From: Candidatus Saccharimonadota bacterium
GTDB lineage: Bacteria; Patescibacteriota; Saccharimonadia; Saccharimonadales; Saccharimonadaceae
Direction of reading: 5' to 3'
NCBI GenBank assembly: GCA_016866755.1
Contig: VGLK01000005.1
Location: 10,272 to 74,271 of the forward strand
DNA length: 64,000 nucleotides
Shown here: one piece after another, positions 1 to 64,000 of the stretch
How the letters are laid out: every line of letters starts with the position of its first letter
Position numbering within the stretch: position 1 is the first letter of the stretch
Program-made: the position numbers and the translations under genes
Notes under the pieces: generated by a model
The model's input: the letters and a program-made list of their open reading frames with translations, nothing else
Database searches by the model: none
Told to the model about the DNA's origin: nothing

Positions 1-2
1 TG

Positions 3-494
3 GATTTTGTGAATTTATTTGACGCTATTAATCGGTTAAAAACAGATTACCCTGATATAAAACTTAAAGTATTTGGTAATGGACCTCAGCGGCCTAACCT
101 TGAAAAGTATATACGTGAGCATAAACTTGAAGAACAAGTGCTGTTTATGGGTAAAGTGCCGCTTAGCGATATGCTAAGCCATGTAGCAAGGGCTGGCGTA
201 GGCATTGCACTTTATACTGGCGAATGGGGCTTTAATGAGTACGGCGATAGTACAAAGTGTCGAGAGTATTTTAATTTTGGCTTGCCTGTTCTGTCTACTG
301 ATACTCATTCGACGGTAAAAGAAATAGTAGAATTTGGCGCAGGTGAGATTGTTTCCTTGAGCGCAGAGCAGTATGAGCAAGCACTTCGAAAAATATTTAA
401 TAATTACGAAGTATACTCCAAGCAGTCAAAAAAGCTTGGCGAAAAGTATAGTGGACTCCACACAAAACTACTTTACCGGTTAATTAACCGATAA
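3..494 (+). CDS. glycosyltransferase family 4 (GT-B), C-terminal part; 5' end outside window
   Basis: Frame open to window start; Glycos_transf_1-like C-terminal half (KVFGNGP, EYFNFGLPVLSTD). Confidence 0.7.
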   Translation, partial: DFVNLFDAINRLKTDYPDIKLKVFGNGPQRPNLEKYIREHKLEEQVLFMGKVPLSDMLSHVARAGVGIALYTGEWGFNEYGDSTKCREYFNFGLPVLSTDTHSTVKEIVEFGAGEIVSLSAEQYEQALRKIFNNYEVYSKQSKKLGEKYSGLHTKLLYRLINR

Positions 495-1430
495 GCGTTT
501 TACAGCTCTAGCCACTCCAAAAAACACAAAATCTAACAGCACGCTCCATAATCTGGTAGCTACGGTAATGGCGAGGGCATACTCCGGGGGCATAATAAGA
601 CTAAGAAGCACGAGCTGAATTCCCTCGCGCACACCGAGGCCGCTTGGTGCAAATATTGCCAGCATGCTAACTGCGCTTGCAAGTGTGGTAGCCCCCATAA
701 CAAACAGCAGTTGATCAAAGCCGAGTTCGGGGTAAATAGCCTTGGCAATAAAAAATTGTGATAGGGCGCCAATAACACTGGCAATTATGTAAAGGCTAAA
801 CCCTACGCGAATACTGCGACCGGTAGCGTAATGTTCTTTAGCGAACGGCTTTTTTTTGATTAACCCATAGGCTTTAGAGATGACGCGGTTAAATAGCGGC
901 GGATATAATACAGTGAGTGATACGATAACAATTGCCAACATTCCAAGTTTAAGTGGCCACGCAATAACATCTAATCGTGAATCGAAAGCAAGTAGCGAAA
1001 GGGCAAATGCCATTTGTACAATAATTTGCAGTGCCGCTTCAAGGAGTGAGCTGACGGCTAATTTATTTTTTGAAATTCCTTGTCGAGAGGCGAAATAAAT
1101 TTTACCTAAAATCCATGGTGCGGTACCAGGAATGTAGCGACCCAGCCACGATTTGGCATAGATATACACAAGCTCCCTAGAGAGTCGCACTGATGAAGCG
1201 CCGAGCGAACGGAGTAGAGTCACCCATATGTGAGCACCCCAGAGTCGAAAAGCCAACCCTAAAAGGCACGACAGTATAAAGTAGCCCGGGTGAACACGAA
1301 TAGCTGCAAGCACCTGCGGATCGATACTTTTTAAATAGAGCACCAAAAATATAGCCAACAATCCATAAAATGTACCAGCAATAAGGGCGTGTTTGTGGCG
1401 CTTAAGGCGCAAGGTAAGCGCAGTATGCAT
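480..1430 (-). CDS. flippase-like / LPG-synthase-TM-like (UPF0104) polytopic membrane protein
   Basis: 316 aa with many hydrophobic spans; C-terminal APSGLGVREG motif typical of this family; sits inside the glycan cluster. Confidence 0.6.
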   Translation of the reverse strand: MHTALTLRLKRHKHALIAGTFYGLLAIFLVLYLKSIDPQVLAAIRVHPGYFILSCLLGLAFRLWGAHIWVTLLRSLGASSVRLSRELVYIYAKSWLGRYIPGTAPWILGKIYFASRQGISKNKLAVSSLLEAALQIIVQMAFALSLLAFDSRLDVIAWPLKLGMLAIVIVSLTVLYPPLFNRVISKAYGLIKKKPFAKEHYATGRSIRVGFSLYIIASVIGALSQFFIAKAIYPELGFDQLLFVMGATTLASAVSMLAIFAPSGLGVREGIQLVLLSLIMPPEYALAITVATRLWSVLLDFVFFGVARAVKRLSVN

Positions 1431-1515
1431 ATACGTTAGTGTACCAGTTTATCGAATGAAACGCACCTCTTGAGGTGAAGCGAAAACAGAGGGCTATTCA
1501 TGGTAAAATGAGACA

Positions 1516-2721
1516 ATGAAACATTCACGTCTTTTGGTGATGACCTCCACATACCCGCGTTGGTCGGGCGATGCAACGCCCGATTTTATTGAGCGCTTAG
1601 TAGAGAATACCGAACAGGCACACGAACGTACCTACGTGTTAGCGCCTCATGCTGCTAGAGCAAAGCATTACGAAACAATAGGCCGGCGACGGGTGATACG
1701 CTATCGCTATAGTGTGCCGGCAACCACGCAAAATATTACCTACGATGGCGGCGGAGTTGATAAGGTAAAAATAAACGCACTGTACGGTATTAAGCTTGTA
1801 CTACTTATGGCAAGCCAAACGGCGTATGCGCTTTGGCTGGTTATTTTTCGCCGTATAGAGGTTATTAACGCACACTGGATTGTACCGCAGGGATTTATTG
1901 CAATAGTCGTAAAACTTATTACCGGCACACCAGTGGTAGTGAGTGTACACGGCGGCGACGTGCAAAGTTTGAACGGCAAAATTATGCGTGCATTTAAACG
2001 TTTTGTACTACGGCGAGCCGACGCGGTTATAGTAAACAGTTCGGCTACACGCGCTGAGTGTAAAAAAATTTATGCCGAACGCGAGTATAAAATTATACCT
2101 ATGGGTGTAGATTTTACGCAGTTTACGCCGCGTCAACCAAGTAGTCAGCTGCAGCAAAAATATCAGCTTAACTCTAAGGAGACTACTTTTTTGTTTGTTG
2201 GCCGATTGGCAAAAGTAAAAGGCACCAACTACTTAATAGAGGCGGCGCAACGTCTGGTGGCTGACGGCGTAGCCTTTAAGTTGCTAATTGCCGGCGATGG
2301 ACCACTTAAAAGCGAAATTGAAGCATTTATTGCGAAACACAATTTAAGCCGGCGCGTGCAATGTATAGGTTGGATTGATAAAAGAGACTTAAACGCACTC
2401 TACAGTTCTGTCGATGTGCTTGTGGGCCCATCTGTGCACGAGGCACAAGGTTTGGTGTTTGCCGAAGCGTTAGCAAGCGGTACTCCGGTAATTGCCAGTC
2501 GCGTTGGTGGGATTGTTGATATTGTAAAAGATGGTCATAACGGATTTTTGGTACCGGTTGGCGACGTAGAAGGTTTAGTTGAGCGTATGAAAACGCTTGC
2601 GACTCAACCAAAATTATTAGCAAAATTTAAAGCCAACACGCGCAGCGGAGTTGAAGAAAAATATTCATGGCAAAATGTGGCCACGCAGTACGCAAAAGAA
2701 ATTAAAGGGGTTATAAGATGA
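1516..2721 (+). CDS. glycosyltransferase family 4
   Basis: 401 aa; EAQGLVFAEALASGTPVIASRVGGIVDIVKDGHNGFLV GT-B C-terminal signature. Confidence 0.85.
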   Translation: MKHSRLLVMTSTYPRWSGDATPDFIERLVENTEQAHERTYVLAPHAARAKHYETIGRRRVIRYRYSVPATTQNITYDGGGVDKVKINALYGIKLVLLMASQTAYALWLVIFRRIEVINAHWIVPQGFIAIVVKLITGTPVVVSVHGGDVQSLNGKIMRAFKRFVLRRADAVIVNSSATRAECKKIYAEREYKIIPMGVDFTQFTPRQPSSQLQQKYQLNSKETTFLFVGRLAKVKGTNYLIEAAQRLVADGVAFKLLIAGDGPLKSEIEAFIAKHNLSRRVQCIGWIDKRDLNALYSSVDVLVGPSVHEAQGLVFAEALASGTPVIASRVGGIVDIVKDGHNGFLVPVGDVEGLVERMKTLATQPKLLAKFKANTRSGVEEKYSWQNVATQYAKEIKGVIR

Positions 2722-3875
2722 AAATTTTAATGACAGCATTTATTGGAAGTCGAAATTTAGGTGACGAAGCAATTTTTCGATCAATTATTACCGGGCTTAG
2801 GCTTGATCGCTCAGAGGTAACTGCCCTTAGTGTAAACGAGCAAAAAACTAGAGAGCAGTTTGGTGTTAATACCCGTTTTGCTAAAAGTGTTCCGCAAATT
2901 GTGCGTGCGATTCGTGAATGCGACGTGATGCTGGTTGGCGGTGGCGGTATTATTCAAGATCAATCTAGTATTCTTAACTTTTTTCTGTATGCTGTTCAGA
3001 TTGCGTTGGCAAAATGGTTTAAAAAACCACTCATTTTTACGTTTGTTGGCGTAGGACCGTTAAAGTTTGGTGTAAGCAAATGGTTAATGGCTCGGTTAAT
3101 GCCAAGTGTTCACTTTGCAGTAGTGCGTGACGAAAAATCGGCTGCCACCTTGCGCCGTTACATGCCAAAGGGAGGTCGAATAGTTACGGCACACGATCCG
3201 GTGCTTAATTTTCCGTTTAAGCCAGCCGAGCTACAAGATATATATGCCGAGCAAACGCCATATGCCGTGGTCTCGTTACGTAGGTGGTTTTTTACTAATC
3301 CGCTTTTACCAGTATTTATCTCTCGTAAAATAAATAAACTACGCATATTTAGGCGCCGATATGATGAATATATGAATGCGCTATGCACTGATTTTGACTC
3401 TTACTTAGATGCCTCACCAGAGATGAAGCTGGTACTGGTGTCGTTGTATGATTCTGAAGATGATATTGTAAACGCTGATGTAGTAGCCCGCATGCGAAAC
3501 CGTGAGCGGGTAATTGTGGCCGATAATAAATTGGAAGAGATGCGATTTCTTTCTATTGTAAAAAATGCTCAGTTTACAATTGGTATGCGCCTACATTCGC
3601 TTATTTTAGGAGCCAACCTAGGTACGCCGTTTGTGGCGCTGCGTTATTCAACAAAAGTTGATGAATTTACTGATCAGATGGGACTACTAGACCACTCTAT
3701 TCACGTTGAACGCTATGATAGCGAAGCGCTGCAGGCTGCACTGCAACACGTAGAGGCAAACCGCGAAAAAATTAAGGGTGACATTACTGAGCGCGTTACT
3801 GCCTATCGGGCACGCAACAACGAAGCTTTTAAGTTAATTCGTCAAGAGATTGAGAGGTTGCGAAATAAGTTGTAG
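2718..3875 (+). CDS. polysaccharide pyruvyl transferase (CsaB/WcaK-like)
   Basis: N-terminal MKIL..GSRNLGDEAI and C-terminal RLHSLILGANLGTPFVAL pattern; ATGA overlap with upstream GT4. Confidence 0.7.
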   Translation: MKILMTAFIGSRNLGDEAIFRSIITGLRLDRSEVTALSVNEQKTREQFGVNTRFAKSVPQIVRAIRECDVMLVGGGGIIQDQSSILNFFLYAVQIALAKWFKKPLIFTFVGVGPLKFGVSKWLMARLMPSVHFAVVRDEKSAATLRRYMPKGGRIVTAHDPVLNFPFKPAELQDIYAEQTPYAVVSLRRWFFTNPLLPVFISRKINKLRIFRRRYDEYMNALCTDFDSYLDASPEMKLVLVSLYDSEDDIVNADVVARMRNRERVIVADNKLEEMRFLSIVKNAQFTIGMRLHSLILGANLGTPFVALRYSTKVDEFTDQMGLLDHSIHVERYDSEALQAALQHVEANREKIKGDITERVTAYRARNNEAFKLIRQEIERLRNKL

Positions 3876-3879
3876 CGCG

Positions 3880-4821
3880 TTAACGTCGGTATTGAATTTG
3901 CTTTGTACGTTCTAATTGATCTTCAGCTAAGATTCGATTTGCACGTTGCAACTCGGCAATAACCATAAGTGCAAAGCAAAACAGGGCAATTGCAAGAAAT
4001 ACCGATCCAAACAGGAGCGACTGCAGGTGCTGACCTTGTATTCCTAGGGCGAATAAAATGGCAAAACGTACAAACGGCACCAGCCCAACAGCTAAGGCAA
4101 TACCGCCGAGCAGACCGAAAAACACAAGCGGTTTAAAAAGGAGATAACTGCGGATAATAGCTTTAGCTGATTGCGCCATATGCTGCCAAATGTTTTTAAA
4201 TAGCCGTGATTCACGAGTTTTAGGATTTGTGGTTATCGGAATACTTACAATTGCTAAGCGTTTTTGACCAGCTTGAATAATTGTTTCCATACAGTAACTA
4301 AACTGCGTGAAAATGTTTAACCGTAACAAAGAATTACGGGAGTAGGCACGAAATCCGCTGGCGGCATCGGGGAGTTTGGTGTCGGCGGCATAATTTACCA
4401 CCCAACTACCGAATTGCTGCATTTTTTTCTTAAAGAAAGAGAAATGCTCAATGGTGGCAGTCTGGCGATCAGCAATAACAATATCGGCTCGCCCCTCGAT
4501 GATTGGCTGTACAAGATCGGCAATTTTATCTTGTGGGTACTGATTATCGCCGTCGGTATTAACGACAATATCTGCGCCATGACTAAGGGCGTAATCTATG
4601 CCGTCACGAAACGAGCGAGCTAACCCCATATTACGGGTGTGGTGTACAAAGTGGGTAACGCCAAACTCCTTAGCAATTTTTACAGTGCTATCGGTGGAGC
4701 CGTCGTCAACAATCAATATCTCAATTTCACTAACGCCAGCAATCCTTTTAGGAATAGAATTAAGAACCAGTGGCAAGGTTGATTCTTCGTTAAGGCACGG
4801 AATTTGAACAAAAACTTTCAT
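3880..4821 (-). CDS. glycosyltransferase family 2 (Dpm1/GtrB-like) with C-terminal TM helices
   Basis: VQIPCLNEE, IVDDGSTD, NTDGDNQY (DxD). Start moved to the internal ATG at 4821 (MKVFVQIP), which removes the overlap with galE. Confidence 0.85.
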   Translation of the reverse strand: MKVFVQIPCLNEESTLPLVLNSIPKRIAGVSEIEILIVDDGSTDSTVKIAKEFGVTHFVHHTRNMGLARSFRDGIDYALSHGADIVVNTDGDNQYPQDKIADLVQPIIEGRADIVIADRQTATIEHFSFFKKKMQQFGSWVVNYAADTKLPDAASGFRAYSRNSLLRLNIFTQFSYCMETIIQAGQKRLAIVSIPITTNPKTRESRLFKNIWQHMAQSAKAIIRSYLLFKPLVFFGLLGGIALAVGLVPFVRFAILFALGIQGQHLQSLLFGSVFLAIALFCFALMVIAELQRANRILAEDQLERTKQIQYRR

Positions 4822-4838
4822 ACTGCTTAGTATACCAT

Positions 4839-5849
4839 TTAGCGATAGCCGTTTGGATTTTGCGATTGCCAGCGCCACGAATCACGGCAGGCATCAGCAA
4901 TAGACTTAGTTGGGTGCCAATTAAGTTCTTGTGCAGCCTTTTGGGAGTCGGCGTAGCACTCGGCAATGTCGCCGGGGCGACGAGCAACAATGCGGTATGG
5001 CAGTTCTTTTTTGCAGGCGGCACTAAAGGCAGAGATTAGCTCTAATACAGATGTTCCTTTACCAGTACCTAGGTTGTAGGTATGGACTCCAGGTTGTGCT
5101 GGAGCGAGGGCGGCAACGTGTCCGCGCGCCAAATCTACCACGTGAATGTAGTCACGCACTCCGGTGCCATCAGGGGTTGGGTAATCATCTCCGAACACCT
5201 GTACTTCTGGGCGCTTACCTACCGCAACTTGGGCAATGTAGGGAAGAAGATTATTAGGAACGTCGTGCGGATCTTCGCCTATAGCGCCGCTTTCGTGTGC
5301 GCCAATTGGATTAAAGTAGCGCAAAAGGGTAATTGCTACCGTGGGGTTGCTCTGTGCAAAATCACGCATTATTTGCTCAATCATATATTTTGTGTGGCCG
5401 TAGGGATTAGTGATACCAATACCTGTGCGGCTATTTTCAGTTAGTGGCAAAGACTCCGGCGTACCGTATACAGTGGCCGAAGAGCTGAAAATAAGGTGAG
5501 GAATGTGATATTTTTTAATTACCGAAAGAAGATTAAGACTGGAAGTGATATTGGTTGAGTAATAGCGAAGCGGATTTTGAACCGACTCGCCAACCGATTT
5601 CAAGCCAGCAAAATGAATAATTGCATCAAACGGCTGGTGAGAGAAGAGTTGATCGAGAGCTTGAGCGTTGCAGACGTCAAGCTGGTGAAATGGTATAGAG
5701 ACGTCGAGCATTTTTTCTACGCGGCGTACGGCTTCGACGGAGCTGTTCGCCAGATTATCGGCTACTTCGGCGGTGTGTCCGGCGTGGTAAAGTTCGATAA
5801 GTGTGTGACTGCCAATGTAGCCGGCACCACCGGTAACAAGAATATGCAT
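4839..5849 (-). CDS. galE: UDP-glucose 4-epimerase
   Basis: MHILVTGGAGYIGSH Rossmann motif, YGHTK catalytic motif, length 336 aa. Confidence 0.9.
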   Translation of the reverse strand: MHILVTGGAGYIGSHTLIELYHAGHTAEVADNLANSSVEAVRRVEKMLDVSIPFHQLDVCNAQALDQLFSHQPFDAIIHFAGLKSVGESVQNPLRYYSTNITSSLNLLSVIKKYHIPHLIFSSSATVYGTPESLPLTENSRTGIGITNPYGHTKYMIEQIMRDFAQSNPTVAITLLRYFNPIGAHESGAIGEDPHDVPNNLLPYIAQVAVGKRPEVQVFGDDYPTPDGTGVRDYIHVVDLARGHVAALAPAQPGVHTYNLGTGKGTSVLELISAFSAACKKELPYRIVARRPGDIAECYADSQKAAQELNWHPTKSIADACRDSWRWQSQNPNGYR

Positions 5850-5906
5850 AGCCTTAACTATACTATATTTTAAGCCTAAGCGTCGAGCTTATGGTATAGT
5901 GAGGGT

Positions 5907-6947
5907 ATGATTACCGTGATTATCGCCGGAGGGTCGGGTACGCGCCTATGGCCGCTCTCCACACCAGAGTACCCAAAGCATTTATTGAAGCTAACTTCGG
6001 AACGTTCGATGTTGCAGCAGGCCTATGATCGCGCCTCTCACCTTGGCGACACCGTGTATGTAGTAACCGAGGCTAGTCATTCCGACCATGTCTACGAACA
6101 GCTGAGTGAGCTCGACCCCTCGCATATTTTAATTGAACCAGGACGCAGGGGAACTGCGCACTGTATCATTTTTGCGCTTGATTACATTGCTCGCCACCAT
6201 GATAAAAACGAGCCGGTGGCCTTTATTCACTCCGATCACCATGTGCGTGATACCACTGGTTTTGCTCAGTCGTTTAATCTCGCTGCCCGTATTTCAGGTG
6301 AGCAGCAGGCAATTACGCTTATTGGGATTGAGCCAACGTTTCCAGCGACTGGATTTGGTTATATTGAGCGTGACGGCGTACTCGATGCTGATCGAGGCGT
6401 ATATAGCGTACACAGCTTTAAAGAAAAGCCTGATTACGACACTGCCCAAGGTTACGTTGAATCTGGCCGCTACCTGTGGAACTGTGGGTACTTTGTGGGT
6501 TCGGTTGATGTATTCTTGCGTGAAATGAATCGTTCAGCGCCGGATCTTCTAGCTACATTCGAAGCGCTTGCAGCCCAGCCATCTCACGGAGACGATGCCT
6601 ACAATGCGGCGTATTTGAGTCTAGGAAATGAAGTAATTGACACGGCTTTAATTGAAAAAGCTCAGGCATTGGCGGTGGTTTCGGCCGACTTTGACTGGAT
6701 GGACGTAGGAAACTTTAAAGACTTACATGACGTGGTGCCGCGCGACGAAGCCGGCAATTACGTACACGGACAAAACGTACACGGACTCGATATCGAAAAC
6801 GTCTATGTTCGCAACGAAGAAGAAAAACCAATTGCAGTAATCGGTCTTGATAATATTGTAGTAGTAAATACCGCCGAGGGTATTTTAATCTCTCGTAAAG
6901 ATGTGTCTCATCGAACTGGCGAAGTAGCTAAAAAGCTACAGGCCTAA
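5907..6947 (+). CDS. manC: mannose-1-phosphate guanylyltransferase (nucleotidyltransferase domain only)
   Basis: IIAGGSGTRLWPLS motif; 346 aa; no PMI/cupin C-terminal domain recognised. Confidence 0.8.
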   Translation: MITVIIAGGSGTRLWPLSTPEYPKHLLKLTSERSMLQQAYDRASHLGDTVYVVTEASHSDHVYEQLSELDPSHILIEPGRRGTAHCIIFALDYIARHHDKNEPVAFIHSDHHVRDTTGFAQSFNLAARISGEQQAITLIGIEPTFPATGFGYIERDGVLDADRGVYSVHSFKEKPDYDTAQGYVESGRYLWNCGYFVGSVDVFLREMNRSAPDLLATFEALAAQPSHGDDAYNAAYLSLGNEVIDTALIEKAQALAVVSADFDWMDVGNFKDLHDVVPRDEAGNYVHGQNVHGLDIENVYVRNEEEKPIAVIGLDNIVVVNTAEGILISRKDVSHRTGEVAKKLQA

Positions 6948-6963
6948 ATAAATTCTAAGGTTT

Positions 6964-7000
6964 GAGCGCCGCACCCCCATAAAATGTGTGGCGCTCTTTT
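6964..7000 (+). terminator. rho-independent terminator after manC
   Basis: GAGCGCCGCAC / GTGTGGCGCTC stem (11 bp with one G-U) followed by TTTT. Confidence 0.6.
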
Positions 7001-7075
7001 CGTGAGCGCATACAAGTTAGGGGGTGCGGCCGCATGATGGACAGGGGAGGCTGAAGACAGAACAGCCTTCATGTA

Positions 7076-7507
7076 CTAGCCGAAGAGCGCTCTGAACGTG
7101 TCGTTCACGAAGCTGATCAACTGATCGATCCAGCCGCTCACCACGGGCGATGCGAAGTAGAGAACCGCGAGGGTGATGCCGAACATCAGTCCGCCCTTTT
7201 GGGAGGGGCGCCGCACGTAGCCGATGCCCACCCAGATGGCGACGAGTCCGAGAGCCCCCGTGATCAGCCACGTGGCCAGCCATCCGCTCTGGGAGAGCGC
7301 CACGACGGCGAGCACGGTGAACACCCAGAAGATCAGACTGACGACCCCGAGTACTGCGACCGGACCTTCTTGGCGACCCTCGTTGATGAGGGTTAGCACG
7401 ACGGCGAGTAGTCCGCAGATGACGGCAGTGAGCAGGGCGGCGGGAACCACCACGCTGCCCTCGGTGCTGATCAGCGGGCTTGCTGCAATGTACGGTATGG
7501 ATTGCAT
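7076..7507 (-). CDS. 4-TM membrane protein of unknown function, high-GC xenologue
   Basis: 143 aa hydrophobic protein. Third codon positions are almost all G/C in this frame. GGAGGTGA Shine-Dalgarno 7 nt upstream of the ATG. Confidence 0.75.
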   Translation of the reverse strand: MQSIPYIAASPLISTEGSVVVPAALLTAVICGLLAVVLTLINEGRQEGPVAVLGVVSLIFWVFTVLAVVALSQSGWLATWLITGALGLVAIWVGIGYVRRPSQKGGLMFGITLAVLYFASPVVSGWIDQLISFVNDTFRALFG

Positions 7508-7654
7508 GACATTTCACCTCCAAAAGTGTTGTCTAAATCATGCCTTTCTATCATAAAACATTCTTTTTGCAAATACAATGCCATGATTATTAATATTTTG
7601 CAAAACAGTAAAAGGGTAGTGCAGTGAGCATTAAGCGCGGTATACTAAAAGGTA

Positions 7655-9184
7655 ATGAGGCAGCAAATAGAAAAAATTTATGGCCGATTGGCATCGCCGT
7701 TATTTTTATGGCTAGTGTTTGGGTTTTTTATTCTTCAAAGCCTAGTATTTGCGGTTATTGTTGAGCCATCGTACATAGAAACTAGAAGTGACGGGTATGA
7801 GACGCGAACTGGTGGCGTAGTGCCAGATGGTAATCGGCACATTGCAGCAGTTACCTACTATGCCGAGCAGCCACTATCTGCCGGACCGTTTATACACGAT
7901 ATGTCGGCGAATGAATTATGGCTGGGCGATCTGGAACGGTTTCCAAGTTACCTCTATTATTATTTGTTAAGTTTTCCTATGCGCGTGGCCATTGGGCTTG
8001 GTTTGAGTGATGCAATGATGGTGCTAATGATTCGATTAATAGGCACGGTAGTTGGCGTAATTGGTCTGTGGGTAGTGTACAAAATTGCTCGAGAACTGCG
8101 TACTAGCCAACAGATTGCGCACTTATCGGTTTTAGCAACCGCGTTAACGGGCGTATACGCATGGTTAGCACCAGCAGAAAATTATGATATGCTGGCGCTA
8201 TTATTGTGGCTGGGATTTGTGCTTATGAGTTTGCGGCTATTTACACGCCAACATGCTAAATATCTTGTGCCTATGGCAATTTTGTTTTCTCTCGGTTCAA
8301 TTACCAAGTATACCTACATACCCTTTATGACAATTGCAGGCGGAGCGGCGCTTGCACTATATATTTATGGCTTACGTAACACCGGTGGTTTGCGAGGAGG
8401 ATTTGAGCAACTAAAGCTGTGGATAACATCGCAAAAATGGTGGAAAACTACTTTGGTGTCTCTGTTACTTGTGGTAAGTGCTGGTTTATTTACGGAACGA
8501 ATAATTGGCAATCTGCTTGTGTATCAATCGTTTAGTCCCAGCTGCGCCGTTGTACACTCCAAAGAAAATTGTGGTAATTTTGCAATTTATGATCGCAACG
8601 TTACGCGTAAGGCAGCCTACGAGGCTGAGATTGCCCGCGGCGAAACGGAGCGAGTTATTTATAATCCACTTACCTACACACCGTTTTGGATTGATCGATA
8701 TTATGCCTCGATTTTTGGTTATGTGGGGCACATATGGATTTATAACTTTTGGCCAGGAATGTACATAGGAGCAATCGCGGCTTCCCTATTAGTAGCCTTA
8801 CTACTGGTGGTGGCGAAATTACGACGAATTCGGCTGCTACAAAGTACTGGTGAACGTTGGCTGGCAGGTGTAATAGCGATGTTGGTGATTGCTCAGTACA
8901 CTATTAATGCCCGCACATTTGTAAATTATGGCGGTGAGCTATACGCCTATGCTCACCAAGGGCGATATTTACTTTCAGCTATTTGTATTGGTTATATTCT
9001 TTTGCTGTTGGTAATTACCAGAAGCTTACGCGCGCTTGCACCGTCACGTCACTATAGTTGGCTGTTGCCGCTAAGTGTACTGGTGCTTGTAGCTGCGGCG
9101 GTGACAAATATGGCATTAGTTACGTTTTTTGTGCATGCTACAGGTAGCGATTGGTATTCAACATTTGCCGAAAATTTACTATAG
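7655..9184 (+). CDS. large polytopic membrane protein, possibly GT-C-fold glycosyltransferase (PMT_2/ArnT-like)
   Basis: 509 aa with more than 10 hydrophobic spans, in glycan-cluster context; function is a guess. Confidence 0.4.
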   Translation: MRQQIEKIYGRLASPLFLWLVFGFFILQSLVFAVIVEPSYIETRSDGYETRTGGVVPDGNRHIAAVTYYAEQPLSAGPFIHDMSANELWLGDLERFPSYLYYYLLSFPMRVAIGLGLSDAMMVLMIRLIGTVVGVIGLWVVYKIARELRTSQQIAHLSVLATALTGVYAWLAPAENYDMLALLLWLGFVLMSLRLFTRQHAKYLVPMAILFSLGSITKYTYIPFMTIAGGAALALYIYGLRNTGGLRGGFEQLKLWITSQKWWKTTLVSLLLVVSAGLFTERIIGNLLVYQSFSPSCAVVHSKENCGNFAIYDRNVTRKAAYEAEIARGETERVIYNPLTYTPFWIDRYYASIFGYVGHIWIYNFWPGMYIGAIAASLLVALLLVVAKLRRIRLLQSTGERWLAGVIAMLVIAQYTINARTFVNYGGELYAYAHQGRYLLSAICIGYILLLLVITRSLRALAPSRHYSWLLPLSVLVLVAAAVTNMALVTFFVHATGSDWYSTFAENLL

Positions 9185-10315
9185 GTTTTCTATATGTTTG
9201 GTGTATTCGTCGCTTACCACTTTGCGTAGCTTGGAAATAAATAAGTTTTTATCAAATCGTTTGGCTTTTCGCTGCAGGGTAGCTGGCAAAAAGGTCATAG
9301 ATTCGGCCTTTTGTATTGCTGCTATTACGGCAGTTTTTGTTTGTTCGCTAAATAAAACGCCACTTTCTCCGTCTTGCACAATATCAAGGGTGCCACCCTT
9401 GTTGTAGGCAATAACGGGTGCGCCCGCAGCTAGCGCCTGTACCTGTACAATGCCAAAATCTTCCTCGGCTGGAAATATGTAGCCTTTTGCAGCATTTAGA
9501 GCCACGGTAACCGCTTCATCTGAGGCGTCACCAAAGCGATCGGTGTAAAACTCTACAGTAGAACCAGCCATAGCGACTAGTCGCTGGTGTTCGCTGCCAT
9601 TACCAAACACCTTTAAGGGAATATTAAGACTGGTAGCTGCTTGAACCGCTAGATCAATGCGCTTATAGGGAACTTGACGACCGAGTGCTATGTAATAATC
9701 TTCGCGCTTGCGCGCCGGCGAAAAACGCTTTACATCAACTGGTGGATAAATCACAGTAGACGGTTTATTGTAATACGTAGCAATACGCTGTTTTACTTCT
9801 TCTGAATTAGCAATAAATACATCTACCTCTTGAGCCGCCTTATAGTCAGCTTTTTTTAATGGGGGAACCATTAGCGGCATTGCAAGGCGTACTAGCGGGT
9901 TAAGTTTTCCGAAACCAGGGTCGCGTTTGTAGTCTTTGTAATGACTCCAATAGTAACGTATTGGCGTGTGGCAATAGCAGATGTGCAGCTGATTTGGGCG
10001 CGTTTTGCGTACCTGTTTACTCTCGGCACTTGAACTTGAAATAATAATGTCGTAGTCGCTTAAATCTAAATTTCGAAAGGCACTTACCCGCTGCATAGGA
10101 AAAAATTTATGAAGTTTTTTAAATGGTTTTGGTAAATTTTGCAGATGCGTAGTGCGCACGTCGAGTGTTTTAAATGCTGGCATGGTTTCGGGCGTGTAGG
10201 TGCTGGTAAAAATTGGCGCGCCCGGAAAAGCTTCGGCAAGCGCAAGTACAACATCTTCGGCGCCACCCATGTTTGTAAGCCAATCGGCAACAATAGCAAC
10301 TTTAGGTGCAGGCAT
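9179..10315 (-). CDS. glycosyltransferase family 4
   Basis: 378 aa; EDFGIVQVQALAAGAPVIAYNKGGTLDIVQDG signature. Confidence 0.85.
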   Translation of the reverse strand: MPAPKVAIVADWLTNMGGAEDVVLALAEAFPGAPIFTSTYTPETMPAFKTLDVRTTHLQNLPKPFKKLHKFFPMQRVSAFRNLDLSDYDIIISSSSAESKQVRKTRPNQLHICYCHTPIRYYWSHYKDYKRDPGFGKLNPLVRLAMPLMVPPLKKADYKAAQEVDVFIANSEEVKQRIATYYNKPSTVIYPPVDVKRFSPARKREDYYIALGRQVPYKRIDLAVQAATSLNIPLKVFGNGSEHQRLVAMAGSTVEFYTDRFGDASDEAVTVALNAAKGYIFPAEEDFGIVQVQALAAGAPVIAYNKGGTLDIVQDGESGVLFSEQTKTAVIAAIQKAESMTFLPATLQRKAKRFDKNLFISKLRKVVSDEYTKHIENL

Positions 10316-10317
10316 AG

Positions 10318-11763
10318 TTAGCGCGCCCCTCGCCTAAACACTACAACGGCAATGGTTTTAAATAAAATTTTTATATCGAGCCAAAAGCTCCAGTTCCGAG
10401 CGTAAAATAACTCTAATTCAATTCGCTCTTCGAAAGATAAATTGCTACGCCCAGAGACTTGCCACAACCCAGTAACGCCAGATTTAACACTATGAAGCAA
10501 TGCCGTTCGGGTGCGTGAAAAGTTTACTTCTTGCGGTAGGATTGGCCGCGGACCAACCAGACTTAAATCACCACGTAGTACATTAAAGAACTGCGGTAAT
10601 TCATCAAGTGATGTTTTACGAAGAAAAGCACCGAAACGAGTAATTCGTGGATCTTTACTTACCTTATGGTGTTTTTTATACTCTTTTGCAAGGTCGGCTC
10701 GCCCAATCTCTTTAAACTCTTCCGCGGCATCTTTTTTACCGTAACGAGCATCCATGCTGCGAAATTTAACTAAATTTATAGGTTTAGAAAACTGACTGAG
10801 TCGCTTACTGGTGTAAAACACTGGGCCAGGATTAAAAAGTTTTTGCAGAACAATAAGAACGATGAACAATGGCGAAAGAAGCGTGATGCCTATCACGGCA
10901 GCTATGCGATCGAAGACCTCTTTTACGATTGCTCCCCAGCCAATAAGCGGAGTCTGACTTACGGTGATCATTGGGTAGCCCAAAAAAACATCGACGGTAT
11001 TTTTGCCGGTATAAAACTCAGGCTCACCCGGAATAAAACTATATTCAATATGATGAACCTGCGCGGCTGTAAGTATTTGCTGATTACGTTCTTCCGAATC
11101 GTAGAGGTCGGTTTGAATGATAGTTGATATTCGTTGTGACTCTATATCGCTCAGTGCTGGAGTGACGGATTTGTAATGGGTTACTGTGTGTGATTTTGGT
11201 GTAAACTTTTTAGGGCCGGCTACTGCAATAATTTTGTAACCGCTTCGGGCGGTGTCGGCTAAGGCTTCGGCAATATCTAATGTAGCCTCACTGGTGCCAA
11301 TAAGTAGCACCCGACGCACGCCAATTCCGTAGCGAAACAATGCACCTCGCAAAATTCGTAACACCTCGCGCTCAAAAATGGTAAGCAATAAGGTGGCGAT
11401 AAAGGCATAGAGTGCGACGAGTCGAGCGGGGAAAAGACGAGCTTCGGATACGTATTCTACGCCAATCACTAAAAGCACACCAATAAATACACCAATACCA
11501 ATTTTTGCCCATTCTACCAAGCGGCGATTATAAGTGCTTGAGCGATACAAGCCCAAGGTAGCGAAGATCAAAATCCAGATTGGTGTAATAAGCAGAAACG
11601 ACAGGAAATATTCAACAGCGTAAACTTCTGCAAGGAGTGGTCGGGGGTCGTACTGCACGCGCAAAATGTAGGCTGCGGTGAATGCCAGCATAAGTGTAAA
11701 AATGTCGGCAAATATAAGAATAACACTGTAAAACTTGGAGTTTCTGGTTGGCATATATGACAA
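10318..11763 (-). CDS. polyprenyl-phosphate sugar-phosphotransferase (WbaP/EpsL-type priming enzyme)
   Basis: N-terminal TM block, central Rossmann-like region, C-terminal [21 protein letters not shown] bacterial sugar transferase motif. Confidence 0.9.
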
Positions 11764-11791
11764 TTATACCACTGTTTTACGCTTAACTAGA

Positions 11792-12262
11792 CTAGTTTGA
11801 GCAGTTGTAAAATGGGATCATAATTGTTGCAATACCTTTATTAGAGGTACCTGCGGTAACGCTATCTCTGTTAGAGCACTGTGCCGCCTGAGTTGAGCCT
11901 TCGCCTTCATTTTCATCAATGCCGTACGGGTCACCCCAAGGGTTGCCGTCTTTAATGCTGTCAAGATTGGTTTGACTAGCTGCAGCAATACGATCGATGC
12001 TTAAAACGTAGCGGGCTGGGTCGGTTGAGCAGCGCGTGCAGTTAGATCCGGTAATAGAATAGAGTGTTCTATCGGTGTTAAGTCTGGCGGTGTGAATAGC
12101 TTTTATAAACATGTTTAATTCGCTATTGGCTTGTGAAACCTTTGCTCGTTCCTGAATGCCGTTATAGGCAACTACAGTAATTGCCGCCAGAATGGCAATA
12201 ACAACAATAACAATAAGTAGCTCTACAATAGTAAAGCCGCGTGGTGAATGGGGCTTGTTCAT
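11792..12262 (-). CDS. type IV pilin-like protein (prepilin N-terminal methylation domain)
   Basis: RGFTIVELLIVIVVIAILAAITVVAYNGIQ; start placed at internal ATG 12262 (MNKPHSPRGF). Confidence 0.85.
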   Translation of the reverse strand: MNKPHSPRGFTIVELLIVIVVIAILAAITVVAYNGIQERAKVSQANSELNMFIKAIHTARLNTDRTLYSITGSNCTRCSTDPARYVLSIDRIAAASQTNLDSIKDGNPWGDPYGIDENEGEGSTQAAQCSNRDSVTAGTSNKGIATIMIPFYNCSN

Positions 12263-12282
12263 GTGCTTAGTATAGCATAAGC

Positions 12283-12813
12283 CTAATTGCCACCGGCCCA
12301 ACTTCGCCATGGTCCGGTACTGGTGTCGGTTTGAGAGTAGCCAGCCTGCTGCCAGCCCATCTCACTGTTTACAATACTATTACAGTTAATGCCAGTCGGG
12401 TTCCAGCTGGTCGCTCCCGTGTATTGCTGCGGGCCACTATTATGAGTTATATAATAAATATTTCCAGAAATACTGAGAGCTACTACTGCGTAGCGTATGC
12501 GTCCACTGTTGCGGCAATACCATAAATTTCCTTCGGTGGTAGGCGAGGTAGCGTACGATTTTTTACTCGCTTTAAAATTAAAAGCCTCTAGTTCGGCAAC
12601 CGAATTTGCGCCCGCCGGGTACAGGTCGTTTTCTGCCTTGTACATCTCAATTTTAGTGCGCAGCGTACGAAGATCACTCTGCACTGCCGTATCATTAGCC
12701 CTATTTTGAATGCCATTATACGCAACAATCGTAATGGCCGCTAAAATGGCAATTACCACAATTACAATAAGCAGTTCAACAATGGTAAAGCCACGCGATT
12801 GTATATTTTTCAT
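12283..12813 (-). CDS. type IV pilin-like protein (subfamily with NRANDTAVQSDLR)
   Basis: SRGFTIVELL class III signal; start at ATG 12813 (MKNIQSRGF). Confidence 0.85.
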   Translation of the reverse strand: MKNIQSRGFTIVELLIVIVVIAILAAITIVAYNGIQNRANDTAVQSDLRTLRTKIEMYKAENDLYPAGANSVAELEAFNFKASKKSYATSPTTEGNLWYCRNSGRIRYAVVALSISGNIYYITHNSGPQQYTGATSWNPTGINCNSIVNSEMGWQQAGYSQTDTSTGPWRSWAGGN

Positions 12814-12817
12814 GAGC

Positions 12818-13429
12818 TTAAGCTCCATTTGGTGGTGTTTCGTTACAGCCAGTTATATTTGAGAGTGTGTAGGAATGTTTGTAATAATCCCAGTTAATGT
12901 TATAAGTTCCCGATGATGCGCCACCAATGTTGGTGTGGTTGCAAATATAAAACTGCGAGCTTAACGAAGCTTCTCGAAAGCCAAGACGACGATATAGGGT
13001 ATTGGTCTGTGGTTCACCGGATACCATATTCCATGCAGAAACTACATAATTAGTGCCATCGCTTGCATAAATATAACAACCACCCCGCGAACTCACACCG
13101 CTTGGGAGCGTGTGACTTTGTGGTAAGGATATGTCTGCTGCTAAATCTGGTACCCAATTGGCAGTGCGGTTAGTGCCTGGTATGTTGCAGTTAGCATCAG
13201 TTAAAGTAGTGTTAAGCCCACCCGTAGATGGATAGCTGCCGTTTTCAGAGGCGTAAAGCTGCACAAGTTTATGAACGCGATTAAGCTCTGATTGCACCTT
13301 AGAATTATGGGCGCGATCTTGAATGCCATTATACGCAACAATCGTAATGGCGGCCAAAATAGCAATGACCACAATGACAATTAGAAGTTCTACGATGGTA
13401 AAGCCAGTGCGTGAAGTAGAATTTTTCAT
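12818..13429 (-). CDS. type IV pilin-like protein
   Basis: RTGFTIVELL; start at ATG 13429 (MKNSTSRTGF), 1 nt after the upstream stop. Confidence 0.85.
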   Translation of the reverse strand: MKNSTSRTGFTIVELLIVIVVIAILAAITIVAYNGIQDRAHNSKVQSELNRVHKLVQLYASENGSYPSTGGLNTTLTDANCNIPGTNRTANWVPDLAADISLPQSHTLPSGVSSRGGCYIYASDGTNYVVSAWNMVSGEPQTNTLYRRLGFREASLSSQFYICNHTNIGGASSGTYNINWDYYKHSYTLSNITGCNETPPNGA

Positions 13430-13430
13430 A

Positions 13431-13976
13431 TTATATTGCTGGCAATCCCGTATGACAGCCAGTTGTTTCTGTGTCGAATATACGATTAATTTGTCGCAAC
13501 CCCGAACCCACGTCGCAGCTGACATTGCCTTTTAGGTAGTACATTATTTCTGCCGAAGTACCGTCACTGTTTCCATGAAACCAAGCACCGCTATAGCTGT
13601 CGCCTCGACATGTCATTCGTTGGGCGCTCGGCTCTGGTACTTGGCCGTTAAAGATAGTTTTCATCTCGTCTTCAAACCCTATTTGGCTGCCAGCGCCACC
13701 GCCGATACACATGTTTGAGGTGTTTGAGGTTCGTTTACCGCAAGAAGTGGGATGCTTACCTAGGCAGGGCCAGCCGGCGAATTTTGGATAATGTCCATTT
13801 TGCGCCTGATACGACATGATGGCTGTTGCATATGAACGAACCGCCGACATTGTTTTGGTGTTTTCGGCGCGGGTTTGTATACCATTATAAGCCACAATAG
13901 TAATGGCGGCTAGAATGGCAATTACCACAATTACAATTAGAAGTTCGACGATGGTAAAGCCTTTGTTTTTAACCAT
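13431..13976 (-). CDS. type IV pilin-like protein (CLG subfamily)
   Basis: MVKNKGFTIVELL. Confidence 0.9.
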   Translation of the reverse strand: MVKNKGFTIVELLIVIVVIAILAAITIVAYNGIQTRAENTKTMSAVRSYATAIMSYQAQNGHYPKFAGWPCLGKHPTSCGKRTSNTSNMCIGGGAGSQIGFEDEMKTIFNGQVPEPSAQRMTCRGDSYSGAWFHGNSDGTSAEIMYYLKGNVSCDVGSGLRQINRIFDTETTGCHTGLPAI

Positions 13977-14143
13977 AAGTACTTTAAATAGTAACTCAAA
14001 CCGACTATTTGTTCAAATGCTAAAGCCCTATTACTCTATGTTTGCTACGGTGAATTGCTGCCGATAGAACGGAACTAACCCAAGGCAATTACTGTGTGCA
14101 AGCCGCGCGGTCGCGGCAGTACGGTTAGTAAAAAATATCTACT

Positions 14144-14650
14144 TTATGAGCTTGCATGGATATAATTAAATGGTTCGCCATCAAAGGTGAAGGTAGAAGC
14201 CGAGCTGCCCTCAAGATTGCCGATAATTACGTAGTCGCTGTGGTTGCCGCCAGTAATACTTAACCCATCGCTCGATTTTCTCATTCCTCGTGCGTACACA
14301 TAGCGGTACGTGCCATCGTTGATTGGATCGGTCGGCAGCGTAGCATTACCAAGGTATTGAGAGATATTGCGCAAACTATTGAGCGACTCGCAACCGGAGG
14401 CGACGTTGCTACGGGCGTGATAGCAACCACTCGTGGTAGTTGGCGGTGCGCCATTATCGGCAACATAAAGCTTTACATAGCGCTCAATTGATGCCATTTC
14501 ACTCACACGTTCGCTATTACGGGCGCGCTGCTGTATACCGTTATAGGCCACAATTGTAATGGCGGCTAGAATGGCGATGACAACGATGACAATAAGGAGC
14601 TCAACGATAGTAAAGCCACGTAACTGCATAGATTTTCGGGGAGAATTCAT
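14144..14650 (-). CDS. type IV pilin-like protein
   Basis: LRGFTIVELL; ATG 14650 overlaps the upstream TAA by 1 nt (TAATG); protein ends in Ser-Ser. Confidence 0.85.
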   Translation of the reverse strand: MNSPRKSMQLRGFTIVELLIVIVVIAILAAITIVAYNGIQQRARNSERVSEMASIERYVKLYVADNGAPPTTTSGCYHARSNVASGCESLNSLRNISQYLGNATLPTDPINDGTYRYVYARGMRKSSDGLSITGGNHSDYVIIGNLEGSSASTFTFDGEPFNYIHASS

Positions 14651-15120
14651 TATAAGTTTACGCCTCCGGCCGACCACACACCCCATCCTCTACCGGGTCG
14701 ACGAGTATCAAGACTAGGGTGTGATTTCTCTATTTCAGGAAATTGCTCAGCCAGATTTACGAGGCGAACTACCTTATATTCTGTGCCGCCGGTTGTCCAT
14801 ATATAAGCATAATAACTATTTGGGGCGTTCGGTAGAGGGGTTCGCGGTAAATAATTGCTACCAAGCATGGCACCTATATTGGTATTTGTTGTACTGCCAG
14901 CACCTACGCCGTTATGCGGGTAATGTCCGTTGTCTGCGTGGTACATTTTTATAGCCGTATCAATATTTTTAATATCTGACTGCATTGAACTATATCGTGC
15001 TCGTTCTTGAATACCATTATAAGCCACAATCGTAATCGCCGCCAAAATGGCAATCACTACAATTACAATAAGTAATTCAACGATAGTAAAGCCGGGCGAC
15101 CGCTTAAGAGTAATAACCAT
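14650..15120 (-). CDS. type IV pilin-like protein
   Basis: SPGFTIVELL. Confidence 0.9.
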   Translation of the reverse strand: MVITLKRSPGFTIVELLIVIVVIAILAAITIVAYNGIQERARYSSMQSDIKNIDTAIKMYHADNGHYPHNGVGAGSTTNTNIGAMLGSNYLPRTPLPNAPNSYYAYIWTTGGTEYKVVRLVNLAEQFPEIEKSHPSLDTRRPGRGWGVWSAGGVNL

Positions 15121-15130
15121 AAGTATTTTA

Positions 15131-15160
15131 AGTATACCCGATCGCGCAGCGCTTTATCAA
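15131..15160 (-). promoter_or_regulatory. sigma70-like promoter for pilin gene 14650..15120
   Basis: Minus strand TTGATA-18 nt-TATACT; -10 ends 10 nt before the ATG; no SD in between. Confidence 0.45.
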
Positions 15161-15170
15161 GGTAGGGGTA

Positions 15171-15671
15171 TTAAACGTTAAACGACCAAATTTGATTATT
15201 AGATTCGGGAAGGGCGATACTACAGGCTCGTGTACCGGTACCGGTACTTGCTACAGAGGTGTCGTAGGTTATTTCTATTAAGCCACGAGACGAAGTGAGA
15301 GCCTGTAGTGTGTCGCCGTTTGCAACTGACGTGCTTGGAGTAAGTGGATCGAAGGCAATAATAGCAAACTGAGAATTATTTGCGCCATTATAGCAAAACG
15401 AGAATACTTTTTGGCGAGTAGACGTCGCCTGATACATGCCAGACTCTTGCAGTATAGAAGTAATTGTTGAGGTATTGAGCGGCACGCTGTCGGCTGTTTT
15501 AAGGCGAACAAGTTGCGACAGATTACGTAAATCTGATTGGACTGCTGCAGTACGACTGCGCTCTTGAATACCGTTATACGCCACAATTGTAATCGCCGCC
15601 AAAATGGTAATCACTACAATCACAATTAACAATTCAACGATGGTAAAGCCGCCGAGGCGCCTATGCGTCAT
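15171..15671 (-). CDS. type IV pilin-like protein
   Basis: LGGFTIVELL; ATG 15671 in an ATGA overlap with the upstream stop. Confidence 0.85.
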   Translation of the reverse strand: MTHRRLGGFTIVELLIVIVVITILAAITIVAYNGIQERSRTAAVQSDLRNLSQLVRLKTADSVPLNTSTITSILQESGMYQATSTRQKVFSFCYNGANNSQFAIIAFDPLTPSTSVANGDTLQALTSSRGLIEITYDTSVASTGTGTRACSIALPESNNQIWSFNV

Positions 15672-16210
15672 CGTAAATCTCCTAAGAAAATATAACACAC
15701 AGTTGTAACTGTAGAGCGGTTGGTGTGGTCAGCTCCAGAAAGTGTCATTTCGTGCCAAGGTAAACTAAGAACATTCGGAAGTCCGCACGGTTGGCTAGCA
15801 TCGACCCCATATACAAGCACCTGGTAATCGCCAAACCAGTTTCCGTGGTAGTATAATCCACCATTATTCCATTTTGGGTTCATTCGTGTCGATGAGCTAG
15901 CGCCAGCCTGGGCTAATCTTTCGTTCAGGTCGTTATTGACACTACCGGTCGAACCGTTAAATGTACAGTTACCACCCGAATATACAGCTGGATCGCCAAG
16001 ACAATGTGCACCAGAGGGTAGAGACCCTTCTTGCTGCAGTAACTTAAAAGCAGTAACAAATGAACGTGCATGAGCAACATTTTTAGCCGTTTCGGCCCGC
16101 GTTTGAATACCGTTATAAGCCACAATTGTAATCGCCGCCAAAATGGCAATGACTACAATCACAATAAGTAATTCAACGATTGTAAACCCGAGTTTAAGTT
16201 TTATTTTCAT
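15668..16210 (-). CDS. type IV pilin-like protein (CLG subfamily)
   Basis: KLGFTIVELL. Confidence 0.9.
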   Translation of the reverse strand: MKIKLKLGFTIVELLIVIVVIAILAAITIVAYNGIQTRAETAKNVAHARSFVTAFKLLQQEGSLPSGAHCLGDPAVYSGGNCTFNGSTGSVNNDLNERLAQAGASSSTRMNPKWNNGGLYYHGNWFGDYQVLVYGVDASQPCGLPNVLSLPWHEMTLSGADHTNRSTVTTVCYIFLGDLR

Positions 16211-16245
16211 AACGTATTATAATTTTAGCATAAGCAGTATGCTTA

Positions 16246-16767
16246 CTACAGGTTCGCAAATCGATACACGCACTGAGTAACTAAGCCGCCTTCGTTGGCC
16301 GAGGTGCTGCCAGGTAGACAGGGTTGATCAGTACCTTTTAGATAATAAATTATTCGCTCACCCCCACTGTTTTGATACATTGCACCTGCACGCATATTAT
16401 CACCAATACCAATTGAAAAGCGGCTTGTAGCGAGCGTTGGCTTACTGGTAAGTACCTGAGAAATTTGGGTATCTAAGCTAGCATTGACTGAAATATTGCC
16501 GCTTGTACCAGCCCAGCACTGATTACCTGGATACCCGGCGCCAAGACAGCCTAAGTGTGATGGGTAACTTGAATTAAGGGTTGCGTATTGTTGAATGGCG
16601 GTAATATAGGTGCGTACGCCAGCGGTTACCTGTGAGTTGGTTGCTCGATTTTGTATGCCGTTATACGCCACAATTGTAATGGCCGCCAAAATGGCAATTA
16701 CTACAATTACGATTAACAATTCAACAATGGTAAAACCGCGAGATGTTGCTGTATTTATTTTAAGCAT
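16246..16767 (-). CDS. type IV pilin-like protein (CLG subfamily)
   Basis: SRGFTIVELL. Confidence 0.9.
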   Translation of the reverse strand: MLKINTATSRGFTIVELLIVIVVIAILAAITIVAYNGIQNRATNSQVTAGVRTYITAIQQYATLNSSYPSHLGCLGAGYPGNQCWAGTSGNISVNASLDTQISQVLTSKPTLATSRFSIGIGDNMRAGAMYQNSGGERIIYYLKGTDQPCLPGSTSANEGGLVTQCVYRFANL

Positions 16768-16777
16768 AAGTAATTTA

Positions 16778-16806
16778 AGTATAATTCACAATGTGTTCAC
16801 CAGCAA
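16778..16806 (-). promoter_or_regulatory. sigma70-like promoter for pilin gene 16246..16767
   Basis: Minus strand TTGCTG-17 nt-TATACT; -10 ends 10 nt before the ATG. Confidence 0.5.
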
Positions 16807-16821
16807 GTTGAGGCATGATTT

Positions 16822-17340
16822 TTAAACACTAGGTAGGTAGATACGACAAAAAATATCATCGCCGTAAACGGCGCGACTCATAAATCGGGCACCTGCAATA
16901 GAAGGACAATCTCCCGAGCCTTGGATTAAAAAGCCAATATAGTTACCGCTTTGGTAGTAAAATATTCCTCGCGCTACACTGGCGCCATTAACAGCAGAAT
17001 TCATTGGTACAGTTGGCGGCGAAGAGACATAGGGTCGCAGAGCATTCTCGAGCGCTGAATTGTAGTTGTATGTTCCCGCACCTACGTAGCATGGCTGAGA
17101 ATTATAGGCTGATTCTGCACCAAGGCAGCTATTAAATGCCGGCAAGCTACCATTGTCAACACCATAGGATTGTAGTGCGGTGTAGTAAGTGCGAACGGCT
17201 GTGGTCATTTGTTGATTAGCTGCTCGCTCTTGAATACCATTGTAGGCCACAATCGTAATGGCCGCCAAAATGGCAATTACTACAATTACAATTAGTAACT
17301 CTACGATAGTAAAACCAGATTGTTTTTTCAATAAACTCAT
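16822..17340 (-). CDS. type IV pilin-like protein (CLG subfamily)
   Basis: QSGFTIVELL. Confidence 0.9.
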   Translation of the reverse strand: MSLLKKQSGFTIVELLIVIVVIAILAAITIVAYNGIQERAANQQMTTAVRTYYTALQSYGVDNGSLPAFNSCLGAESAYNSQPCYVGAGTYNYNSALENALRPYVSSPPTVPMNSAVNGASVARGIFYYQSGNYIGFLIQGSGDCPSIAGARFMSRAVYGDDIFCRIYLPSV

Positions 17341-17348
17341 CTAGTACA

Positions 17349-17376
17349 AGTATACAGATTGATTAAGCATAAGCAA
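17349..17376 (-). promoter_or_regulatory. sigma70-like promoter for pilin gene 16822..17340
   Basis: Minus strand TTGCTT-16 nt-TATACT; -10 ends 8 nt before the ATG. Confidence 0.45.
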
Positions 17377-17378
17377 AA

Positions 17379-17978
17379 TTATAGGGTTGCCGGATTGGGC
17401 AGTATAACGCGGCAAAGGGAGGTACCCGAGGTTTGCTCTGTCCAGCCATTTTGCGTAGGAGAGCTGGTGGCTGCCGACCATGAACCACCACTCAGGCCGC
17501 TTAAGGTGCAGCTTGCGTTATGGGAAAGTACATAAATTAGATACCAACTATGTGGTTGTTCATCGAGTGGGACATTTGAAGCGGAGTAAGAAGCACTAAT
17601 GCGACAGCCCGTATACATTGGCAGGCAGCGGGTTGAAGGTGCTGGATAGCTGCCACCCAGAAACGGTCGCAGCCGTGCCATAAAGTCGTCATCTACTGTA
17701 CCACCGTAACAGTTAGCGCTATAAACGGTAGAATCGCCAAGACAAACTGATTTTCGGTTAGTGCCATCTGGATAGCTTCCGTTTTCGATTGCGTACTGAA
17801 TAAGAGCTTTTCGATACGCATTAACTGCAGATTCGGTTTTAGCGTTCTCGGCTCTCCCTTGAATACCATTGTAGGCCACAATTGTAATCGCCGCCAAAAT
17901 TGCAATGACTACAATTACGATTAGTAGCTCGACAATTGTAAAGCCGCGCCGATTAGTAGTGGAGGTTATGGTAGCCAT
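17379..17978 (-). CDS. type IV pilin-like protein (CLG subfamily)
   Basis: RRGFTIVELL. Confidence 0.9.
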   Translation of the reverse strand: MATITSTTNRRGFTIVELLIVIVVIAILAAITIVAYNGIQGRAENAKTESAVNAYRKALIQYAIENGSYPDGTNRKSVCLGDSTVYSANCYGGTVDDDFMARLRPFLGGSYPAPSTRCLPMYTGCRISASYSASNVPLDEQPHSWYLIYVLSHNASCTLSGLSGGSWSAATSSPTQNGWTEQTSGTSLCRVILPNPATL

Positions 17979-18502
17979 GGTGCCCAGTTGTTATTTAAGT
18001 ATAAAATATCGCGATCGGTACTAGCGGCTTGTGGTATGCCGGCATTATTGCAGATAGTGTGTGAATAATCGTGATGCCAAGCCGAGGCTTCTGTATAGGC
18101 TCCGGTGGCAGAAGAGTAGGTAAAGACAGTACCAGATTTACTAGAGGCAAGTAGAGCAAATTGTGTTGGCGGCGTATCAACGGCAACACGGCAGTAGATA
18201 AGATTGTGTATACCGCCAGCAAACCCACTACCGTAGGCATTTCTTGAAACACGCAGATCTAGGTTAGAAAGCTGAGCAGTGCCTGCTGGATACACCTGAT
18301 GTTCGGCACGATAAAGTTCAAATTTCTTTACAATTGCAGCCATGTCAGCCTTTACTGAGGTATCGTTGGCTCGATTCTGTATACCGTTGTAGGCCACAAT
18401 TGTAATCGCCGCCAAAATGGCAATGACTACAATTACGATTAACAATTCAACGATGGTAAAGCCACGCTGCCGCAAGTGTGAGATGGTTTTGTTTACGCTC
18501 AT
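17966..18502 (-). CDS. type IV pilin-like protein (NRANDT subfamily)
   Basis: QRGFTIVELL. Confidence 0.9.
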   Translation of the reverse strand: MSVNKTISHLRQRGFTIVELLIVIVVIAILAAITIVAYNGIQNRANDTSVKADMAAIVKKFELYRAEHQVYPAGTAQLSNLDLRVSRNAYGSGFAGGIHNLIYCRVAVDTPPTQFALLASSKSGTVFTYSSATGAYTEASAWHHDYSHTICNNAGIPQAASTDRDILYLNNNWAPWLP

Positions 18503-18504
18503 GG

Positions 18505-19272
18505 CTATTGCTCCTTTTTTCCAACAATAATTACATCGTCTATAAGGCCGTTAAAATTACTGGCAGTTCGATGAGCACCAATATTAACACCAGACTCTAC
18601 TGGGTTTAAAGCAGGATGTCCGGTTGATTCGCGTATTTTTTTGCCGTCAAGAAACAGGCTGTAGGTACCATTATCAAATTCCACTGCCACATGATACCAA
18701 GTGTTTAATTTTAGTGTTTCGCTTGAACTAATGCGACCATAACTACCATTGTGACCGGCAAAAATACGCGGTTGACAGTTTGATGCAGGTGAAGTTGGAA
18801 TGTAGAATGGCGAGTCTTGGCCACCAGTGTCAGGACTAGAGATAATATTATTGTTAGCATCACAGCGGGTGAGATTAATCCAGGCTGCCTTGAGGTAGTA
18901 ATTTTCACCTAGTGTGGCGTTAGTGCGAATACGGGTTGAGCCATTAAACTGGCCGGCACAGCCGCTGCCTGTGGGAGTGTTACTTGACCACTCAAGAGTG
19001 CCGACTATATTGCTAGTTATCTGGCTACTCGCGTTGTTGGCCGCGGTTGTACCGCTACATTCATCAAATGACCATACTCCGTCGGCAGACAGTAAATGTT
19101 TCTTTTTTAGCTGTGAGGCAAACGCCGTAGCCGAAGCCACGCGTGCCCGTTCTTGTATTCCGTTATAAGCGATAATTGTAATGGCCGCCAAAATTGCAAT
19201 GACTACAATTACAATTAGTAGCTCGACAATTGTAAATCCACGCTGAGTAAAAGAACGCTGTGAATAATTCAT
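18505..19272 (-). CDS. modular type IV pilin-like protein with C-terminal LamG/concanavalin-A-like module
   Basis: QRGFTIVELL N-terminus, plus NTWYHVAVEFDNGTYSLFLDGKK and FNGLIDDVIIV, typical of the Laminin_G_3 jelly-roll. Confidence 0.8.
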   Translation of the reverse strand: MNYSQRSFTQRGFTIVELLIVIVVIAILAAITIIAYNGIQERARVASATAFASQLKKKHLLSADGVWSFDECSGTTAANNASSQITSNIVGTLEWSSNTPTGSGCAGQFNGSTRIRTNATLGENYYLKAAWINLTRCDANNNIISSPDTGGQDSPFYIPTSPASNCQPRIFAGHNGSYGRISSSETLKLNTWYHVAVEFDNGTYSLFLDGKKIRESTGHPALNPVESGVNIGAHRTASNFNGLIDDVIIVGKKEQ

Positions 19273-19276
19273 AAGA

Positions 19277-19768
19277 TTAGGTTGTCCAGTTTACCCAACC
19301 GCCATTAGTAAGACCCCAGGTTCCAGCCGAAGATACTCCTTGATTCGAGCAAGTTGTAGTGTGAGTAACGAGCGCGCCAGCATCGCGTACAAGACCGCCC
19401 TGAGAGCGAAACGCGAATGTAGTACCAGATTTACTGCCGGCTACAATGGCAAAGCGGGTGCCATCAGAACAGTACAGCAAATTATAATCACTTAAGCCGG
19501 AAGGCGTATAGTGTGCCCCATAGGCGCGCTGGGTGGCAGTAAATCCTAGCTGATCAAGATCTGCGGCGTTAATTGCCGGAAGTCGATCATTAATCACTTG
19601 AAATTCGCGAATTTTACCAGCAATGTTACGAAGATCACTCTGCACTGCCGTATCATTAGCCCTATTTTGAATGCCATTATACGCAACAATCGTAATAGCC
19701 GCTAAAATGGCAATTACAACAATTACGATTAACAATTCAACAATGGTAAAACCTGTTTGTTTTTTCAT
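19277..19768 (-). CDS. type IV pilin-like protein (NRANDT subfamily)
   Basis: QTGFTIVELL. Confidence 0.9.
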   Translation of the reverse strand: MKKQTGFTIVELLIVIVVIAILAAITIVAYNGIQNRANDTAVQSDLRNIAGKIREFQVINDRLPAINAADLDQLGFTATQRAYGAHYTPSGLSDYNLLYCSDGTRFAIVAGSKSGTTFAFRSQGGLVRDAGALVTHTTTCSNQGVSSAGTWGLTNGGWVNWTT

Positions 19769-19792
19769 GCTGTCACCATTTTAGCATAAGCT

Positions 19793-20338
19793 TTATGGAC
19801 CGATAATACTTACTACACAGGTGGTGATTGTGCCGGTGGTTGCGGTAAACCGTGCAGTAGGAGTGGCCATGGTAGCTCCGCCGCTATTTGTTAGATTAGA
19901 GAGTTGGCAATCTTGCGAGCCGCCCTTTAAGAAGTAAACAATAGCCAAAGGTTGATTAACGCCATTAAAAGTACGAGAGCCGACGTAATTATATACAATG
20001 CCAAAATTTGTATCGTCGGCGCGTGGCGTTGAACCTGGTAGCGAAGCAATGGCAGTAATATTGCCCGGTGCCGAACCAGCTGAATTTGGCGGTACGTTAG
20101 TAGACCAATTGCAACCGCTTTGTGTAGTTAGGCAAAAGCTGCTGGTTGCGGGGTAGCTATCATGAGTGGTGATGTATGAGCGTAGGGCACTTACGGCATT
20201 TTTGGCCGCCGAAAGCGTTGCAGTATTGTTCGCCCTATTTTGAATGCCATTATACGCAACAATTGTAATAGCCGCTAAAATTGCAATCACTACAATAACA
20301 ATAAGTAATTCAACAATGGTAAAGCCGCGCGATTTCAT
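19793..20338 (-). CDS. type IV pilin-like protein (CLG-like subfamily)
   Basis: MKSRGFTIVELL. Confidence 0.9.
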   Translation of the reverse strand: MKSRGFTIVELLIVIVVIAILAAITIVAYNGIQNRANNTATLSAAKNAVSALRSYITTHDSYPATSSFCLTTQSGCNWSTNVPPNSAGSAPGNITAIASLPGSTPRADDTNFGIVYNYVGSRTFNGVNQPLAIVYFLKGGSQDCQLSNLTNSGGATMATPTARFTATTGTITTCVVSIIGP

Positions 20339-20415
20339 ATGGGTATCATACCATATTGCTTATGGCTGATTCTAGCTTGTAAAATTCATGAAATTAAAAT
20401 GATATAGTAAAAGAG

Positions 20416-21726
20416 ATGACGCGGATTGACACATGGATAACCGGACTTTTAGTAGTGGTAATTATTGGATTATCGCTGCATGCGCCCTTTACGGTACTAA
20501 TTACCACGCATGTTCCAAGTATGGAACTAGCGGCAAAAGCCTGGAAAGAAGTACTGTTATTTATTGCGTTAAGTCTTTGCGTGATAAAGGCGGTGCAATT
20601 AAAAAAGTTACAGCTTTTAACGCGTGATCGACTGCTTCAGCTTTTGGCACTTTACGTTTTGCTACATGTTATTTTACTTGGCTTTATGTGGCAAGGCATT
20701 GTACCAGCGCTGGCGGGATTGCTTATTGATTTACGCTGGGTGCTTGGATTTATAACTGTATACTGCGCGGTTAAGTTGGTGCCGTCTCTGTCGCCGGTAT
20801 TGTTAAAGTCAGCAATCATTGGCGCCGCAATAATTATTGGGTTTGGTGTATTACAGTTGTTTCTTCCGCACGATAGCTTAAAATACATTGGCTACGACAG
20901 GCGGGAAACTATCGCTCCCTATCTTACAGTCGACCAAAACTATGATTATATTCGAATAAACAGTACTATGCGAGGGCCAAATCCGCTAGGCGCTTACGTT
21001 ATGATTGTATTGGCGCTGGTACTAGCTGCAGCGGTAAGGGGTAAGTTGTTATTACATACCACCCGGCAAAAAGTTGCCGTAGCAGCCTTGCTAGCGGCCT
21101 GCGCTAGCGTATTATGGGTTACGTATTCACGGAGCGCCCAAGGTGCTGCAGCTATAGCGGTTGGTATTGTAGGTGTCGTGGGGCTTTGGCGGCTTTATTC
21201 ATGGCGGATTATAGCCGTGTTTGGAATTGTGGGATTAATGATGCTAGGCGGACTTTATGCAGCGCGCGAAAGTGATTTTGTGTCGCATGTTATTTTGCAC
21301 GAAGACCCAAATGAAGGCAACGATATAAACTCTAACGATGGCCACGTAGATTCTGTGGCGCTTGGTTTAGAGCGAATGGCTGCTCAGCCGCTAGGGGCGG
21401 GTATTGGTAGTACCGGTTCAGCTTCACTGTTAGGCGACGGCGAGCCAATTATTATTGAAAATCAATATTTATTTATTGCCCATGAGGTGGGCTGGTTGGG
21501 GATGGCGTTATTTTTAGTACTACAAGCCTATATTTTGCAACAGTTATGGCGGCGTAAAGATGATTGGCTTAACCTTGGTTTGTTTGCGAGCGGCGTAGGC
21601 TTGCTTGCGATTGGTATGCTGCTGCCGGTGTTGGTAGATGATACGATTGCGATTATATGGTATGCGCTGGCGGCACTTGCACTTGCTGGCGGGCGAACTC
21701 TACCGGCTAAAAATAAAAAACATTAG
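20416..21726 (+). CDS. O-antigen ligase family (Wzy_C) membrane protein; possible pilin O-oligosaccharyltransferase
   Basis: 436 aa polytopic; WVTYSRSAQG, then a periplasmic loop with His and AAQPLGAGIGSTG, matching the Wzy_C pattern; divergent from the pilin array. Confidence 0.7.
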   Translation: MTRIDTWITGLLVVVIIGLSLHAPFTVLITTHVPSMELAAKAWKEVLLFIALSLCVIKAVQLKKLQLLTRDRLLQLLALYVLLHVILLGFMWQGIVPALAGLLIDLRWVLGFITVYCAVKLVPSLSPVLLKSAIIGAAIIIGFGVLQLFLPHDSLKYIGYDRRETIAPYLTVDQNYDYIRINSTMRGPNPLGAYVMIVLALVLAAAVRGKLLLHTTRQKVAVAALLAACASVLWVTYSRSAQGAAAIAVGIVGVVGLWRLYSWRIIAVFGIVGLMMLGGLYAARESDFVSHVILHEDPNEGNDINSNDGHVDSVALGLERMAAQPLGAGIGSTGSASLLGDGEPIIIENQYLFIAHEVGWLGMALFLVLQAYILQQLWRRKDDWLNLGLFASGVGLLAIGMLLPVLVDDTIAIIWYALAALALAGGRTLPAKNKKH

Positions 21727-21751
21727 CAATACACGGTATACTAAAAAGAGT

Positions 21752-23482
21752 ATGAAGCAAAAATTATTTCGTTTACAGCGCTGGGTTCGGTGGCATCCGC
21801 GTAAAACTGCTCTTATAATTGTCGCTGGATTATTATTGCTAGTTATTATTATTCAGTTGCTGTACCCGTTTTCACGTCTGCCACTTTACCTTACAATTGA
21901 CGGCAAAAATGTAGGCGGTATGCCTATGGGTCAGATTGCGAGTCAGCTTGATAAGGCGTATGCAAACGAGACTATTGAACTTTACTATGGCAGTCGAGAT
22001 GAGGCGTATATGTCGCCAAAGCCCGCTGAATTTGGCGTACAGGTAACAAACAGAGAGCGCGTTGAGGCGGCTGGATATCCGCTCTTATTACGCCTTGTGC
22101 CAACCTCACTATTTTGGGCGCACACTCAAGTAGAAGTTAGCGCGCCGGAATATATTCGCGATCAATCAAGGTTAACAAAGTTTGTAAACGAGAAACTTGG
22201 CGAGTCGTGTAATGTAGAGCCAAAAAATGCTTCATTTGTGGTACGTAATAATGAGGCAGTGGCTGAGCGCGCCTTGCCGGGTGGAACGTGCTCACTTGAT
22301 GACGTAAAATCGGTGCTTGAAGCTGTAGAGGTTTCAATCACAAAAAAGAATCTCTCTCGAATTGCTATGGACGAAATTCCGGCAGACATACCAACCGAGC
22401 AAGCAGCGGAATTAGTGGCGCGCATTAATCAGCAAACCGATGGTGGTATTCCTTTGCGGGTGAACGAAGAGACTTACACGTTGCCTAAAAAGTCGGCACT
22501 AGAGTGGATAATGCCTGTTGAAAAAGACGGAAAACTTACGGTGACGTTTGATGCGGCAAAAGTTAGTGAAGGCTTAAAAGAGCCGGTAGAAGCCAAAGTG
22601 TATCAGGCTGCCGGCACCACAAAAGTATTTACTAAAGATTTCCAAGAGGTTCGTCGCGAGGTAGGGCCTGACGGTCGCCAGCTCGATATTCCAGCTACTA
22701 TTGATAGCATGGCTCGGTTTGCGACTGGCGAAGATAATGTTGCCGCAGCGCAAACAAAAGCTTTGCCAGCTACGCTGGTGTACGAACGCAGCTATAGCAA
22801 TAGCGACGAAGGACTTTCGGCGCTATTAAAGCAGCATGCAGAAGACAACAAGGGCGGAGAGTTTGGCGTATCGCTCATAGAATTATCAGGTGATCGTCGC
22901 CGGGCCGATTACAATGGTGATAAGCAGTTTGTAAGCGCTAGTACGTATAAACTTTACGTGGCCTACAGCGTACTTAAAAGAGTAGAAAATGGCACCATGA
23001 AATGGGGCGACACGCTTACGGCTGGCATATCGGTAGAACAGTGTTTTAATGCTATGATTTCGCGCTCGGATAACGCATGTGCCGAAAGTTTTGTAAAAAA
23101 AATTGGTTATCGACCACTTACAAACGAGGCGGTTAATTTGGGTGCAAAAAATACTACCTTTGTAGACATGGAAAGTTACAAGACGACCGCAAATGATCTG
23201 TCGCTTTTTAATGCCGCGCTAGAATCGTCTCAGTCGCTGCAGGGTGATAGCCGAGCTAAGCTGCTTGATGCTATGCGTAAGAATATTTTCCGTCAGGGTG
23301 TGCCGGCGGGGGTACAGGGCTCGGTGGCAAATAAGGTTGGTTTTTTAGATGGGTACCTACACGATGCAGCGATTGTTTATTCTGATCAAGGTACGTATGT
23401 GTTAAGTGTAATGACTAAAGATAGCAGCTGGAATACGATCAAGGCACTTAGTAAAAAGATAGACGAAGTCCGCAGGCAGTAG
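21752..23482 (+). CDS. membrane-anchored serine hydrolase, class A beta-lactamase/PBP-like C-terminal domain
   Basis: SxxK (ASTYK), SDN (SRSDN) and KxG (NKVGF) in canonical order; N-terminal TM helix; start set at ATG 21752 (MKQKLF). Confidence 0.6.
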   Translation: MKQKLFRLQRWVRWHPRKTALIIVAGLLLLVIIIQLLYPFSRLPLYLTIDGKNVGGMPMGQIASQLDKAYANETIELYYGSRDEAYMSPKPAEFGVQVTNRERVEAAGYPLLLRLVPTSLFWAHTQVEVSAPEYIRDQSRLTKFVNEKLGESCNVEPKNASFVVRNNEAVAERALPGGTCSLDDVKSVLEAVEVSITKKNLSRIAMDEIPADIPTEQAAELVARINQQTDGGIPLRVNEETYTLPKKSALEWIMPVEKDGKLTVTFDAAKVSEGLKEPVEAKVYQAAGTTKVFTKDFQEVRREVGPDGRQLDIPATIDSMARFATGEDNVAAAQTKALPATLVYERSYSNSDEGLSALLKQHAEDNKGGEFGVSLIELSGDRRRADYNGDKQFVSASTYKLYVAYSVLKRVENGTMKWGDTLTAGISVEQCFNAMISRSDNACAESFVKKIGYRPLTNEAVNLGAKNTTFVDMESYKTTANDLSLFNAALESSQSLQGDSRAKLLDAMRKNIFRQGVPAGVQGSVANKVGFLDGYLHDAAIVYSDQGTYVLSVMTKDSSWNTIKALSKKIDEVRRQ

Positions 23483-23527
23483 CCCCTTGACCTCGGGGTA
23501 GATTTTGGGCTATAATCCTATTTGTAT

Positions 23528-23602
23528 TCCGGCGTAGCTCAGTGGTAGAGCGGTTGGCTGTTAACCAATAGGTCACTGGTTCGAGCCCAGTCGCCGGAGC
23601 CA
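23528..23602 (+). tRNA. tRNA-Asn (anticodon GTT)
   Basis: Acceptor TCCGGCG/CGCCGGA, D arm GCTC-AGTGGTA-GAGC, anticodon arm GTTGG-CTGTTAA-CCAAT, T arm ACTGG-TTCGAGC-CCAGT, discriminator G, encoded CCA. Confidence 0.92.
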
Positions 23603-23825
23603 GAGCAAGCAGAGAAAAACGCAAACCTAGTTCCTAGACCTGCAATAACTTCTCTCCTTGCTCAGTCGAGAAGACAAAGTGCCGACAACAAGGTGCAGAT
23701 GTTGGAACCGTCCGAAAGGGCGGTTCTTTCATTTGACCCCTGTTACTTGGTTCTAGCCCAGCCCGTCCCGTCTTGAGGGAGCAAGCAGCCAAAAAGCTGA
23801 CCCGTTCCCTAGACCTGTCCCTGTC
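23603..23825 (+). repeat. tRNA-trailing block, copy 1 (hairpins, terminator, degenerate tRNA-3'-end remnant at 23749-23780)
   Basis: About 85 percent identical by eye to 26837-27055. Contains the 14-bp-arm inverted repeat 23603-23616/23650-23663 and the terminator hairpin 23705-23726 followed by a T-run. Confidence 0.8.
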
Positions 23826-23898
23826 TTAAAGCTTCATAAACAGCTTCATAAAATAACAACATGATGCTAGAAAACACTAAATCTGATATCATATATGC

Positions 23899-24225
23899 AT
23901 GACTGCGCATATACGCAAAGAACCGTCGAAAGAGCACATCGGAATTGCTACCGATATATTCAAGCTGGTAAGCGACCCGACAAGACTTAAAATACTGTGG
24001 TCATTACTGCACGGCGAACATTCAGTTGGAGAGCTTGCGGATGAAGTGGGTATGCAACCATCTGTTGTTTCGCAGCATCTCGCCAAACTACGGATATCGC
24101 ATATGGTAAGCATGCGGCGCGAGGGTACAAAAATATTCTATAAGGCAGAAAACGAACATGTATTACACCTGATCGAACATGCTTTTACCCAAGCAGATCA
24201 CATCAGGAGCGGTGAACATGAATAA
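23899..24225 (+). CDS. ArsR/SmtB-family metalloregulator
   Basis: DPTRLKILWSLLHGEHSVGELADEVGMQPSVVSQHLAKLR winged-HTH; 7-bp inverted repeat TATATGC/GCATATA spans its start codon (23892-23913). Confidence 0.85.
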   Translation: MTAHIRKEPSKEHIGIATDIFKLVSDPTRLKILWSLLHGEHSVGELADEVGMQPSVVSQHLAKLRISHMVSMRREGTKIFYKAENEHVLHLIEHAFTQADHIRSGEHE

Positions 24226-24243
24226 ATATAGAAAGGGACAATA

Positions 24244-24528
24244 ATGGGCCACGGATACAAGCTAGACAGATTTAGGGGTATAAATAAAAAGAAGCTAGCA
24301 GTTGCCGCTCTATTCGTTGGTATTATGCTAGTGATAATACTGATCATTATAGGTGCAATTGCCATAGCTATCGTTAGCACATTGCTTGGCCAAGCCGATA
24401 CTAACATCGGGCAAAGTATTAGCAATATCATCACAACGCTATGGAATTATGCTGTCGATTTTGTTACTGCGTTATGGAAGCAGGTTATTGCTAACCCACT
24501 ACAATTCCTAACAGGTGGAAATAGTTAG
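24244..24528 (+). CDS. small membrane protein, unknown function
   Basis: 94 aa with one long hydrophobic span; abuts the ATPase start. Confidence 0.5.
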   Translation: MGHGYKLDRFRGINKKKLAVAALFVGIMLVIILIIIGAIAIAIVSTLLGQADTNIGQSISNIITTLWNYAVDFVTALWKQVIANPLQFLTGGNS

Positions 24529-26436
24529 ATGAGTGCTGATCATCAAGAGCCCAAGCATGGACGCATGAATAAAGTTTTAACTGTGGTGGCTGCTATCAGT
24601 TTTATCGGAGGATTGGCTTTTAGCCTATTCAAACTACCCGGAGCCGAAGCACTATATCTCGTCTCATTGGCAGCAGGTGGAATACCAGTTGCAATCTCAG
24701 CCATACGAAAAATCTTAAAGCGGAAGATATCCATTAGCCTACTGGTCACCATTGCTGCCCTTGGGGCATTATATCTTGGCCAGTTCGCCGAGGCTGCAGC
24801 TGTCATGTTCTTTTTCGCGCTGGCCGAGGCCTTCGAGGAGTTCGGCGAAGCTCGCTCGCAAAAAGCGGTCGCCGCCTTACTTGAGAAGTCTCCAAAGATC
24901 GCTCGCATGAAAGATGGACGTGAGGTTCCTGTTGAAGAAGTAAAAGAGGGCGAAATATTCAAAGTCAGACCTGGCGATATGGTACCACTTGACGGCATGG
25001 TTGTAGATGGAGAGTCCTCGATTGACGAAGCCACTATTACGGGTGAAAGTGTACCCAAAGAAAAGTACAAAGGGCAGGCAGTTTACGCGGGTACCTTAAA
25101 CCAAAGTGGCTATTTGGAAGTCAAAGTTACTAAAATAGCCGCCAATAGTACCTTGCAGAAAATCGTTACATTAATCGAACAGGCGCAGAAGTCACGCCCG
25201 GAAATGCAGGAATTCCTGGATAAGTTTGCTAGTTACTATATTCCTATTGCCATAGGGTTGGCAGTGTTAGTTGCCGTTGTACCGCCCGTATTTTTCGGCG
25301 AGCCATTTAGTGATTGGTTCACTAGAGCACTCATTTTATTGGTATTAGCGTGTCCAGACGCACTGGTCGTCTCGGCGCCAGTTGCGGTAGCAGCAGCTAT
25401 CGGAGGCGCTTCAAAGCGGGGCGTACTCATTAAAGGCGGCCGCTTCCTGGAAGTTTTAAGCAAAACCAGAGCGATTGCTTTCGATAAAACCAAGACCCTA
25501 ACCGTCGGAACGCCAGTGGTCGCGGAGGTAGTACTTCTGCACGGCGCCACAGAAGAAGATGTTATAGGTGATGCCGCTGGTATTGAAAAGTTCTCGTCGC
25601 ATCCACTAGCCAAGGCTATTGAGGATTATGCAAAACAGAAGGGCATCAAGCCGCACAAGATGGATAAATTCAAAAACGTCGCTGGCCGTGGCGGCAATGC
25701 TAACTGCTTGGTGTGCGATTCAAAAGAACATGCAATAGGCAACTTGCAACATATTGGTGCCAGCGCTGAAACCTGCGATCATGTGTTACCGGAAGTTGAA
25801 CGTCTTGAGGGCATGGGCATGACCGCTGTGCTGGTTAGTGAGGGCAAGAAAGTCATTGGCATCATCGGCATCACCGACGAACTGCGCAGCGATTCAAAGA
25901 GTGTCATTGATGCCCTAAAGAGGCTCAGGGTCACTCCTGTAATGCTAACCGGTGATAATCAGCGGGCGGCAGACTACATTGCCCAAAAGGTCGGCATTAA
26001 AGAAGCCTACGGGGCGCTCTTGCCCGAGCAAAAATCAGAACTTATCGAGAAGTTACAAGCTCGCTATCAGCGAGTGGCTATGGTTGGTGATGGCGTCAAT
26101 GACGCACCCTCACTCGCACGAGCTGATGTCGGCATCGCCATGGGCGGAGGAGGCTCTGACGTAGCAATTGAAACAGCAGATGTGACACTAATGAATGACG
26201 CCATAGGCACCATCCCCTATCTCCTGGGAGTTGGTCAGCAGACCTTCAGGGTGGTACGGCAGAATGTGTACGGCTCACTCATCGTTAAAGGTGTTATCCT
26301 GGTGCTCGGTATCGCAGGAGTTATCGGACTCAGCGTAGCCGTGGCAGCTGACGCTATAATGGCTGTGCTAGTAGTCCTGAATGGCTTACGCCTATTCAAT
26401 GCTGGCGGTAGCCAAGTTGCTATAATTAAAAAGTAA
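24529..26436 (+). CDS. heavy-metal P1B-type ATPase lacking an N-terminal metal-binding domain
   Basis: TGES, MLTGDN and GDGVNDAP motifs present. The TM6 motif is CPD and the phosphorylation motif reads DKTKT. Confidence 0.85.
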   Translation: MSADHQEPKHGRMNKVLTVVAAISFIGGLAFSLFKLPGAEALYLVSLAAGGIPVAISAIRKILKRKISISLLVTIAALGALYLGQFAEAAAVMFFFALAEAFEEFGEARSQKAVAALLEKSPKIARMKDGREVPVEEVKEGEIFKVRPGDMVPLDGMVVDGESSIDEATITGESVPKEKYKGQAVYAGTLNQSGYLEVKVTKIAANSTLQKIVTLIEQAQKSRPEMQEFLDKFASYYIPIAIGLAVLVAVVPPVFFGEPFSDWFTRALILLVLACPDALVVSAPVAVAAAIGGASKRGVLIKGGRFLEVLSKTRAIAFDKTKTLTVGTPVVAEVVLLHGATEEDVIGDAAGIEKFSSHPLAKAIEDYAKQKGIKPHKMDKFKNVAGRGGNANCLVCDSKEHAIGNLQHIGASAETCDHVLPEVERLEGMGMTAVLVSEGKKVIGIIGITDELRSDSKSVIDALKRLRVTPVMLTGDNQRAADYIAQKVGIKEAYGALLPEQKSELIEKLQARYQRVAMVGDGVNDAPSLARADVGIAMGGGGSDVAIETADVTLMNDAIGTIPYLLGVGQQTFRVVRQNVYGSLIVKGVILVLGIAGVIGLSVAVAADAIMAVLVVLNGLRLFNAGGSQVAIIKK

Positions 26437-26448
26437 GGGAGAAAATAC

Positions 26449-26736
26449 ATGCAATGTCCAATAGATAAAACAGATTTAGTAATGACCGACCGTCAAGGTG
26501 TCGAGATTGATTATTGTCCGAAGTGCCGGGGGGTGTGGCTGGACCGAGGTGAACTGGACAAAATCATTGAACGTGGGTCCGTCCAGACTCCACCAGCCCC
26601 TACACCACAAGCCTATCAAGAGCCGAATTATCCTCCACAGCAGTACGACAAGCACGGTAATCAAGGCAGGAACAGTCAAGGTTATCCACGCAAAAAGCGC
26701 AAAGAATCATTCTTAGGTGATCTGTTCGATTTTTAA
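26449..26736 (+). CDS. zinc-ribbon protein (zf-TFIIB-like)
   Basis: MQCPIDKTDL...DYCPKCRGVWLDRGELDKI. Confidence 0.7.
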   Translation: MQCPIDKTDLVMTDRQGVEIDYCPKCRGVWLDRGELDKIIERGSVQTPPAPTPQAYQEPNYPPQQYDKHGNQGRNSQGYPRKKRKESFLGDLFDF

Positions 26737-26810
26737 TCAGGCGGAAGCTTTCAAGATATTACAATCTAAGCTAAAGTAAAGCGAGCCTAAAATTAGGCGA
26801 TAGAAACACG

Positions 26811-26836
26811 TGGTTCGAATCCAGCCGCCGGAGCCA
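26811..26836 (+). pseudogene. displaced tRNA-Asn 3'-end fragment (T-arm half, acceptor, GCCA)
   Basis: TGGTTCGAATCCAGCCGCCGGAGCCA versus tRNA TGGTTCGAGCCCAGTCGCCGGAGCCA; no 5' half upstream. Confidence 0.8.
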
Positions 26837-27055
26837 AGCCAAGCAGAGAAAATCGCAGACCTAGTTCCTAGACCTGCAATAACTTCTCTCCTTGGTCAGT
26901 CAAGAAGAAGTTGTACTGACAACAAGGTACAAATGTTGGAACCGCCAGAAATGGCGGTTCTTTCATTGCATCTCTGTAGGCTGGTTCTAACCCAGCCTCT
27001 CCCGTCCTGAGGGAGCAAGCAGCTCCAAAGCCGACCTATTCCCCAGACCTGTTCA
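26837..27055 (+). repeat. tRNA-trailing block, copy 2 (second degenerate tRNA-end remnant at 26983-27014)
   Basis: Collinear with 23603-23825; same hairpins (26837-26850/26884-26897; terminator 26939-26960). Confidence 0.8.
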
Positions 27056-27087
27056 CTCAAGTAAGAAAGTATATAATTAGAATCAAT

Positions 27088-27660
27088 ATGAATACGGAAA
27101 AACTCATCAAATTCTTCAACGCTAAGCTAGAGAAGATATCAGAAATCAAAAATTTAAATGACTCCGATGATCCGGAATTTAAAGCCTGGTGGAATACAAT
27201 CACATCGACTTGTGAGCGCATGGGTGAATCCTACAAAAAACGTGCCGACCAAATTCGTTTTTATCCGAGTATAACGTTTGGAGATGGAGACAGTCGTCCG
27301 TATGTTCGTGCATTTCAGAGTGGAGTCAGTAGTGCAGATGCCTTTGTAAGATCTATTATTGAAGAGCTTGAAACATGGGGCTATGAGCCTAAGACATTAA
27401 CTGATTCTTCACAGACGCTTGACCGGGATAAGTTGATTCTAAACCTTACAATAAGCCAGCAACAAGTGCAGCAAATTACACAAACTATAAACCTGTCTCA
27501 ATATGATGCCGATGTGCAGGAGAAGGTGCAAGAGCTCCTCGACGAGCTCAAAAAAGAGACAAAGGATAAACCAAAAATAGTAAATTTAGTTAAGTGGCTA
27601 GCAGATAAAGGTACAGATGCACTAATAGCAGTATTGTTAGCAGCAGCGCATCTTACTTAA
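27088..27660 (+). CDS. hypothetical protein
   Basis: 190 aa ORF with no recognisable motif; hydrophobic C-terminus. Confidence 0.5.
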   Translation: MNTEKLIKFFNAKLEKISEIKNLNDSDDPEFKAWWNTITSTCERMGESYKKRADQIRFYPSITFGDGDSRPYVRAFQSGVSSADAFVRSIIEELETWGYEPKTLTDSSQTLDRDKLILNLTISQQQVQQITQTINLSQYDADVQEKVQELLDELKKETKDKPKIVNLVKWLADKGTDALIAVLLAAAHLT

Positions 27661-27662
27661 GC

Positions 27663-28934
27663 CTATAGCTTATAAAATTCAAGCTCACCGTTCTTTATCT
27701 GTAGCATCGGTCCCATGTTTGCTGCCAGGGCGGTTCTCTCGCTATCGGTACCATCAGCAAGTACATATCGAGCATACTCCACGAACGGGTTATCAAGTTT
27801 TTGGTCAATCTTGTAGTGTGTGAATATCGTCTTGGTTGTAAAAAAGTGTTTATCTACTCTGGCGCGAAGCTTATCCGTTATTTTTATATCTTCATGATGT
27901 TTCTCAATAAAGCTCTGCATTAACTCGCAAAGTTTTTCCTCATTCACATACTTCTCAGCACAATTCGGGTCTTTACGTTTTGTGCAGTTGTAATAGACGA
28001 ACCTCTTTACATCACCACTCTTTAGGGTTTTGAACTTGTCCTGAGCTGTGATATCAGCTGTACATCTTCCGCATTTCAGTAATCCTCGAAAAGCAAAGGT
28101 CTTTGACCCCCATATACCCTTATTTACTCCTCGTGTTTCCTGCACTATATCAAATAGTTCTTTGGATATGAGTGGCTTATGAGCGCCGTTGTACCATGGC
28201 GCATCCGGTGCTTCAGGATACTGAAACTTACCGTAGTAGAAGGGTGTACTTAAGATTACTAGTATCTGACTCACGCTTATTGGTTTGCCTGAGCGGTTCG
28301 TGAAACCTTGTTCATCGAGCCATGCTTTTATCCTGCGCCCGCTCCAGCGTTCGTATCCTGCTTTTTGAAAGGCTTCAATAATAAACTCTGCACGATCTGG
28401 GTCGATAATAATATCGTTAACTCCAGCGAAAGCACGGTTCATATAGCCAAGTGGAGCGACTCCGGGTCGCCACCCCATTTCACATTTGTTTCTGATGCCT
28501 CGTTTGACGTTAATACTCTTGTTGTCATTCTCGAGTTTTGCCTGAGAACAGAGAATCATTAGTAGAAACTTCTCATTCGGGTTATTCGTGAATGTCTGCG
28601 AATAGGTGCGTATATGCAGTAGTTTGCCTTGATCCATCAAGTCTACAACCGCACCTAAGTCACCAGCATTCCTGCTTAATCGATCAGGAGCCCACGTTAA
28701 AATGGCGTTATATTCTTCGTTTGTGATTCCTTTGAGTAATTTGTTATATTGCGGGCGTTTTCCTGAATCTTTAGCAGAGTGGCTTTCTTCTAATTCACAA
28801 ACCACGTTCAGGCCTTCATTATCAGCTAGGGCGCGCATTTCGTTGAGTTGAGAGTCAATAGACATTGCTTGACGCTCATCGCTCTCGGAGCTCTTACGTG
28901 CGTATAAACAGTATCTTAGTGGTGCTATTTCCAT
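27663..28934 (-). CDS. large serine recombinase
   Basis: Resolvase-type N-terminus YARKSS...SIDSQ, DRLSRN; recombinase domain; Cys-rich zinc-ribbon region (CGRC...YYNCTKRKDPNC); 423 aa. Confidence 0.9.
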   Translation of the reverse strand: MEIAPLRYCLYARKSSESDERQAMSIDSQLNEMRALADNEGLNVVCELEESHSAKDSGKRPQYNKLLKGITNEEYNAILTWAPDRLSRNAGDLGAVVDLMDQGKLLHIRTYSQTFTNNPNEKFLLMILCSQAKLENDNKSINVKRGIRNKCEMGWRPGVAPLGYMNRAFAGVNDIIIDPDRAEFIIEAFQKAGYERWSGRRIKAWLDEQGFTNRSGKPISVSQILVILSTPFYYGKFQYPEAPDAPWYNGAHKPLISKELFDIVQETRGVNKGIWGSKTFAFRGLLKCGRCTADITAQDKFKTLKSGDVKRFVYYNCTKRKDPNCAEKYVNEEKLCELMQSFIEKHHEDIKITDKLRARVDKHFFTTKTIFTHYKIDQKLDNPFVEYARYVLADGTDSERTALAANMGPMLQIKNGELEFYKL

Positions 28935-28983
28935 ACCAAGGACAACTGTACCGCGATGGCTATGTAAGTCTAGCCCTAATTGA

Positions 28984-29631
28984 TTATTTTATTGGGTAAA
29001 AGAGTCCTTTGTATTTCTGCTCATCAATGCCATAGCTGACCAGTATTTCCAATACATTATCCAAGCTATTTTTTGTAGGGATGAGGTAATACGAATCACT
29101 TCTAGCATCAAAGCCATTTTCAGTCCATGCGAGAACAGCCAGGGCGAGTATACTGCAAGTTTTTATTTCAATGCTTAGTACATCTTTTATGTCTTTAACG
29201 ACATTCCAATAGTCGGTTCTGTTATTTGGAAAGTCCCAACACATAACAAGAGGTATTAGATTGTCGGTTTTTACCCCACGTCTATTTGTTAATACTGCTA
29301 TGTCATCTAGAAGATTTCGTGGTGCATCGAGGATCGCAGTGGATGGAATCTCAACCTCAGTGACTATCCCGTAGCCGCCGCTAGGGTTATCAATAAGTAC
29401 ATCATACCGTTCATTTACGTCACCTTTGCGAGGGAAGTGTGGGTTCAGGTCTAGTTTTTCGCACAGAGCCTTGATTAGATATTTAAAGCCATTTGGGTCT
29501 AGTTTTAACCTCTGATAACTTGATACTAATAGATCCATCTTTTGATTTAATTCAAAGTCATTACTTACAAGCTCGAATATGTAATCATTCTCTTCGGGCT
29601 TTAATTCTTGTTTTGTCTTATAGATTTGCAA
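28984..29631 (-). CDS. putative small nuclease subunit of the restriction enzyme
   Basis: ERYDVLIDNPSGGYGIVTEVEIPST aligns by eye with ERFDVIIPDTKYSIPVEVKSPT of the 568 aa neighbour; 14-nt overlap with it. Confidence 0.5.
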   Translation of the reverse strand: MQIYKTKQELKPEENDYIFELVSNDFELNQKMDLLVSSYQRLKLDPNGFKYLIKALCEKLDLNPHFPRKGDVNERYDVLIDNPSGGYGIVTEVEIPSTAILDAPRNLLDDIAVLTNRRGVKTDNLIPLVMCWDFPNNRTDYWNVVKDIKDVLSIEIKTCSILALAVLAWTENGFDARSDSYYLIPTKNSLDNVLEILVSYGIDEQKYKGLFYPIK

Positions 29632-31324
29632 AGCTGATCACTCCTCTTACATCAGAAAAATCAGAGATTAAATAAGTCTTATTATTTAACAAACAATAAT
29701 AAGCCGCCGTCAGTAATACATCTACGTTTGATATGGCTACATTAATATCATATGTATTATGTATATCTTCGATTAGTTTATAAACATCAGAGCGTTCATT
29801 CGGTATATTATATCCAACCGCAAACGTGCTAATTTCCCGAATAGTAGGGTATGGTCGGCTATATCTCGACAACAGAACAACTTTGTTTTCTAGGGCCTGC
29901 CTAACGGCCTTTACTGAAAGCATTACTTCTTCTGTTGGCGACTTAACTTCTACAGGGATCGAATATTTCGTATCCGGAATTATTACGTCGAAACGTTCAT
30001 TGTTTACGCCTGCCTGGGGAGCCCTAGCGTCTAAACCAAAAATTATTTGAAATAGTTCAGCTATAAAAGGATAGAATTCCACCTGCTTCATGCCTATAGC
30101 ATCCTTGTTTATGCTTTTGATTGCATTGTGCGTACTGCCATCCCATTTATCCAATTCATCTAGCAGTTTATGCTTGGCACTGTTACGCTTAGTCGCTATA
30201 GAGTTGGTCGTCCCAATGGGCTTATTTGATTTAAATGTGTAGCCGGTTGAAGTAGAGTCACCTACTGAAAAGTCTATAGTCTTGTCGCCAATATCGGTTT
30301 CGTATTCAGGAAATAAATCCCTGGCATCTTGCTTATTGAAGTATTGATATGGAGAGAATAGTATATCCTTTCCGCCAAATACCTCTTCTGCTATGTTACC
30401 GGCATCAGTCATGTTCGCCAACTCCTTGTCTACGATGAAGTCTGCTCGCTGTAACATCTGTAGAAAGCTCAATTTAGAGACCTCCCGAACCACTTTGTCG
30501 TCTTTTTTGAGCAAAGTATTGCCATCAATAGAGACTGTGTTATCTAACCAGGTTATCATCTCACTACCCTTTGAAGTAACCTTCAGAAAATCTTTATTAG
30601 ACCCATAGACCGTACTAACATCTTTTTCTAGCCAACCAGAAAACACTAAGGCAGATATCACGAAACGTGTGTAGTTTCTCATGGTATTGAGAGTGATACC
30701 AAGTTTATCCGACAATTTGAGTAGCTCTAACTCTAAATTAGAGTACTTCTTTGTAGAGCGGATAACCTTTATCTTATTGGCGGCTTGTTTAATTTCATCA
30801 GAATTATACCCATTTGATAAGTTCATTGGTCCGACTAAAATTTCGTCACGGCAAATTTCACCATCCAGTAAGGCTACGGTTTTCATGATACTAACAAACG
30901 GCTTGTTAATGTCGCTGAATCTAACATCCAGAATTTTATTAGGGTAATTGATGCCCAAGAGGCATTGCTCGAAGAGTTTGTTGGAGGAATCTCCAGCAGT
31001 TGCGACGTGAATTCCGAGAAATGTAAAATTGAACCTTAACGCTGCATCCTCACCGGAAACAATCCATCCGAGAAAACGGTAAACCTCGGCATACATTTTC
31101 GCTTGGTTGTATAGGGGGTTTCTGGACGTGTCTTTTCGCTCATATGACCTTTCGAGTGCTTGTATCCCGATATATCCTGATGAGCTTGCAACGTTTTCGC
31201 TCACCATGATATCCGCCATGTTATTCAAATCAAATGACTGAGTCTCGGACAAGTTCGCGTATAGAAGCTTAAAGATATTTATCAACTGATTAATATCAGA
31301 GCCAGGGTTTGGGAAGCGGATCAT
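29618..31324 (-). CDS. putative Type II/IIS restriction endonuclease, large subunit (AlwI/BstNBI-like architecture is a guess)
   Basis: 568 aa; C-terminal PD-(D/E)xK-like IPD...VEVK; adjacent to two methyltransferases. Confidence 0.55.
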   Translation of the reverse strand: MIRFPNPGSDINQLINIFKLLYANLSETQSFDLNNMADIMVSENVASSSGYIGIQALERSYERKDTSRNPLYNQAKMYAEVYRFLGWIVSGEDAALRFNFTFLGIHVATAGDSSNKLFEQCLLGINYPNKILDVRFSDINKPFVSIMKTVALLDGEICRDEILVGPMNLSNGYNSDEIKQAANKIKVIRSTKKYSNLELELLKLSDKLGITLNTMRNYTRFVISALVFSGWLEKDVSTVYGSNKDFLKVTSKGSEMITWLDNTVSIDGNTLLKKDDKVVREVSKLSFLQMLQRADFIVDKELANMTDAGNIAEEVFGGKDILFSPYQYFNKQDARDLFPEYETDIGDKTIDFSVGDSTSTGYTFKSNKPIGTTNSIATKRNSAKHKLLDELDKWDGSTHNAIKSINKDAIGMKQVEFYPFIAELFQIIFGLDARAPQAGVNNERFDVIIPDTKYSIPVEVKSPTEEVMLSVKAVRQALENKVVLLSRYSRPYPTIREISTFAVGYNIPNERSDVYKLIEDIHNTYDINVAISNVDVLLTAAYYCLLNNKTYLISDFSDVRGVISFANL

Positions 31325-31356
31325 ATGTCCGTTATTATAGTGCAGTCAGAAACAGT

Positions 31357-32196
31357 TTACAAACTAAGAGTATGATTGTGAAGCTTTTGTAGGCGCTCAT
31401 TTGTTACATCAACCCACCTCTGCTCAAGCTCCAGGCCAATCCATTTAATATCATGGCCTTGTTGGTTTAGCTTTTCGCAACAAACACCTAATGTGCCAGA
31501 TCCATGAAATGGGTCCAGGATTGTGCCATTATATTTTCCATTTGAATCTTTTGGGCAGTACGCCTTGATAAGCTCGGTAATTAGAGTCTCTGGCTTCTGG
31601 GTAGGGTGGGCGGTTCTTTCTTTGGCGAAGTTTTTACCTGCAAGTGTGGGGTATGCCCATATGTCGCCTCGTAGTGCACCTGCCGGGTTTGCCGTCCACT
31701 CTTTTTTAATTCCATTTTTATCCTTGTAATAAACAGGAGATTTTAACCTATCGGTGCTTTTGTAGGGAACTCTTACGTCATCAGCGTTGTAGGTCCACTC
31801 CTTGTTAGAATTGGAAAACCATAGAAAAGGCTCGTATTGAGTCGCGGGTGATTTTTTACTCCTGGAGAATCCGTTTTCGTAAAACCAGATATTCATACCC
31901 CTGTAAAACATACCTTCTTCATACATAAGAACCTGTAGGTAGCCGATGTATCTGTGTATGCCGAACCAAATCAAACTGCCACTATTAGTAAGTAGTCTGT
32001 GACATTTGTTAATGCGTTCACGACTTGTAGATATAAACTCATCAAGCGGCAGGGAGTCTGATTTATTTCCAAAATCTTTATCAAGGTTGTAGGGAGGGTC
32101 AGTGAGTATTAAGTCAAATTTAATGCCTTCATCGATCATTTGTGACATTACCTCGTCACAGTCGCCCTGGTACGCCCGATTGTATTCAAAGGTCAT
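31357..32196 (-). CDS. DNA methyltransferase (N6-A/N4-C, beta-class motif order)
   Basis: LILTDPPYNL (motif IV) then LDPFHGSGTLG (motif I). Confidence 0.85.
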   Translation of the reverse strand: MTFEYNRAYQGDCDEVMSQMIDEGIKFDLILTDPPYNLDKDFGNKSDSLPLDEFISTSRERINKCHRLLTNSGSLIWFGIHRYIGYLQVLMYEEGMFYRGMNIWFYENGFSRSKKSPATQYEPFLWFSNSNKEWTYNADDVRVPYKSTDRLKSPVYYKDKNGIKKEWTANPAGALRGDIWAYPTLAGKNFAKERTAHPTQKPETLITELIKAYCPKDSNGKYNGTILDPFHGSGTLGVCCEKLNQQGHDIKWIGLELEQRWVDVTNERLQKLHNHTLSL

Positions 32197-33323
32197 GCCT
32201 TTTTCGCCTCCATCTTTCTGAAAATAAGAATGTACTGATGGTGGATGTTTTCTACGTATGCAAACGGATAGCCATATGGCAGAAGGCTTTTATGGTTCTG
32301 TATTAAAACTTTTACACCCTGCAGCACCATTTGATATCCATCGCTAGTAAGTTTCTGGTCCATGGCCTGGATTAAATCGCTGTGAAAACTGATGAACTTT
32401 GATTTGTTTCGGAAGTCAGATACTACCAGACACATATATTTGTTAGGCCTGAGTACGCGACCGCTCTCCATAAAAAAGTCATCGACTAATATCTTCAGGA
32501 ATTCATCATAATCTTGAACATTCCCAAGGTCTCTTGCGTCGCCGTCTGAATAGTTTGTCGCTAAGTTGTTGGATACCCGGTCTTTTACCTTGTGGTCGGC
32601 CTTTTTGTTTAGGATTGACCAGTAAGGTGGACTGGTAACCATGAAGTCAAAAGAGGAGTCCTCAAAGTTGCGCAATAACTCTCTTGAGTCGCCTGTGATG
32701 AAGTCGTGCTTTTTTGATGCACCTTCCGACACCTCTGTCTCTATACGTTCTTTCGCTAACTCACTCCACGTTTCTTGAAGCTCTATACTCGTACAAAAGC
32801 GACCGTTTAGTTCACAGGCTTTAGCTGTTGAACCGATGCCGCCAAACGGATCTAACACACGTGCACCCTTCTTTGTAAAGAAAGTGATTAGCTGTTCGAT
32901 ATCTTGGAATGAGTATGGCGCAGGGTGCATCCTTTCAATTTGAGCATGTGGATGCTTGGAGCCAAGCCCTTTCTGGTACATATAACTTTTAGTTGCGGGT
33001 AGCCACTCTGTGCCATTTAAGTCATTTAGCGAGTTTCTCTTATCGACGGGCTTTCTCTCATCAACAAGGGATTCGATTGCGTTGTCTTTCTTAAATTTTG
33101 ACGGCTTTTGAGGCGCCTCTATACTTTTGCTTGCCTCCTTGAAGTTCTCAAGTGTATCCATGTCAAATCGTCGCTGACCACCTGGCGTCTTTGACGGCTC
33201 TAATGCCCCTGTCTCGACCATTCTATAAACAGTAGAGATACTTACGCCCAAAAAATCAGCCGCTTTTTTAGTGCTAACGGGATGGTTATTTTGTGATTTT
33301 TTCGTTTCCAAAGTTTCTTCCAT
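32193..33323 (-). CDS. DNA methyltransferase with N-terminal excisionase/MerR-type HTH
   Basis: STKKAADFLGVSISTVYRMVETG HTH; LDPFGGIGSTAKA (motif I) then MVTSPPYWS (motif IV); ATGA overlap with the downstream methylase. Confidence 0.85.
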   Translation of the reverse strand: MEETLETKKSQNNHPVSTKKAADFLGVSISTVYRMVETGALEPSKTPGGQRRFDMDTLENFKEASKSIEAPQKPSKFKKDNAIESLVDERKPVDKRNSLNDLNGTEWLPATKSYMYQKGLGSKHPHAQIERMHPAPYSFQDIEQLITFFTKKGARVLDPFGGIGSTAKACELNGRFCTSIELQETWSELAKERIETEVSEGASKKHDFITGDSRELLRNFEDSSFDFMVTSPPYWSILNKKADHKVKDRVSNNLATNYSDGDARDLGNVQDYDEFLKILVDDFFMESGRVLRPNKYMCLVVSDFRNKSKFISFHSDLIQAMDQKLTSDGYQMVLQGVKVLIQNHKSLLPYGYPFAYVENIHHQYILIFRKMEAKKA

Positions 33324-33344
33324 ACATTAATTGTACCGCTACTA

Positions 33345-33374
33345 TCAACACTAATCAACACTAATCAACACTAA
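33345..33374. repeat. three perfect tandem 10-bp units (TCAACACTAA) 22 nt upstream of the HTH-methylase start
   Basis: Read directly: ACTA-TCAACACTAA-TCAACACTAA-TCAACACTAA-TTAATA. Confidence 0.9.
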
Positions 33375-33512
33375 TTAATATATCTTCAATAAAATTGGTA
33401 CTACATAGACACAATCTTTTCACAGCTAACAAGCGATTGCCTAATCAAAAGATACTGTTCTGTATACAAACTGGATGCTACTATTCAAGTAATACAGTGC
33501 ACATATAGTAAA

Positions 33513-33980
33513 TTAGTAGGATTTTTCCAAACAACTTACTTCACTTTTTGTTGCATAAGCAGCCCCGTCTCGAGATATAGTCACCAAACCTTCGAAGTAC
33601 TTAGTCTCTCCAGGTTTAAGCAATGTGTCCCAGGTGACATAATCAATACCTTGGTATTGGCCATCTGGGCTTTGTATGCGGATATTACATGCAGGATTTG
33701 CGTCTACGACGCCCGTATTAGTAACAGTGAAAGTCAATCTTCGCCGGGTGTCGTCAGCGAAGGTGTTGCCAACGACTTTTATTTTGTAGTCAGGCTTTGC
33801 TGCAGGTTCTCCGGCGTTATCTTGTGTTTGGTTAGTGATAGGTTCTTCGTAGGCGCTGTCCATACTGCTACCTAAGAATCCTGACAAGAAGGGTAAGAAC
33901 ATAAAGATAATTATCAAGATTCCCCACCATCTGGTATACCATTTCTTTTTGCTAGATTGTTTAACGGGCTGTTCCTGCAT
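33513..33980 (-). CDS. membrane-anchored protein, possibly Ig-like (DUF4352-like)
   Basis: N-terminal TM helix, beta-rich C-terminal part; weak family guess. Confidence 0.45.
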   Translation of the reverse strand: MQEQPVKQSSKKKWYTRWWGILIIIFMFLPFLSGFLGSSMDSAYEEPITNQTQDNAGEPAAKPDYKIKVVGNTFADDTRRRLTFTVTNTGVVDANPACNIRIQSPDGQYQGIDYVTWDTLLKPGETKYFEGLVTISRDGAAYATKSEVSCLEKSY

Positions 33981-34178
33981 ATGTGTTCTCCTTCGCCAAA
34001 GTAATGCCGCACTTCAGCGAAGAAGTCCATATAAATAAAAAGGACAGCCACGCTGGACTGTCTAGGACCCAAACAAGCAGTTATGCCTATTCTTTTTTAC
34101 GTAGCTGCCCATTTTACGGCACAACTACGCAAACGTTTGCGTTAACTAATTGTTTGAATCCTAGACAGTCTTATTATA

Positions 34179-34631
34179 TCAGCTATTATCCAAAGGAGAC
34201 TGGTGGTCGACAAAATCTCTGTGATTAGATATAAACTGTCTAAGCGCATCGTAGCCTGCCTCGGTTTTCAGGATGTCGGCTAGCTCTTCATACGCTCGGT
34301 GCGATAGTCGAAGACGTTTAATTTCATCCGTGTACACATTCTTAGGGTAGGGTCGATATCGAGTAGTGTTGTGACTCAACCAATATGCAATAGACGCATA
34401 CTGGTTGTTCGAAATATTCTCGAGTAGTTTTGACTCGACAAAGTCGGTAAGTTTCTCACGTCCCTTATCCTGGGCCTGTTCCGCGGAATGCTTGAAAACG
34501 ATATCTGCATTGCACCAACGATAATAGGTAGAGCGTGCAATACCGATCTTTTTGCACGCTCGCTCTACCAAAGGATTATCCTCAAGCTCCTTTAAGACGC
34601 GTGCTCGTTTACCTCTCCACTTTTTCTCCAT
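34179..34631 (-). CDS. small HTH protein (terminase-small-subunit-like or regulator)
   Basis: ACKKIGIARSTYYRWCNAD helix-turn-helix; overlaps the ParB-methylase 3' end. Confidence 0.5.
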   Translation of the reverse strand: MEKKWRGKRARVLKELEDNPLVERACKKIGIARSTYYRWCNADIVFKHSAEQAQDKGREKLTDFVESKLLENISNNQYASIAYWLSHNTTRYRPYPKNVYTDEIKRLRLSHRAYEELADILKTEAGYDALRQFISNHRDFVDHQSPLDNS

Positions 34632-35952
34632 CGAGCTTCACCCTTTTCTGACCAGTTAGATTTTCCCAGCGTTTCAGTGCAACTTCGGCATACACGGGAG
34701 ATTTCTCCATAATGTAGCAGCGTCGATTCAATTTGGTTGCTGCAATTAAAGTCGATCCGCTACCGCAAAAAGGCTCGACGACTAAATCATCACGCTTTGT
34801 CAGCACCTTGATATACGGAATGAGGATTGGTAGCGGTTTTGTCCCAAAAATAACGCCTTGGCCACTATTCTTTTCATCCTCAGCGTTATGTGTGATGAAA
34901 TCAGTCGGCTGATATTTCTTACCCTTAGCATGAGATTCCCATTGGGGTTTACCGGATATAGCGTAGATCGCCGTCTCATACTCTTCTTGTAGGCCGCCAA
35001 CTTCTTCATCGTGGTTATACTCGACAGTACCATTTGCGCCGACCATAGCAATGTCATATTTACTAAAGAACTTATACTTACTGGCAAAGTTTTGATGACG
35101 AGTGGGGACGTGCCAGACTATCATATTCTTTACCTTGAAGTGCTTTTCCATTTCGCCCCATATGGTACGGAGGTTTTTCCAGTTTTCATACACAATGATG
35201 CTGAAGTCTGGCTTGGCGTTATCAGCGACGTTTTTCATCCATAGTTCAGTAAAGTCATCGGGCAGAACGTCCGTTTCAAGATAGCGTCGGTTGCGCTTCG
35301 ACCCAAAACCCGTCACAGGTTTGCCTTGTCGCTTAGCGTGGAGGTAATCGAGAATATATGGAGGATCGGTCATGCACATATCGGCCTTCTGTCCGTTCAT
35401 GAGTTTGGTGAAATCCTCACTTATTGTCGAATCACCACACATGAGCCGACTTTCACCCAGTTGATACACGTCTCCCTTTTTCACTTCGACATTATGTATG
35501 TCTAGTTTCTCAAGTTCCTTTTTTAGATTAAAACTTTCTGGTGTATCATCGACTTCAAACACACTATCAAGATCCTCACTAGTGAATCCGATGTCGGCTA
35601 GGATTGCTTCATCGAATTCCTTTAGTAAATCAAGATCCCATTCGCCAAGATTTTTGTTTAGGCGAAGATTTAACTCTTTCTCTCGCTCAAGCTCTGGAAT
35701 GGTAACGTATACGACAGGTAGCTCAGTAAAACCAAGATCCTTAGCGACTTTGAGTCGAAAATGTCCTCCGATTACCACATTTTCGCGACCGGGCGCGTTG
35801 TTAGCTAGGATTGGATCGACTATTCCAAATCGGCCAATACTATCTTTAAGTTGTTCTATGGCATCTTCTGACCATTTTCGCGGATTGTAAGGCGCAGCGT
35901 TTAAATCAGTTATTCTTATAGTTTGTATTTTTAATGTGTTATTTTGCTTCAT
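34609..35952 (-). CDS. ParB-like nuclease domain fused to DNA methyltransferase
   Basis: N-terminal ParB/Srx-like region (LNAAPYNPRKW, GGHFRL), CMTDPPYIL and EPFCGSGSTLIAA; start set at ATG 35952, preceded by AGGAGG. Confidence 0.85.
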   Translation of the reverse strand: MKQNNTLKIQTIRITDLNAAPYNPRKWSEDAIEQLKDSIGRFGIVDPILANNAPGRENVVIGGHFRLKVAKDLGFTELPVVYVTIPELEREKELNLRLNKNLGEWDLDLLKEFDEAILADIGFTSEDLDSVFEVDDTPESFNLKKELEKLDIHNVEVKKGDVYQLGESRLMCGDSTISEDFTKLMNGQKADMCMTDPPYILDYLHAKRQGKPVTGFGSKRNRRYLETDVLPDDFTELWMKNVADNAKPDFSIIVYENWKNLRTIWGEMEKHFKVKNMIVWHVPTRHQNFASKYKFFSKYDIAMVGANGTVEYNHDEEVGGLQEEYETAIYAISGKPQWESHAKGKKYQPTDFITHNAEDEKNSGQGVIFGTKPLPILIPYIKVLTKRDDLVVEPFCGSGSTLIAATKLNRRCYIMEKSPVYAEVALKRWENLTGQKRVKLDGEKVER

Positions 35953-36124
35953 GGCAAAACCTCCTATGTGAGGCTGTCGTCGACTGGAATAAAAAGAGCG
36001 TTCCAGGAATCGATCGAACAGCTGTTTAATACTGTTGATCAACTCGTGAAACGCGATATATTGCGTGTTAACTGGTTACACACGGTGATTGATAATCTTA
36101 TTTAAGCATAAAAAATTTGATAAA

Positions 36125-36766
36125 TCAATTACTGGTCTTTCGCATACGTTGGAGCCTCTTATATATAGGTTCGCCATAGATTCTTTCTTCAAGCTTCTTC
36201 CAGCCTGTTCTTGGCAGGCTCTTTTTTGCGGCATAGCCCGTAAATTCTGCCCGTTTTACGAGTGCGGCGTAGCTAAGACTTGTTGCGGTTTGATGTTTTA
36301 ATACAACCAGATCTCTTGCTGTGCACGAACCTTTAACCACATCCATTTTATCAAGGTCTTCGTGGAACATGGATGTTGGGTAGATGAATTCGGCAGCAAA
36401 AACTTCAGCGCCAATTTCTTTTAATTCATCTTGGACTTGGGTGAGACAGAAAGCTCCCACGGAATCCCGATCCATGAGATGATGCTTCAGTTCATGCGCA
36501 AGAGTAAAAATATATGGCTCATCGGGCAGTCGTGCGATAAGAACTGCAGGTATCCCGCTAAGGTCGGGGAAGTAAACACCCCTCAGTTTCTTAAAAGCCT
36601 TACCGCCCATGCCTGCCATCGGCCATTGATCGATGCCTATTCCGTAATGTTTGTAGATTTTTCTAAATTCAGTACGTGATATGCGTGCGCCGCTAATGTT
36701 AAATAGCGCTCTTTGCTCGTGCGCCAGAGTCTCCATTTTCTTGTAGTAATCTGAACGCTCCGACAT
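36125..36766 (-). CDS. ImmA/IrrE-family zinc metalloprotease
   Basis: HExxH as LAHELKHHL; located directly downstream of the XRE repressor gene. Confidence 0.8.
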   Translation of the reverse strand: MSERSDYYKKMETLAHEQRALFNISGARISRTEFRKIYKHYGIGIDQWPMAGMGGKAFKKLRGVYFPDLSGIPAVLIARLPDEPYIFTLAHELKHHLMDRDSVGAFCLTQVQDELKEIGAEVFAAEFIYPTSMFHEDLDKMDVVKGSCTARDLVVLKHQTATSLSYAALVKRAEFTGYAAKKSLPRTGWKKLEERIYGEPIYKRLQRMRKTSN

Positions 36767-36777
36767 CTTAGGCTAAC

Positions 36778-37119
36778 CTACTTTTTTCTCAACTGACTTT
36801 GTGCATTTTTTATTTGTGCAAACTGAGTTAATGCCTCTATGTCATCTTTATGAAGACCTTGAGCTGCGCGCATCAGTCCCGCGAGGGGAGCGGGTGTATT
36901 TTCCTCCGGGAAGAAAGATGAAATTGGCTTACTAAAAAATTTCGCTAAATCATCGAGATCCTTGAGTTTTGGCTTGTATACGGCCTTTTCCCATCTAGAA
37001 ACGGTATTAGCTGCAACACCGAGTTTACTAGCTAAATCTTCTTGAGAGAGACCCTTGCCTCCGTTGTAAGAGGTACGGAATTCTTTGATTCTTTCGCCCA
37101 CATATTTTGATACTTCCAT
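36778..37119 (-). CDS. XRE-family HTH repressor
   Basis: LSQEDLASKLGVAANTVSRWEKAV. Confidence 0.85.
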   Translation of the reverse strand: MEVSKYVGERIKEFRTSYNGGKGLSQEDLASKLGVAANTVSRWEKAVYKPKLKDLDDLAKFFSKPISSFFPEENTPAPLAGLMRAAQGLHKDDIEALTQFAQIKNAQSQLRKK

Positions 37120-37138
37120 GATACTCCATTCCTTATAA

Positions 37139-37190
37139 AGGATATTATATTCCTATTTTTGTTGACATGCAAGTTAAATAGGAATATCCT
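37139..37190. promoter_or_regulatory. divergent control region: two AGGA..TCCT palindromic boxes bracketing a TTGACA-17-TATCCT promoter
   Basis: AGGATATTATATTCCT (37139-37154), TTGACA (37162-37167), AGGAATATCCT (37180-37190, overlapping the -10). Confidence 0.5.
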
Positions 37191-37286
37191 ATAAATGTAG
37201 CAGTTACTCAACACAAAAAGGATTGCTTAACTGACGGAGTGATGAGGTGTATCACTTTTAAAATCCTAACAGAAAGGGGATATGGT

Positions 37287-37535
37287 ATGACACAACGTGA
37301 TTATCACGTAACCCGGCGACCAGACGGTCAATGGCAATATAAACTTCCACATGCACAACGTGCATCGGGTATAGCAAGTACGCAGGCTAAAGCTGAAATA
37401 GCAGCTAAACAGTCGGCTCGTAATGGTGGTGCCGGTGGTGAAATTACAATTCACCGACCAAACGGTCAAATACGTGATCGCGACACAATTTCACCCGCAA
37501 ATGATCCTAATCCACCCAAAGATGCGAGGCATTGA
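37287..37535 (+). CDS. DUF2188-like small protein
   Basis: HVTRRPDGQWQYK...ASTQAKAEIAAKQSARNGG..ITIHRPNGQIRDRDT pattern; GGGGA upstream of ATG 37287. Confidence 0.6.
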   Translation: MTQRDYHVTRRPDGQWQYKLPHAQRASGIASTQAKAEIAAKQSARNGGAGGEITIHRPNGQIRDRDTISPANDPNPPKDARH

Positions 37536-37536
37536 T

Positions 37537-38463
37537 ATGGGTGGATTTGTTATTAGCAACAAGCGTCGCATCCGGTCTCTGGTAAGTAATTTGCCAGAGA
37601 CCCTGAAGGGCAAGAGTATTGTACTGGCGGTTGATTTGTCGTCAAACCTCGCAAAGGCGCGACGCATAGGTTTCAGCGAGAATCCGACAGTGGGCGACAC
37701 TCTGCTTCCAAATGTCATTGGTCCTGCAACGCGTCTCAATACCTATGGCCGTGACATTATCCGTCGCGACAAAGAGAAAGAGACGCTGTATCGTGAACAT
37801 GCTTGGACTCATCAAGAGTGGGCAGGACGGGGTGAAACACGGACCGTAACTACTTATGTATCGATTCCTTACAAGCGCTTCCCGCGCGATCATGTCGAAG
37901 GATTTGAGATTGAGTTGTCGATTCGTGAGAGCAATGGAAAATTGATTATTGCTACGCTAGACCCAATTACGTACGATGACAAAAGCGCAGCTTTACTGAC
38001 TGCAGCAATTAACGTATATCTTGAAGTATTTGGATATGTGGAACTTTTTGATCAAAAACTCAGTCCGATACCGAAGCCAATGACCGTACGTCGCCTGAAC
38101 TGGGATGTATTGCCTAAAGGTGAAAAAATTACCAAAGAGAAGCTGAAAAATATTCTGTCGAAGTCGAAGCGAATTCGACCCGTAGAATGGAATCGTCAAG
38201 AAAAAATCAGTAGTTATAACCCTACCGAAATCGCCATCGGTACCGCAGGGTTTTCAGGGTATATAATTTACGTATTTCCTGAAAAGAAACTGGCCGTGCT
38301 AGAGAGTCTAAAGTACGGCAATGCAAGTTACATACTCGATGACGGTAGGTGGGAGGATCTGTCAAAATTAACTAAGCAACAGTTGCTATCGGCAAAACTG
38401 GTAAAAGCCCGTGAAGTACATTATGGTGCATGGGGTACGCGCATCGATAGGATACTGAAGTAG
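37537..38463 (+). CDS. hypothetical protein (308 aa)
   Basis: ATG 1 nt after the upstream TGA; no recognisable motif. Confidence 0.6.
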   Translation: MGGFVISNKRRIRSLVSNLPETLKGKSIVLAVDLSSNLAKARRIGFSENPTVGDTLLPNVIGPATRLNTYGRDIIRRDKEKETLYREHAWTHQEWAGRGETRTVTTYVSIPYKRFPRDHVEGFEIELSIRESNGKLIIATLDPITYDDKSAALLTAAINVYLEVFGYVELFDQKLSPIPKPMTVRRLNWDVLPKGEKITKEKLKNILSKSKRIRPVEWNRQEKISSYNPTEIAIGTAGFSGYIIYVFPEKKLAVLESLKYGNASYILDDGRWEDLSKLTKQQLLSAKLVKAREVHYGAWGTRIDRILK

Positions 38464-38464
38464 C

Positions 38465-38968
38465 GTGAGTCGTCGCACGCCCTGGTTTGAACACGTTTTA
38501 AGCGAGTATTCGCGGAGTACTGTGGTTGCAGTCTCCGCGATACTTGCCGTATTGCTGATGCTGTCGCTGGTCCAATTCGTGAAGGGCGGCGCTTTTGTTT
38601 GGAATGATATTGCGCTAATAGATCAACCAGATATTCTTAGCAGGACGTTCTATAGCGCATTAACGTTTGTATCAATAGGGGCTATTCTTTACCAACTACA
38701 ATTCTATAGGTTCTTGTCGTGGATATTCGGCTCTGACCGTAGCAGCTACAAAGAAGCAAAGCGCATCATATGGGTTGGTCTGATATTAATCATGTATTGG
38801 TATATCGTGCCGGTTATCGTTGATTTGTTGAATTCTACCGTGTCATTCGCATACAATGTTTCACTACTTGTATTGTATTTGTCACCTGTTCTTTTTATAG
38901 GCGTGGCAGGCTTATTTATTGTAGCCACTGTTTACCGAGTAAAATTAAAGAATGTACAAACACCTTAA
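38465..38968 (+). CDS. polytopic membrane protein (4-5 TM)
   Basis: GTG start 1 nt after the upstream stop; hydrophobic spans. Confidence 0.55.
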   Translation: MSRRTPWFEHVLSEYSRSTVVAVSAILAVLLMLSLVQFVKGGAFVWNDIALIDQPDILSRTFYSALTFVSIGAILYQLQFYRFLSWIFGSDRSSYKEAKRIIWVGLILIMYWYIVPVIVDLLNSTVSFAYNVSLLVLYLSPVLFIGVAGLFIVATVYRVKLKNVQTP

Positions 38969-39584
38969 AGATCACCGGTACTATAAAGAACTTTATGATC
39001 GACTGACCGTTGAGTCTGCTCGTCGCGGTATGAGCCATTACGATACCTTTTACTCTGAATTCGAAAGTAAGCTTCCTGTAAGTGAGAAGGTCGACAAGCC
39101 CGGTAGTGCTTTCTTGCTGAATGTTTTCTATATGGAAACTGTTGGTAGCGAACTCCTTGATCGTTATGAAAACCGAGATAGTAAAATCCAGGAATGGATC
39201 AATAGGGATCGGGCAAAAGATGAACAGATATCGTCAGCACGACTAGCAGAAGAACCTTCGTGTCAACACTGTGACAAACAGGGGCTCCGGATTATCGACA
39301 AATCGCTGATGCATCGAGGTGATGCATATGAGATTGATGATCCCGAAGAGGTTCTCTTTATGTTGCGGTGTCCTCACTGCGACAAGAACAGCGCTTTTTG
39401 GGAAGATGGCAAGGAGCGTGTAGATTTCAGCTACAGACCTGCTGGTACTACTGTATTTTACGGTACTAAAGTTCGTGAGCAGCCAGACGTAGACCTGAAC
39501 GCTCTTTGTGCTCACACGCCAGCAAACTCAACCTTCCGTGCTGACTGCATAGAAAGATATAGGCGTCAGTATTATGGCAACTAA
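38952..39584 (+). CDS. hypothetical protein with CxxC...CxxC zinc ribbon
   Basis: CQHCDK ... CPHCDK; overlaps the upstream gene by 17 nt. Confidence 0.6.
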   Translation: MYKHLKDHRYYKELYDRLTVESARRGMSHYDTFYSEFESKLPVSEKVDKPGSAFLLNVFYMETVGSELLDRYENRDSKIQEWINRDRAKDEQISSARLAEEPSCQHCDKQGLRIIDKSLMHRGDAYEIDDPEEVLFMLRCPHCDKNSAFWEDGKERVDFSYRPAGTTVFYGTKVREQPDVDLNALCAHTPANSTFRADCIERYRRQYYGN

Positions 39585-39605
39585 ACTTATGATATATTTA
39601 TACTA

Positions 39606-40223
39606 ATGCCATTCCCTGCCACAACGAATGCCGACTACTTCACCTTTAATGTTCACAGCTCCCTTCTGCTTGTGGGGCAGACTGGCTCTGGCAAAACGGA
39701 GCTGGTGCAGCGATACATCAAACGACTAGAGCGAGCGTTTACGCCTGAGCAAATGCAGTATATTCTATATGACCTTAAGCAGGTTGGGATTGGCACCAAG
39801 GACGGAGGCGGTGCAAAAGCAGAATACCTTTATACACCGGTACGTACTGGTAAACCAGAATACGTGGATTACCTTGAAGAGCTAGCCGACCTAGCTCAAG
39901 CGAGAGCTGAGGGCAAGGAGCCAAAGGACAAGCTCCTATTTATCTATATCGAGGAGTGCGACCTCGCTGTCCAATATCCAGAGAGATTTCATGCTGCGGT
40001 AATGACAATAAACAAGTACGCTAGAATGGCTAATATGAAGCTAGTCTTCTCTACATCTAGCCCAAGGCGAGACGTCATCCCTCCAGATTTCCGCGATAGC
40101 TTCGAGCTAATACTGAGCGGGCCACTTGCAGGCAAGTTTGATGAAGAGACGCTAGGCGTATCCGACACACAGAGTATAATGTTTCCGTATGAATTTATAG
40201 TCAAAGAGGTCAAAGCAGGCTGA
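39606..40223 (+). CDS. minimal FtsK/SpoIIIE-like P-loop ATPase
   Basis: Walker A GQTGSGKT, Walker B LLFIYIEECD, then MKLVFSTSSPRRDVIPPDFRDSFELIL resembling the FtsK motor RAxGIHLIxATQRP..VI block; only 205 aa, no TM region. Confidence 0.6.
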   Translation: MPFPATTNADYFTFNVHSSLLLVGQTGSGKTELVQRYIKRLERAFTPEQMQYILYDLKQVGIGTKDGGGAKAEYLYTPVRTGKPEYVDYLEELADLAQARAEGKEPKDKLLFIYIEECDLAVQYPERFHAAVMTINKYARMANMKLVFSTSSPRRDVIPPDFRDSFELILSGPLAGKFDEETLGVSDTQSIMFPYEFIVKEVKAG

Positions 40224-40224
40224 T

Positions 40225-40857
40225 ATGGCATATATCACCGACCAACTTCGCTGGCAAGAAACAATGAACACCGTCACAGTAGACTGTTCGCTAGATATTG
40301 CTATACATCCTGCAGAGTCTGATACGGTGCTACTAATCATTCCTGGTGTAGACGGCTCAGTGAATGGCTATCAAGACAAGTACATACGCATAGCCGAGCA
40401 GGCACAAGACAGGTATGGTATAGCGGCTGTGCGTATTGCTAACCCATTCATCAGTTCATTCCACTGGGAGAGTAATCCTCGCCGCATACTGGACTACATA
40501 GCTAGTAACACTGACACTATCGCGGGAGGTGGTGAAGCAATTCGCATTAAGATAATGGCTCACTCTGCTGGGGCATCAATAATAACGAAGATAGCCCACG
40601 AGTACGACAATATAACCGACCTGCTGCTTGTTAATCCAGCCGAGAAGCTTGACGGTGATGCTATACGCAGCGGACTTAAGAAGACTGACGCCAAGGTAAC
40701 AGTAATATTTGGCGAGAAAGACCCCTCTGTGAGCTTCTCAGAGGCTCTACGAGGCGATGGACGCAGGGTTGTAGTACTTGAGGGTGCTGACCACAATTTC
40801 TCTGGTGAAAACCTACAAGCATTTATAGAACTACCCGAAAGGTACTTGCTATCATGA
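40225..40857 (+). CDS. alpha/beta hydrolase
   Basis: Nucleophile elbow MAHSAGAS; C-terminal EGADHNF His. Confidence 0.6.
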   Translation: MAYITDQLRWQETMNTVTVDCSLDIAIHPAESDTVLLIIPGVDGSVNGYQDKYIRIAEQAQDRYGIAAVRIANPFISSFHWESNPRRILDYIASNTDTIAGGGEAIRIKIMAHSAGASIITKIAHEYDNITDLLLVNPAEKLDGDAIRSGLKKTDAKVTVIFGEKDPSVSFSEALRGDGRRVVVLEGADHNFSGENLQAFIELPERYLLS

Positions 40858-41279
40858 ACATCTATCTAGACATCGACGGCGTACTACTTGCAAATGAGGA
40901 GAACTTGGCGATCGGTGCGGCTGAGTTTATCAAATACGCCGCAGATAATTTCGATGTATATTGGCTCACAACCCACTGCATGGATGGTACGACCGATCAC
41001 GCAATAGAATATCTGCAGCGCGGAAGCGATGAAGACTTGCGGCCATGGTTAGAAAAGTTTAAACCTGTCACGTGGAGCTTAAAAAAGACGGAAGCGATCG
41101 ATTTCACAAAACCATTTATGTGGTTCGATGACGATTGCTTTAGCGGTGAGAAGATTGATCTTCACGAGCACGGAGTGTTCAATTCATGGATTGAGGTTAA
41201 TCTAGCTAAATATCCAGATCAAATGGTGCATGAGCTAAAGTTGCTAAAGTCTATCGCCGAGGAAAAGGCCACAATATGA
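40854..41279 (+). CDS. HAD-superfamily phosphatase-like protein
   Basis: Motif I IYLDIDGVLL, motif IV-like WFDDD; ATGA coupling on both sides. Confidence 0.6.
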   Translation: MNIYLDIDGVLLANEENLAIGAAEFIKYAADNFDVYWLTTHCMDGTTDHAIEYLQRGSDEDLRPWLEKFKPVTWSLKKTEAIDFTKPFMWFDDDCFSGEKIDLHEHGVFNSWIEVNLAKYPDQMVHELKLLKSIAEEKATI

Positions 41280-42010
41280 GTACTATTGATGTTGAGTTTG
41301 ATTTTCAGCAAGAGGCTGGTTTTGATAGAGCCGGCGTCCAGCGAGATTCGGATAAATACAGTCCAACACTACAGGAGTATCATCGAATCCTGTGGAGTAA
41401 ACCGCTACCAAATAGAAAAATGTTCGAGCTAACAAAAATAAGCAATAACCGCCTGTACCATAAGTCAGAATTAGGTGAGTTCTATTTATCAAGCGATAGA
41501 GCAATCGCTACCTTTTCGTCATGGGTAAAAATGAAACCCATAATCGATCAGATTTCAGCGAAAGAGCTGGATGATTTTATTCGGCTTACTGACACTATTG
41601 GCGGTATTGTGATTTGGCCGAGCAATAAAATAAATGGCTCCCAGACTATCAATGCCGCCAGGGGCTTTAACCGGCAGATAGTTGATCGCCTAGATCTGAC
41701 TATTGAGTGTATCCGGCGCTTTTATTTAGGTGAAGCTAGCCCGCTATATGAAACCTTCGTGAGGTATAGTGACTTCTTTCAACTTTTCGATGATTTTAAG
41801 GGCTATATCGACTTCTTTTTGCTACAAGATTACGTGACAGAAGATTATATGAGCGTAAAAATAGCAAAGCCTTTCGACGACTTCCGCTCGACACCGATAC
41901 CGAAAACGGTCGACGAATACCTGTCGTATATGAATATGACGAGTGAGCTGATAAAGCTAAGGAATCAAAGAATTAAAAATAACTCAACTCAAGTAAAACA
42001 ACTATCGTAG
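41276..42010 (+). CDS. hypothetical protein (244 aa)
   Basis: ATGA-coupled last gene of the operon; no recognisable motif. Confidence 0.6.
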   Translation: MSTIDVEFDFQQEAGFDRAGVQRDSDKYSPTLQEYHRILWSKPLPNRKMFELTKISNNRLYHKSELGEFYLSSDRAIATFSSWVKMKPIIDQISAKELDDFIRLTDTIGGIVIWPSNKINGSQTINAARGFNRQIVDRLDLTIECIRRFYLGEASPLYETFVRYSDFFQLFDDFKGYIDFFLLQDYVTEDYMSVKIAKPFDDFRSTPIPKTVDEYLSYMNMTSELIKLRNQRIKNNSTQVKQLS

Positions 42011-42598
42011 CATTAATCTTGATAGTCTGAAGGTTCTTTTTTCATTTCTTAAATGACAGAACGCAACAAGATAAGCAATGCCATGCTCTTTTGTGAAGTG
42101 GGATGGCGTAATTTCACGATAGGTAACTTTTTCATTAATATCTGTATATGTTATCTTTATGCGTGATTTCATAGCTATAGCACGTTCGATAGATTGCACG
42201 GTAGAGCTAGGCGTAGCCCTGGATCCATAGTTGCTGTCATGGTTGAATGATTCGCCAAAAATTTTTCGGTTATCTTTTTTCTCGTGACAGTATTTACACA
42301 GCGTCTGCAAGTTTTCCAGATTATTCGTGCCGCCCTGCGATAGCTGAACAATATGATCAACCGTAAGGTTATCTTTTCTCCTACATGAACGACAAGTATA
42401 ACTGTCACGAGCGAGTACCGCTTTTCGGATACGATCCCAGCTACTTCCAGAGGCAATTCCTTTACCTTGAATCTCACTGTCCCACTCGTTTGTCTCTCGC
42501 GGTGTAGTAACCTTTGTGGAATGCGAAGAATCTTTAGACTTTTTGTCAAAAATTGAGGAAATTATTCCAATACCTACGAGTAACGCTAACCACTCCAT
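42002..42598 (-). CDS. membrane-anchored HNH endonuclease with C-terminal WYL-like domain
   Basis: N-terminal TM helix; CRSCRRKDNLTVDHIVQLSQGGTNNLENLQTLCKYCHEKK; IKITYTD...REITPSHF...IAYLVAFCHLRNEKRTFRLSRL. Confidence 0.75.
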   Translation of the reverse strand: MEWLALLVGIGIISSIFDKKSKDSSHSTKVTTPRETNEWDSEIQGKGIASGSSWDRIRKAVLARDSYTCRSCRRKDNLTVDHIVQLSQGGTNNLENLQTLCKYCHEKKDNRKIFGESFNHDSNYGSRATPSSTVQSIERAIAMKSRIKITYTDINEKVTYREITPSHFTKEHGIAYLVAFCHLRNEKRTFRLSRLMLR

Positions 42599-42608
42599 GT
42601 AGTGCTAA

Positions 42609-43079
42609 TTATACAACGGTCTCGTGGTTAAAGACTAACTTCGGATTATCCTTCCGTAATATCATGTACGGCCCATTCGGAATTCCTCGCCCAATTATCT
42701 TTCCTTCGTGAATCTGCTTGCGAATTGTTCGCACGCTTATATTCAGCTTCGATGCGAGAATCGTATCAGGAATAGATTTCTCGTGTCGATAATCGCCGCA
42801 TAAAGATCCGGGTATCTTCCGCTTATTGATTGCATTTTGGCAATTTGAGCATTTAAAGCCCCATTTATCGAACCAGCCAGGTGTATCATATACGGATTTG
42901 AAACATAGCCCACATTGGCGGCCTTCGCCGTCCATGGCAAACCCTTTGGGGGAATCTTTGAGTTTGGCAAAGCGTGCTTTTTCTTGTTGATCTATCTCAA
43001 TTAGTAAGCTAAAGTAATCAACTAATCTACGGCGCTCGTCATTCGTAAATTCACGTCCTAATTGCTCATTATCGTTCAT
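42609..43079 (-). CDS. zinc-ribbon plus excisionase-type HTH protein (candidate recombination directionality factor)
   Basis: CGLC...CSNC; LASKLNISVRTIRKQIHEGKI; ATG 43079 preferred over GTG 43130. Confidence 0.5.
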   Translation of the reverse strand: MNDNEQLGREFTNDERRRLVDYFSLLIEIDQQEKARFAKLKDSPKGFAMDGEGRQCGLCFKSVYDTPGWFDKWGFKCSNCQNAINKRKIPGSLCGDYRHEKSIPDTILASKLNISVRTIRKQIHEGKIIGRGIPNGPYMILRKDNPKLVFNHETVV

Positions 43080-43170
43080 AGCTACATCTTCTCGTGGTTC
43101 ATTATTGCTACGATCCAATTCTATACACACCGTGTCCGATTTGTAGCGTTCTAACCCTGTTGAAAGGTTC

Positions 43171-43255
43171 GTGACCTGTAAGCGGAGCCAAGAGTATATA
43201 TGTGACAGGAAGTCCAGTAAGCATTCACGCTACAGGACTTCTTTTCGTATTAGGT
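43171..43255 (+). repeat. R-family repeat copy R1 (core GTGACCTGTAAGCGGAGCCAAG plus degenerate hairpin)
   Basis: Matches R2-R5 cores; hairpin GAAGTCC/GGACTTC followed by a T-run. Confidence 0.8.
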
Positions 43256-43267
43256 ATAATAAGTTGT

Positions 43268-43816
43268 ATGACAAAACCTATGAATATCGCATCAATCGAA
43301 AAGGCGACAAATAAATCTTGGGATCAATGGGTAAGAGAACTCGATAAGAGTGGTGCACGAGAGTTGTCTCATGCCGACTTAGCGCACAAGCTCAATGACG
43401 AGCTTGAGGGTGAACTTGAAAGTCATGGATGGTGGGCGCAGGGTATTACAGTGGCGTATGAGCAGCATATAGGTAAGCGCGTCCCAGGTCAGTTAGCCAA
43501 TGGACTATTTGAACTAGCTGTATCGAAAACAGCGGCGACTTCACGTAATACATTATTTCCACAACTTGTTGAATGGTTTGAAAATCAAAGTGAATTCAAT
43601 GGATCCGCGCCCTTGAAGTCCCGTAGCAGTGAGACTCCCAAGCGCAGCACATGGAGGTGTGACTTTGCTGACGGAAGTAAATTCTCATCAACTGTTGAGG
43701 AAAATAAAGAAAAATCTAAACTTATTCTTTCACACACCGCTGTTCCTACTAAACAAGAAGCCGATGATTGGAAGGATTTTTGGCGCAATACTGCTGAGCA
43801 ATTGATTAAACAATAG
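43268..43816 (+). CDS. DUF4287-like protein
   Basis: IEKATNKSWDQWV...GWWAQGITVAYEQHIGKR; ATG 43268 preferred because GTG 43202 lies inside repeat R1. Confidence 0.5.
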   Translation: MTKPMNIASIEKATNKSWDQWVRELDKSGARELSHADLAHKLNDELEGELESHGWWAQGITVAYEQHIGKRVPGQLANGLFELAVSKTAATSRNTLFPQLVEWFENQSEFNGSAPLKSRSSETPKRSTWRCDFADGSKFSSTVEENKEKSKLILSHTAVPTKQEADDWKDFWRNTAEQLIKQ

Positions 43817-43818
43817 TC

Positions 43819-43889
43819 TTTGATCTGTAAGCGGAGCCAAGACAAGATATTTGAACAGAAGTCCAGTAAGTATACACGCTGGACTTTTT
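43819..43889 (+). repeat. R-family repeat copy R2 with terminator hairpin (43859-43889)
   Basis: TGATCTGTAAGCGGAGCCAAGACAAGATATTTGAACAGAAGTCCAG..CTGGACTTTTT. Confidence 0.85.
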
Positions 43890-43905
43890 GATATAATAAT
43901 CAGTA

Positions 43906-44295
43906 ATGAAAACTAATATTCCCGTCAATTGTGGCAACTCGCCTCGTTCACTTCTTGCGATAGAAATTGCAGTCAATCTGGCTTCTAATAAATACGATAA
44001 ACTCGAACCTCTGCTGGCTGAATATTTTACATGGTGCATTGCAGGTAGTAATGAAAAAGTACCGAAATCAAAACTAAAATCATATATGGATAAGGTGACT
44101 CAATCAAAAATTCACATAGATAAGTATGATATTTTAACTTCAATTTCACATGGCAAATACGCAGCGGTAAGTAGTTGCGCGTATGCGTCGAATGGGTATA
44201 TATTCAATTCTCATGACTTGTATGAATTTACAGGTGCTGGTGCCTCGGCAAAGCTTCTTAAAGTAACGTCATACATAGTTGGTAGTAAACACTAG
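43906..44295 (+). CDS. hypothetical protein (129 aa)
   Basis: ORF bounded by R2 and R3; a decayed paralogue lies at 47204-47494. Confidence 0.6.
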   Translation: MKTNIPVNCGNSPRSLLAIEIAVNLASNKYDKLEPLLAEYFTWCIAGSNEKVPKSKLKSYMDKVTQSKIHIDKYDILTSISHGKYAAVSSCAYASNGYIFNSHDLYEFTGAGASAKLLKVTSYIVGSKH

Positions 44296-44368
44296 TCCGT
44301 GACCTGTAAGCGGAGCCAAGACAAGATATTTGAGCAGAAGTCCAGTAAGTATTTACGCTGGACTTTTT
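44296..44368 (+). repeat. R-family repeat copy R3 with terminator hairpin (44338-44368)
   Basis: TCCGTGACCTGTAAGCGGAGCCAAGACAAGATATTTGAGCAGAAGTCCAG..CTGGACTTTTT. Confidence 0.85.
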
Positions 44369-44419
44369 GTTATAACAGAAATAAATAACTGACCATAAAA
44401 CAACTGTGGAGAATCTATC

Positions 44420-44791
44420 GTGAATATGAAATTAGAACTCATCCCCGTTCCTGTAACCGATGCTGATCGAGCTAAGGCATTCTATGTTGACCAAGTTAGT
44501 TTTGTGGCTGATCACGATATTCCTGTTAGTGACGGGTTGCGGTTTATACAGCTCACCCCACCAGGCTCAGCTTGCTCAATAGTACTTGGTGAAGGCATTA
44601 GTGAAATGGCACCTGGGTCGCAAAAAGGCTTACAGATGGTTGTAGATAGCGCTCAAGAAGCGCACGATGAGCTTAAGCAACGTGGTGTTGAAGTTAGTGA
44701 TTTAGATGTTCAAGAATGGGGCACTTTTGTATACTTTAGCGACCCAGACGGGAATACCTGGGCTTTGCAGCAAATGCCAGATAAGAATTAG
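44420..44791 (+). CDS. glyoxalase/bleomycin-resistance (VOC) family protein
   Basis: 123 aa; LIPVPVTDADRAKAFY ... FSDPDGNTWALQQ. Confidence 0.75.
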   Translation: MNMKLELIPVPVTDADRAKAFYVDQVSFVADHDIPVSDGLRFIQLTPPGSACSIVLGEGISEMAPGSQKGLQMVVDSAQEAHDELKQRGVEVSDLDVQEWGTFVYFSDPDGNTWALQQMPDKN

Positions 44792-44809
44792 TAGTTATCA
44801 ATTAATAAC

Positions 44810-44866
44810 TCCGTGACCTGTAAGCGGAGCCAAGGAAAAAGATTCACAATTTAGTGGATCTTTTTC
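44810..44866 (+). repeat. R-family repeat copy R4 (core plus a different hairpin)
   Basis: TCCGTGACCTGTAAGCGGAGCCAAG, then GAAAAAGATTCAC/GTGGATCTTTTTC. Confidence 0.8.
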
Positions 44867-45286
44867 TATTGCGTGTTGACCGCTATTTCGTAGCAATGTA
44901 TATGAAAAAGGTTATGATCGTAGCTAGAGAAGCTGTTACGGAAATCATAGTTTTAGAAGAACTGAATATTGCATAAATGGGTGAACCTACTTTGGTGCTG
45001 TATGTTTTATTAGCATATTTTTGTTGATAAAATAATGTTATCCCAGCCATCTTGTGTCATGTCTGCGAAGAACAGCGGTCGAAAACCAAGCCTTAAGTGT
45101 GCTGACGGGAATCAGCCACCATAGAAGATTCCACCCGCCACCAAATAATACAATTACTAAAGCTGGTATTAATAAAATATAACTAAGTAGATTAAATAGC
45201 CAATATCTTTTCAAGAATACAACGAAATGTGGAGCATTGATGAAAAACCCACACTGAGGTGGGTATTTCGTAAACTTGCATGTTAT

Positions 45287-47071
45287 CTAATATTCTCGCA
45301 TCCAGTGCCAGTGAGTCCAAAGGCTATTATTGCGGGTCCAGCACGGAGGGCTAAGCCATGCGTACGCTTGGTTGTAGGTGCCATTTGGGCAGGCAATCAT
45401 GCTTTCAAACAAATCCTTTCCCATGTTGGCACCGCCATTCACGGACGGGTTGTATCCACCGTGAAACGTCAGTTTGTTTGGATGATTATAGGCCATAATT
45501 GCTTGCTCAATAACACGATGCTCTGGGTGATCGTACAAGCCGCATAGGTAGTCGGATTTAGTGGTTGGGCACTTCGGATCCCTAGTGTTGTCCCAATAAT
45601 TACCACTTGCTATATAGTTTTCGGTACTCACGCCGTAATCAACTTGTCGTGCCATGTTGATTGCCTGTGTAGCTTCAGCGGCTGTAAGTGAATTGCTGCC
45701 ATAGTCAAAAACCAGACGGGCTGAATTTGCTCCCTTGTAAAGGCGAAATCCGCCGGCCTGCATGCCGTAATCAGAGACAGTGTGGTAGTTATTGAGGAAC
45801 GCATGCCACGAGCTGACGCGCCGAGCCTTACATTGGCTGCTTCCTTTACCGCCGTTCCTATCGCAGTATGCCGAGTATTCGCCTTGCGTCGTCAGGATAA
45901 ATACTGGATATTCTGACGCGCCGATTGCCGCCCATGCGGCTATTTCGTCGTCAGGGTGGGCAAGTATAAAGTATGAAACGCCATTCGCTAGGCGATTTTT
46001 TATTTGAGAGCCACGCATAATTAAGCTGGTTTGTCGTGCAATATCGCCGTTCACTCGATTTATACCACCAACAATCGTTGCCTTAGATGCGCCTAGGCGT
46101 TGAATCTCGGTCATAACGTTGTCTGGAATATTTTGGGATACGTACAGTAATGCGCCGGGTGTCGGGATTGAGCCGATTAAGATGCCATCAGCGTACGCCG
46201 TGCCATTAGCTATAAATACTTGGTCTGTGCCGTTAGGAAATATCTGTTGAGATAGTGAAACAGCGGTGGCGTATCGATCGGCTCCTCCTCGTCGCGTAAT
46301 GGTTGCACCGGTGGAATTTGCAATAGCTTGGGCGGCCGTTTGACTCACCACAGACACATCGCCAATCACAATAACTTGCTGAGGCTTTAGTCGTTTAAGC
46401 TCGGCCGTAACCACTGCCGGAATACTATCTTTGTTGATGTAGAGCAAAGGGCCTTTTGCGCCTTGTTGAGTTCCAGCAATGGCATCGGCGTAGGCGTCTC
46501 CATTGGATACGTAGACTACGGGTGATGTTTGCGGGTAGTCGGCTTTTGATACGCTCACGGCCGTATCGTAACGACTCTGTCCGGCGAGGCGAGTTAGGCT
46601 TGAGGTGGCTGGTATGCGTGCTTTAACTTGGTTTGCTACGTTTGAATTTACTACTACGTCGCCGCCAACTATTACAACTTTTTGCGGACGCAGACGTCCG
46701 AGCTCCGCGGCTACGTTAGTGGGTAGAGACGAAGTGTTGGTATATAAAATCGGACCCGATGTTTTCATGGCCCCGGCGATAATGCCGTCAGCATAGGCGC
46801 TATGATTGACAATGTACGCCACCGGAGTGCCGGCAGCGTAGTATTTGCGGGATACAGAGACGGACGTATCGATCGCACTTGGTCCACTGAGGCGCTCGAC
46901 TGCTGGATTGACGCGCTGGTGTCGTAAGGTGGTTTTAGGTGAAATGCTCTGAGGATTCACTGCTGCCTGTTCTGCTGATGCATTGCTACTGAAAGGCGTG
47001 ATCGGTAGTATAGTCAAGCAAATCAGCAGGCTGATTTTTGCGCGTAATAAATTATTGTGGCGTAAAGTCAC
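45287..47071 (-). CDS. secreted protein: signal peptide, 3x cell-wall-binding repeat 2 (CWB2), PIG-L/LmbE-family deacetylase
   Basis: Three RL(S/A)G..R(Y)(D)T(A/S)V..S...gap...ADG/ADA...GP(I/L)LY...VV(I)VGG repeats; FILAHPDDE and DHPEHR motifs. Confidence 0.75.
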   Translation of the reverse strand: MTLRHNNLLRAKISLLICLTILPITPFSSNASAEQAAVNPQSISPKTTLRHQRVNPAVERLSGPSAIDTSVSVSRKYYAAGTPVAYIVNHSAYADGIIAGAMKTSGPILYTNTSSLPTNVAAELGRLRPQKVVIVGGDVVVNSNVANQVKARIPATSSLTRLAGQSRYDTAVSVSKADYPQTSPVVYVSNGDAYADAIAGTQQGAKGPLLYINKDSIPAVVTAELKRLKPQQVIVIGDVSVVSQTAAQAIANSTGATITRRGGADRYATAVSLSQQIFPNGTDQVFIANGTAYADGILIGSIPTPGALLYVSQNIPDNVMTEIQRLGASKATIVGGINRVNGDIARQTSLIMRGSQIKNRLANGVSYFILAHPDDEIAAWAAIGASEYPVFILTTQGEYSAYCDRNGGKGSSQCKARRVSSWHAFLNNYHTVSDYGMQAGGFRLYKGANSARLVFDYGSNSLTAAEATQAINMARQVDYGVSTENYIASGNYWDNTRDPKCPTTKSDYLCGLYDHPEHRVIEQAIMAYNHPNKLTFHGGYNPSVNGGANMGKDLFESMIACPNGTYNQAYAWLSPPCWTRNNSLWTHWHWMREY

Positions 47072-47203
47072 AGTTTGAGTCTCCTAAACTTTATATTTAG
47101 CATACTGTAACATTTTATTTACTATAAATCAATAAAGTTTCTATGTATTCCCTTGGCGGTTTCACTGCAAATGGGGCTGGACTTTTTGGTATATAAAATA
47201 GTA

Positions 47204-47494
47204 ATGAAATCCCATATTCCCGGCAATCGCGGCAACTCACCTCGTTCGCTCCTTGCGATAGAATCGAGAAATTTCTTGCTAAAGATTTTCGTGGGGTGCA
47301 GCGGGTAGCGATAGGGTTATATTAAATTCGATATTCTGACGTCGATTTCTCACGGCAAATACACAGCCGTCAGCAGCCGTGCGTATATGTCGAATGGGGC
47401 AATCTTAAACTCTTACGACCTGTACAAATTTACAAGTACTGATAGTCAAGCAAAGCTTCGCAAAATAACATCGTACGTAGTTGATACGCTATAA
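47204..47494 (+). pseudogene. decayed paralogue of 43906..44295
   Basis: The first ~85 nt and last ~170 nt align with 43906-44295, together with the upstream CTGGACTTTTTGGTATATAAAATAGTAATG. There is an internal deletion and an in-frame TAG after 34 codons. Confidence 0.75.
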
Positions 47495-47501
47495 TTAATA
47501 C

Positions 47502-48287
47502 ATGAAACAATTATGGCAACTAGGTAATATACTTTCACTAATTTTTGCGCTTGTCGCTAATTTTTTGGTAGGTGCGCAAATACTAGGCCTCCCATCAATT
47601 AATCAGATCTCCGACAAGTACGCTACGCTTCTAACGCCAGCTGGCTATGCCTTTTCGATATGGTCGCTGATATACGTATTTTTAATTGTCTTTGTTATTT
47701 ACCAGGCTAGGGATATAGTAAAGCCACGCCAAGAAAATAATCTGCCCCGCTTAGTCGGTCCGTTTTTTATTATCGCCAGTATATGTAACGGCTTGTGGAC
47801 ATATGTATTTGTTAATGAAATGGTAGGCCTGTCGGTTTTCGTTCTCTTGCTCTTAGCTGGGTCGCTTTATGCTTTATTGTGGCGTCTTAAAATTGCTATC
47901 ACCGATCCACCGATAAAAACCATTTTATGCGTTTGGTGGCCGCTAATGATTTATACGGGTTGGGTGACGGTGGCTAGTTTAGTAAACGCTGCTAGTTGGT
48001 TGGAATCGTTAAATATAACGCTCACCCCAACAATAGCTAGTATTGTGTTAATTGTATTCGCCATTATCCTTCTAATTCTGCTTATTAAACGCAACGTACG
48101 CGAACTGCTACTTGCCTGCATATGGGGCATTGTGGCGATAGGTGTTCAACAAATGCAGTTGTTGGGTAGCCAAAGAGTAGTTATTACTGCATTTACAGTG
48201 GCTGGTCTACTCCTGATTGCGGTAGGCGTTCATGCCTATATAAACCGGAAGTCAAACCTATTGGCAAGGCTCAGTAAAGGTCGGTAA
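47502..48287 (+). CDS. TspO/MBR-like tryptophan-rich membrane protein (long form)
   Basis: LTPAGYAFSIWSLIY motif; 7-8 hydrophobic spans. Confidence 0.5.
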   Translation: MKQLWQLGNILSLIFALVANFLVGAQILGLPSINQISDKYATLLTPAGYAFSIWSLIYVFLIVFVIYQARDIVKPRQENNLPRLVGPFFIIASICNGLWTYVFVNEMVGLSVFVLLLLAGSLYALLWRLKIAITDPPIKTILCVWWPLMIYTGWVTVASLVNAASWLESLNITLTPTIASIVLIVFAIILLILLIKRNVRELLLACIWGIVAIGVQQMQLLGSQRVVITAFTVAGLLLIAVGVHAYINRKSNLLARLSKGR

Positions 48288-48357
48288 AGCAAAATTTTTG
48301 CATAAATAATACTGTAGCTATTACGAAAAATACAAGTTATATAAATAAGCATTTAGA

Positions 48358-48386
48358 GTCCGCGACCTGTAAACGGTAGCCAAGAC
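48358..48386 (+). repeat. R-family repeat copy R5 (diverged core only)
   Basis: GTCCGCGACCTGTAAACGGTAGCCAAGACA. Confidence 0.6.
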
Positions 48387-48750
48387 ATGATAGATAAAAT
48401 TAGAGTAAGGATTGAGCTCATGGTTAATGATACTAATCTCGGCGTGAGCGTTGGCTTATAGAGAATAATTATTAAAAAAATGTAAAGTAGTTGTATTAAA
48501 ATGAACAATTAATTGCTTTTAGCCCGACTAGAAAAAGAGGCAAATTAATTTATGTAATTATATGATATGTAACAAGTGAAATATAGCTAGAGTAGTAACT
48601 TATTAAAATACATTATAATAAGCCTGTCTTGTTTTGCTGTGGCTATAACACCGTCTATTTTAGTGAGCGTCAGAATGGTGTTGTGTACTTGAGAAATTGC
48701 TTATCTGATAAGTTAGCTTGTGCGCAAATTACTCATGCTATTATTAATGT

Positions 48751-49809
48751 ATGAAAAATGACAATACTCCTCGGCATACCCCACATCAGCCCCGTTCGAA
48801 GACTGACGGTGTGCCACTGCAGACACCTACGCCTACGCGACAAGCAACTAGATGGTATAAGTCGACACTGTTCGTTGTACTACTTCTTGTTTTTATTCCG
48901 CCACTCGGACTTATACTTATGTGGCTAGCTGCCCCATGGAAAAAATACATAAAGGTGCTCGTAACGATACCAGTTATTTTTAGCTCCGCAGTATTTTTGC
49001 TAATATCTGCTACTATTGCCCAGTCGGCAATAACACAGATTGATACATTAAAGAACGAACGAGCAAGGATGGAGCAGTTCTTGGAAGAGAAGTATGGTAA
49101 AAACTTTTCTATAAAGAATGGCAAAATTGTCAATCGTGGCGACGCATTATTAGGATTTAACTTTAAAACTTACGAAGCAGAGGTGTCACCGATGGACGAT
49201 GATAGCGTAGTCTTTACTGCTTCTCGCATAGTAAAAGGGCAGTCGCTAGATGGAGGAGAAAGTTCGCCAGATAAACTGAATTATTCAGATGATTATTTAC
49301 TACAGTCGTGGACCCGTGAGCTTGAAGAAGGAGTGGATAAGGTTGTAATGAATCAACCTATTGGAGCGACTGATGTTAACTTTCGTGTAGGGTTTACCAA
49401 AACAAGAGCAAGCATAGCCGAGTTTTATGACAAAATTTGGGGAACCGCACCTACCTATCAGAAGCTTCCTCTTGAGTTAAAACAAGAACTTATCTTGATG
49501 AGCGACATTAAAGCTGCAGGACAGGTTGATTCTAGTAATATTGAGGATTATGCGTCAACAATGATTGCCGTGCGAGACTGGCTCGATCCAGATAGGCAGG
49601 GTCTAGCTGTGCGAGTTAATTCATTCGAAATATACAACCGAAAAGAAGATAAAAATCCTCGTTGGGAGTGGCAAAATGTAGGGTTTATAAAGCTAGATAA
49701 AGTTGAATCAGTACATGAACTTACGCCATATTTTATACAGTGGGGTCCAGATACTGGACGGTACTATAACCCAAAGTCTCGTGAGTTTGATATGAGACAT
49801 CCCGAATAG
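48751..49809 (+). CDS. membrane-anchored hypothetical protein
   Basis: 352 aa; Pro/Thr-rich N-terminus, two TM helices, soluble C-terminal domain. Confidence 0.6.
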   Translation: MKNDNTPRHTPHQPRSKTDGVPLQTPTPTRQATRWYKSTLFVVLLLVFIPPLGLILMWLAAPWKKYIKVLVTIPVIFSSAVFLLISATIAQSAITQIDTLKNERARMEQFLEEKYGKNFSIKNGKIVNRGDALLGFNFKTYEAEVSPMDDDSVVFTASRIVKGQSLDGGESSPDKLNYSDDYLLQSWTRELEEGVDKVVMNQPIGATDVNFRVGFTKTRASIAEFYDKIWGTAPTYQKLPLELKQELILMSDIKAAGQVDSSNIEDYASTMIAVRDWLDPDRQGLAVRVNSFEIYNRKEDKNPRWEWQNVGFIKLDKVESVHELTPYFIQWGPDTGRYYNPKSREFDMRHPE

Positions 49810-50004
49810 AAGCGTTAGGATGAAGATCATTTAATGACCTAAGGATTATGCGTCTGAGTTTATGGTGATTATAAATTCATCTCTCTTTAATAAGATTGGT
49901 TTGTTGCCAACTTAAAACTACATAGTCTGTTTACATGGCGTAAATTAGACCGAGTAGCTAAACCCTTATCGAGTCGTCTAGCCGATTATTGATACAATAC
50001 TAAT

Positions 50005-50436
50005 ATGAAAGAAATGCAGTTTAAAATTAAAATAAATGCCACAAGAGAAAAAGTTTGGGGCACTCTGTGGCGCGATAAAACCCTACGGGAATGGGCTGGC
50101 TTGGTAGATCCGGGAACGTACATGGCTGGAGAACTTAATGAGGGTAACACGGTGCAATTTATATCTGGAGAGGGCTATGGTGTGACGAGTTTGGTTGCAA
50201 AATTAGTACCAAATGAATACATACTTTTTAAACATCAAGCCGATACACAAGATAAAGGTTTGTATAGTCGTGAGGACCAATGGACGGGAGGTAAAGAAAG
50301 TTACTCTCTTACGCATAAAGACGGCATTACAACTTTAGTTATGACCTTTGATGTACCGACAGAATTAGAGCAGGTGATGAGCAGTAGTTATCCTAAAGCT
50401 TTGCAGCGAGTTAAGGAATTATCTGAAAATAATTAA
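50005..50436 (+). CDS. SRPBCC/AHSA1-like protein
   Basis: 143 aa; REKVWGTLW..., START-like pattern. Confidence 0.6.
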   Translation: MKEMQFKIKINATREKVWGTLWRDKTLREWAGLVDPGTYMAGELNEGNTVQFISGEGYGVTSLVAKLVPNEYILFKHQADTQDKGLYSREDQWTGGKESYSLTHKDGITTLVMTFDVPTELEQVMSSSYPKALQRVKELSENN

Positions 50437-50466
50437 TTTAGGGAAGCGAATAAAATAGAACAGTCG

Positions 50467-51096
50467 CTACTGTGATTTGTTAATTTTGGCACTACGCAGG
50501 CGCGAAGCGATAAAATAGGTGATACCCGCTAACACAAGTGCAATGACGACATATTGGAAATAACTAACGTATTCAGCGACAAGATGAAAATTTTCACCAA
50601 GTATAAACCCAATAGTAACAAGAGTGCTGTTCCAGATAAGGCTTCCGGCTGCGGTGTAGAGAATAAATAATGTCATATTCATGCGCTCTACGCCAGCGGG
50701 TATAGATATTAGACTGCGAAAGATTGGCACCATACGACCAAAAAACACAGTTTTAACCTCGTGCTTAATAAACCAAGCTTCAGTTTTGTCAACGTCTTTC
50801 ATGCTTACCAGCGGCATTTTCTGAAAAATATAACGCGTCCTCTCTCGTCCTAAAATTGCCCCCACATAGTACAGGGCAATTGCGCCAATAACTGAACCTA
50901 AGGTCGCCCAAAATATCACACCAATTAGAGTGAACTCCCCTTGGCTGGCGGTAAATCCAGCTAGTGGCAAAATAATTTCGCTAGGGATTGGTGGAAAAAG
51001 ATTTTCAAGCAAGACAAGTAAGCCAACTCCTGGTTCGCCGAGTCGTTCCATTACAGCTGTAACCCACGCCTCAATATCTTTAAAAATACCTAACAT
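50467..51096 (-). CDS. DedA-family membrane protein
   Basis: LENLFPPIPSEIILPLAGF and FFGRMVPIFRSLISIPAG. Confidence 0.85.
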   Translation of the reverse strand: MLGIFKDIEAWVTAVMERLGEPGVGLLVLLENLFPPIPSEIILPLAGFTASQGEFTLIGVIFWATLGSVIGAIALYYVGAILGRERTRYIFQKMPLVSMKDVDKTEAWFIKHEVKTVFFGRMVPIFRSLISIPAGVERMNMTLFILYTAAGSLIWNSTLVTIGFILGENFHLVAEYVSYFQYVVIALVLAGITYFIASRLRSAKINKSQ

Positions 51097-51168
51097 AATA
51101 TAAGTATACTGTATTGATGGATAATTACCTTAGCTGATATTTTTAAACTCTAAAATATATGCCGAAAA

Positions 51169-52143
51169 TTATTTACTAGCCCCTTGGCCTTCAATTTCTT
51201 TCATCTCTTGCTTAAAATCTTGCGTTTCAATATCGTCATGTTCTTTGGCTACGCCAATTCGTTCAAGAATAATTACAATTACAAAACCTGCAACCATAAG
51301 TAGAAGCGCCCACAGGAGAGAGACTTCTAGCTGTGGCAAAATATTGCTCACCGCGCCGCTTGTGTCGGTGGATTGCCACGGCCAAATTCGGCGCAGTGAA
51401 CCGGCCATTACACCAATTAAAAAAGCAATAACAGCAAAATGGTAATGTTTTAAAAGCCAGGTTAGTAAGCGCACAAACAGCGCGAGGCCAATGATTGCGC
51501 CAGCTGCAAAAAAGACTAATGTGGCAAAGTTACGGTCGGCTACGGCGCTAATCACCGTTTCATATTGACCAAGAAGCACCATAATGAGTGAGCCAGAGAT
51601 TCCGGGTAAAATCATAGCCGTTATGGCAATTGCGCCGGTAGCAAACAGGGCAAGTGGGGCATCGCTACCACCAATTGAAGGTAGGCCTACAATAATAAAC
51701 GTAAGTGCAAAACCAAGTATAAGCAGTAGGCTACGGCGAACCGTCCACTGGGTAATACGTCGCGACACAATATAGACAGAGCCAAGTACTAATCCAAAAA
51801 AAAGCGCCCACACTAAGGTTGGTTGAGTCTCAAGTAGGAAAGAAACGATATGGACTAGGCCAAATATTGCTAGTACGATGCCAATGCCAAGCGGTAGCAA
51901 AAATGAAAATGGTATGAGACTAAATGCTTGTTTAAGCTTGCCGGCTAAAATAAGTTTTGGCACCTGACCAGTAACAAGTTTGATGGTGTAGAGAAGTTCA
52001 TCGTAAATACCAAACAAAAAAGCAATAGTACCGCCCGATACTCCCGGAATTAAATCGGCTATTCCCATAGTGAGTCCGGTAATAAACAGGCGAATTTTGC
52101 GTTTTTCGGGTGCTGGCTGAGTAAAGGGAGAGGATTTTGTCAT
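51169..52143 (-). CDS. DUF368-family membrane protein
   Basis: GIADLIPGVSGGTIAFLFGIYDEL and a second ILPGISGSLIMVLLGQY half. Confidence 0.85.
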   Translation of the reverse strand: MTKSSPFTQPAPEKRKIRLFITGLTMGIADLIPGVSGGTIAFLFGIYDELLYTIKLVTGQVPKLILAGKLKQAFSLIPFSFLLPLGIGIVLAIFGLVHIVSFLLETQPTLVWALFFGLVLGSVYIVSRRITQWTVRRSLLLILGFALTFIIVGLPSIGGSDAPLALFATGAIAITAMILPGISGSLIMVLLGQYETVISAVADRNFATLVFFAAGAIIGLALFVRLLTWLLKHYHFAVIAFLIGVMAGSLRRIWPWQSTDTSGAVSNILPQLEVSLLWALLLMVAGFVIVIILERIGVAKEHDDIETQDFKQEMKEIEGQGASK

Positions 52144-52206
52144 ACTCTACAGTATACGTGCGACGGAAGGGTAAGGTAAATAGATTTTGTATAGAATATT
52201 AGTAGG

Positions 52207-52485
52207 TTACTGGTTTGAATCAGCTTTTCTATGCCCGCAACCACCCCAGCAGCAGGGTCGGCGCATGCCAGCGTTTAGTTCACTGCCCATTCGTTCAATG
52301 CGGCGCGTTCTGGTTTGAGGGCGTTTAGCCGATTCGATCCAACAAATCCACTCGTTACGGGCTAGCGGTGTAAGGTTTTGCCAAATTTTTTCGTGACTTT
52401 GAGAGGCTAGCGCAATACGCATATCGGAGGGTAGTGTGTGCACCACACCGTTTTTAAGAGTTTTGGGTGAAGATAAATCTTTCAT
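52207..52485 (-). CDS. YdeI/OmdA-like protein
   Basis: LTPLARNEWICWIESAKRPQTRTRRIERM; ATG 52485 preferred over GTG 52494. Confidence 0.6.
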   Translation of the reverse strand: MKDLSSPKTLKNGVVHTLPSDMRIALASQSHEKIWQNLTPLARNEWICWIESAKRPQTRTRRIERMGSELNAGMRRPCCWGGCGHRKADSNQ

Positions 52486-52527
52486 TAACCACAACTATAT
52501 CACGGCCTTGTGTAATATACTAAGGCA

Positions 52528-52968
52528 ATGAATAACACAGAGTGGGAAGCGTTGGTTGAACGAGTCGGGGTAGTGGCTGCGTGCGTGGTAGAAAAAGACG
52601 GCAGGTACTTAGTTGTACAAGAAAGCCCAGACGGAAGAAAGGTGTGGAACGTACCTGCGGGCCATGTAGACAAAGGCGAAACACTTGAGGAGGCTGCGGT
52701 TCGCGAGACAAAAGAAGAGACAGGATATGACGTGCGCTTAATTAAACAAATAGCACTGTACCACGAATCGGCTACAAAATCGGTTAAACACGTATACGAG
52801 GCGGTAGTTATTGGCGGTAGGGCTAAACCGCAAGAAGGTGAAATTATAGACGTTGCATGGTTAACCTACAGTGAGCTGGCAGATATAGAGCGCTGCGGTG
52901 ATTTTAGGCGGCCATGGGTTTGGGATGTTATCTCGCGTCATCATGCAGCTTTACACTCTAATGCCTAA
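52528..52968 (+). CDS. NUDIX hydrolase
   Basis: GHVDKGETLEEAAVRETKEETG Nudix box. Confidence 0.9.
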   Translation: MNNTEWEALVERVGVVAACVVEKDGRYLVVQESPDGRKVWNVPAGHVDKGETLEEAAVRETKEETGYDVRLIKQIALYHESATKSVKHVYEAVVIGGRAKPQEGEIIDVAWLTYSELADIERCGDFRRPWVWDVISRHHAALHSNA

Positions 52969-53007
52969 AAGCGTGGTGTCGGCTTAGTATTTTGTTATAG
53001 TAACAGT

Positions 53008-53667
53008 ATGAGTATTGCTGGTTTTTTTCGTGCCACTAAACTAACATTGGTTGAAAAAATACCTGAGAATAGCGACGTGGTAACATTTTACTTTGCACCG
53101 GCTCGTCCCCTACGACATCGCGCTGGGCAGCACGGATTGTTTATGCTGCCACATCTTCAGGGCGCGCGGGTGTTTTCGCTCGCCTCGGCACCCAGCGAAA
53201 AATATGTTGCTATTAGTACGCATATACGGGCAGGCAGCGTTTATAAACAACATTTGGCCGCTATGCGCAAGGGTGATACACTTACGCTGCTTGGCCCCAC
53301 GCTTAATTTTACGTTTATGCCGCAAGTGTCGCGTTATGTGTTTGTTGCTCAAGGTATTGGAATAACGCCGTTCCGCTCTATGCTACTTGAGGCTGAGGCA
53401 CAAAATATGCAAATTGAAACTACGTTGATTCACGTTAGTAGCGGAGCGCATTTGTTTCGCCGCGAGACCGAAACAGCTGCCACACACGCCTACTACTCGT
53501 CTACATCTAAAGAGCTTACAAAGCAGCTTTTAAAACTGCCTAAAAGCTATGAGGTTCAGTACTATTTATCTGGCAGCCCGGTGTTTATACGTGCTGCCAA
53601 ACAAACGCTTATTGATAGTGGAGTAAGTCGTCGCTGCATAAAAACCGATGGATTTCATGGGTATTAA
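53008..53667 (+). CDS. FNR-like FAD/NAD(P)-binding oxidoreductase
   Basis: RVFSLAS (RxYS-like) and AQGIGITPFRSM. Confidence 0.7.
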   Translation: MSIAGFFRATKLTLVEKIPENSDVVTFYFAPARPLRHRAGQHGLFMLPHLQGARVFSLASAPSEKYVAISTHIRAGSVYKQHLAAMRKGDTLTLLGPTLNFTFMPQVSRYVFVAQGIGITPFRSMLLEAEAQNMQIETTLIHVSSGAHLFRRETETAATHAYYSSTSKELTKQLLKLPKSYEVQYYLSGSPVFIRAAKQTLIDSGVSRRCIKTDGFHGY

Positions 53668-53674
53668 CAAGGCG

Positions 53675-54523
53675 TTACTTTTTTAAAAAGCTAATAAGCG
53701 CATCGTTAAATTCATCAGTATGGCTAACGTTTATGCCGTGTGGGCCGCCAGCAAGCAGCCGTAGTTCGCTGTGAGTAATTGCTTGGTGTGTGCGTGCACC
53801 AGAGCCTTCAAACGGCACGATTCCGTCAGCGTCGCCATGGATTACCAGCGTGGGAACGGTAATTTTCTGTAAATCATCGCGAAAATCGCTTATACCGAAT
53901 GATTGCATCGCCTCAAGAGCTGCCACTTTATCGGCTTTTTTACACAAAGAAATAGCCGCTTGGCGCTCATTTTCGCTTACTAAAATGTTTCCATCCGCAT
54001 TGGCCGAAAAGAATTCTTTAGTAAATTGATCAAAGAAAGCATCTGAATCGGCTGTTAATTGCGCAGTCATTTCAGCTGCTTTTGATTTTTCAAGTGGACC
54101 TTCTGGATTGTTTGGTAGATTCATCATCATTGGCGGTATTGCGGCTGCAAATACTACGCTATGAATGCGCTCTTCGCCATACTTTGCAATATAGCGCGCT
54201 ACCTCACCGCCACCCATTGAAAAGCCAACTAGGGTTACATTGTTAAGATCAAGCTCTTTAAGTAAGCCATGCAAATCTTCGGCCAGTGTGTCGTAATCGT
54301 AGCCAGTTTTTGGCTTATCGCTATCGCCAAATCCACGCCGGTCGTAGGTGATGGTTCTAAACCCGGCACGTTGCAGAGCGGAGGTTTGAAGTTTCCACGA
54401 TTCGCCCGAGAGCGGCCAGCCATGAATTAATACAACTGGCCGTCCGTCGCTGCGGCTATCATTAATATGTATTTTTACATCTTTAAGCCCTAATAGTCGA
54501 TCATTTACAATTAGCTCTGCCAT
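53675..54523 (-). CDS. alpha/beta hydrolase (non-haem haloperoxidase/arylesterase-like)
   Basis: VLIHGWPLSGESW, YDRRGFGDS, GFSMGGGE; ATG 54523 preceded by GGAGG. Confidence 0.85.
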   Translation of the reverse strand: MAELIVNDRLLGLKDVKIHINDSRSDGRPVVLIHGWPLSGESWKLQTSALQRAGFRTITYDRRGFGDSDKPKTGYDYDTLAEDLHGLLKELDLNNVTLVGFSMGGGEVARYIAKYGEERIHSVVFAAAIPPMMMNLPNNPEGPLEKSKAAEMTAQLTADSDAFFDQFTKEFFSANADGNILVSENERQAAISLCKKADKVAALEAMQSFGISDFRDDLQKITVPTLVIHGDADGIVPFEGSGARTHQAITHSELRLLAGGPHGINVSHTDEFNDALISFLKK

Positions 54524-54714
54524 AATGCCTCCGATCATTACTTAGTGTAATTTAATTGTAGTTTATATATGGCGCACTGACTGTAAGTAATATTACGCCG
54601 TAGCTAACGGCACCCTGTGGATATTCGCTCGGCTATAACAAAATATGTAATAAATCCCACGTTGTTATTATGCAAGGCTTTATATACTAAAAAAATAAAC
54701 GAGAGGAGGATACT

Positions 54715-55257
54715 ATGGGAGAGACTCAAACACTTGATGGTGTGCGTGTAGCACTGGTGGCAACTGATGGATTTGAAGATTCAGAGTTAACGCGTCCACT
54801 TGAAGCCGTTGAAGCCGCAGGCGGTGATGTGCTAGTTATCTCTGATAAATCTGGTGAAATTGTAGGAAAAAACGGTACCGCCGTGGAGGTTGAGGCGCTA
54901 TTTGATTCTGTTTCGCCCGGTGATTTTCACGCGTTACTACTTCCTGGTGGCGTACAAAACCCAGACGCCCTGCGTATGAACGAGCAGGCAATTGAATTTA
55001 TAAAAACCTTTTTTACCGACAAAAAACCGGTGGCTGCGATTTGTCATGCGCCTTGGTTATTAGCTGAAGCCGATGTACTTGAGGGAAGGACTATCACCTC
55101 GTGGCGAAGCATAAAAACCGATGTGATTAACGCTGGCGCTCATTGGGTAGATGAGCCGGTAGTAGTAGATGATCTGTTAGTTACGAGCCGTAAGCCAGAT
55201 GACTTAAGTGACTTTTGCGACTCGATGGTAGAGGTTTTTGGGTCGCAAACACAGTAA
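54715..55257 (+). CDS. DJ-1/PfpI-family protein
   Basis: VAAICHAPWLL nucleophile elbow; GAGGAGG SD. Confidence 0.85.
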   Translation: MGETQTLDGVRVALVATDGFEDSELTRPLEAVEAAGGDVLVISDKSGEIVGKNGTAVEVEALFDSVSPGDFHALLLPGGVQNPDALRMNEQAIEFIKTFFTDKKPVAAICHAPWLLAEADVLEGRTITSWRSIKTDVINAGAHWVDEPVVVDDLLVTSRKPDDLSDFCDSMVEVFGSQTQ

Positions 55258-55264
55258 CGCCTAC

Positions 55265-55966
55265 ATGCCAAAACGTCGCCACATTTCAACCACGCAACGG
55301 CGCAACATTATTATTGCAATTGTTAGTGCTGTGGTAGCAATTATTGTTATATGGGGAACACTACTTATGAATACTGCATCATCAGGTACGCCACTTACCT
55401 ACCGCACTAGCGGCGTAACAATTTCGTGGTTGCCCGAATCTGTTTCGCGCTGGAATAATCAGATTAAGCAATATGCCCAAAGCTATAACGTAGATGCGAA
55501 CCTTGTGGCTATTCTTATGACGCTGGAATCGGGTGGTTACTCGCGCGCCGACAGTGGAGTGGCAAGAGGTTTGATGCAGGTAACAGACTATACGGGTGGC
55601 GACATTGCAAGCAAATACCTTAACCAGCCGGTAGTAGAATTTGACTTATTTAAGCCAGAGACCAGCATAGAGTTTGGAACTGCTTACATTAGATACCTTC
55701 GAGACACGCTGTGTGTGCCGCAAGAGTCGTTGTCGATTAACGAATGCGTAGAGTTAATTGCGGCAGGCTACAATGGCGGTCCGGGTGCGGCAGGAGCGCT
55801 GTATCGTGGCGAAGGGTTAAAGAGTGTTGAAACTTTAAGCTATAGCCGTGACGCGATGAATATGTGGCGAGAACGAAATGCAGGAGAGAGTGTAACGTAT
55901 ACCCGCTGGTTTGACCGCGGTGGACGTTCGCTTGTTTTGGCGGCGCGTGATGAAGAAATGCAGTAA
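55265..55966 (+). CDS. membrane-anchored lytic transglycosylase (SLT domain)
   Basis: LMTLESGG, GLMQV, AGYNGGPG; N-terminal TM helix. Confidence 0.8.
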   Translation: MPKRRHISTTQRRNIIIAIVSAVVAIIVIWGTLLMNTASSGTPLTYRTSGVTISWLPESVSRWNNQIKQYAQSYNVDANLVAILMTLESGGYSRADSGVARGLMQVTDYTGGDIASKYLNQPVVEFDLFKPETSIEFGTAYIRYLRDTLCVPQESLSINECVELIAAGYNGGPGAAGALYRGEGLKSVETLSYSRDAMNMWRERNAGESVTYTRWFDRGGRSLVLAARDEEMQ

Positions 55967-56103
55967 AAAAACACCCCGCTAGTGACACATCCTAGTACTC
56001 GCACCGCAGGCGATTTACAAGGAGACATTAGCGACACCACTGGGGGTGCGAGGTGTTCCTGAAGATCAACCCATGGGAATACATAAAGGTCTCGAGCGGG
56101 GAA

Positions 56104-56505
56104 CTAGTGGGAAACCGTGTAGCTGAACTTGAACGTGACGCTGTCGTAGGTGTGCGGGTCGTACTTCTCCGGCTCCCACTTGGTGATGGTGATGGCGGTC
56201 TTGTCGAGCTTGAGCGGCAGCGCAGCAGTGCTAAGGCGCTTGATGATCTCGTGCTTGAGCGGCGGCAGCATGTCCCTCTCGAAACGCGACCGCTTGATGC
56301 CCTTGGGCACGTGGTGGTAGGTGAAGAGAACTTCGAACTTGCCATCGGTACGTACGTTGTTGATGCTGCGGCGAAGGCTCTTGGTGCGATCAGCCACACG
56401 AATGGCGATGATGGGCACGTGCGTGTCCCGCCATACCGTGAACGACTGGGCGCGCTTATTTCTGCTGTTCGGCGACAGCAGGTCTTTCATGTCACGAGCA
56501 CGCAT
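56104..56505 (-). CDS. hypothetical protein, high-GC xenologue
   Basis: 133 aa; strongly G/C-ending codons in this frame only; AGGAGA SD; AT-rich native-looking upstream region. Confidence 0.65.
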   Translation of the reverse strand: MRARDMKDLLSPNSRNKRAQSFTVWRDTHVPIIAIRVADRTKSLRRSINNVRTDGKFEVLFTYHHVPKGIKRSRFERDMLPPLKHEIIKRLSTAALPLKLDKTAITITKWEPEKYDPHTYDSVTFKFSYTVSH

Positions 56506-56620
56506 GGTTTCTCCTAGAATAGGGGCAACATAGGTTGCCGATGTACACTGCCCTAAAATAAGGTGCAGATGATATATTTATAACATAAAAATACGTAAAA
56601 TACAATAGACTATAAATTAA

Positions 56621-56661
56621 GCAAAAAGCCCCGTATCTCCAAAGAGAGCCATGCGGGGCTT
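56621..56661 (-). terminator. rho-independent terminator of 56710..57075
   Basis: Minus strand AAGCCCCG..CGGGGCTTTTTG. Confidence 0.7.
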
Positions 56662-56709
56662 AATGCTCTCAATTTGGCGGTGCGGGGTGTAGTTGCTGGC
56701 TACGAGTAG

Positions 56710-57075
56710 CTAGCTGGTTACTTCAATCAGGTTTTTGCTGTGCAGGCTGAACATGTTGCTGCCATCGTCGATTACCTCAAGTGTGACTAGAGTCAACCGA
56801 ACTGGCTTACCCGCAATTACCTTGTTGATGTAGTGTACAAGGCGAACTTTCAGTCGATCCTGAAAACGCTGCTCGCTAACTACTGCGGGGTCTACTTTGG
56901 TATCAATCGGTCCAAAGTAAAGTTGGGCACTTGGATTGATGGGCGGATCTTTTTCGCCAATGTTGTACGGCGTCACGTTGGTGGCCGACAGCAAGGCAAA
57001 GCGCTTAATCTCGTCGCCCCTGCGCTGCATAAACGCGTCAATCTCATCGTCAATCTTTTGAAGGGTGATGTTCAC
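56710..57075 (-). CDS. hypothetical protein (121 aa)
   Basis: Normal-GC ORF; the C-terminal half weakly resembles that of 56104..56505 by eye. Confidence 0.6.
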   Translation of the reverse strand: MNITLQKIDDEIDAFMQRRGDEIKRFALLSATNVTPYNIGEKDPPINPSAQLYFGPIDTKVDPAVVSEQRFQDRLKVRLVHYINKVIAGKPVRLTLVTLEVIDDGSNMFSLHSKNLIEVTS

Positions 57076-57205
57076 GGCAATTCCTATTTACTACAAGAGC
57101 AATTTGCTCTGACTGAGTGAAGCAATTATTTATATTATAGCATAAATATAAAAAAAGTCCATACAGTGATTCTAATAGTGGTATTAGTGTTAAACTTAGT
57201 AGAGT

Positions 57206-58489
57206 ATGAACGAAATTATCTGTCCACATTGTAAAAAAGCATTTAAAGTAGATGAGTCTGGGTTTGCGGATATTTTAAAGCAGGTACGTGACGAGGAATT
57301 TAGTAGGGAATTGCATGAGCGTGTGGCGCTTTTAGAGCGCGAAAAGCATAGCGCGGTTGAACTTGCAGCCGAGAAAACGCGCGGCGAATTGGCGGCAGAT
57401 ATTGCAAAACGTGACGCCGAAATTGCCGATCTTACTGCGCGAGCAACCGCTAAAATTAATGCGCTCGAAGCCCAGGCTCGCTTAAACACGGCTCAACTAA
57501 GTGCCCAAAAAGACGCCGAGTTAGCTGAATTAAAGGCCAGGCTACAATCTATTGAGAGCGAAAAGCAATTGGCGCTTTCGGAAGCGGTATATAAGGTGGA
57601 AAAAGAGCGCGACGAACTGGCGGGCGAGTTAAAGAATAAAGAGGCGGAGAAGCAGCTAGCCGAGGCATCGCTCCGGCGTGAGTTTGAAAATGAACTTAAA
57701 ACTAAAGAAGAAATGATTGCCTACTATAAAGATATGAAGGCAAAACTTTCTACTAAAATGGTGGGCGAAACACTCGAACAGCACTGCGAAATTGAGTTTA
57801 ATAAACTGCGCTCAACTGCTTTTATGGGTGCCTATTTTGAAAAGGACAACGATGCGCGATCGGGAAGTAAAGGCGATTATATTTATCGTGAAACCGATGA
57901 ACAGGATAATGAAATAATTTCAATTATGTTCGAGATGAAAAACGAAGGCGACGAAACGGCGACTAAAAAACGAAACGAAGATTTTCTAAAAGAGTTAGAT
58001 AAAGATCGTAACGAAAAAAGATGCGAATATGCTATTTTGGTAACGTTACTAGAATCTGATAATGAGCTTTATAATTCTGGTATTGTTGATGTGGCACATA
58101 AATATCCAAAAATGTATGTAATTCGTCCCCAATTTTTCATTCCAATGATTACTTTACTACGGAACGCTGCTATGAATTCTATGAAATATAAGGGCGAACT
58201 GGCGTTGGTTAAGGCGCAAAATATTGACGTAACTAATTTTGAAGAACAACTAAACGATTTTCGCGATTCTTTTGGGCGAAATTATCGGTTGGCATCGGAT
58301 AAATTTAAGGTGGCGGTTGATAGTATTGATAAATCAATTGCGCAGCTACAAAAAACTAAAGAGGCTTTGTTGTCATCTGAGAATAATTTGCGAATTGCCA
58401 ATAACAAAGCCGACGAACTTTCTGTTAAAAAACTGACTCGCAACAACCCAACTATGACGGCAAAATTTGAAGAGCAAAATAATACCTAA
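57206..58489 (+). CDS. DUF2130-family protein
   Basis: N-terminal zinc-ribbon-like ICPHCKKAF, long coiled coil, conserved C-terminal region. Confidence 0.7.
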
Positions 58490-58507
58490 AAGCTAGAGTT
58501 AACTAGA

Positions 58508-59959
58508 TTAGACCGATGTCGGCTCTGGGGAATTTGCAGGTGTTTTTACGCGCTGCGAGTGTCGGAAGAGATGAGGAAACGGCAGCATGTTGCGGCGCAT
58601 GGTAAGTTGCTTATGCAGCGGCTGACCAATCAGGCTACCAAACGAGGCGCCGGCGGCAATGGCTAACGCAATAGCAACAGCGTTAAAAAGAGTGCCTAAT
58701 CCACGGAAAAAGAATGGGTCTCCTGGTGGATAATTAATAAGTTGCATGAGTCCGTTGTAAAGGGCTAACCCAGGAACGAGCGGTAGAATTCCGGCGGCAA
58801 TCATTCCGGCTGATGGCGTACGCCACCAACGCGAGAGAAGTGAGGCGACGAGTCCGACAAAAATTGCTGCAACACCGCTGGCTGGTATGGCGGCAATTTC
58901 GTATTCACGCACGTTAAACGATATAGCTAGTCCACCGGCTGCAATTAATCCAGCCCATAATACAGCTCTAAAGTGTGTATGCGTAAAAATGGCATACGCT
59001 ACAGCAAGCACTGCGGCACCAAGTAGTTGCATATTAAGGGTGCCAGCAAGCAGCGGATCTGGCGATACGGCAATACCATAGCCAAGCTTGCGTGCCGAGT
59101 AGAGACCAATCAAAATACCAATTACAATACCGACCGTTAGCATGGCGACTTTTAATATTCGTGCTGTGGCAGTTAGGTAATACTCATCAATGGCATCTTG
59201 AATAGCACTTACAATAGTGAGGCCGGCAACTAACATAATAATTCCACCCACTACAATAAGTGTTGGATTCATGCCGCTAAAGAAATCGACGCCTTGATTA
59301 CCCAAAAATGCCACTAATGCAGCTAAAATTGTAGCGGAGGCGGCAGCAGCAATCTGGCGAAAAAAAGTTGGAATGGCACGTTTAATAAGCAGCGCTAACA
59401 CGCGGTCGATAACAATACCAATTAGAAAAGTTGTAAGAATGGCGCGCCAGTCGCGGGTGAACATAATGGCAACGCCGGCAGCCACACTGGCGTTTGCAAT
59501 CATAACAACCCACCACGGGTAAGTGCTAGGCTTTTTAATAATTGCATCAAGTTCAATCTCGGCATGATCGAGGGTAAGTCGACCCTCTTTAATGTGACGG
59601 ATAAGGCGCTGTAGGGCTTGAATCGTCATATTATTAGTGTCGCGAGCCACTACCGAACGAATAAGTGTGAGCGGTTCTTTGTCGATGCCACGGAGCTGCG
59701 AAAACATAATAAGGTTTGAGCTGATGTCTACATGCACGCGTCGGGTGCAGTAGGTTTCGGTAATGTCGAGTGCCATAGCAACTACCGAGTTGGCTGATAC
59801 TCCCATGGCGAGTAGTAATTCGGAGGTGGTCATTGCAAAGCGAATCGCACGAAGATTTGGCGTAAGATTTTCGCCGAATTTTTCAAATTGGGGGTATGCC
59901 GAGGCAACATCGGGGCTGCTAGCGTCGGTGTGTGGTCGCAGTCGGGGCCACCATTTCAT
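58508..59959 (-). CDS. threonine/serine exporter family (ThrE-like, DUF1212 plus DUF3815)
   Basis: 483 aa with about 10 TM; soluble N-terminal region then a Gly/Ala-rich TM bundle. Confidence 0.6.
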   Translation of the reverse strand: MKWWPRLRPHTDASSPDVASAYPQFEKFGENLTPNLRAIRFAMTTSELLLAMGVSANSVVAMALDITETYCTRRVHVDISSNLIMFSQLRGIDKEPLTLIRSVVARDTNNMTIQALQRLIRHIKEGRLTLDHAEIELDAIIKKPSTYPWWVVMIANASVAAGVAIMFTRDWRAILTTFLIGIVIDRVLALLIKRAIPTFFRQIAAAASATILAALVAFLGNQGVDFFSGMNPTLIVVGGIIMLVAGLTIVSAIQDAIDEYYLTATARILKVAMLTVGIVIGILIGLYSARKLGYGIAVSPDPLLAGTLNMQLLGAAVLAVAYAIFTHTHFRAVLWAGLIAAGGLAISFNVREYEIAAIPASGVAAIFVGLVASLLSRWWRTPSAGMIAAGILPLVPGLALYNGLMQLINYPPGDPFFFRGLGTLFNAVAIALAIAAGASFGSLIGQPLHKQLTMRRNMLPFPHLFRHSQRVKTPANSPEPTSV

Positions 59960-60047
59960 AAATTACGTCCTGTTTGTGTTAGATAGCCTTACTATTAGTA
60001 TAGCAAAAATAAGTTTAAATAAGTGCTGCAAGAGTTGTTATGCCGAG

Positions 60048-60085
60048 GTCTGGCGCGTCACGTAAAAATGTGTGACGCGCCAGAC
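60048..60085. terminator. perfect 14-bp inverted repeat downstream of the high-GC gene 60118..61020
   Basis: GTCTGGCGCGTCAC-10 nt-GTGACGCGCCAGAC; no U-tract on the minus strand. Confidence 0.5.
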
Positions 60086-60117
60086 AGCTCGGCGAGGGCT
60101 TGGTGTTACGACATGGG

Positions 60118-61020
60118 TTATGGAAGCCGCATGTAGGCATTCTGGTCGATGAGCGACTTAAGCTCCTCGAGCTGATCCTTCAGGCGCCAGCCATCTTTGA
60201 TGTGGTGCAGGTTGTGCAGGTCTTTCGTGTCGTCTTCTCCTCTCACGTTGATGGTGACGGTGTAGTTGTTCCATCCGAACAGACGAGAGAAAAACCCGTG
60301 CTTTACATCGACGTAGTCGAGATTGGAGATGAAGTAGGTTTTTGGCCGCTTAATGAGGAGCCACCGCAGGCTTTGGGCTTTGTCGAGGTAGATTCGAGTC
60401 GAATCGTATCCCAGCCTCCAGCCGCGATAGTTAATCTGTGTGCGGCGGATAGCGAGCCCACACACGACGCCACCAATCAGACCAACCCAGATGCCAAATG
60501 CGCTACCGGATTGATCGCCTTCGGTAAACACTGCCGACCAAAAGCTCAGCAAAAAGATGAGCGCAAACGTGGCTGCCACAACCCCCCAGCCAACCACGCG
60601 CTTCAGAAACGAGAAAATGAACTTGTTCTCGCGGTACTGGTAGGCGCGCGGTTCGGTTGAGGGCAACGATGGATCTTGCGGGTGATACGGCGACCAGCGC
60701 GAGTTTGCGACTCGGTGCTGGTGTTGTGTCGAGCTCATGCGCGACGTCTCCTCGTACGAGGCTTGGTTGTCGCGAAGGGTTGGAATCGGCTCGGTGCGCT
60801 GAGAATCACTGCTGCGCTCATACCAGGCACCGTTCACAAAAACCGCATCGGTTTCTAGAGCGCTAGCGTGCGACTGAGGCTGGACAGACTGAACGCGTGG
60901 CTCAGCCTGCTCGGCGGCCGGTGTGCTAGCCGATCTGCTAGAATCGACCGGCTCAGGCTTTGTTTCGGTTTGCTCGCGCATGTGGCGGTAGATATTTTTA
61001 ACATCGTCAAAGTATCCCAT
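60118..61020 (-). CDS. membrane protein with bacterial PH (bPH_2/YdbT-like) domain, high-GC xenologue
   Basis: Disordered N-terminus, 2 TM, C-terminal YFISNLDYVDVKHGFFSRLFGWNNYTVTINV; G/C-ending codons; ATG 61020 preceded by AAGGAG. Confidence 0.7.
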   Translation of the reverse strand: MGYFDDVKNIYRHMREQTETKPEPVDSSRSASTPAAEQAEPRVQSVQPQSHASALETDAVFVNGAWYERSSDSQRTEPIPTLRDNQASYEETSRMSSTQHQHRVANSRWSPYHPQDPSLPSTEPRAYQYRENKFIFSFLKRVVGWGVVAATFALIFLLSFWSAVFTEGDQSGSAFGIWVGLIGGVVCGLAIRRTQINYRGWRLGYDSTRIYLDKAQSLRWLLIKRPKTYFISNLDYVDVKHGFFSRLFGWNNYTVTINVRGEDDTKDLHNLHHIKDGWRLKDQLEELKSLIDQNAYMRLP

Positions 61021-61257
61021 GATACTCACACTCCTTGTGTGGTGCAAAAAAGGTTCAAACTGCATAGGTCGTAACGTCTACAATCCCTACGCTATATTAA
61101 ACTGCTAATTTGTATATTTGTAAAACATAAGCCTAAATATTAGATACTATCTGTACTGTTGTGCATACTACATATGTATAAGAGGTGAGGTAAAAAGTTG
61201 TATTGTGCCTATGGTGAGCAGTGTGTTTAAATTTAAACATTACTAACAAGGAGAGTT

Positions 61258-62517
61258 ATGAAGCAGTGGTATAAAGTAGTAACAGCCGGTGCCGTGGCCA
61301 GTTTACTGGTGGCATTAGTAGCACCAGGTGTGAACGCAGCAGAACGAGTTTTAGAAGCTGAAAATATGTACCGCGACTATGGGTCGCAAAGTGTTTATAA
61401 TGACAGGACTGCCTCTGGTGGTAAAAAACGTATTCTATGGACAAATGGTGGAGCATGGGGATATCTTCAGGCCTCAGCAGATTTTACTACGATAGAATTT
61501 CGTGCCAAAGGTGATCACTGGGGATCGGCCTATCCACGTGTTGATGTGTGGGTAGATAGTAAATACGTTTCAAGCGTTAATCTTGATAGTCAATCTTGGA
61601 AAACCTACTCTGTAAAGGGCGACTGGAGCAAGGGTAGTCATACTGTATATTTTGAGTATCGCAACGACTACAAGCAGCGTAATGTTCACCTAGACTCAGC
61701 GGTCGCTGCTGGTATGGTAGCTCCTGAGGTACCGACTCCAGCTCCAACACCCGAGCCTACGCCAGCACCAGTTACAAACACCGGGGGAACGGGTGGCGCA
61801 AAAGCAGATCAAACCTTCCAAACCTATTCCAATGGAACGTATACGTCTCGTTACCATCTTTATGCAGCTGGCTTGGACTGGTCGAAACCAGTGGGTGCCT
61901 TAATTTACGCTGATGGTTCGGGTGAGTATGGACTAAAAAATCCATCGAGTAACTATTTGCTCTCAGGTGCAGATGGGTTGATTGCGGTAGCTAAACGTAA
62001 CAATATGATCCTTCTTACGCCGTTTGCTCCTAATACGGCATGTTCAGACGGCGACGGGTCTTGTTGGTATTTAGGCGATCCAGTTGGCTATACCAAGTGG
62101 GCCGAATCACTCGTAACTAATATTTATGGCAAATATCCAATCGACACTAACCGCGTAGCCTTTGGTGGTTACTCATCGGGGGCGCAATTAGCTACCGAGT
62201 ACTGGACACCATCTGGTGCTGCTCAGCGAACTATGACCGATGGCGTGGTGGTTGCAATTTCATACGGTGGTGCTCCACTTATGACACAAACCAGCACGGG
62301 TGCAGACTTTAAGTCTAAGGTTCACTTTAACTGGAACACTGGCGACAAGGACGAGGCCTACACGCGAACAGACAAGTATGGAGTTCAAGCTGGTTATAAC
62401 GCGTATACAAATTCTGGGTACGCAACCTCGCTCGATTTAATTCCTGGGCTTGGGCATGATCGCTGGGGGCACTTTGGGCCTGTGATGGAAGCGCAAATTA
62501 AAAAGCATATTCAGTAG
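61258..62517 (+). CDS. secreted CBM (CBM6/35-like), Pro-Thr linker, alpha/beta-hydrolase esterase
   Basis: Signal peptide; LEAENM... jelly-roll module; PTPAPTPEPTPAP linker; FGGYSSGAQ nucleophile elbow. Confidence 0.55.
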   Translation: MKQWYKVVTAGAVASLLVALVAPGVNAAERVLEAENMYRDYGSQSVYNDRTASGGKKRILWTNGGAWGYLQASADFTTIEFRAKGDHWGSAYPRVDVWVDSKYVSSVNLDSQSWKTYSVKGDWSKGSHTVYFEYRNDYKQRNVHLDSAVAAGMVAPEVPTPAPTPEPTPAPVTNTGGTGGAKADQTFQTYSNGTYTSRYHLYAAGLDWSKPVGALIYADGSGEYGLKNPSSNYLLSGADGLIAVAKRNNMILLTPFAPNTACSDGDGSCWYLGDPVGYTKWAESLVTNIYGKYPIDTNRVAFGGYSSGAQLATEYWTPSGAAQRTMTDGVVVAISYGGAPLMTQTSTGADFKSKVHFNWNTGDKDEAYTRTDKYGVQAGYNAYTNSGYATSLDLIPGLGHDRWGHFGPVMEAQIKKHIQ

Positions 62518-62569
62518 TTTAAGCATCTACATGTAAAGCAAAAAAAGGTGTAATGCCTTTTTTTGCTTT

Positions 62570-63442
62570 TTAGGTGGCCGTAAGTGCAATATAGATCAGA
62601 ACGTTGGTTACAACGGCGCCAGTAATAAGATTAAGCCAAATGAATTGCCGCCAACCGCGATTTGCTCGACCAGATTCTTTATCGGAGAGTGACACATAGG
62701 GCCAAGCCATTGCAATGTAGAGCAGGCCGCAGGCAGCAACAATTAGCGCTAGTCCACCGGCATAAATTAACAGACCAACAGCACCCACGTAGCAAAGCAC
62801 CACAAATTTCATCGTAGCGCTTGCCCCAAGTACAGTAGCTATTGAGGCAAGATTGCCAGCGCGGTCGGGAACAATATCTTGTACGGCACCAAACGCATGC
62901 GAGGCCATTCCCCACAAAAAGAATGCAGCGATAAACGGCCAGTAGTGTAGCAGCGCCGCATCGGTAAGGAGTAGTCCATAAATTAGGGGGCCGACAAAAT
63001 GGAGACTTGAGGTGATAGAATCAAGAAACGGAATTTCTTTAAACCGTAAACCTTTTAGGCTGTAGGCAACTACAAAAAACAATAGTATCGCCAGCCAAAC
63101 GTTAGCCGAGACCGAACCTTGCAGAGATAGCCACGCCACAAACGGTAGCGGCACGAGTAGTGATGCGGTGAGTATGGCATGGTGATAAGAGGTGTCGCTT
63201 AATGCACCCTCAATGCTACCTTTTCTAGGATTGCGAAGGTCTGATTCGTAATCGAATACGTCGTTCACGCCATACATAAGTAAATTATAGGCAACAAGAA
63301 AAAAGAGGCTTCCTACAACAAGTACCGCCAGGTTTGTTCCGCCACTTACTAAGTAGGCGGCTGCAAACGGAAAAGCGGTGTTAATCCACGAGATTGGTCG
63401 CGAGGTAAAAAAAAGTGTTTTAGGTAGAGTGGTTAATTTCAT
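62570..63442 (-). CDS. UbiA-family prenyltransferase (lycopene-elongase/CrtEb-like by context)
   Basis: Polytopic; NDVFDYESD Asp-rich motif; ATG 63442 preceded by AAGGAG; downstream of two lycopene-cyclase-domain genes. Confidence 0.65.
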   Translation of the reverse strand: MKLTTLPKTLFFTSRPISWINTAFPFAAAYLVSGGTNLAVLVVGSLFFLVAYNLLMYGVNDVFDYESDLRNPRKGSIEGALSDTSYHHAILTASLLVPLPFVAWLSLQGSVSANVWLAILLFFVVAYSLKGLRFKEIPFLDSITSSLHFVGPLIYGLLLTDAALLHYWPFIAAFFLWGMASHAFGAVQDIVPDRAGNLASIATVLGASATMKFVVLCYVGAVGLLIYAGGLALIVAACGLLYIAMAWPYVSLSDKESGRANRGWRQFIWLNLITGAVVTNVLIYIALTAT

Positions 63443-63755
63443 GATTCTCCTTTGTTGGTTTTGACGTAAAAGTATGCCAGAGTCCACCGGCAAGCAATAG
63501 GGCGATAATTGTATAGAAAAAATCTTCAACCGGAGCGCGCCAAGCGTAAAGCCCCAAAATATGCTCGGGGGTGTAGCGGACAATATCGAGACTGATGATA
63601 AGAGAATCGAACACTAGCGTAAGAAATAGTAGGCCAACGAGCGGTAGTAAGAGGTGACTTGGTGAAGTAAAGGCACGACGTAGCGGACGTGCAAGTAACG
63701 CAACTACAAAGGCGCTAAAAACTAGATTCAGCGTTAGGTAGGTTAACGATTCCAT
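63420..63755 (-). CDS. lycopene cyclase domain protein (CrtYf-like)
   Basis: 111 aa, 3 TM, APVEDFFYT (PxE(E/D) motif). Confidence 0.65.
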   Translation of the reverse strand: MESLTYLTLNLVFSAFVVALLARPLRRAFTSPSHLLLPLVGLLFLTLVFDSLIISLDIVRYTPEHILGLYAWRAPVEDFFYTIIALLLAGGLWHTFTSKPTKENHEINHST

Positions 63756-64000
63756 CGCTGCCCCCCTAGAAAACTTAGCAGACTTACATACGAAAGAAGC
63801 AGTAGAAAGAATAATTCTTCAAGTGGAAATTCTGGGCCCAGTACAATGCCACTTAAGTACGCCGAGTCGCCTTTGTAAAAAATATTAAAGCCTATCCCCA
63901 AAATATCCCATACAACAAACACGCTAATCATTATTGCAAGTACAAGTACGGTGCGTTTTGGCTTAAAGAATAACGCCAATTTATAACGTTTATCGAGTAC
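63743..64000 (-). CDS. lycopene cyclase domain protein (CrtYe-like), 5' end probably outside window
   Basis: FPLEELFFLLL motif; frame stays open to the window edge upstream of the TTG used in the ORF track. Confidence 0.55.
   Translation of the reverse strand, partial: VLDKRYKLALFFKPKRTVLVLAIMISVFVVWDILGIGFNIFYKGDSAYLSGIVLGPEFPLEELFFLLLLSYVSLLSFLGGQRWNR

Follow-up and report, generated by a model that had tools for sequence, protein, structure and literature searches.

The GC-rich gene at positions 7076-7507 of the window (the whole 64,000-nt stretch of DNA that was analysed) is real, intact and coding-looking, and it is compositionally foreign to its genome. It is also a strict orphan across the libraries searched. 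The host genome is that of a Candidatus Saccharibacteria organism, with a size of 0.85 Mb and 45% GC; the base composition, codon choice and amino-acid make-up of the gene belong to a gene pool of about 60-68% GC and not to such a genome. According to the reading preferred here, which is given roughly even chances of being right, the gene is a self-contained single-gene unit, an accessory membrane gene that would have been acquired horizontally from a high-GC pool. An earlier note described it as a lone high-GC gene splitting a glycan cluster, and it does sit by itself between manC and the gene of a GT-C glycosyltransferase (Table 1).

Table 1. Coordinates of the orphan gene, its neighbours and signals, and the two other high-GC genes of the window
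Feature	Coordinates	Strand	Description
manC-like nucleotidyltransferase	5907..6947	+	Left neighbour, convergent; Pfam NTP_transferase 9.6e-41 and ManC_GMP_beta-helix
Inner hairpin followed by TCTTTTC	6964..6996	+	Likely intrinsic terminator of manC; T-run read from sequence
Compound long hairpin	6966..7033	.	Holds both arms of the perfect 11-nt repeat; the GC-rich block has its left edge here
Short GC-rich hairpin	7045..7070	-	Directly past the stop codon; in MFE and centroid of the minus-strand fold
Orphan CDS	7076..7507	-	143 aa; four predicted transmembrane helices and a C-terminal helix, predicted N-out/C-out
Shine-Dalgarno sequence GGAGGTGA	7514..7521	-	6 nt upstream of the ATG; read from sequence
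Promoter-like TTGTAT-N17-TATGAT	7549..7578	-	In the AT-rich divergent intergenic region; putative
PMT_2 family (GT-C) glycosyltransferase	7655..9184	+	Right neighbour; Pfam PMT_2 1.5e-09
Second high-GC orphan	56104..56505	-	133 aa; GC 0.58, GC3 0.84
Third high-GC orphan	60118..61065	-	315 aa (300 aa from the ATG at 61020); GC 0.55, GC3 0.66; predicted membrane protein

The coding sequence has a GC content of 0.630, with GC1/GC2/GC3 of 0.62/0.45/0.82, while the genome-wide gene GC3 is 0.41 (SD 0.077). When GC was computed in 432-nt steps over the whole stretch, the mean was 0.447 (SD 0.041), and the gene lies at about +4.4 SD. The top nine of these 432-nt segments are all at 6961-7141, and the gene is the most GC-rich part of the stretch. 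The visible GC richness mentioned in the earlier note is borne out by these values. The same note placed the onset of the compositional shift at 7020. A shift is present, but the 60-nt profile reaches 0.55 at 6981 and has dropped to 0.28 at 7521, so the GC-rich block extends from about 6964 to 7523 and does not begin strictly at 7020.

Third codon positions are occupied by C (0.52) and G (0.30) much more than by A (0.12) and T (0.06). The codons GTC, CTC, CCC and TCC, which are avoided in native genes, are used here, and codon choice is opposite to the native one. This usage had been called unlike that of the neighbours and actinobacterial in type; the first part holds, while the pattern is a generic high-GC one with C over G and is not specific to Actinomycetota. 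Amino-acid composition deviates too, with FYMINK residues at 0.19 against 0.28 +/- 0.04 and R/(R+K) at 0.75 against 0.53. Under the Lawrence-Ochman regressions, GC at the three codon positions corresponds to a source with about 57-68% GC.

Two causes internal to the genome were considered for the high GC3 and rejected. Hydrophobic amino-acid bias does not account for it, because GC3 never exceeded 0.47 in 66 native hydrophobic proteins. Translational selection or expression tuning is rejected on the basis of ribosomal proteins and EF-Tu: in these native highly expressed genes GC3 is only 0.28-0.45, so the high value of the orphan is not native translational optimisation.

That the gene is an artefact or no gene at all (a chimeric assembly, contaminating DNA, or non-coding GC-rich sequence in which an ORF arose by chance) is extremely improbable. 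High-GC DNA gives long ORFs in several frames, and the spurious ones pointed out earlier are indeed present at 7017-7523 (-), 7199-7396 (+) and 7224-7556 (+). However, the coding signs of 7076-7507 include codon-position GC periodicity, a Shine-Dalgarno sequence and four transmembrane peaks, and only this frame combines GC3 > GC1 > GC2 with the Shine-Dalgarno sequence, an ATG start and four hydrophobic helices at regular spacing. Three contig ends of the assembly have 67-72% GC, so the assembly tends to break at such DNA, and this is counted for an artefact. Against this, about 7 kb of the window precede the gene, the 74.7-kb contig around it is made up of Saccharibacteria genes, and the locus is found on five contigs from five samples (Logan SRR7008010, SRR7979708 and SRR7989281; JGI 3300020109 and 3300020222) produced by two assembly pipelines. 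These contigs agree with the sequence over 2-11.6 kb, including both junctions, with 0-2 mismatches, none of which is in or next to the orphan gene save one base at a contig end. Since both junctions were reproduced in five separately assembled contigs, an assembly chimera is rejected.

The GC-rich block is bounded by features that could make it a separate transcription unit. On its left side, the arms of the inner hairpin (6964-6974 and 6986-6996) are 11 nt long, 91% complementary and separated by a loop of 11 nt; the consensus scan, with a loop limit of 3-8 nt, did not list this hairpin. The sequence at 7020 had been described as a perfect inverted copy of 6968-6978, and this was confirmed: GCCGCACCCCC (6968-6978) and GGGGGTGCGGC (7020-7030) form a perfect repeat, each arm being 11 nt long and the spacer 41 nt. 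With no more than one mismatch allowed, the 11-mer has three occurrences, against 0.47 expected. The RNA fold of 6945-7080 has -61.5 kcal/mol on the plus strand (z -5.9) and -51.9 kcal/mol on the minus strand (z -5.7). Perfect-stem hairpins of at least 11 bp number only four in the window, compared with 0.9 +/- 0.8 in shuffles, and two of the four stand just downstream of high-GC genes, namely the 143-aa orphan and the 315-aa gene, the perfect long hairpin 3' of the latter starting at 60048. The compound hairpin is likely to be the terminator of the orphan gene, and the inverted repeat reads as a part of this hairpin and not as a recombination scar.

No other copy of the compound hairpin or of the intergenic regions was found in the genome by blastn-short, and no Rfam family matched there. 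A repeat or mobile-element boundary was rejected on these grounds and by the absence of attC core sites. The same applies to an integron gene cassette, as the hairpin has no attC core sites (RYYYAAC...GTTRRRY; GTTAGGG does not fit GTTRRRY) and is unique in the genome, and the gene is solitary and has an apparent promoter region of its own.

On the other side of the block, the strong Shine-Dalgarno sequence reported earlier is in place (Table 1). Transcription of the gene probably starts at a promoter in the divergent, AT-rich intergenic region. The promoter-like 29-mer found there matches at 25 of 29 positions a sequence upstream of another high-GC membrane gene of the genome (G000 C6:26154-26182, blastn-short), and a pattern search gave these two loci and one weak third only. 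The consensus promoter scan did not call the element. Promoter function of the element, terminator function of the hairpins and expression of the gene are what we infer from this arrangement. The unit stands between the likely manC terminator and the promoter region of the GT-C gene, with a strong ribosome-binding site and with GC-rich hairpins at its end. Counted against acquisition is that the promoter region is as AT-rich as the native ones; a transferred fragment would not obviously end at transcript ends.

The surrounding glycan locus is variable and differs even within the genus. In G011, the orthologue of manC is 76% identical and lies in a different gene context. The PMT_2 gene, which diverges from the orphan and shares with it an intergenic region of 147 nt, has orthologues with 43-46% identity in G209, G032 and G248, where the orthologue of the GT2 gene (3880-4878) is their neighbour. 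The two other genomes of the genus share no genes here but GT4 and Bac_transf, and the flanking glycan genes are not syntenic. None of 60 relatives has the orphan gene, the two same-genus genomes among them. An empty site, with manC adjoining PMT_2, was sought in G011, G209, G032, G248 and the same-genus genomes, and the neighbours were elsewhere; a single metagenome scan for it gave only a relative with 45% identity. This lack of an empty site in relatives is counted against acquisition, while the +4.4 SD in GC, the shifted codons and amino acids and the absence from the 60 relatives are counted for it.

The protein had no relative in 5.8 billion protein clusters, nor did any turn up when 1.84 billion representatives were searched in full with HMMER. 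There was also no match in 50,697 phage records or in Pfam (at E <= 0.1), NCBIfam, PHROGs, PADLOC and PDB. A tblastn search of plasmids gave E = 0.5. Had the gene been imported recently, and without amelioration, from an organism that is sampled, a homologue should be present; the lack of one in these libraries is counted against acquisition.

The earlier note took the high-GC genes of the window to be compatible with capture from a high-GC host, for example an actinobacterial one, or from its phages. Saccharibacteria in culture live as epibionts on Actinomycetota and take up DNA, and the generic high-GC, C-over-G codon usage agrees with such a source. GC-rich hairpins without a good U-tract agree as well, as they resemble terminators reported for Actinomycetota. 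Another protein of the GC-rich islands carries an LGFP repeat. In 401 Actinomycetes genomes, the best per-genome E for the orphan was 1.7e-5 (about 0.007 after correction for 401 genomes), with sub-threshold similarity limited to one transmembrane hairpin (TM2-TM3; 52% identity over 42 residues) of one member of a membrane-protein family. This 137-aa family (about 110-137 aa, RRRHLMDP...VQRW...SPWLLLG) is found in 19 of the 401 genomes, and the weak match to the Arthrobacter plasmid ORF is of a similar kind. However, both leads fail in profile tests. The family was rejected as an unproven relative with an hhalign probability of 31%, the similarity being strongest to a single member, not to the family consensus, and covering one hydrophobic hairpin only. 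It also differs from the orphan in its three helices and in a cytoplasmic motif conserved at its N-terminus, which is missing in the orphan. The plasmid ORF was rejected with an hhalign probability of 26%, as the similarity is in the variable hairpin of its family and not in the conserved N-terminus.

Direct capture from the chromosome, a plasmid or a phage of an actinobacterial host is therefore regarded as unlikely: there is no library-wide significant match, nor any in phages or PHROGs, the other two high-GC orphans of the window have no homologue either, and the AT-rich promoter looks native. As the orphan has no detectable relative, capture from such a host is not demonstrated. Matches were found only in the same organism and no actinobacterial homologues in the libraries searched, so the claim of a specific donor fails by the refuting condition that the earlier note itself had set.

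The three isolated high-GC minus-strand genes that had been reported for the window are there, with GC3 of 0.82, 0.84 and 0.66. Neither the protein at 56104-56505 nor that at 60118-61065 had a homologue in the 5.8 billion protein clusters; thus, three of the three genes of this kind tested at scale are orphans. About 25-30 GC-rich genes of the genome (some 3% of its genes) share one layout, in which an AT-rich promoter precedes a GC-rich block that takes in the 5' UTR, the CDS and a long hairpin at its end. In 13 of these islet genes, the region from -130 to -31 has 34% GC (40% in native genes), the CDS 61%, and the 80 nt past the stop codon 57% (38% in native genes). Predicted envelope or secreted proteins made up 10 of the 16 GC-rich genes examined. 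When 19 were scanned against Pfam, none reached the curated threshold of a family; the weak sub-threshold Pfam and NCBIfam matches of the island proteins were ParA-like, LGFP, TasA signal region and SipW-like. No close relative of the LGFP island protein was found in a scan, and nothing was found in the literature on GC-rich gene classes in Saccharibacteria.

The TasA-like gene is the most GC-rich of the genome, with GC3 of 0.99. Its relatives were confined to Saccharibacteria in a close-relative scan, and to Saccharibacteria or Patescibacteria when 185,579 species genomes were scanned for a motif. In all eight genomes examined, its GC3 is 0.77-0.99, at about 40% protein identity and with flanks of 46-52% GC. 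In five genera it follows ileS, and the GC profiles there run in parallel. As the gene is GC-rich across genera, high GC is here no reliable sign of recent capture from a host; its conserved site indicates that high GC3 can persist or circulate in the lineage without fresh import from a host. The inference that a GC-rich Saccharibacteria gene equals actinobacterial host capture is accordingly unsafe here, a gene of the same class being Saccharibacteria-specific and GC-rich across genera. Its high GC in eight Saccharibacteria genomes and its conserved site next to ileS in five genera are also counted against acquisition of the orphan.

The orphan might instead be a resident, lineage-specific and fast-evolving Saccharibacteria gene, with a high GC3 maintained in place or in a Saccharibacteria-only pool. 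Such a composition might be upheld by mRNA-level selection, or by gene conversion with a GC bias at surface-protein loci prone to recombination. This possibility, which is clearly behind acquisition and somewhat ahead of host capture, is favoured by the transcript-shaped GC-rich blocks behind AT-rich promoters in the 13 genes and by the range, site and relatives of the TasA-like gene. The 133-aa orphan at 56104, with a native-like amino-acid make-up despite its GC3, and the promoter-like 29-mer common to two GC-rich membrane genes point in the same direction. However, the 143-aa orphan has no homologue in other Saccharibacteria genomes, so nothing shows its long residence, and its amino-acid make-up is likewise of the high-GC type. 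For the TasA-like gene, protein identities did not co-diverge with those of IleS (r = 0.14 over 10 pairs), which fits the exchange of islands as well as vertical descent. In G014, a genome of the same family, no gene in 400 kb exceeds GC3 0.70, so the extreme set is lineage-specific; the islet upstream of rpsJ was not positionally conserved there. Furthermore, we know of no mechanism that would hold GC3 above 0.8 in a genome at 0.41.

It may tentatively be proposed, with a good deal more doubt than belief, that the lineage keeps a distinct class of genes, the transcribed part of which is held at GC3 0.8-1.0 in genomes of about 0.4 by a cause other than fresh import from a host. Selection at the mRNA level, strong GC-biased gene conversion at recombining surface loci or a private Saccharibacteria-only high-GC pool may be such causes. 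The 143-aa orphan would be one member of the class, and the TasA-like gene next to ileS its conserved example. If high GC3 is indeed maintained and not imported, the compositional heterogeneity within the genome would be unusually strong and a mechanism would be needed. The orphan alone is one more compositionally odd orphan and has limited weight. GC-rich genes with native-looking promoters, many of them for predicted envelope proteins, are natural candidates for host interaction in an epibiont.

The product of the orphan gene is predicted to be an integral membrane protein with four helices in N-out/C-out topology, in line with the four-helix protein of the earlier note. Hydropathy peaks are at residues 19-41, 50-72, 77-97 and 105-125, with RRPSQK in the loop between the third and the fourth. 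The single-sequence AlphaFold2 model has helices at 13-42, 48-73, 75-99, 103-119 and 121-142, with a mean pLDDT of only 61, and a Foldseek search of PDB with this model returned only generic helical bundles at E >= 0.54. Our best guess, held with low confidence, is an accessory protein of the envelope, possibly acting with the adjacent polyprenol-phosphate-sugar glycosylation genes.

A more specific role, that of a non-homologous stand-in for a small flippase of the GtrA or SMR type serving the pair of GT2 (3880-4878) and GT-C (7655-9184) enzymes, is a long shot. GtrA and the SMR-like ArnE/ArnF, small flippases of polyprenol-phosphate-sugar pathways, are of similar size and have four transmembrane helices like the orphan, which is found among GT2, GT-C and sugar-nucleotide genes. 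Its place is between manC and the GT-C gene, with which it has a divergent promoter region in common. In a six-frame search, the genome had no PF04138 (GtrA) gene, whereas 8 of 14 control genomes had one. On the other hand, the orphan has no sequence match to GtrA, ArnE, ArnF or another family, PF04138 membership included (no Pfam match at E <= 0.1), and no small four-helix gene accompanies the same GT2 and GT-C pair in three relatives. An incidental insertion is suggested by the foreign composition of the gene and its unique occurrence, and the structure model is too weak for a comparison, with the pLDDT and best Foldseek E given above.

Compared with known systems, the acquired unit preferred here resembles phage morons and single-gene islets: a lone gene stands between unrelated genes, its GC is sharply unlike that of the flanks, and it has a putative promoter and a putative hairpin terminator of its own, and a strong ribosome-binding site. 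It differs in that it lies in a chromosomal glycan cluster and not in a prophage, that manC and PMT_2 are adjacent in none of the related genomes examined, and that only the transcribed part is GC-rich, the promoter being native-like. The gene is also similar to the atypical orphans of classical amelioration analysis, which are short, taxonomically restricted, without homologues and deviant in codon usage. The simple picture of amelioration does not suit the TasA-like member of the class, which keeps a high GC3 across genera. Orphans in well-studied bacteria are usually AT-rich, whereas those described here are GC-rich.

The orphan gene, a single 143-aa CDS within a glycan gene cluster, is real and compositionally foreign. 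Its G+C content is 63.0%, with 0.62, 0.45 and 0.82 at codon positions 1, 2 and 3, in a window of 44.6% GC overall (432-nt windows: mean 0.447, SD 0.041), and all nine of the top-GC 432-nt windows are located at 6961-7141. In the whole genome (848,146 bp, 7 contigs, 99.8% complete, 45.2% GC), of which the window is C5:10272-74271, 853 roughly called ORFs had a mean GC3 of 0.41 with an SD of 0.077. The GC-rich CDS described in the earlier note is thus borne out, as are the out-of-frame ORFs usual in GC-rich DNA. Both further minus-strand genes singled out as GC-rich were confirmed (see the table). The GC-rich block was found too, beginning at about 6964-6981 and ending at about 7523 rather than starting sharply at 7020 as proposed.

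Features of the orphan locus and the two other GC-rich genes of the window
Feature	Position	Strand	Remarks
GT2 gene	3880-4878		C-terminal helices
manC	5907-6947	+	ends in hairpin 6964-6996, then TCTTTTC
Larger structure	6966-7033		encloses the manC hairpin; closed by an 11-nt inverted repeat
Second hairpin	7045-7070		3' of the stop codon of the orphan gene
Orphan gene	7076-7507	-	143 aa
Promoter-like element			TTGTAT-N17-TATGAT, in the 147-nt region upstream of the orphan gene
PMT_2 (GT-C) gene	7655-9184		divergent from the orphan gene
Second GC-rich gene	56104-56505	-	GC3 0.84
Third GC-rich gene	60118-61065	-	315 aa; GC3 0.66

GC3 did not exceed 0.47 in any of the 66 native hydrophobic proteins, so the composition of the orphan protein is not explained by its hydrophobic make-up. 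Native expression tuning is excluded as the source of the high GC3, since EF-Tu and about 30 ribosomal-protein genes of this genome lie at GC3 0.28-0.45. The orphan gene employs GTC, CTC, CCC and TCC, codons avoided by native genes; the genome carries 41 tRNA genes with GNN anticodons for most four-codon boxes, and decoding is therefore no obstacle. The amino-acid make-up is shifted toward the high-GC type (FYMINK 0.19 vs 0.28 +/- 0.04; Arg:Lys 4:1). By the Lawrence-Ochman regressions, the three codon-position values would correspond to a source of about 57-68% GC.

The exact orphan protein is encoded on contigs of five samples (three Logan and two JGI assemblies) with identical neighbours on both sides. 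Compared with the window over 2-11.6 kb, these contigs show 0-2 differences, none of them in or beside the orphan gene except for one base where a contig ends. Some 7 kb of the window precede the gene, which is embedded in a 74.7-kb contig; the conserved genes of that contig are most closely related to genes of dozens of Candidatus Saccharibacteria assemblies. An assembly artefact is rejected on these grounds. The gene is probably functional.

The SD GGAGGTGA noted earlier was found at 7514-7521 with the ATG 6 nt away, and the perfect 11-nt inverted repeat 6968-6978 / 7020-7030 was likewise verified. Folding of the region 6945-7080 gave z = -5.9 for one strand and -5.7 for the other. Four long perfect hairpins were observed in the window against 0.9 expected, two of them directly downstream of high-GC genes (the orphan gene and the 315-aa gene). 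No second copy of the hairpin or of either intergenic region was found in the genome, and the hairpin and intergenic DNA had no Rfam match. Given this rarity, position and single copy, the inverted repeat is read, from sequence, as belonging to a compound terminator that lies between two convergent genes; its interpretation as a recombination scar was set aside on the same copy number and lack of an Rfam family. The hairpin after the third GC-rich orphan (60048-60085; GTCTGGCGCGTCAC...GTGACGCGCCAGAC) is perfect and long, and most genes of the GC-rich class are followed by long GC-rich hairpins without good U-tracts. The 147-nt region separating the orphan ATG from the PMT_2 gene has 28-38% GC. 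Its promoter-like 29-mer (7549-7577) matches C6:26154-26182 on another contig at 25/29 positions; the two copies have the same orientation, and each precedes a different GC-rich membrane gene with multiple helices. A shared promoter or regulator is hinted at, the match being not significant genome-wide (E = 1.4).

By sequence comparison, the gene is an orphan in all libraries searched. A word-seeded search of 5.8 billion protein clusters returned the orphan protein itself or nothing, as did phmmer when run in full on the 1.84 billion sequences that represent about 15 billion proteins. No relative was found in Pfam, NCBIfam, PHROGs, PADLOC or PDB sequences, or by tblastn in 50,697 phage records; among 72,556 plasmids, tblastn yielded a single match, an Arthrobacter ORF at E = 0.5. 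The gene is missing from 60 relatives, including two same-genus genomes, and the two other GC-rich genes of the window are likewise orphans.

The earlier note had considered these genes compatible with capture from a high-GC (for example actinobacterial) host or its phages. As this donor group was named beforehand, 401 genomes of the class containing Arthrobacter were searched. Three had a per-genome E <=1e-3 (about 0.4 expected by chance), the best being 1.7e-5: a 137-aa membrane protein with 52% identity over 42 residues of the orphan TM2-TM3 hairpin. Members of the family of this protein, which occurs in 19/401 genomes, have three helices and share a conserved motif at the N-terminus. It was not accepted as homologous, because the orphan protein lacks the motif and the profile-comparison probability was 31%. 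The Arthrobacter plasmid ORF was not accepted either (similarity in the variable hairpin, probability 26%). With neither lead accepted, the claim of an actinobacterial donor is unsupported, and direct capture from such a host is an unlikely special case of acquisition.

The class to which the orphan gene belongs is a more interesting lead than the single gene. The genome has about 20 GC-rich islets and about 25-30 genes with GC3 >0.62. Signal peptides or transmembrane segments occur in 10 of the 16 class genes examined, and none of 19 scanned reached a curated Pfam family threshold. In 13 islet genes compared with native genes, GC was 34% vs 40% at -130 to -31 upstream, 47% vs 37% in the last 30 nt before the start, 61% vs 45% in the CDS and 57% vs 38% in the 80 nt after the stop; the GC-rich block thus matches the transcript and not an arbitrary DNA fragment. 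In G014, a genome of the same family, no gene exceeds GC3 0.70 in 400 kb, so the extreme GC3 set is lineage-specific.

Three islets lie at contig ends with up to 67-72% GC (C1:1-2050, C2:51-2500, C4:1-1350). Breaks in the assembly seem to fall at GC-rich islands, and the end of C3 (a SipW-like fragment) and the start of C2 (the TasA-like gene) may be contiguous. Seven co-oriented genes at C1:59325-67538 (GC3 0.55-0.86, native genes on either side), of which none reached the curated Pfam threshold, encode among others a weak ParA/MinD-like protein and several membrane proteins with multiple helices; they may form a transfer or secretion module. GC-rich orphan ORFs stand among the conserved rpsL-fusA-tuf-rpsJ region (C1:201493-202296, 209285-209710, 215320-215727); for the one directly upstream of rpsJ (GC3 0.82), the counterpart in G014 is normal in composition and seems unrelated. 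The 68% GC island C2:93851-97250 codes for two secreted proteins: one of 610 aa, which has tandem acidic repeats and is anchored at its C-terminus, and one of 291 aa bearing an LGFP repeat, a repeat type typical of Actinomycetota.

No gene of this genome is more extreme than C2:897-1430 (GC3 0.99), which has a weak TasA-like signal region, is grouped with a SipW-like peptidase and serves as an internal control. Relatives of about 40% identity occur in five further genera of the family, and the gene lies downstream of ileS here and in G174, G303, G211 and G065, five genera in all (cluster C2:250-2556; comparison loci L037, L139-L149). The GC profiles of these loci are closely parallel, with a dip into AT-rich sequence, then 600 nt at 60-75% GC, and another block of moderate height. 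GC3 of the TasA-like gene is 0.77-0.99 in eight genomes with flanks of 46-52% GC, and its two most conserved motifs found relatives among 185,579 species genomes in Saccharibacteria or Patescibacteria only. Direct host capture is therefore not required for this compositional class, which weakens the inference from GC richness to host capture. For proteins that are 40% identical, synonymous sites have passed saturation many times; either some force holds GC3 high in these genomes, or the island is passed around in a GC-rich gene pool confined to Saccharibacteria. Identity between the TasA-like proteins shows no relation to that between the IleS proteins (r = 0.14 for 10 pairs), which is compatible with both. 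For the orphan gene, residence with a maintained composition is the main rival and rather improbable, at roughly half the weight of the most likely history, acquisition as an accessory gene from some high-GC pool, to which we give an even chance.

The orphan protein has four hydrophobic segments (19-41, 50-72, 77-97, 105-125). Its sole basic cluster, RRPSQK, falls in the stretch joining segments 3 and 4, which suggests an N-out/C-out topology. AlphaFold2 without an alignment gave five helices at low confidence (pLDDT 61), and Foldseek with this model returned no meaningful match. Position offers a single clue to function, the glycan cluster. The protein could conceivably be a small flippase-like helper, as the gene sits with GT2 and GT-C genes in a genome that lacks a GtrA-family flippase; however, no sequence evidence supports this role, and the three relatives in which GT2 and GT-C form an adjacent pair do without such a neighbour. 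In those three other genera (L027-L029) the pair is directly adjacent and convergent; in the window the two genes are divergent with galE, manC and the orphan gene between them, and even members of the genus differ in how the glycan locus as a whole is arranged.

Follow-up and report, generated by a model that had tools for sequence, protein, structure and literature searches.

According to published reports, nearly all of the phylum Saccharibacteria, tiny episymbiotic bacteria that use pili for host attachment, have type IV pili (T4P), and in TM7x (Nanosynbacter lyticus) one locus of five genes contains pilins only, with the machinery encoded elsewhere (PMC11623550). The Haloferax volcanii pilins PilA1-PilA6 (Esquivel et al. 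2013) share a conserved H-domain and are unlinked to biosynthesis genes; according to PMC4371748, each PilA paralogue builds pili and adhesion differs among them. The T4P of Streptococcus sanguinis contain a pair of major pilins (PilE1, PilE2) as a heteropolymer (PMC8179133; PDB 8pfb), and its modular minor pilins carry a vWA module (PilB) or a ConA-like lectin module (PilC) (PMC8179133).

Here we describe an array of exactly 15 tandem minus-strand prepilin genes (P01-P15; Table 1) at positions 11792-20338 of the 64-kb stretch of Candidatus Saccharimonadota DNA that was analysed (64,000 nt; the window). We favour, with moderate confidence, the reading of a consolidated repertoire: 15 complete T4a-like pilin genes that encode co-assembling subunits with alternative heads for adhesion. 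The 15 genes are probably a reshufflable subunit set for host-attachment pili. In scale and dynamics the array is new relative to the known pilin-only loci of Saccharibacteria.

Table 1. Features of the pilin array and its surroundings (positions in the window)
Feature	Position	Strand	Description
Left flank	10318..11763	-	Polyprenyl glycosylphosphotransferase (Bac_transf, TIGR03025)
P01	11792..12262	-	Prepilin, singleton head, 4 Cys, GspG-like N-half
P01 promoter	12269-12274		Own -10 box TATACT
P02	12283..12813	-	Prepilin, group A head, 2 Cys
P02 tract	12666..12735	-	Gene-conversion tract, 70-nt exact identity to P14
P03	12818..13429	-	Prepilin, singleton head, 4 Cys; abuts P04
P04	13431..13976	-	Prepilin, group B head, CLG motif, 6 Cys
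P04 promoter	13981-13993		-10-like boxes
Hairpin	14102..14117	-	GC-rich, GCCGCG-ACCG-CGCGGC, read from sequence
P05	14144..14650	-	Prepilin, singleton head, 2 Cys, C-terminus ...ASS
P06	14650..15120	-	Prepilin, singleton head, no Cys
P06 promoter	15160-15131		Promoter-like TTGATA-18-TATACT
P07	15171..15671	-	Prepilin, distant group A-like head
P08	15668..16210	-	Prepilin, group B head, 4 Cys
P08 motif	16222-16235		GCTTATGCTAAAAT
P09	16246..16767	-	Prepilin, group B head, two predicted disulfides
P10	16822..17340	-	Prepilin, group B head
P10 motif	17349-17354		TATACT
P11	17379..17978	-	Prepilin, group B head, 6 Cys
P12	17966..18502	-	Prepilin, group A head; AGGAG SD motif upstream
P13	18505..19272	-	Modular pilin: pilin module + Laminin_G_3 (ConA-like lectin/glucanase) domain
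P14	19277..19768	-	Prepilin, group A head, C-terminus ...WTT
P14 tract	19627..19696	-	Partner copy of the 70-nt exact tract
P14 motif	19778-19791		GCTTATGCTAAAAT
P15	19793..20338	-	Prepilin, distant group B head
P15 promoter	20345-20353		Extended -10, TGGTATGAT
Right flank	20416..21726	+	Wzy_C (O-antigen ligase family) membrane protein, 436 aa
Recombinase	27663-28934		Large serine recombinase, 7 kb from the array

An earlier reading made from the DNA alone (the sequence-only reading) had claimed fifteen consecutive minus-strand pilin-like genes with a common class III signal and helix, and both statements were borne out. Each of the 15 ORFs contains GFTIVELLIVIVVIAILAAITIVAYNGIQxR, with Gly-1, Phe+1 and Glu+5 in 15/15, and this 31-residue N-terminus is nearly invariant at the protein level. 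A six-frame motif scan of the 64-kb window detected exactly 15 pilin modules, every one inside the array, and all 15 proteins matched Pfam N_methyl (three also T2SSG). TIGR02532 was above cut-off in five of five scanned proteins (P01, P06, P09, P13, P14), and a profile built from the 15 proteins matched solved T4a major pilins and GspG. Several ORFs probably start later than their longest-ORF coordinates, namely at 12262, 12813, 13429, 14650 and 15671, the revised starts giving leaders of 5-14 aa. All copies are complete genes with an ATG start codon, leader and helix, and no truncated cassette was present. An assembly artefact was ruled out as the source of the array: L001, a JGI contig obtained independently, is 100% identical across 12665-24227, and two Logan contigs confirmed the right junction.

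Alignable conservation extends over the entire alpha-1 helix (~69 columns) rather than ~30 residues only. Its 5' block, previously described as recurring along the locus, was recovered as a 127-nt unit in 15 copies (spacing 476-776 nt; 64-94% identity to the reference copy); what did not hold was identity at the DNA level, codon positions 1 and 2 being 95% and position 3 only 54% identical. Because third-position identity is so low, the codon pattern indicates strong purifying selection on the helix. One pair, P02/P14, shares a long exact tract, situated in the conserved helix and outside the head. In this pair, identical-residue codons agree at the third position in 15/15 cases in codon block 31-45, in 6/6 in block 46-60 and in about one third further downstream. 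A permutation test detected mosaicism (P=0.004), and a global longest-run test for conversion was not significant (P=0.24). These patterns point to occasional gene conversion among paralogues, firm for P02/P14 only. All copies in the window have Tyr24, and all but P07 (Thr) have Ala at mature residue 14; the copies in a related genome (L084) have Gly14 and Phe24 in 8/8, including six orthologous pairs with the window. Residue 14 (Ala/Gly) is fixed inside most genomes and differs between them. The module DNA also clusters by genome, a result confounded by GC content (44.6% vs 47.8%) and codon usage. Purifying selection together with occasional conversion between paralogues would keep the helix uniform per genome.

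Behind the helix follow heads of ~100-140 aa. Group A consists of P02, P12 and P14, whose heads are related to one another (E ~1e-15), with P07 joining only weakly; P04, P08, P09, P10 and P11 are linked as group B (E 1e-4 to 6e-12), P15 being attached weakly (1e-2). P01 and P13 have singleton heads, and P03, P05 and P06 are connected weakly. The two families proposed in the sequence-only reading, an NRANDT(A/S)VQSDLR group of four and a YP....CLG group of about six, held up, with three and five firm members, respectively. Its LamG fusion was confirmed in P13 (Laminin_G_3, E 2.5e-18). Its description of the C-terminal domains as unrelated holds at the sequence level, where heads of different groups are unalignable with each other; the modelled heads, however, both have a predicted pilin-type architecture. 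The AF2 models of P09 (pLDDT 95) and P14 (pLDDT 94) each comprise a ~52-residue alpha-1 helix and a beta-sheet head. The best Foldseek match of the P14 model was Thermus PilA4 (6xxd; E 3e-4, TM 0.65), followed by a Neisseria pilin. For P09 no PDB fold match was found, and the group B head is assigned to the pilin fold on its predicted topology.

Both P09 and P14 belong to large conserved families (50-73% identity for P09); in other genomes, orthologues of the two occur as orphan genes or in small clusters, in housekeeping surroundings. The P09 head alone matched 37 clusters among 1.84 billion proteins, mostly proteins of 150-196 aa in which the head is placed likewise. Between relatives, orthologous heads share 48-69% identity and are therefore conserved, not hypervariable; paralogous heads are mostly unalignable. 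Head orthologues were found for P01 in L004 and L005 (49-55%, in another context, between RarA and Ddl), P02 in L075 (55%), P12 in L014 (57%) and P06 in the ES-bin-308 array (L068; 43%), which also contains LamG-pilin fusions. By these comparisons the array paralogues are old lineages and not a recent duplication burst.

The class III signal could instead serve as a general export or anchor device, or the proteins could form pseudopili for secretion or DNA uptake. Such a non-pilus use would suit the T2SSG and GspG-type matches in the array and the natural competence of Saccharibacteria (PMC10187176); archaeal class III substrates include non-pilin substrate-binding proteins (PMC4371748). The heads, however, are small and pilin-like in predicted structure, LamG is the only enzyme or binding-protein domain that Pfam detected in them, and a helix so strictly invariant is in keeping with packing in a filament core. 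We regard non-pilus use as quite improbable.

Eight array starts have a -10 box directly upstream, ~5-12 nt before the ATG, and this spacing suggests leaderless or near-leaderless mRNAs for about eight genes; at P09, TATACTTAAATTACTT lies directly ahead of the ATG. The remaining seven genes have Shine-Dalgarno (SD) motifs or overlapping stop and start codons: P02 (GGAG) begins 4 nt beyond the P03 stop, P05 (GGAGG) and P07 (AGGAG) overlap the stops of P06 and P08, and P11 begins within the 3' end of P12, a 13-nt overlap. The only long gap (167 nt, 13977-14143) holds the GC-rich hairpin, which is not followed by a T-run and is a possible terminator of a P06-P05 unit. The same -10 arrangement occurs at >20 other genes of the window. 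A generic promoter scan showed no enrichment over shuffles (22 found vs 19.2 expected), so the transcription-unit model draws on -10 box position only. With about eight own -10 boxes and the other seven genes following, subsets could be expressed independently.

The sequence-only reading had suggested antigenic variation. In a programmed antigenic or phase-variation system, silent heads would be brought into an expression site by way of the 5' block (as in Neisseria pilE/pilS or Mycoplasma vsa), or individual genes would be switched on and off. Like pilE/pilS, the array has many tandem pilin-related sequences and gene conversion between copies. A conserved 5' module with variable 3' parts, the clear P02/P14 tract, the mosaic signal and a large serine recombinase encoded 7 kb away also speak for such a system. 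In Neisseria, the pilS copies have neither 5' end nor promoter and act as donors of variable head segments. In contrast, every array copy is complete, about eight have their own -10 box, and the detected tract falls in the helix. Heads of different groups are unalignable and therefore cannot recombine with each other, and orthologous heads are conserved. Neither inverted-repeat switches flanking promoters nor homopolymer or dinucleotide slippage tracts were found, and the recombinase belongs to a block apart, mobile-element-like and also containing DNA methyltransferases. Taken together, these findings make variation of this type very improbable. What survives of the reservoir proposed earlier is an alternative or accessory pilin repertoire for adhesion, which is our best reading.

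In other Saccharibacteria, Bac_transf and Wzy_C are direct divergent neighbours, 252 nt and 42 nt apart in L090 and L091, and no pilins lie between them. Because of this adjacency, we conclude from gene order that the array is an insertion between these glycan genes; Wzy_C is transcribed divergently from P15. In L084 and L092 this site likewise holds arrays (three relatives by the overall count), with different order and content. L084 reads P05, P15, X, P09, Y, P04, P03, P07, then Bac_transf; its orthologues are R01 of P05 (64%), R02 of P15 (68%), R06 of P04 (71%), R07 of P03 (67%) and R08 of P07 (55%; adjoining Bac_transf), and the P04-P03 adjacency is kept. L092 reads Wzy_C, then P11, P14, P05, with S03 adjoining Wzy_C (55% to P11) and S01 (62% to P05). 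The sequence-only reading had counted a fixed order across relatives as evidence against itself; the order was found to vary.

The same flanks could mark a pilin glycosylation island, with Wzy_C as a TfpO/TfpM/PglL-type O-oligosaccharyltransferase (OTase) that decorates the pilins with the glycan of the neighbouring Bac_transf and glycosyltransferase genes. As in the loci of TfpO/PilO, TfpM and PglL/PglS (PMC9829042, PMC3643930), a Wzy_C protein, here of a length inside the TfpM/TfpO range, adjoins pilin and glycan-synthesis genes, and the array lies between it and the initiating phosphoglycosyltransferase. All known pilin OTases carry Wzy_C (PMC9829042), candidate PglL-type OTase genes mostly adjoin possible targets (PMC3643930), and the array pilins contain 14-24% Ser+Thr. 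Unlike in those loci, the adjacency is secondary: Wzy_C and Bac_transf pair without pilins in L090 and L091 and constitute a separate glycan unit, into which pilins were inserted later. Moreover, P05 and P14 alone carry Ser or Thr at their C-terminus, which is where TfpO/TfpM acceptors have it, and all pilin loci retrieved by the module search lack these flanks. The right-flank protein belongs to a family conserved across Saccharibacteria (~50% identity); its Pfam Wzy_C match is borderline (31.9 bits vs a cut-off of 31.7), and neither an NCBIfam match nor a PDB sequence match was found. We consider the glycosylation link weak and this explanation improbable.

Minor pilins commonly deviate from the major one at Glu+5 or in the N-terminal helix, and a priming complex is usually encoded in a conserved operon. 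The array departs from both patterns, with Glu+5 and the same 31-residue helix in 15/15 and with order and content that vary among relatives. These features, about eight apparently separate promoters and multi-member families (3-4 in group A, 5-6 in group B) argue against an ordinary, if larger than usual, pilus set of one or two pili, in which a single major pilin would be joined by many non-interchangeable minor pilins (priming complex and tip adhesins). In favour of such a set, P13 is a LamG modular pilin of the type expected at filament tips (PMC8179133), P01 and P06 (the best GspG-like match of the array) resemble GspG-type pseudopilins, and in TM7x, with 12 pilins for two pili, minor pilins similar to T2SS pseudopilins are the proposed core minor pilins (PMC11623550). 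We hold the ordinary set to be unlikely, yet a serious candidate.

The module occurs almost solely in Saccharibacteria MAGs, and this search and the source names of the matches upheld the earlier CPR assignment. As also stated previously, pilB, pilC, pilD and pilM are absent from the window: no T4P machinery domain was detected in any window ORF of at least 110 aa, and no GspE-type Walker A motif in the 64 kb. PilB-type ATPases lie at most 10 kb from same-module pilins in L009, L024 and L060. Under the favoured reading of a co-assembling repertoire, the array would have been built up inside the gap between divergent Bac_transf and Wzy_C. One PilD, platform and ATPase, encoded elsewhere, would process all 15 pilins into the same filament core; since all share the peptidase site and the alpha-1N helix, a single machinery could handle them. 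The differing solvent-exposed heads (two families with several members each, a number of singletons and a LamG fusion of lectin type) would equip the pili with surface and adhesive properties, alternative or combined; the analogy with TM7x and Haloferax makes host cell-wall glycans a probable target. Gene subsets may be expressed independently, and from one related genome to the next whole genes are gained or lost and change order; a candidate route of this turnover is recombination between copies of the 5' module.

Like the Haloferax pilins, the array pilins are paralogues with an almost identical hydrophobic N-terminal domain and different heads, an analogy of function only. Pilus formation by each paralogue, with adhesion that differs among them, is also what is proposed for the array. 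Haloferax differs in being an archaeon that uses PibD and has six genes vs 15, with no tandem arrangement reported in the covered passages. The S. sanguinis monoderm-type T4aP resembles our reading in co-assembling more than one major pilin in a single filament; the alignment of the array profile with PilE1 is nearly full-length, and the PilC lectin module and the P13 Laminin_G_3 domain belong to the same superfamily. It differs in having five pilins vs 15, in one pil operon with the machinery. Also among the closest described systems is TM7x, above all its locus three, which holds pilins only (5 pilins, T4P-2), and its lectin-like proteins PilX1 and PilX2 (PMC11623550). Both belong to the same phylum, cluster pilin genes apart from assembly genes and place small pilins beside a lectin-type modular pilin, with host binding via cell-wall glycans as the proposed role. 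Unlike the TM7x locus (five genes; 12 pilins in four loci genome-wide), the array combines 15 genes with an invariant helix common to all copies, inserted in a glycan locus.

The region holds 15 successive minus-strand open reading frames (P01 to P15, from left to right), each encoding Gly-Phe-Thr-Ile-Val-Glu followed by a long hydrophobic stretch, which confirms the tandem pilin paralogues proposed in the sequence-only reading. All 15 copies passed the class III signal criteria (short basic leader ending in Gly, Phe+1, Glu+5), with leaders of 5-14 aa when refined in-frame ATG starts were used. Pfam N_methyl (PF07963) matched 15/15 proteins (E ≤ 0.01; P01: 29.8 bits, cut-off 21.2), T2SSG matched 3/15, and TIGR02532 scored 25-30 bits (cut-off 16.3) in 5/5 copies scanned; no pilin equivalog model reached its cut-off. 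Within a 31-residue consensus running from GFTIVE to GIQxR, 28 residues were invariant across the 15 aligned copies, and a six-frame motif scan of the whole window found exactly 15 such modules, none outside the array. We conclude that the array comprises 15 complete T4a-type prepilins, alike in processing site and helix and diverse in their C-terminal remainders (heads).

An assembly artefact was ruled out as the origin of the array. An independently assembled JGI contig (L001) was 100% identical to the window, and two Logan contigs confirmed the right-hand array junction. The first position of L001 corresponds to window position 12665, exactly within the 5' module of P02, and the arrays of three related contigs (L084, L092 and L068, the last from ES-bin-308) are interrupted by contig ends. 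The repeated module thus breaks short-read assemblies, and pilin arrays are probably under-counted or truncated in metagenome-assembled genomes (MAGs).

Location of the array, its flanks and related features (window positions unless a contig is named), with gene orders and contexts
Feature	Position	Details
Bac_transf/TIGR03025 phosphoglycosyltransferase	10318-11763	left flank, glycan cluster
Prepilin array P01-P15	11792-20338	minus strand
Likely starts of five array genes	12262, 12813, 13429, 14650, 15671	longest-ORF start too far upstream
Overlap with contig L001	12665-24227	
Tract identical in P02 and P14	12666-12735 = 19627-19696	70 nt, exact
P13	18505-19272	N_methyl + Laminin_G_3 (E 2.5e-18)
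Wzy_C (O-antigen ligase family)	20416-21726	right flank
Site lacking LexA_DNA_bind gene	21727-21751	
LexA_DNA_bind small gene in relatives	L090 11299-11730; L091 11287-11709; L092 2855-3364	between Wzy_C and beta-lactamase-family gene
tRNA-Asn	23528-23602	
247-nt direct repeat	23574-23818 and 26807-27052	copies 84% identical
Mobile element-like region	27663-37119	large serine recombinase at 27663-28934
Small-gene run	37423-44791	few or no family matches
Genes with -10-like hexamer (examples)	1516, 5907, 7655, 20416, 29618-31324, 47502, 50005, 51169-52143, 52528, 53008	
Long pilins of ES-bin-308	L068 3599-5827 and 12013-13083	three, 341-360 aa
Actinobacterial pilins	L033 2861-3484 and 9944-10510	327-kb contig
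Gene order, window		Wzy_C, P15 down to P01, Bac_transf
Gene order, L084		P05-like, P15-like, novel, P09-like, novel, P04-like, P03-like, P07-like, Bac_transf (at least 8 pilins)
Gene order, L092		Wzy_C, P11-like, P14-like, P05-like, contig end
P09/P14 orthologue context (RAAC3_TM7)		ArgRS - pilin - CTP synthase
P09/P14 orthologue context		DUF192 - pilin(s) - YebC
P09/P14 orthologue context		RecJ - pilin(s) - S21

In a DNA repeat search, a single family emerged, with a 127-nt unit present 15 times at intervals of 476-776 nt. The 5' block of about 100 nt described as recurring every ~0.5 kb is therefore present, but it is not uniform as DNA: across the 31 module codons, identity was 95% at positions 1 and 2 and no more than 54% at position 3. 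This pattern argues that the invariance of the helix reflects mostly purifying selection on the protein, not recent copying. Some gene conversion acts on the helix alongside selection. P02 and P14, 7 kb apart, share an exactly identical tract, and in their codon blocks 31-45 and 46-60 the third positions matched in 21/21 identical-residue codons, compared with about one-third further downstream. When runs of matching polymorphic sites were assessed by permutation, the summed statistic was significant (P = 0.004) and the longest run was not (P = 0.24).

The helix also carries genome-specific residues. Window copies have Ala14 (Thr in P07) and, without exception, Tyr24, whereas Gly14 and Phe24 occur in 8/8 copies of L084, including six orthologous pairs. 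Across 20 genomes, residue 14 was uniform inside most genomes and different between them. Such uniformity calls for gene conversion or for parallel substitutions constrained by compatibility. In a third-codon test of orthologues at residues 14 and 24, intended to separate these two, synonymous sites were saturated and codon usage was genome-specific. Module DNA clustered by genome, but since GC content (44.6% vs 47.8%) and codon usage differ between genomes, we did not count this clustering as evidence.

The heads were compared by BLAST of the regions downstream of the invariant module. P02, P12 and P14 (NRANDT-type heads, group A) were linked at E ~1e-15, and P04, P08, P09, P10 and P11 (YP...CLG heads, group B) at E 1e-4 to 6e-12. 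The two multi-member families and the singletons (P01 and P13) of the earlier grouping thus stand; P07 joined group A and P15 group B only weakly, and P03, P05 and P06 were loosely linked. When profiles of the P09 and P14 families were compared, only 69 columns aligned, spanning all of the alpha-1 helix as far as a conserved Tyr-Pro, and the heads of the two groups did not align. Two of the 15 heads were modelled with AlphaFold (P09, pLDDT 95; P14, pLDDT 94), and in both models a ~52-residue helix leads through a loop into a sheet of four to five strands. Using Foldseek, the P14 model best matched Thermus PilA4 (E 3e-4, TM 0.65), followed by gonococcal and meningococcal pilin, C. difficile PilA1 and EpsG. 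The P09 model gave no significant match in the PDB and BFVD (viral) libraries, so that the group B fold is not anchored to a solved pilin; its predicted topology is nevertheless that of a pilin, with a long N-terminal helix on a C-terminal sheet. The description of the C-terminal domains as unrelated therefore holds for sequence and fails for overall architecture in the two modelled heads. A search with the P09 head alone against 1.84 billion representatives found just 37 clusters, mostly of proteins 150-196 residues long with the head at the same position.

P13 is, as judged from its domain matches, a modular pilin in which a LamG domain follows the pilin module. Three long pilins also occur in the ES-bin-308 array, two of which (341 and 356 aa) have common sequence motifs. 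We would guess that their C-terminal parts are lectin-like (LamG); if true, modular lectin pilins recur across Saccharibacteria arrays.

Programmed variation of the Neisseria or Mycoplasma type predicts silent cassettes and exchangeable heads. Instead, 15/15 copies have an ATG, a leader and a full helix, the two main families align in the helix only, and the sole clear conversion tract lies within the helix. Neither inverted repeats bracketing promoters (invertible promoters) nor slippage tracts were found. This mechanism is not supported, and the antigenic variation suggested by the sequence-only reading was not borne out.

The paralogues are old lineages. Heads of L084 and L092 orthologues were 48-69% identical to the window copies, while window heads of different groups were unalignable. 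The P09 and P14 families are large, with 50-73% identity over full length, and elsewhere their members are orphan genes or small clusters amid housekeeping genes; in ES-bin-308 a P01 orthologue lies between RarA and Ddl. The scattered orthologues indicate that the window lineage gathered pilin families that are dispersed in other genomes.

The site of this gathering is an insertion hotspot between Bac_transf, a polyprenyl glycosylphosphotransferase, and Wzy_C. The left-flank glycan cluster also encodes GT4, PMT_2, mannose-1-P guanylyltransferase, epimerase, GT2 and pyruvyl transferase, and next after Wzy_C come genes for a beta-lactamase-family protein, tRNA-Asn and a P-type ATPase; an Rfam scan of the window returned the tRNA-Asn only. 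On two long Saccharibacteria contigs, L090 (409 kb) and L091 (801 kb), gaps of 252 and 42 nt, respectively, separate the divergently oriented Bac_transf and Wzy_C genes, which are flanked by GT4 and beta-lactamase-family genes as in the window, with no intervening pilins. L084 (Bac_transf 74% and GT4 80% identical to the window) and L092 (Wzy_C 57% identical) carry pilins there in differing orders, and the P04-P03 pair is the only adjacency kept between the window and its relatives at this site. Array order and content are thus not conserved, contrary to a set of orthologues in fixed order, and the repertoire is fluid. This synteny emerged only from searches starting at Wzy_C and at P09 orthologues; no pilin synteny with glycan genes was seen among 77 related loci of a genome scan. 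Most of these loci carry 1-3 pilins, and their next-largest same-strand runs were 8 (ES-bin-308, cut by a contig end), 5 and 4.

Because Wzy_C adjoins the array, the locus could be a pilin-glycosylation island with Wzy_C as a TfpO/TfpM-type pilin O-oligosaccharyltransferase. This reading is weakened by the pilin-free Wzy_C/Bac_transf pairs of L090 and L091, by the presence of a terminal Ser/Thr acceptor in only 2/15 pilins (P05, ...ASS; P14, ...WTT) and by the borderline Wzy_C match (31.9 bits vs cut-off 31.7), which allowed no finer classification; NCBIfam and PDB sequences gave no match to Wzy_C.

To the right of the array, the small LexA_DNA_bind gene of the relatives is missing from the window. 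The first copy of a 247-nt repeat begins within the 3' part of tRNA-Asn, and the two copies lie on either side of the P-type ATPase region, so these could be att-like ends of an island. The following region looks like a mobile element; besides the recombinase it encodes three N6/N4 DNA methyltransferases, one of them a ParB_N fusion, together with a paired HTH_3 protein and M78 peptidase, and it contains two ORFs of 215 and 568 aa that lack a Pfam match. As L090 has a serine recombinase and a type I RM system directly after its beta-lactamase-family gene, this site may be one of recurrent integration. The small-gene run beyond, with an FtsK-like P-loop protein, DUF6994 and an HNH-WYL nuclease, may be further mobile or defence-related DNA.

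The 77 loci were obtained by searching the two most conserved peptides against 185,579 species genomes, and nearly all were Saccharibacteria/Saccharimonadia MAGs, in agreement with the presumed CPR origin. Two of them (L011 and L034, 'Chloroflexi bacterium PMG_070') have 0.46 GC and Saccharibacteria-type pilins, and their bin label may be wrong. Isolate Actinobacteria, Nocardioides cheoyonin KR10-350 (L033) and Parafrigoribacterium humi (L037), encode a near-identical N-terminal module (GFTLVELLIVIVVIAILAAI...NGIQDRANDAAVQSDL) with group A-type heads, ~33% identical to P02 over full length, in a 0.63 GC region where a type I RM gene also lies. Since cultivated Saccharibacteria are known to live on Actinobacteria, gene exchange between host and epibiont is possible.

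As had been noted, the window lacks pilB, pilC, pilD and pilM: no type IV pilus machinery domain was found in any ORF ≥ 110 aa, and the 64 kb contain no GspE-type Walker A motif, prepilin peptidase or PilB/PilC assembly gene. ORFs at 27663-36042, whose sizes had suggested PilB/PilC/PilT, were identified by Pfam as serine recombinase, three DNA methyltransferases and HTH genes. In three relatives (L009, L024, L060), PilB-type ATPases lie near pilins with the same module.

More than 20 genes across the window lack a Shine-Dalgarno (SD) motif and carry a hexamer resembling TATAAT whose first base lies 11-16 nt upstream of the ATG, the pattern of leaderless mRNAs, whereas operon-internal genes have a GGAG motif. 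This suggests that the organism uses leaderless mRNAs for operon-first genes. Such -10 boxes precede P01, P04, P06, P08, P09, P10, P14 and P15; GCTTATGCTAWAMT is common to three of them (0.45 chance matches expected), TATACTTAAAWTACTT-ATG is common to two array genes, and P06 has a -35 element in addition. GGAG-type SD motifs precede P02, P05, P07 and P12, each of which overlaps or directly adjoins its upstream gene. We hypothesize about eight units: P15; P14-P13-P12-P11; P10; P09; P08-P07; P06-P05; P04-P03-P02; and P01. A generic sigma-70 promoter and terminator scan showed no enrichment over shuffled sequences, which keeps this scheme hypothetical.

Cultivated Saccharibacteria rely on type IV pili for finding and binding host bacteria. 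In the most likely mechanism, PilD and an assembly machine encoded elsewhere would process all 15 prepilins, identical helices would let all subunits pack into one filament core, and the heads, including the P13 LamG lectin module, would supply alternative adhesive surfaces; subsets would be expressed from separate promoters. A further-reaching interpretation, possible though doubtful, is that the array is a combinatorial adhesin, in which any of 15 independently transcribed heads enters one filament by virtue of a helix kept uniform by selection and conversion. Expression would then retune surface chemistry and host range, the hotspot would allow cassette-like gain and loss, and the Gly/Ala switch at residue 14 would mark co-evolution of subunits and machine. 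For some members (P13, P01, P06), a place among numerous minor pilins beside one major pilin is plausible; that model agrees poorly with helix uniformity, the several predicted promoters and the variable content. Use of the class III signal peptides outside a pilus seems unlikely. One locus offers 15 distinct heads on a common stalk as concrete candidate host-recognition subunits, a lectin-type head among them; array content differs among close relatives, and the array is a natural experiment on core compatibility among many paralogues in one filament.

Pilin richness in CPR bacteria (PMC6744442) and pilin-only loci in Saccharibacteria (PMC11623550) were already known; the literature we searched gave no description of pilin arrays of this size, of the Bac_transf/Wzy_C hotspot or of genome-wide helix co-variation. 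Three precedents support the mechanism favoured here. TM7x combines a pilin-only locus, served by machinery encoded at a distance, with minor pilins of lectin-like type and binding to its host that depends on glycans (PMC11623550). In S. sanguinis, two major pilins form heteropolymeric pili, and a modular pilin carries a ConA-like lectin (PMC8179133). Haloferax PilA1-6 have one common H-domain, which is needed for assembly, and every paralogue alone makes pili that differ in adhesion (PMC4371748). The array resembles this PilA1-6 type, a functional class rather than a homology family, in its near-identical N-terminal hydrophobic domain, its different heads and the lack of machinery in the window.

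Follow-up and report, generated by a model that had tools for sequence, protein, structure and literature searches.

The question raised by this locus is whether the 16-kb stretch behind a tRNA-Asn gene in a Saccharimonadota genome is a discrete mobile element and, if so, what moves it. The window analysed is a 64,000-nucleotide stretch of one contig. With a probability of about 0.8, its 16.35-kb element B, at the tip of the sole tRNA-Asn gene, is a mobile element driven by a serine recombinase and one of several stacked cassettes.

A repeated 10-mer behind the tRNA-Asn gene

The intact tRNA-Asn(gtt) gene (23528..23602, + strand; identified by ARAGORN and, with 72 bits, by Rfam) is the chromosomal target and is present as a single copy in the whole 848-kb genome. 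Closely 3′ of it, and always on the + strand, the 10-mer CGGAGCCAAG occurs at positions 26829, 43183, 43832, 44311 and 44825. Shuffles of the window predict 0.11 copies, none of 100 shuffles reached five, and a genome-wide search found zero further copies in the rest of the 848-kb genome. The 10-mer, proposed in the preliminary description as the direct repeat bounding an element, is therefore real, and it is not too frequent to be meaningful, a check for which that description had called. The second copy, at 43183, does lie inside the repeat R1 (TTCGTGACCTGTAAGCGGAGCCAAG, four copies), as had been noted.

Extent and ends of element B

Element B spans approximately 26837-43190 as a single unit, from which internal sites and arms are absent. 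It had been described as a discrete serine-recombinase integrative element of ~16.4 kb; its ends stand as placed, save that the left limit moves to 26837, because the arm at 26811-26836 belongs to the left-hand unit. Nor is B a lone element, as first supposed, but one unit within a composite array.

The left end of B is formed by its P′ arm (26837..27052, + strand), in which a covarying stem pairs 26837-26850 with 26884-26897 and an inner hairpin reads as a − strand terminator, towards the recombinase gene. This type of arm is conserved directly after tRNA-Asn or pseudo-tRNA arms at about 20 loci; its 13-bp stem is 95.5% paired, compared with 38–49% in slid controls, and shows compensatory changes at seven pairs. 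The P′ arm of B is near-identical to the left-end arm of an element in G108, a genome of another family. At the right end, the extended arm R1a (43133..43190, + strand) is a pseudo-tRNA 3′ end, TGTCCGATTTGTAGCG...GGTTCGTGACCTGTAAGCGGAGCCA. The ~58 nt to the left of CCAAG (43133-43192) are shared, as a conserved sequence, by six genomes from other genera; similarity breaks off just past CCAAG. Extended arms of this kind account for 11 of 24 R1-type arms. In the chromosomal target, the B arm is made up of the tRNA-Asn gene's own T-arm, acceptor end and CCA. No clear dyad symmetry was seen between the P and P′ arms.

Neighbouring units of the array

Unit A (3.2 kb), which carries a metal ATPase and from which a recombinase is absent, opens with a P′ arm of its own (23603..23818, + strand). 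A covarying 13-bp stem (23603-23616 with 23650-23663) is followed by a + strand terminator-like hairpin (23704-23727), and terminator-like sites are found on both strands. The arm lies within the 242-nt direct repeat D1 (23577-23818, with a copy starting at 26811; 83% identity). The cargo (23899..26736, + strand) encodes, according to Pfam, an ArsR-type regulator, a 94-aa protein, a P-type ATPase of 635 aa and a zinc-ribbon protein. These genes are 85–97% identical at the amino acid level in the complete genome CP011211 and in Ca. Microsaccharimonas AMD02, compared with 45–50% for the flanking Wzy gene and 41–50% for neighbouring core genes across genera. Identity so far above that of the neighbouring core genes indicates horizontal transfer of unit A.

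Unit A closes with a pseudo-tRNA arm (26757..26836, + strand; core 26811-26836, with the tRNA-Asn-like 3′ end GGTTCGAATCCAGCCGCCGGAGCCA), which aligns with nearly all of tRNA-Asn except the 5′ acceptor strand. The preliminary description took this left repeat for a displaced fragment of the host tRNA; it is instead an element-borne arm, which recurs with its context at five other loci (L057, L062, L070 twice, and L078). The LSR (large serine recombinase) element of both CP011211 and L057 includes the metal genes, and no arm separates these genes from the LSR. Borders between units are not fixed, and A plus B together (23603-43190) could be what moves at this locus.

To the right of B stand three single-gene + strand units: cassette X (43191-43839; 204-aa gene), cassette Y (43840-44318; 129-aa gene) and cassette Z (44319-44832; a glyoxalase-family gene of 123 aa). 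Each opens with a hairpin and T-run and closes with an R1 arm, that at 44810-44834 being R1d. Their arm-plus-hairpin module also occurs elsewhere, both in other metagenomes and in CP011211, where the arms enclose different genes. By eye, the cassettes appear to have their own promoter, with only one promoter-like match. Further downstream lie a decayed copy of the cassette-Y gene (47176-47490) and a diverged fifth R1-type arm (48357..48384, + strand; TCCGCGACCTGTAAACGGTAGCCAAG), and the array probably extends at least to the latter. The island, of at least 21 kb, is composed of the tRNA gene, A, B, X, Y, Z and then older remnants, and resembles the composite SCC islands of staphylococci.

The large serine recombinase and its tRNA targets

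The LSR gene of B (27663..28934, − strand; 423 aa) reads towards the tRNA side. Its earlier assignment is borne out by Pfam matches to Resolvase (1e-20), Recombinase (1.4e-12) and Zn_ribbon_recom (2.2e-6). The best NCBIfam match is CcrB (2.7e-38), under the model cut-off (131.9 vs 900 bits), and the nearest named models are the Ccr recombinases. There are 468 relatives, and among the best matches listed every name is that of Saccharibacteria or another CPR lineage. Characterised large serine integrases are mostly longer than this protein. Between the P′ arm and the LSR gene lies a 190-aa ORF (27088..27660, + strand) with a weak match to phrog_29450, a family of unknown function; this ORF is absent from the 91 screened loci (L041-L131).

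A convergent tRNA gene lies downstream of the LSR in 49 of the 65 family loci with enough flank. The LSR tree contains a well-supported clade of 14 tRNA-Asn loci, with zero other tRNAs, whose sister clade comprises five tRNA-Met loci. The tRNA labels are clustered on this tree (28 changes, compared with 41.9 for shuffled labels, and a value that low in none of 200 shuffles), and LSR clades track their target tRNA: Asn, Met and Gln. Two further LSR paralogues in the same genome each face a tRNA gene (Gln and Pro), and pseudo-tRNA arms were not found for these two elements. No published description of the present tRNA-targeting family was found.

Gene content and a possible satellite lifestyle

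The genes beyond the recombinase comprise candidate R-M cargo (28984..33323, − strand): a 215-aa and a 568-aa protein and two N6_N4 DNA methylases (31357-32196 and 32193-33323, − strand; Pfam), the second with an N-terminal HTH_17. The R-M system had been called complete; the methylases are confirmed, but the nuclease is not, as the candidate 568-aa and 215-aa proteins have zero matches in Pfam, PHROGs, PADLOC, NCBIfam and PDB. These two proteins have at least 979 homologues, all unnamed.

Most other gene assignments of the preliminary description stand. The ParB_N-methylase (34609-36042, − strand; Pfam) belongs to the family backbone, as does a 150-aa small-terminase-like HTH protein (34179-34631, − strand) with a weak TerS-like match (PHROGs, 5.8e-5). 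Of the 91 screened loci, 35 contain both genes, as do most of the 20 IMG/VR loci, their order relative to the LSR being unchanged. The predicted ImmA/XRE switch consists of an ImmA-like Peptidase_M78 (36125-36766, − strand) and an XRE-type HTH_3 regulator (36778-37119, − strand), which match Pfam and transcriptional regulator families of PHROGs; the pair (36125..37119) diverges from the right-hand operon. This operon does contain eight + strand genes (37239..42010), for DUF2188, a 320/346-aa protein, a 167-aa protein, a 210-aa zinc-binding-like protein, a 205-aa FtsK-like P-loop protein, proteins of 210 and 141 aa, and DUF6994. The predicted model of the 320-aa protein has a pLDDT of 89.8 and zero fold matches in PDB or BFVD, and the final two genes are 91–97% identical in CP011211. 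The HNH-WYL nuclease gene (42002-42598, − strand) is likewise recovered by Pfam. For the right-edge gene (42609-43130, − strand; 173 aa), described as a zinc ribbon plus HTH, the CGLC...CSNC motif is present but the HTH_17 match is weak; the protein is a candidate directionality factor or regulator. Homologues of the genes of 42002..43130, 55–61% identical, occur in L053, L077 and L143.

As stated earlier, Pfam and PHROGs recognise no capsid, portal, large terminase or type IV secretion genes in B. The accompanying statement that B is neither a prophage nor an ICE holds for the B copy, but B keeps the ParB-methylase/TerS-like pair and close relatives carry a large terminase. Homologues of the 150-aa protein in L147 and L057 match TerS PHROGs at ~1e-10 and overlap the TerL gene, and the R-M-like genes of B occupy the position of the large terminase in these two loci. 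B either lost, or never had, this gene. Since relatives have this terminase whereas capsid and portal genes were not found, the family appears to be of phage origin and satellite-like.

B may accordingly be a phage satellite or defective provirus, integrated by the LSR, induced through ImmA/XRE and packaged in helper capsids via the TerS-like protein and the HNH nuclease, a tentative reading to which somewhat less than an even chance is given. It concerns the route of transfer, and can be combined with the ends and the mode of integration proposed here. The order of ParB-methylase, TerS-like protein and LSR is kept across the family; the large terminase follows directly after TerS in relatives with 83–93% identical LSRs (phrog_38; 4.6e-81 in L147 and 9.5e-80 in L057); the 20 IMG/VR loci are classed as provirus or viral fragment; capsid and portal genes were not found in the genomes and records searched; and B itself has the ImmA/XRE pair and the HNH nuclease. 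However, the large terminase is absent from B, whose TerS-like match is weak, and capsid (PF05065) and portal (PF04860) genes are absent from the whole genome, so there is no resident helper, nor is any helper phage known. Furthermore, the G108 element, with a 93% identical LSR, has only metabolic cargo and no terminase.

Relatives and unoccupied sites

The 15.9-kb G108 element has the same end types as B. Its cargo consists of sugar and nucleotide metabolism genes, and the backbone genes of B are absent save for a homologue of the 210-aa protein. In L057 (Ca. Microsaccharimonas), a cassette stands between tRNA-Asn and a 14.4-kb LSR element, whose far end is an extended R1 arm; in CP011211, tRNA-Asn precedes an LSR element and two further units of 5.8 kb and 1.8 kb, and all three terminate in an R1 arm. 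LSRs with 92–93% identity are present in other families and in IMG/VR records, where the arms are conserved and the cargo differs, which implies that the family moved recently.

The comparison with empty sites that had been suggested is informative in part. The same-genus genomes G001 and G002, as well as G020, are without arms and have a terminator immediately after tRNA-Asn; G001 and G002 are without the element, but synteny is poor on both sides and neither offers a clean empty site. Other assemblies of the population cover 42452-54295 and 26931-34045 with identities of 100% or 98.9%, and no alternative junction is seen in them.

That no excision product is seen in these assemblies would fit a fixed remnant, in which an old LSR integration left relic arms and the array grew by homologous recombination between them. 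The 83% identical 215-nt P′ arms of A and B could support such exchange, the position of the metal module relative to the arms varies between genomes, and decayed cassette remnants lie downstream. This is nonetheless unlikely, given an intact LSR frame with the YARKSSE serine motif, the 92–93% identical LSRs in other families with their conserved arms and different cargo, and the near-identity of the R1 arms of X, Y and Z. A classical tRNA island, in which a recombinase other than the LSR replaces the host tRNA end with the element's copy and leaves displaced fragments, is very improbable: tRNA-end direct repeats are a hallmark of tyrosine-integrase islands and the arms do resemble 3′ parts of tRNA-Asn (26757-26836 aligning with most of it), but Pfam finds a tyrosine recombinase domain in none of the scanned ORFs of at least 94 aa in 23603-44834, the arms have conserved non-tRNA context, travel with the units and mismatch the resident tRNA of their own genome, the R1 arm is unable to form a normal T-arm, and the resident T-arm does not differ from the one in same-genus genomes whose sites are unoccupied, which also opposes the displaced-fragment reading.

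Relation to known systems

B resembles the SCC/SCCmec cassettes (CcrAB, CcrC; rlmH/orfX 3′ end) in its LSR, whose nearest named models are CcrB, CcrC and CcrA, in inserting at the 3′ tip of a housekeeping gene that is kept, in a tandem array where recombinase-free cassettes with the same short repeat stand beside a recombinase unit, in highly variable cargo that includes metal resistance and R-M-type genes, and in the absence of its own transfer machinery. Unlike SCC, B targets a tRNA gene and not rlmH, has one recombinase gene rather than a ccrAB pair, scores only 131.9 bits against the 900-bit Ccr cut-off, uses a pseudo-tRNA arm with a covarying hairpin as its repeated site, resides in an ultrasmall CPR bacterium and has relatives with terminase genes; a Cch-type helicase was not found for B.

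Serine-integrase prophages (phiC31, Bxb1, A118, TP901-1) share the resolvase catalytic domain, recombinase domain and zinc ribbon, an integrase gene adjoining one end, a single preferred target per recombinase lineage and an expected separate, small direction-setting protein. The known ones insert within protein-coding genes, with attP and attB sharing few bases, whereas B is without virion genes and targets a tRNA 3′ end, its attP arm mimicking ~25–70 nt of the tRNA. SaPIs/PICIs likewise measure 10–20 kb, have their integrase at one end, are transcribed divergently from a repressor switch, carry a small-terminase-like gene alongside defence-type cargo, and lack capsid genes. B differs from them in having no known helper phage or induction and no recognisable primase/replicase module, in relatives with a full large terminase and no capsid, and in an LSR that targets tRNA. 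Integrons (IntI, attI, attC) also place same-orientation, single-gene units, each closed by the same site type, beside a fixed anchor. In the B array, however, a serine recombinase takes the place of the tyrosine recombinase IntI, pseudo-tRNA ends serve as sites instead of attC hairpins, the cassettes appear, by eye, to have their own hairpin, T-run and promoter, and the anchor is a tRNA gene.

Proposed mechanism of integration and stacking

In the circular form of B, attP would consist of the right-end P arm, a pseudo-tRNA 3′ end ...GTTCGTGACCTGTAAGCGGAGCCA, joined to the left-end P′ arm, a hairpin from +1 after CCA. The LSR would bring attP together with the tRNA gene's T-arm, acceptor end and CCA, and would cross over in or just after the shared GGAGCCA, so that the tRNA body would stay native. 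The dinucleotide that follows CCA reads GA at the tRNA but AG at the 26811 arm, and the other way round in L057; it thus differs between junctions expected to match under a strict two-base LSR core, and a crossover inside GGAGCCA is accordingly placed by exclusion only. From the P′ arm, the tRNA would gain a different 3′ trailer as well as terminators for either direction. The B copy may still excise at present, perhaps with the aid of a directionality factor. For transfer, packaging by a helper phage via the TerS-like protein, or uptake by natural competence, would be the favoured routes.

As every unit closes with a tRNA-like arm, more units could stack at the same place, whether or not they encode a recombinase; this would yield the order tRNA, A, B, X, Y, Z and older remnants, much as SCC islands build up at rlmH. 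With the same confidence as its own mobility, B is placed in a large LSR-moved integrative family that occurs in Saccharibacteria and further CPR bacteria and inserts at the extreme 3′ end of tRNA genes, here tRNA-Asn.

Boundaries of the recombinase element

The window lies on contig C5 of a genome of 848 kb in seven contigs. ARAGORN identifies a single tRNA gene in it, tRNA-Asn(gtt) at 23528–23602, which is also the sole tRNA-Asn gene of the genome. The preliminary description had bounded a large serine recombinase (LSR) element downstream of this gene by a 10-nt direct repeat, CGGAGCCAAG. This 10-mer is found at 26829, 43183, 43832, 44311 and 44825, on the + strand every time, versus 0.11 copies expected from shuffles. 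The whole genome has just these five copies, and the repeat holds as a boundary that is not over-frequent. The first copy belongs to a tRNA-Asn-like 3′ end (26811–26836), which opens a 242-nt direct repeat with 23577–23818 (83% identity), the latter copy beginning within the real tRNA-Asn. The other four form the core of repeat R1, TCCGTGACCTGTAAGCGGAGCCAAG, the pseudo-tRNA arm at the right end of units. A pattern search of 401 genomes of the order located the R1 core, with one mismatch, in 11 other genomes, most of which carry the variant CTGTATGCGGAGCCAAG.

The left-end arm, P′, begins AGCCAAGCAGAGAAAATCGCAGACCTAGTTCCTAGACCTGCAATAACTTCTCTCCTTGGTC and follows both the pseudo-tRNA arm (26836) and the real tRNA-Asn (23602); about 20 other loci likewise have it behind tRNA-Asn or a pseudo-tRNA arm. 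At the right end, alignment of 43133–43192 revealed about 58 nt shared with six of these genomes, running from TGTCTCATTTGTCTCGTTT to CCTGTTAAATAGTTCGTGACCTGTATGCGGAGCCAAG. Similarity ends just past CCAAG in all six, which identifies this stretch, the extended R1 arm, as an element-borne right end. As 26837–43166 contains no additional arm, the element (B, 26837–43190) is a single 16.35-kb unit with P′ on the left and extended R1 on the right, and these boundaries match the ends first proposed almost exactly. Such discrete ends, conserved across genera while the cargo is replaced, are a feature of LSR integrative elements.

The extended right-end arm contains the direct repeat TGTCTC-ATT-TGTCTC at 43133–43150, some 35–50 nt inside the element end; the aligned stretch is also present in four family loci, L045, L046, L048 and L050. 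The repeat is kept in 11 LSR-element ends and absent from cassette ends, so that an accessory protein may bind there. An exact-protein look-up for strain variants returned no record for the 614-aa flank protein, and contigs carrying the LSR or the cassette-Y protein were 98.9–100% identical to the window, with no alternative junction. Present activity of this copy of B is thus far presumptive.

The recombinase and its tRNA targets

The 423-aa LSR (27663–28934, − strand) comprises resolvase (PF00239, 1e-20), recombinase (PF07508, 1.4e-12) and zinc-ribbon (PF13408, 2.2e-6) domains, with an intact serine motif, YARKSSE, and CxxC...C motifs. Its matches in the PDB are the catalytic domains of TP901-1 integrase and of a conjugative-transposon recombinase. 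The best named models are CcrB (131.9 bits, cut-off 900), XisF, CcrC (63 bits) and CcrA (57 bits), and the LSR scores far under the cut-off of each. A scan of public genomes yielded 468 relatives, the best-matching of which are named Saccharibacteria, Paceibacterota, Peribacteria, Woesebacteria and other Patescibacteria lineages.

A convergent tRNA gene lies downstream of the LSR in 49 of the 65 loci with enough flank, the distance being 200–280 bp in the simplest loci and 1–9 kb in those with other units in between. In a maximum-likelihood tree, 26 rows form a well-supported clade in which 14 loci are at tRNA-Asn and none at a different tRNA; the sister clade includes five tRNA-Met loci, and deeper clades are associated with tRNA-Gln, tRNA-Ser and others. 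The tRNA labels are clustered on this tree, requiring 28 changes versus 41.9 when shuffled, and none of 200 shuffles gave so low a count. Because tRNA identity follows the LSR clades, target choice is inherited with the recombinase, as is characteristic of a site-specific integrase. Two paralogues in the window's own genome are likewise convergent with tRNA genes, C1:116290–123982 (52% identity) with tRNA-Gln-ttg and C4:32277–33908 (29%) with tRNA-Pro; a search of these two elements for pseudo-tRNA arms found none.

A 173-aa zinc-ribbon/HTH protein at the right end of B is a candidate directionality factor. It has a weak HTH_17 match (6.9e-4) and homologues in three related loci, and the role assigned to it is putative.

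Attachment arms and the point of crossover

The arm at 26811–26838 had been interpreted as a displaced 3′ fragment of the tRNA-Asn gene; the evidence favours an element-borne mimic. Together with about 50 nt of upstream context, this arm recurs in L057 (Ca. Microsaccharimonas AMD02), in L062, twice in L070, and in G108, a genome of another family. It aligns with nearly the whole tRNA, including parts resembling the D- and anticodon arms, and lacks the 5′ acceptor strand. Furthermore, pseudo-tRNA arms mismatch the resident tRNA of their own genomes, and the T-arm of the window's resident tRNA-Asn is that of genomes with unoccupied sites. Mimic arms beside an unchanged resident T-arm argue that the tRNA body is native and that crossover takes place at its extreme 3′ end.

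LSRs cross over at a two-base core within attachment sites of about 40–50 bp. A core at positions +1/+2 after CCA is ruled out, since the dinucleotide there tracks the right-hand sequence: GA or AA precedes hairpin-type P′ arms and AG precedes terminator-type arms. Moreover, a single unit has unlike dinucleotides at its two junctions. The only stretch common to all partners is GGAGCCA, and the crossover would, by exclusion, fall inside it. No dyad symmetry between P and P′ arms was obvious by eye.

A 13-bp stem, made up of 7 + 6 pairs round a C/C mismatch, starts at +1 after CCA in 19 P′ arms, including both window copies at 23603–23663 and 26837–26897 (+ strand), which belong to units A and B, respectively. 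In the alignment of these arms, 95.5% of cells are paired, versus 38–49% with a slid partner, and compensatory changes occur at seven pairs (e.g. AGAGAA/TTCTCT, AGTGAA/TTCACT and AGTTAA/TTAACT). The loop contains an inner hairpin that scores as a − strand terminator facing the LSR gene, and a + strand terminator-like hairpin lies about 100 nt further downstream in the arm. A reasonable reading is that P′ shields the tRNA from transcription of the element, and the element from that of the tRNA, but insulation alone leaves the covarying outer stem unexplained. An Rfam search of 22000–47000 returned tRNA only, the stem matching no family.

Related elements and unoccupied sites

In G108, an LSR 93% identical to that of the window lies within a 15.9-kb stretch downstream of tRNA-Asn. 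This stretch opens with an almost identical P′ arm and closes with an extended R1 arm. Its cargo is wholly different, encoding an aminotransferase, an oxidoreductase, a phosphatase, nucleotidyltransferases and an NlpC/P60 protein. In L057, tRNA-Asn is followed by a 2.5-kb cassette that ends in a pseudo-tRNA arm and then by a 14.4-kb LSR element that ends in an extended R1 arm. The complete genome CP011211 has tRNA-Asn followed by a 22.4-kb LSR element, a 5.8-kb unit and a 1.8-kb unit, each closed by an R1-type arm.

Three genomes, two of the same genus (G001 and G002) and G020, have a tRNA-Asn gene without arms and with a terminator directly after it, and neither G001 nor G002 has a close LSR. 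Both flanks are, however, non-syntenic in G001 and G002, so these genomes attest the absence of the element only and do not form a clean before/after pair. The gene directly upstream of tRNA-Asn in G001 and G002 is a 57.5% homologue of window gene 4848–5861, and the intervening 17.7 kb of the window (5861–23527) is missing; the upstream side of the tRNA is variable too. That stretch carries about ten paralogous genes of roughly 156–255 aa (14144–20338, − strand), a Wzy-like gene and the gene for a 614-aa beta-lactamase-family protein.

The G020 tRNA-Asn is unoccupied. On a different contig, G020 has a 5.6-kb unit (L046, C8:29224–34856) with both ends of the LSR-element type and no LSR. One of these ends is a P′ hairpin arm joined to an R1 arm, and the other is an extended R1 arm.

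Gene content of the element

Pfam agrees with the gene list initially drawn up for B, except for the restriction nuclease of a supposedly complete restriction–modification system. The candidate nucleases, proteins of 568 and 215 aa, had no matches in any library searched or in the PDB. The 568-aa protein (29618–31324) belongs to a large unnamed family of at least 979 homologues, with no annotation among the matches listed and a Pfam domain in none of the 120 listed homologues. It is 47–48% identical to proteins of Bacillus, Enterococcus and Clostridium, a CPR–Firmicutes similarity that is unusually high for a protein without annotation. Within the eight-gene operon, searches of Pfam, PHROGs, PADLOC and NCBIfam matched only DUF2188, DUF6994 and a weak P-loop. 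Its first large protein (320 aa, 37504–38463) was modelled with confidence by AlphaFold (pLDDT 89.8, from 27 sequences), and the model has no fold neighbour in the PDB or BFVD (best E 0.1). Homologues of this protein, at about 35% identity, occur in one Bacillus and one Caulobacter genome.

Profile searches of the ORFs of B corroborated the reported absence of recognisable capsid, portal, large terminase and type IV secretion genes. Relaxase and Rep likewise had no matches in B, nor could a replication module be recognised. The nearest approach to a translocase in B is a 205-aa P-loop protein whose similarity to FtsK_SpoIIIE is weak (1.9e-4 in Pfam, 6.1e-9 in PHROGs). Capsid PF05065 and portal PF04860 are absent from this genome, from CP011211, from the genome of L057 and from seven LSR-bearing IMG/VR records.

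The family has a conserved gene order of ParB-methylase, small HTH protein and LSR; the first two are paired in 35 of the 91 loci screened (L041–L131) and in most of 20 IMG/VR loci. In L147, L142 and L057, whose LSRs are 83–93% identical to that of the window, the small HTH protein matches small terminase (TerS) families at about 1e-10 and overlaps a 502–505-aa large terminase (TerL; phrog_38, about 1e-80). The TerS-like match is weak in B itself and clear in these homologues. In B, the TerL position is occupied instead by a 155-aa gene, the pair of methylases and the genes for the 568-aa and 215-aa proteins. The L057 element, which is fully delimited, has TerS and TerL and lacks structural genes. 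The sole TerL homologue in the window's own genome lies in the C1 tRNA-Gln element, 4 kb upstream of its LSR, and is 40% identical to that of L147.

Terminases in relatives that have neither capsid nor portal indicate that the LSR family is of phage origin and lacks a capsid, consistent with a satellite-like mode of life. Phage satellites of the PICI type have an integrase, a master repressor with divergent promoters and a packaging gene but no virion genes, and are induced and packaged by a helper phage. With its LSR, its ImmA/XRE pair and the weak TerS-like match, B is a tentative candidate for this group. B is a member of this family without a large terminase, and its route of transfer is putative. 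In L147, L142 and L057 alike, TerS and TerL lie directly upstream of the LSR, with capsid and portal absent from the record. IMG/VR classes the TerS/TerL-bearing LSR elements as proviruses, with CheckV completeness of 8–62%.

A cassette array at the tRNA-Asn locus

B is flanked by units without a recombinase, of which the window has four (A, X, Y and Z); similar units are present in CP011211, G108 and G277. Unit A (23603–26836) encodes, by Pfam, an ArsR regulator, a 94-aa protein, a P-type ATPase and a zinc-ribbon protein. Its genes are 85–97% identical in CP011211 and L057, and the adjoining Wzy gene just 45–50%, a disparity that makes unit A a clear case of horizontal transfer. The LSR elements of CP011211 and L057 themselves include the unit A genes, which no arm separates from the LSR. 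This different placement shows that modules have been reshuffled, probably via the long P′ homology, and the unit actually moving in the window could be A and B together.

Cassettes X, Y and Z (649, 479 and 514 bp; together 43191–44834) each hold one gene between a hairpin with a T-run and an R1 arm, and each has its own upstream hairpin and AT-rich promoter-like stretch. The hairpin loops are 12 nt long, which is why a consensus terminator scan misses them; their terminator role was judged by eye. Three other metagenome contigs have the junction between an R1 arm and an X-type hairpin at 97% conservation, followed by different genes, and the Y/Z-type hairpin also occurs in CP011211. Downstream lies a decayed copy of the cassette-Y gene (47176–47490), whose first 88 nt, among them part of the upstream hairpin, retain 84% identity. 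A fifth arm of R1 type, itself diverged, is found at 48357–48384. Both indicate an older array that continues past its apparent end at 44834, so that the CWB2 gene at 45287–47071 lies within it.

Comparison with known mobile systems

The closest known system in behaviour is the SCC/SCCmec composite island. There, too, a serine recombinase inserts at the 3′ end of a housekeeping gene, and stacked cassettes, some of them recombinase-less, are bounded by one repeat, as they are here. However, the SCC target is the 3′ end of rlmH (orfX) rather than that of tRNA-Asn, and the window LSR falls under the Ccr equivalog cut-offs, so that it is not assigned to CcrA, CcrB or CcrC. An integron has an IntI tyrosine recombinase, an attI site and promoterless cassettes bounded by attC; in contrast, the region encodes no tyrosine recombinase domain and its sites are pseudo-tRNA ends. 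B has neither the type IV secretion system and relaxase of an ICE nor the TraB-type FtsK translocase and replication gene of an AICE. A tailed prophage is dismissed by the lack of major capsid, portal and large terminase genes in B, and the original verdict that B is neither an obvious prophage nor a classical ICE stands. The literature searched yielded no description of serine recombinases that target tRNA ends in Saccharibacteria or other CPR.

A possible gene-capture platform

A tentative proposal, with a probability of roughly one in three, casts the tRNA-Asn locus as an integron-like platform for gene capture that works through a serine recombinase. An LSR, carried either by B or by a sister element, would load and unload self-expressed units of 0.5–6 kb, whose sole common feature would be the pseudo-tRNA arm, with the tRNA end as the fixed docking site. 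The covarying hairpin at +1, rather than being a simple terminator, would have a function within the site or in tRNA 3′-end processing. The system would have spread among Saccharibacteria and other CPR lineages with the terminase-bearing relatives as its carriers.

Insertion at tRNA genes is generally attributed to tyrosine integrases. To our knowledge, characterised serine integrases insert into protein-coding genes and have only a couple of bases in common with the target. The present family points to a large LSR clade specialised on the last bases of tRNA genes, whose attachment arm copies the tRNA end, the outcome being cassettes stacked in arrays, as in SCCmec. Saccharibacteria are difficult to manipulate genetically; if the sites and the enzyme are active, they would provide a compact tool for site-specific integration in these bacteria and would add serine integrases with long, predictable targets. 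For these ultrasmall symbionts, with genomes under 1 Mb, the tRNA-Asn locus may be the main site at which accessory genes are swapped. Near-identical cassettes in different genera indicate that such swapping does happen, and the accessory genes at hand encode, for example, metal export, methylases, candidate defence-like nucleases and cell-wall enzymes.
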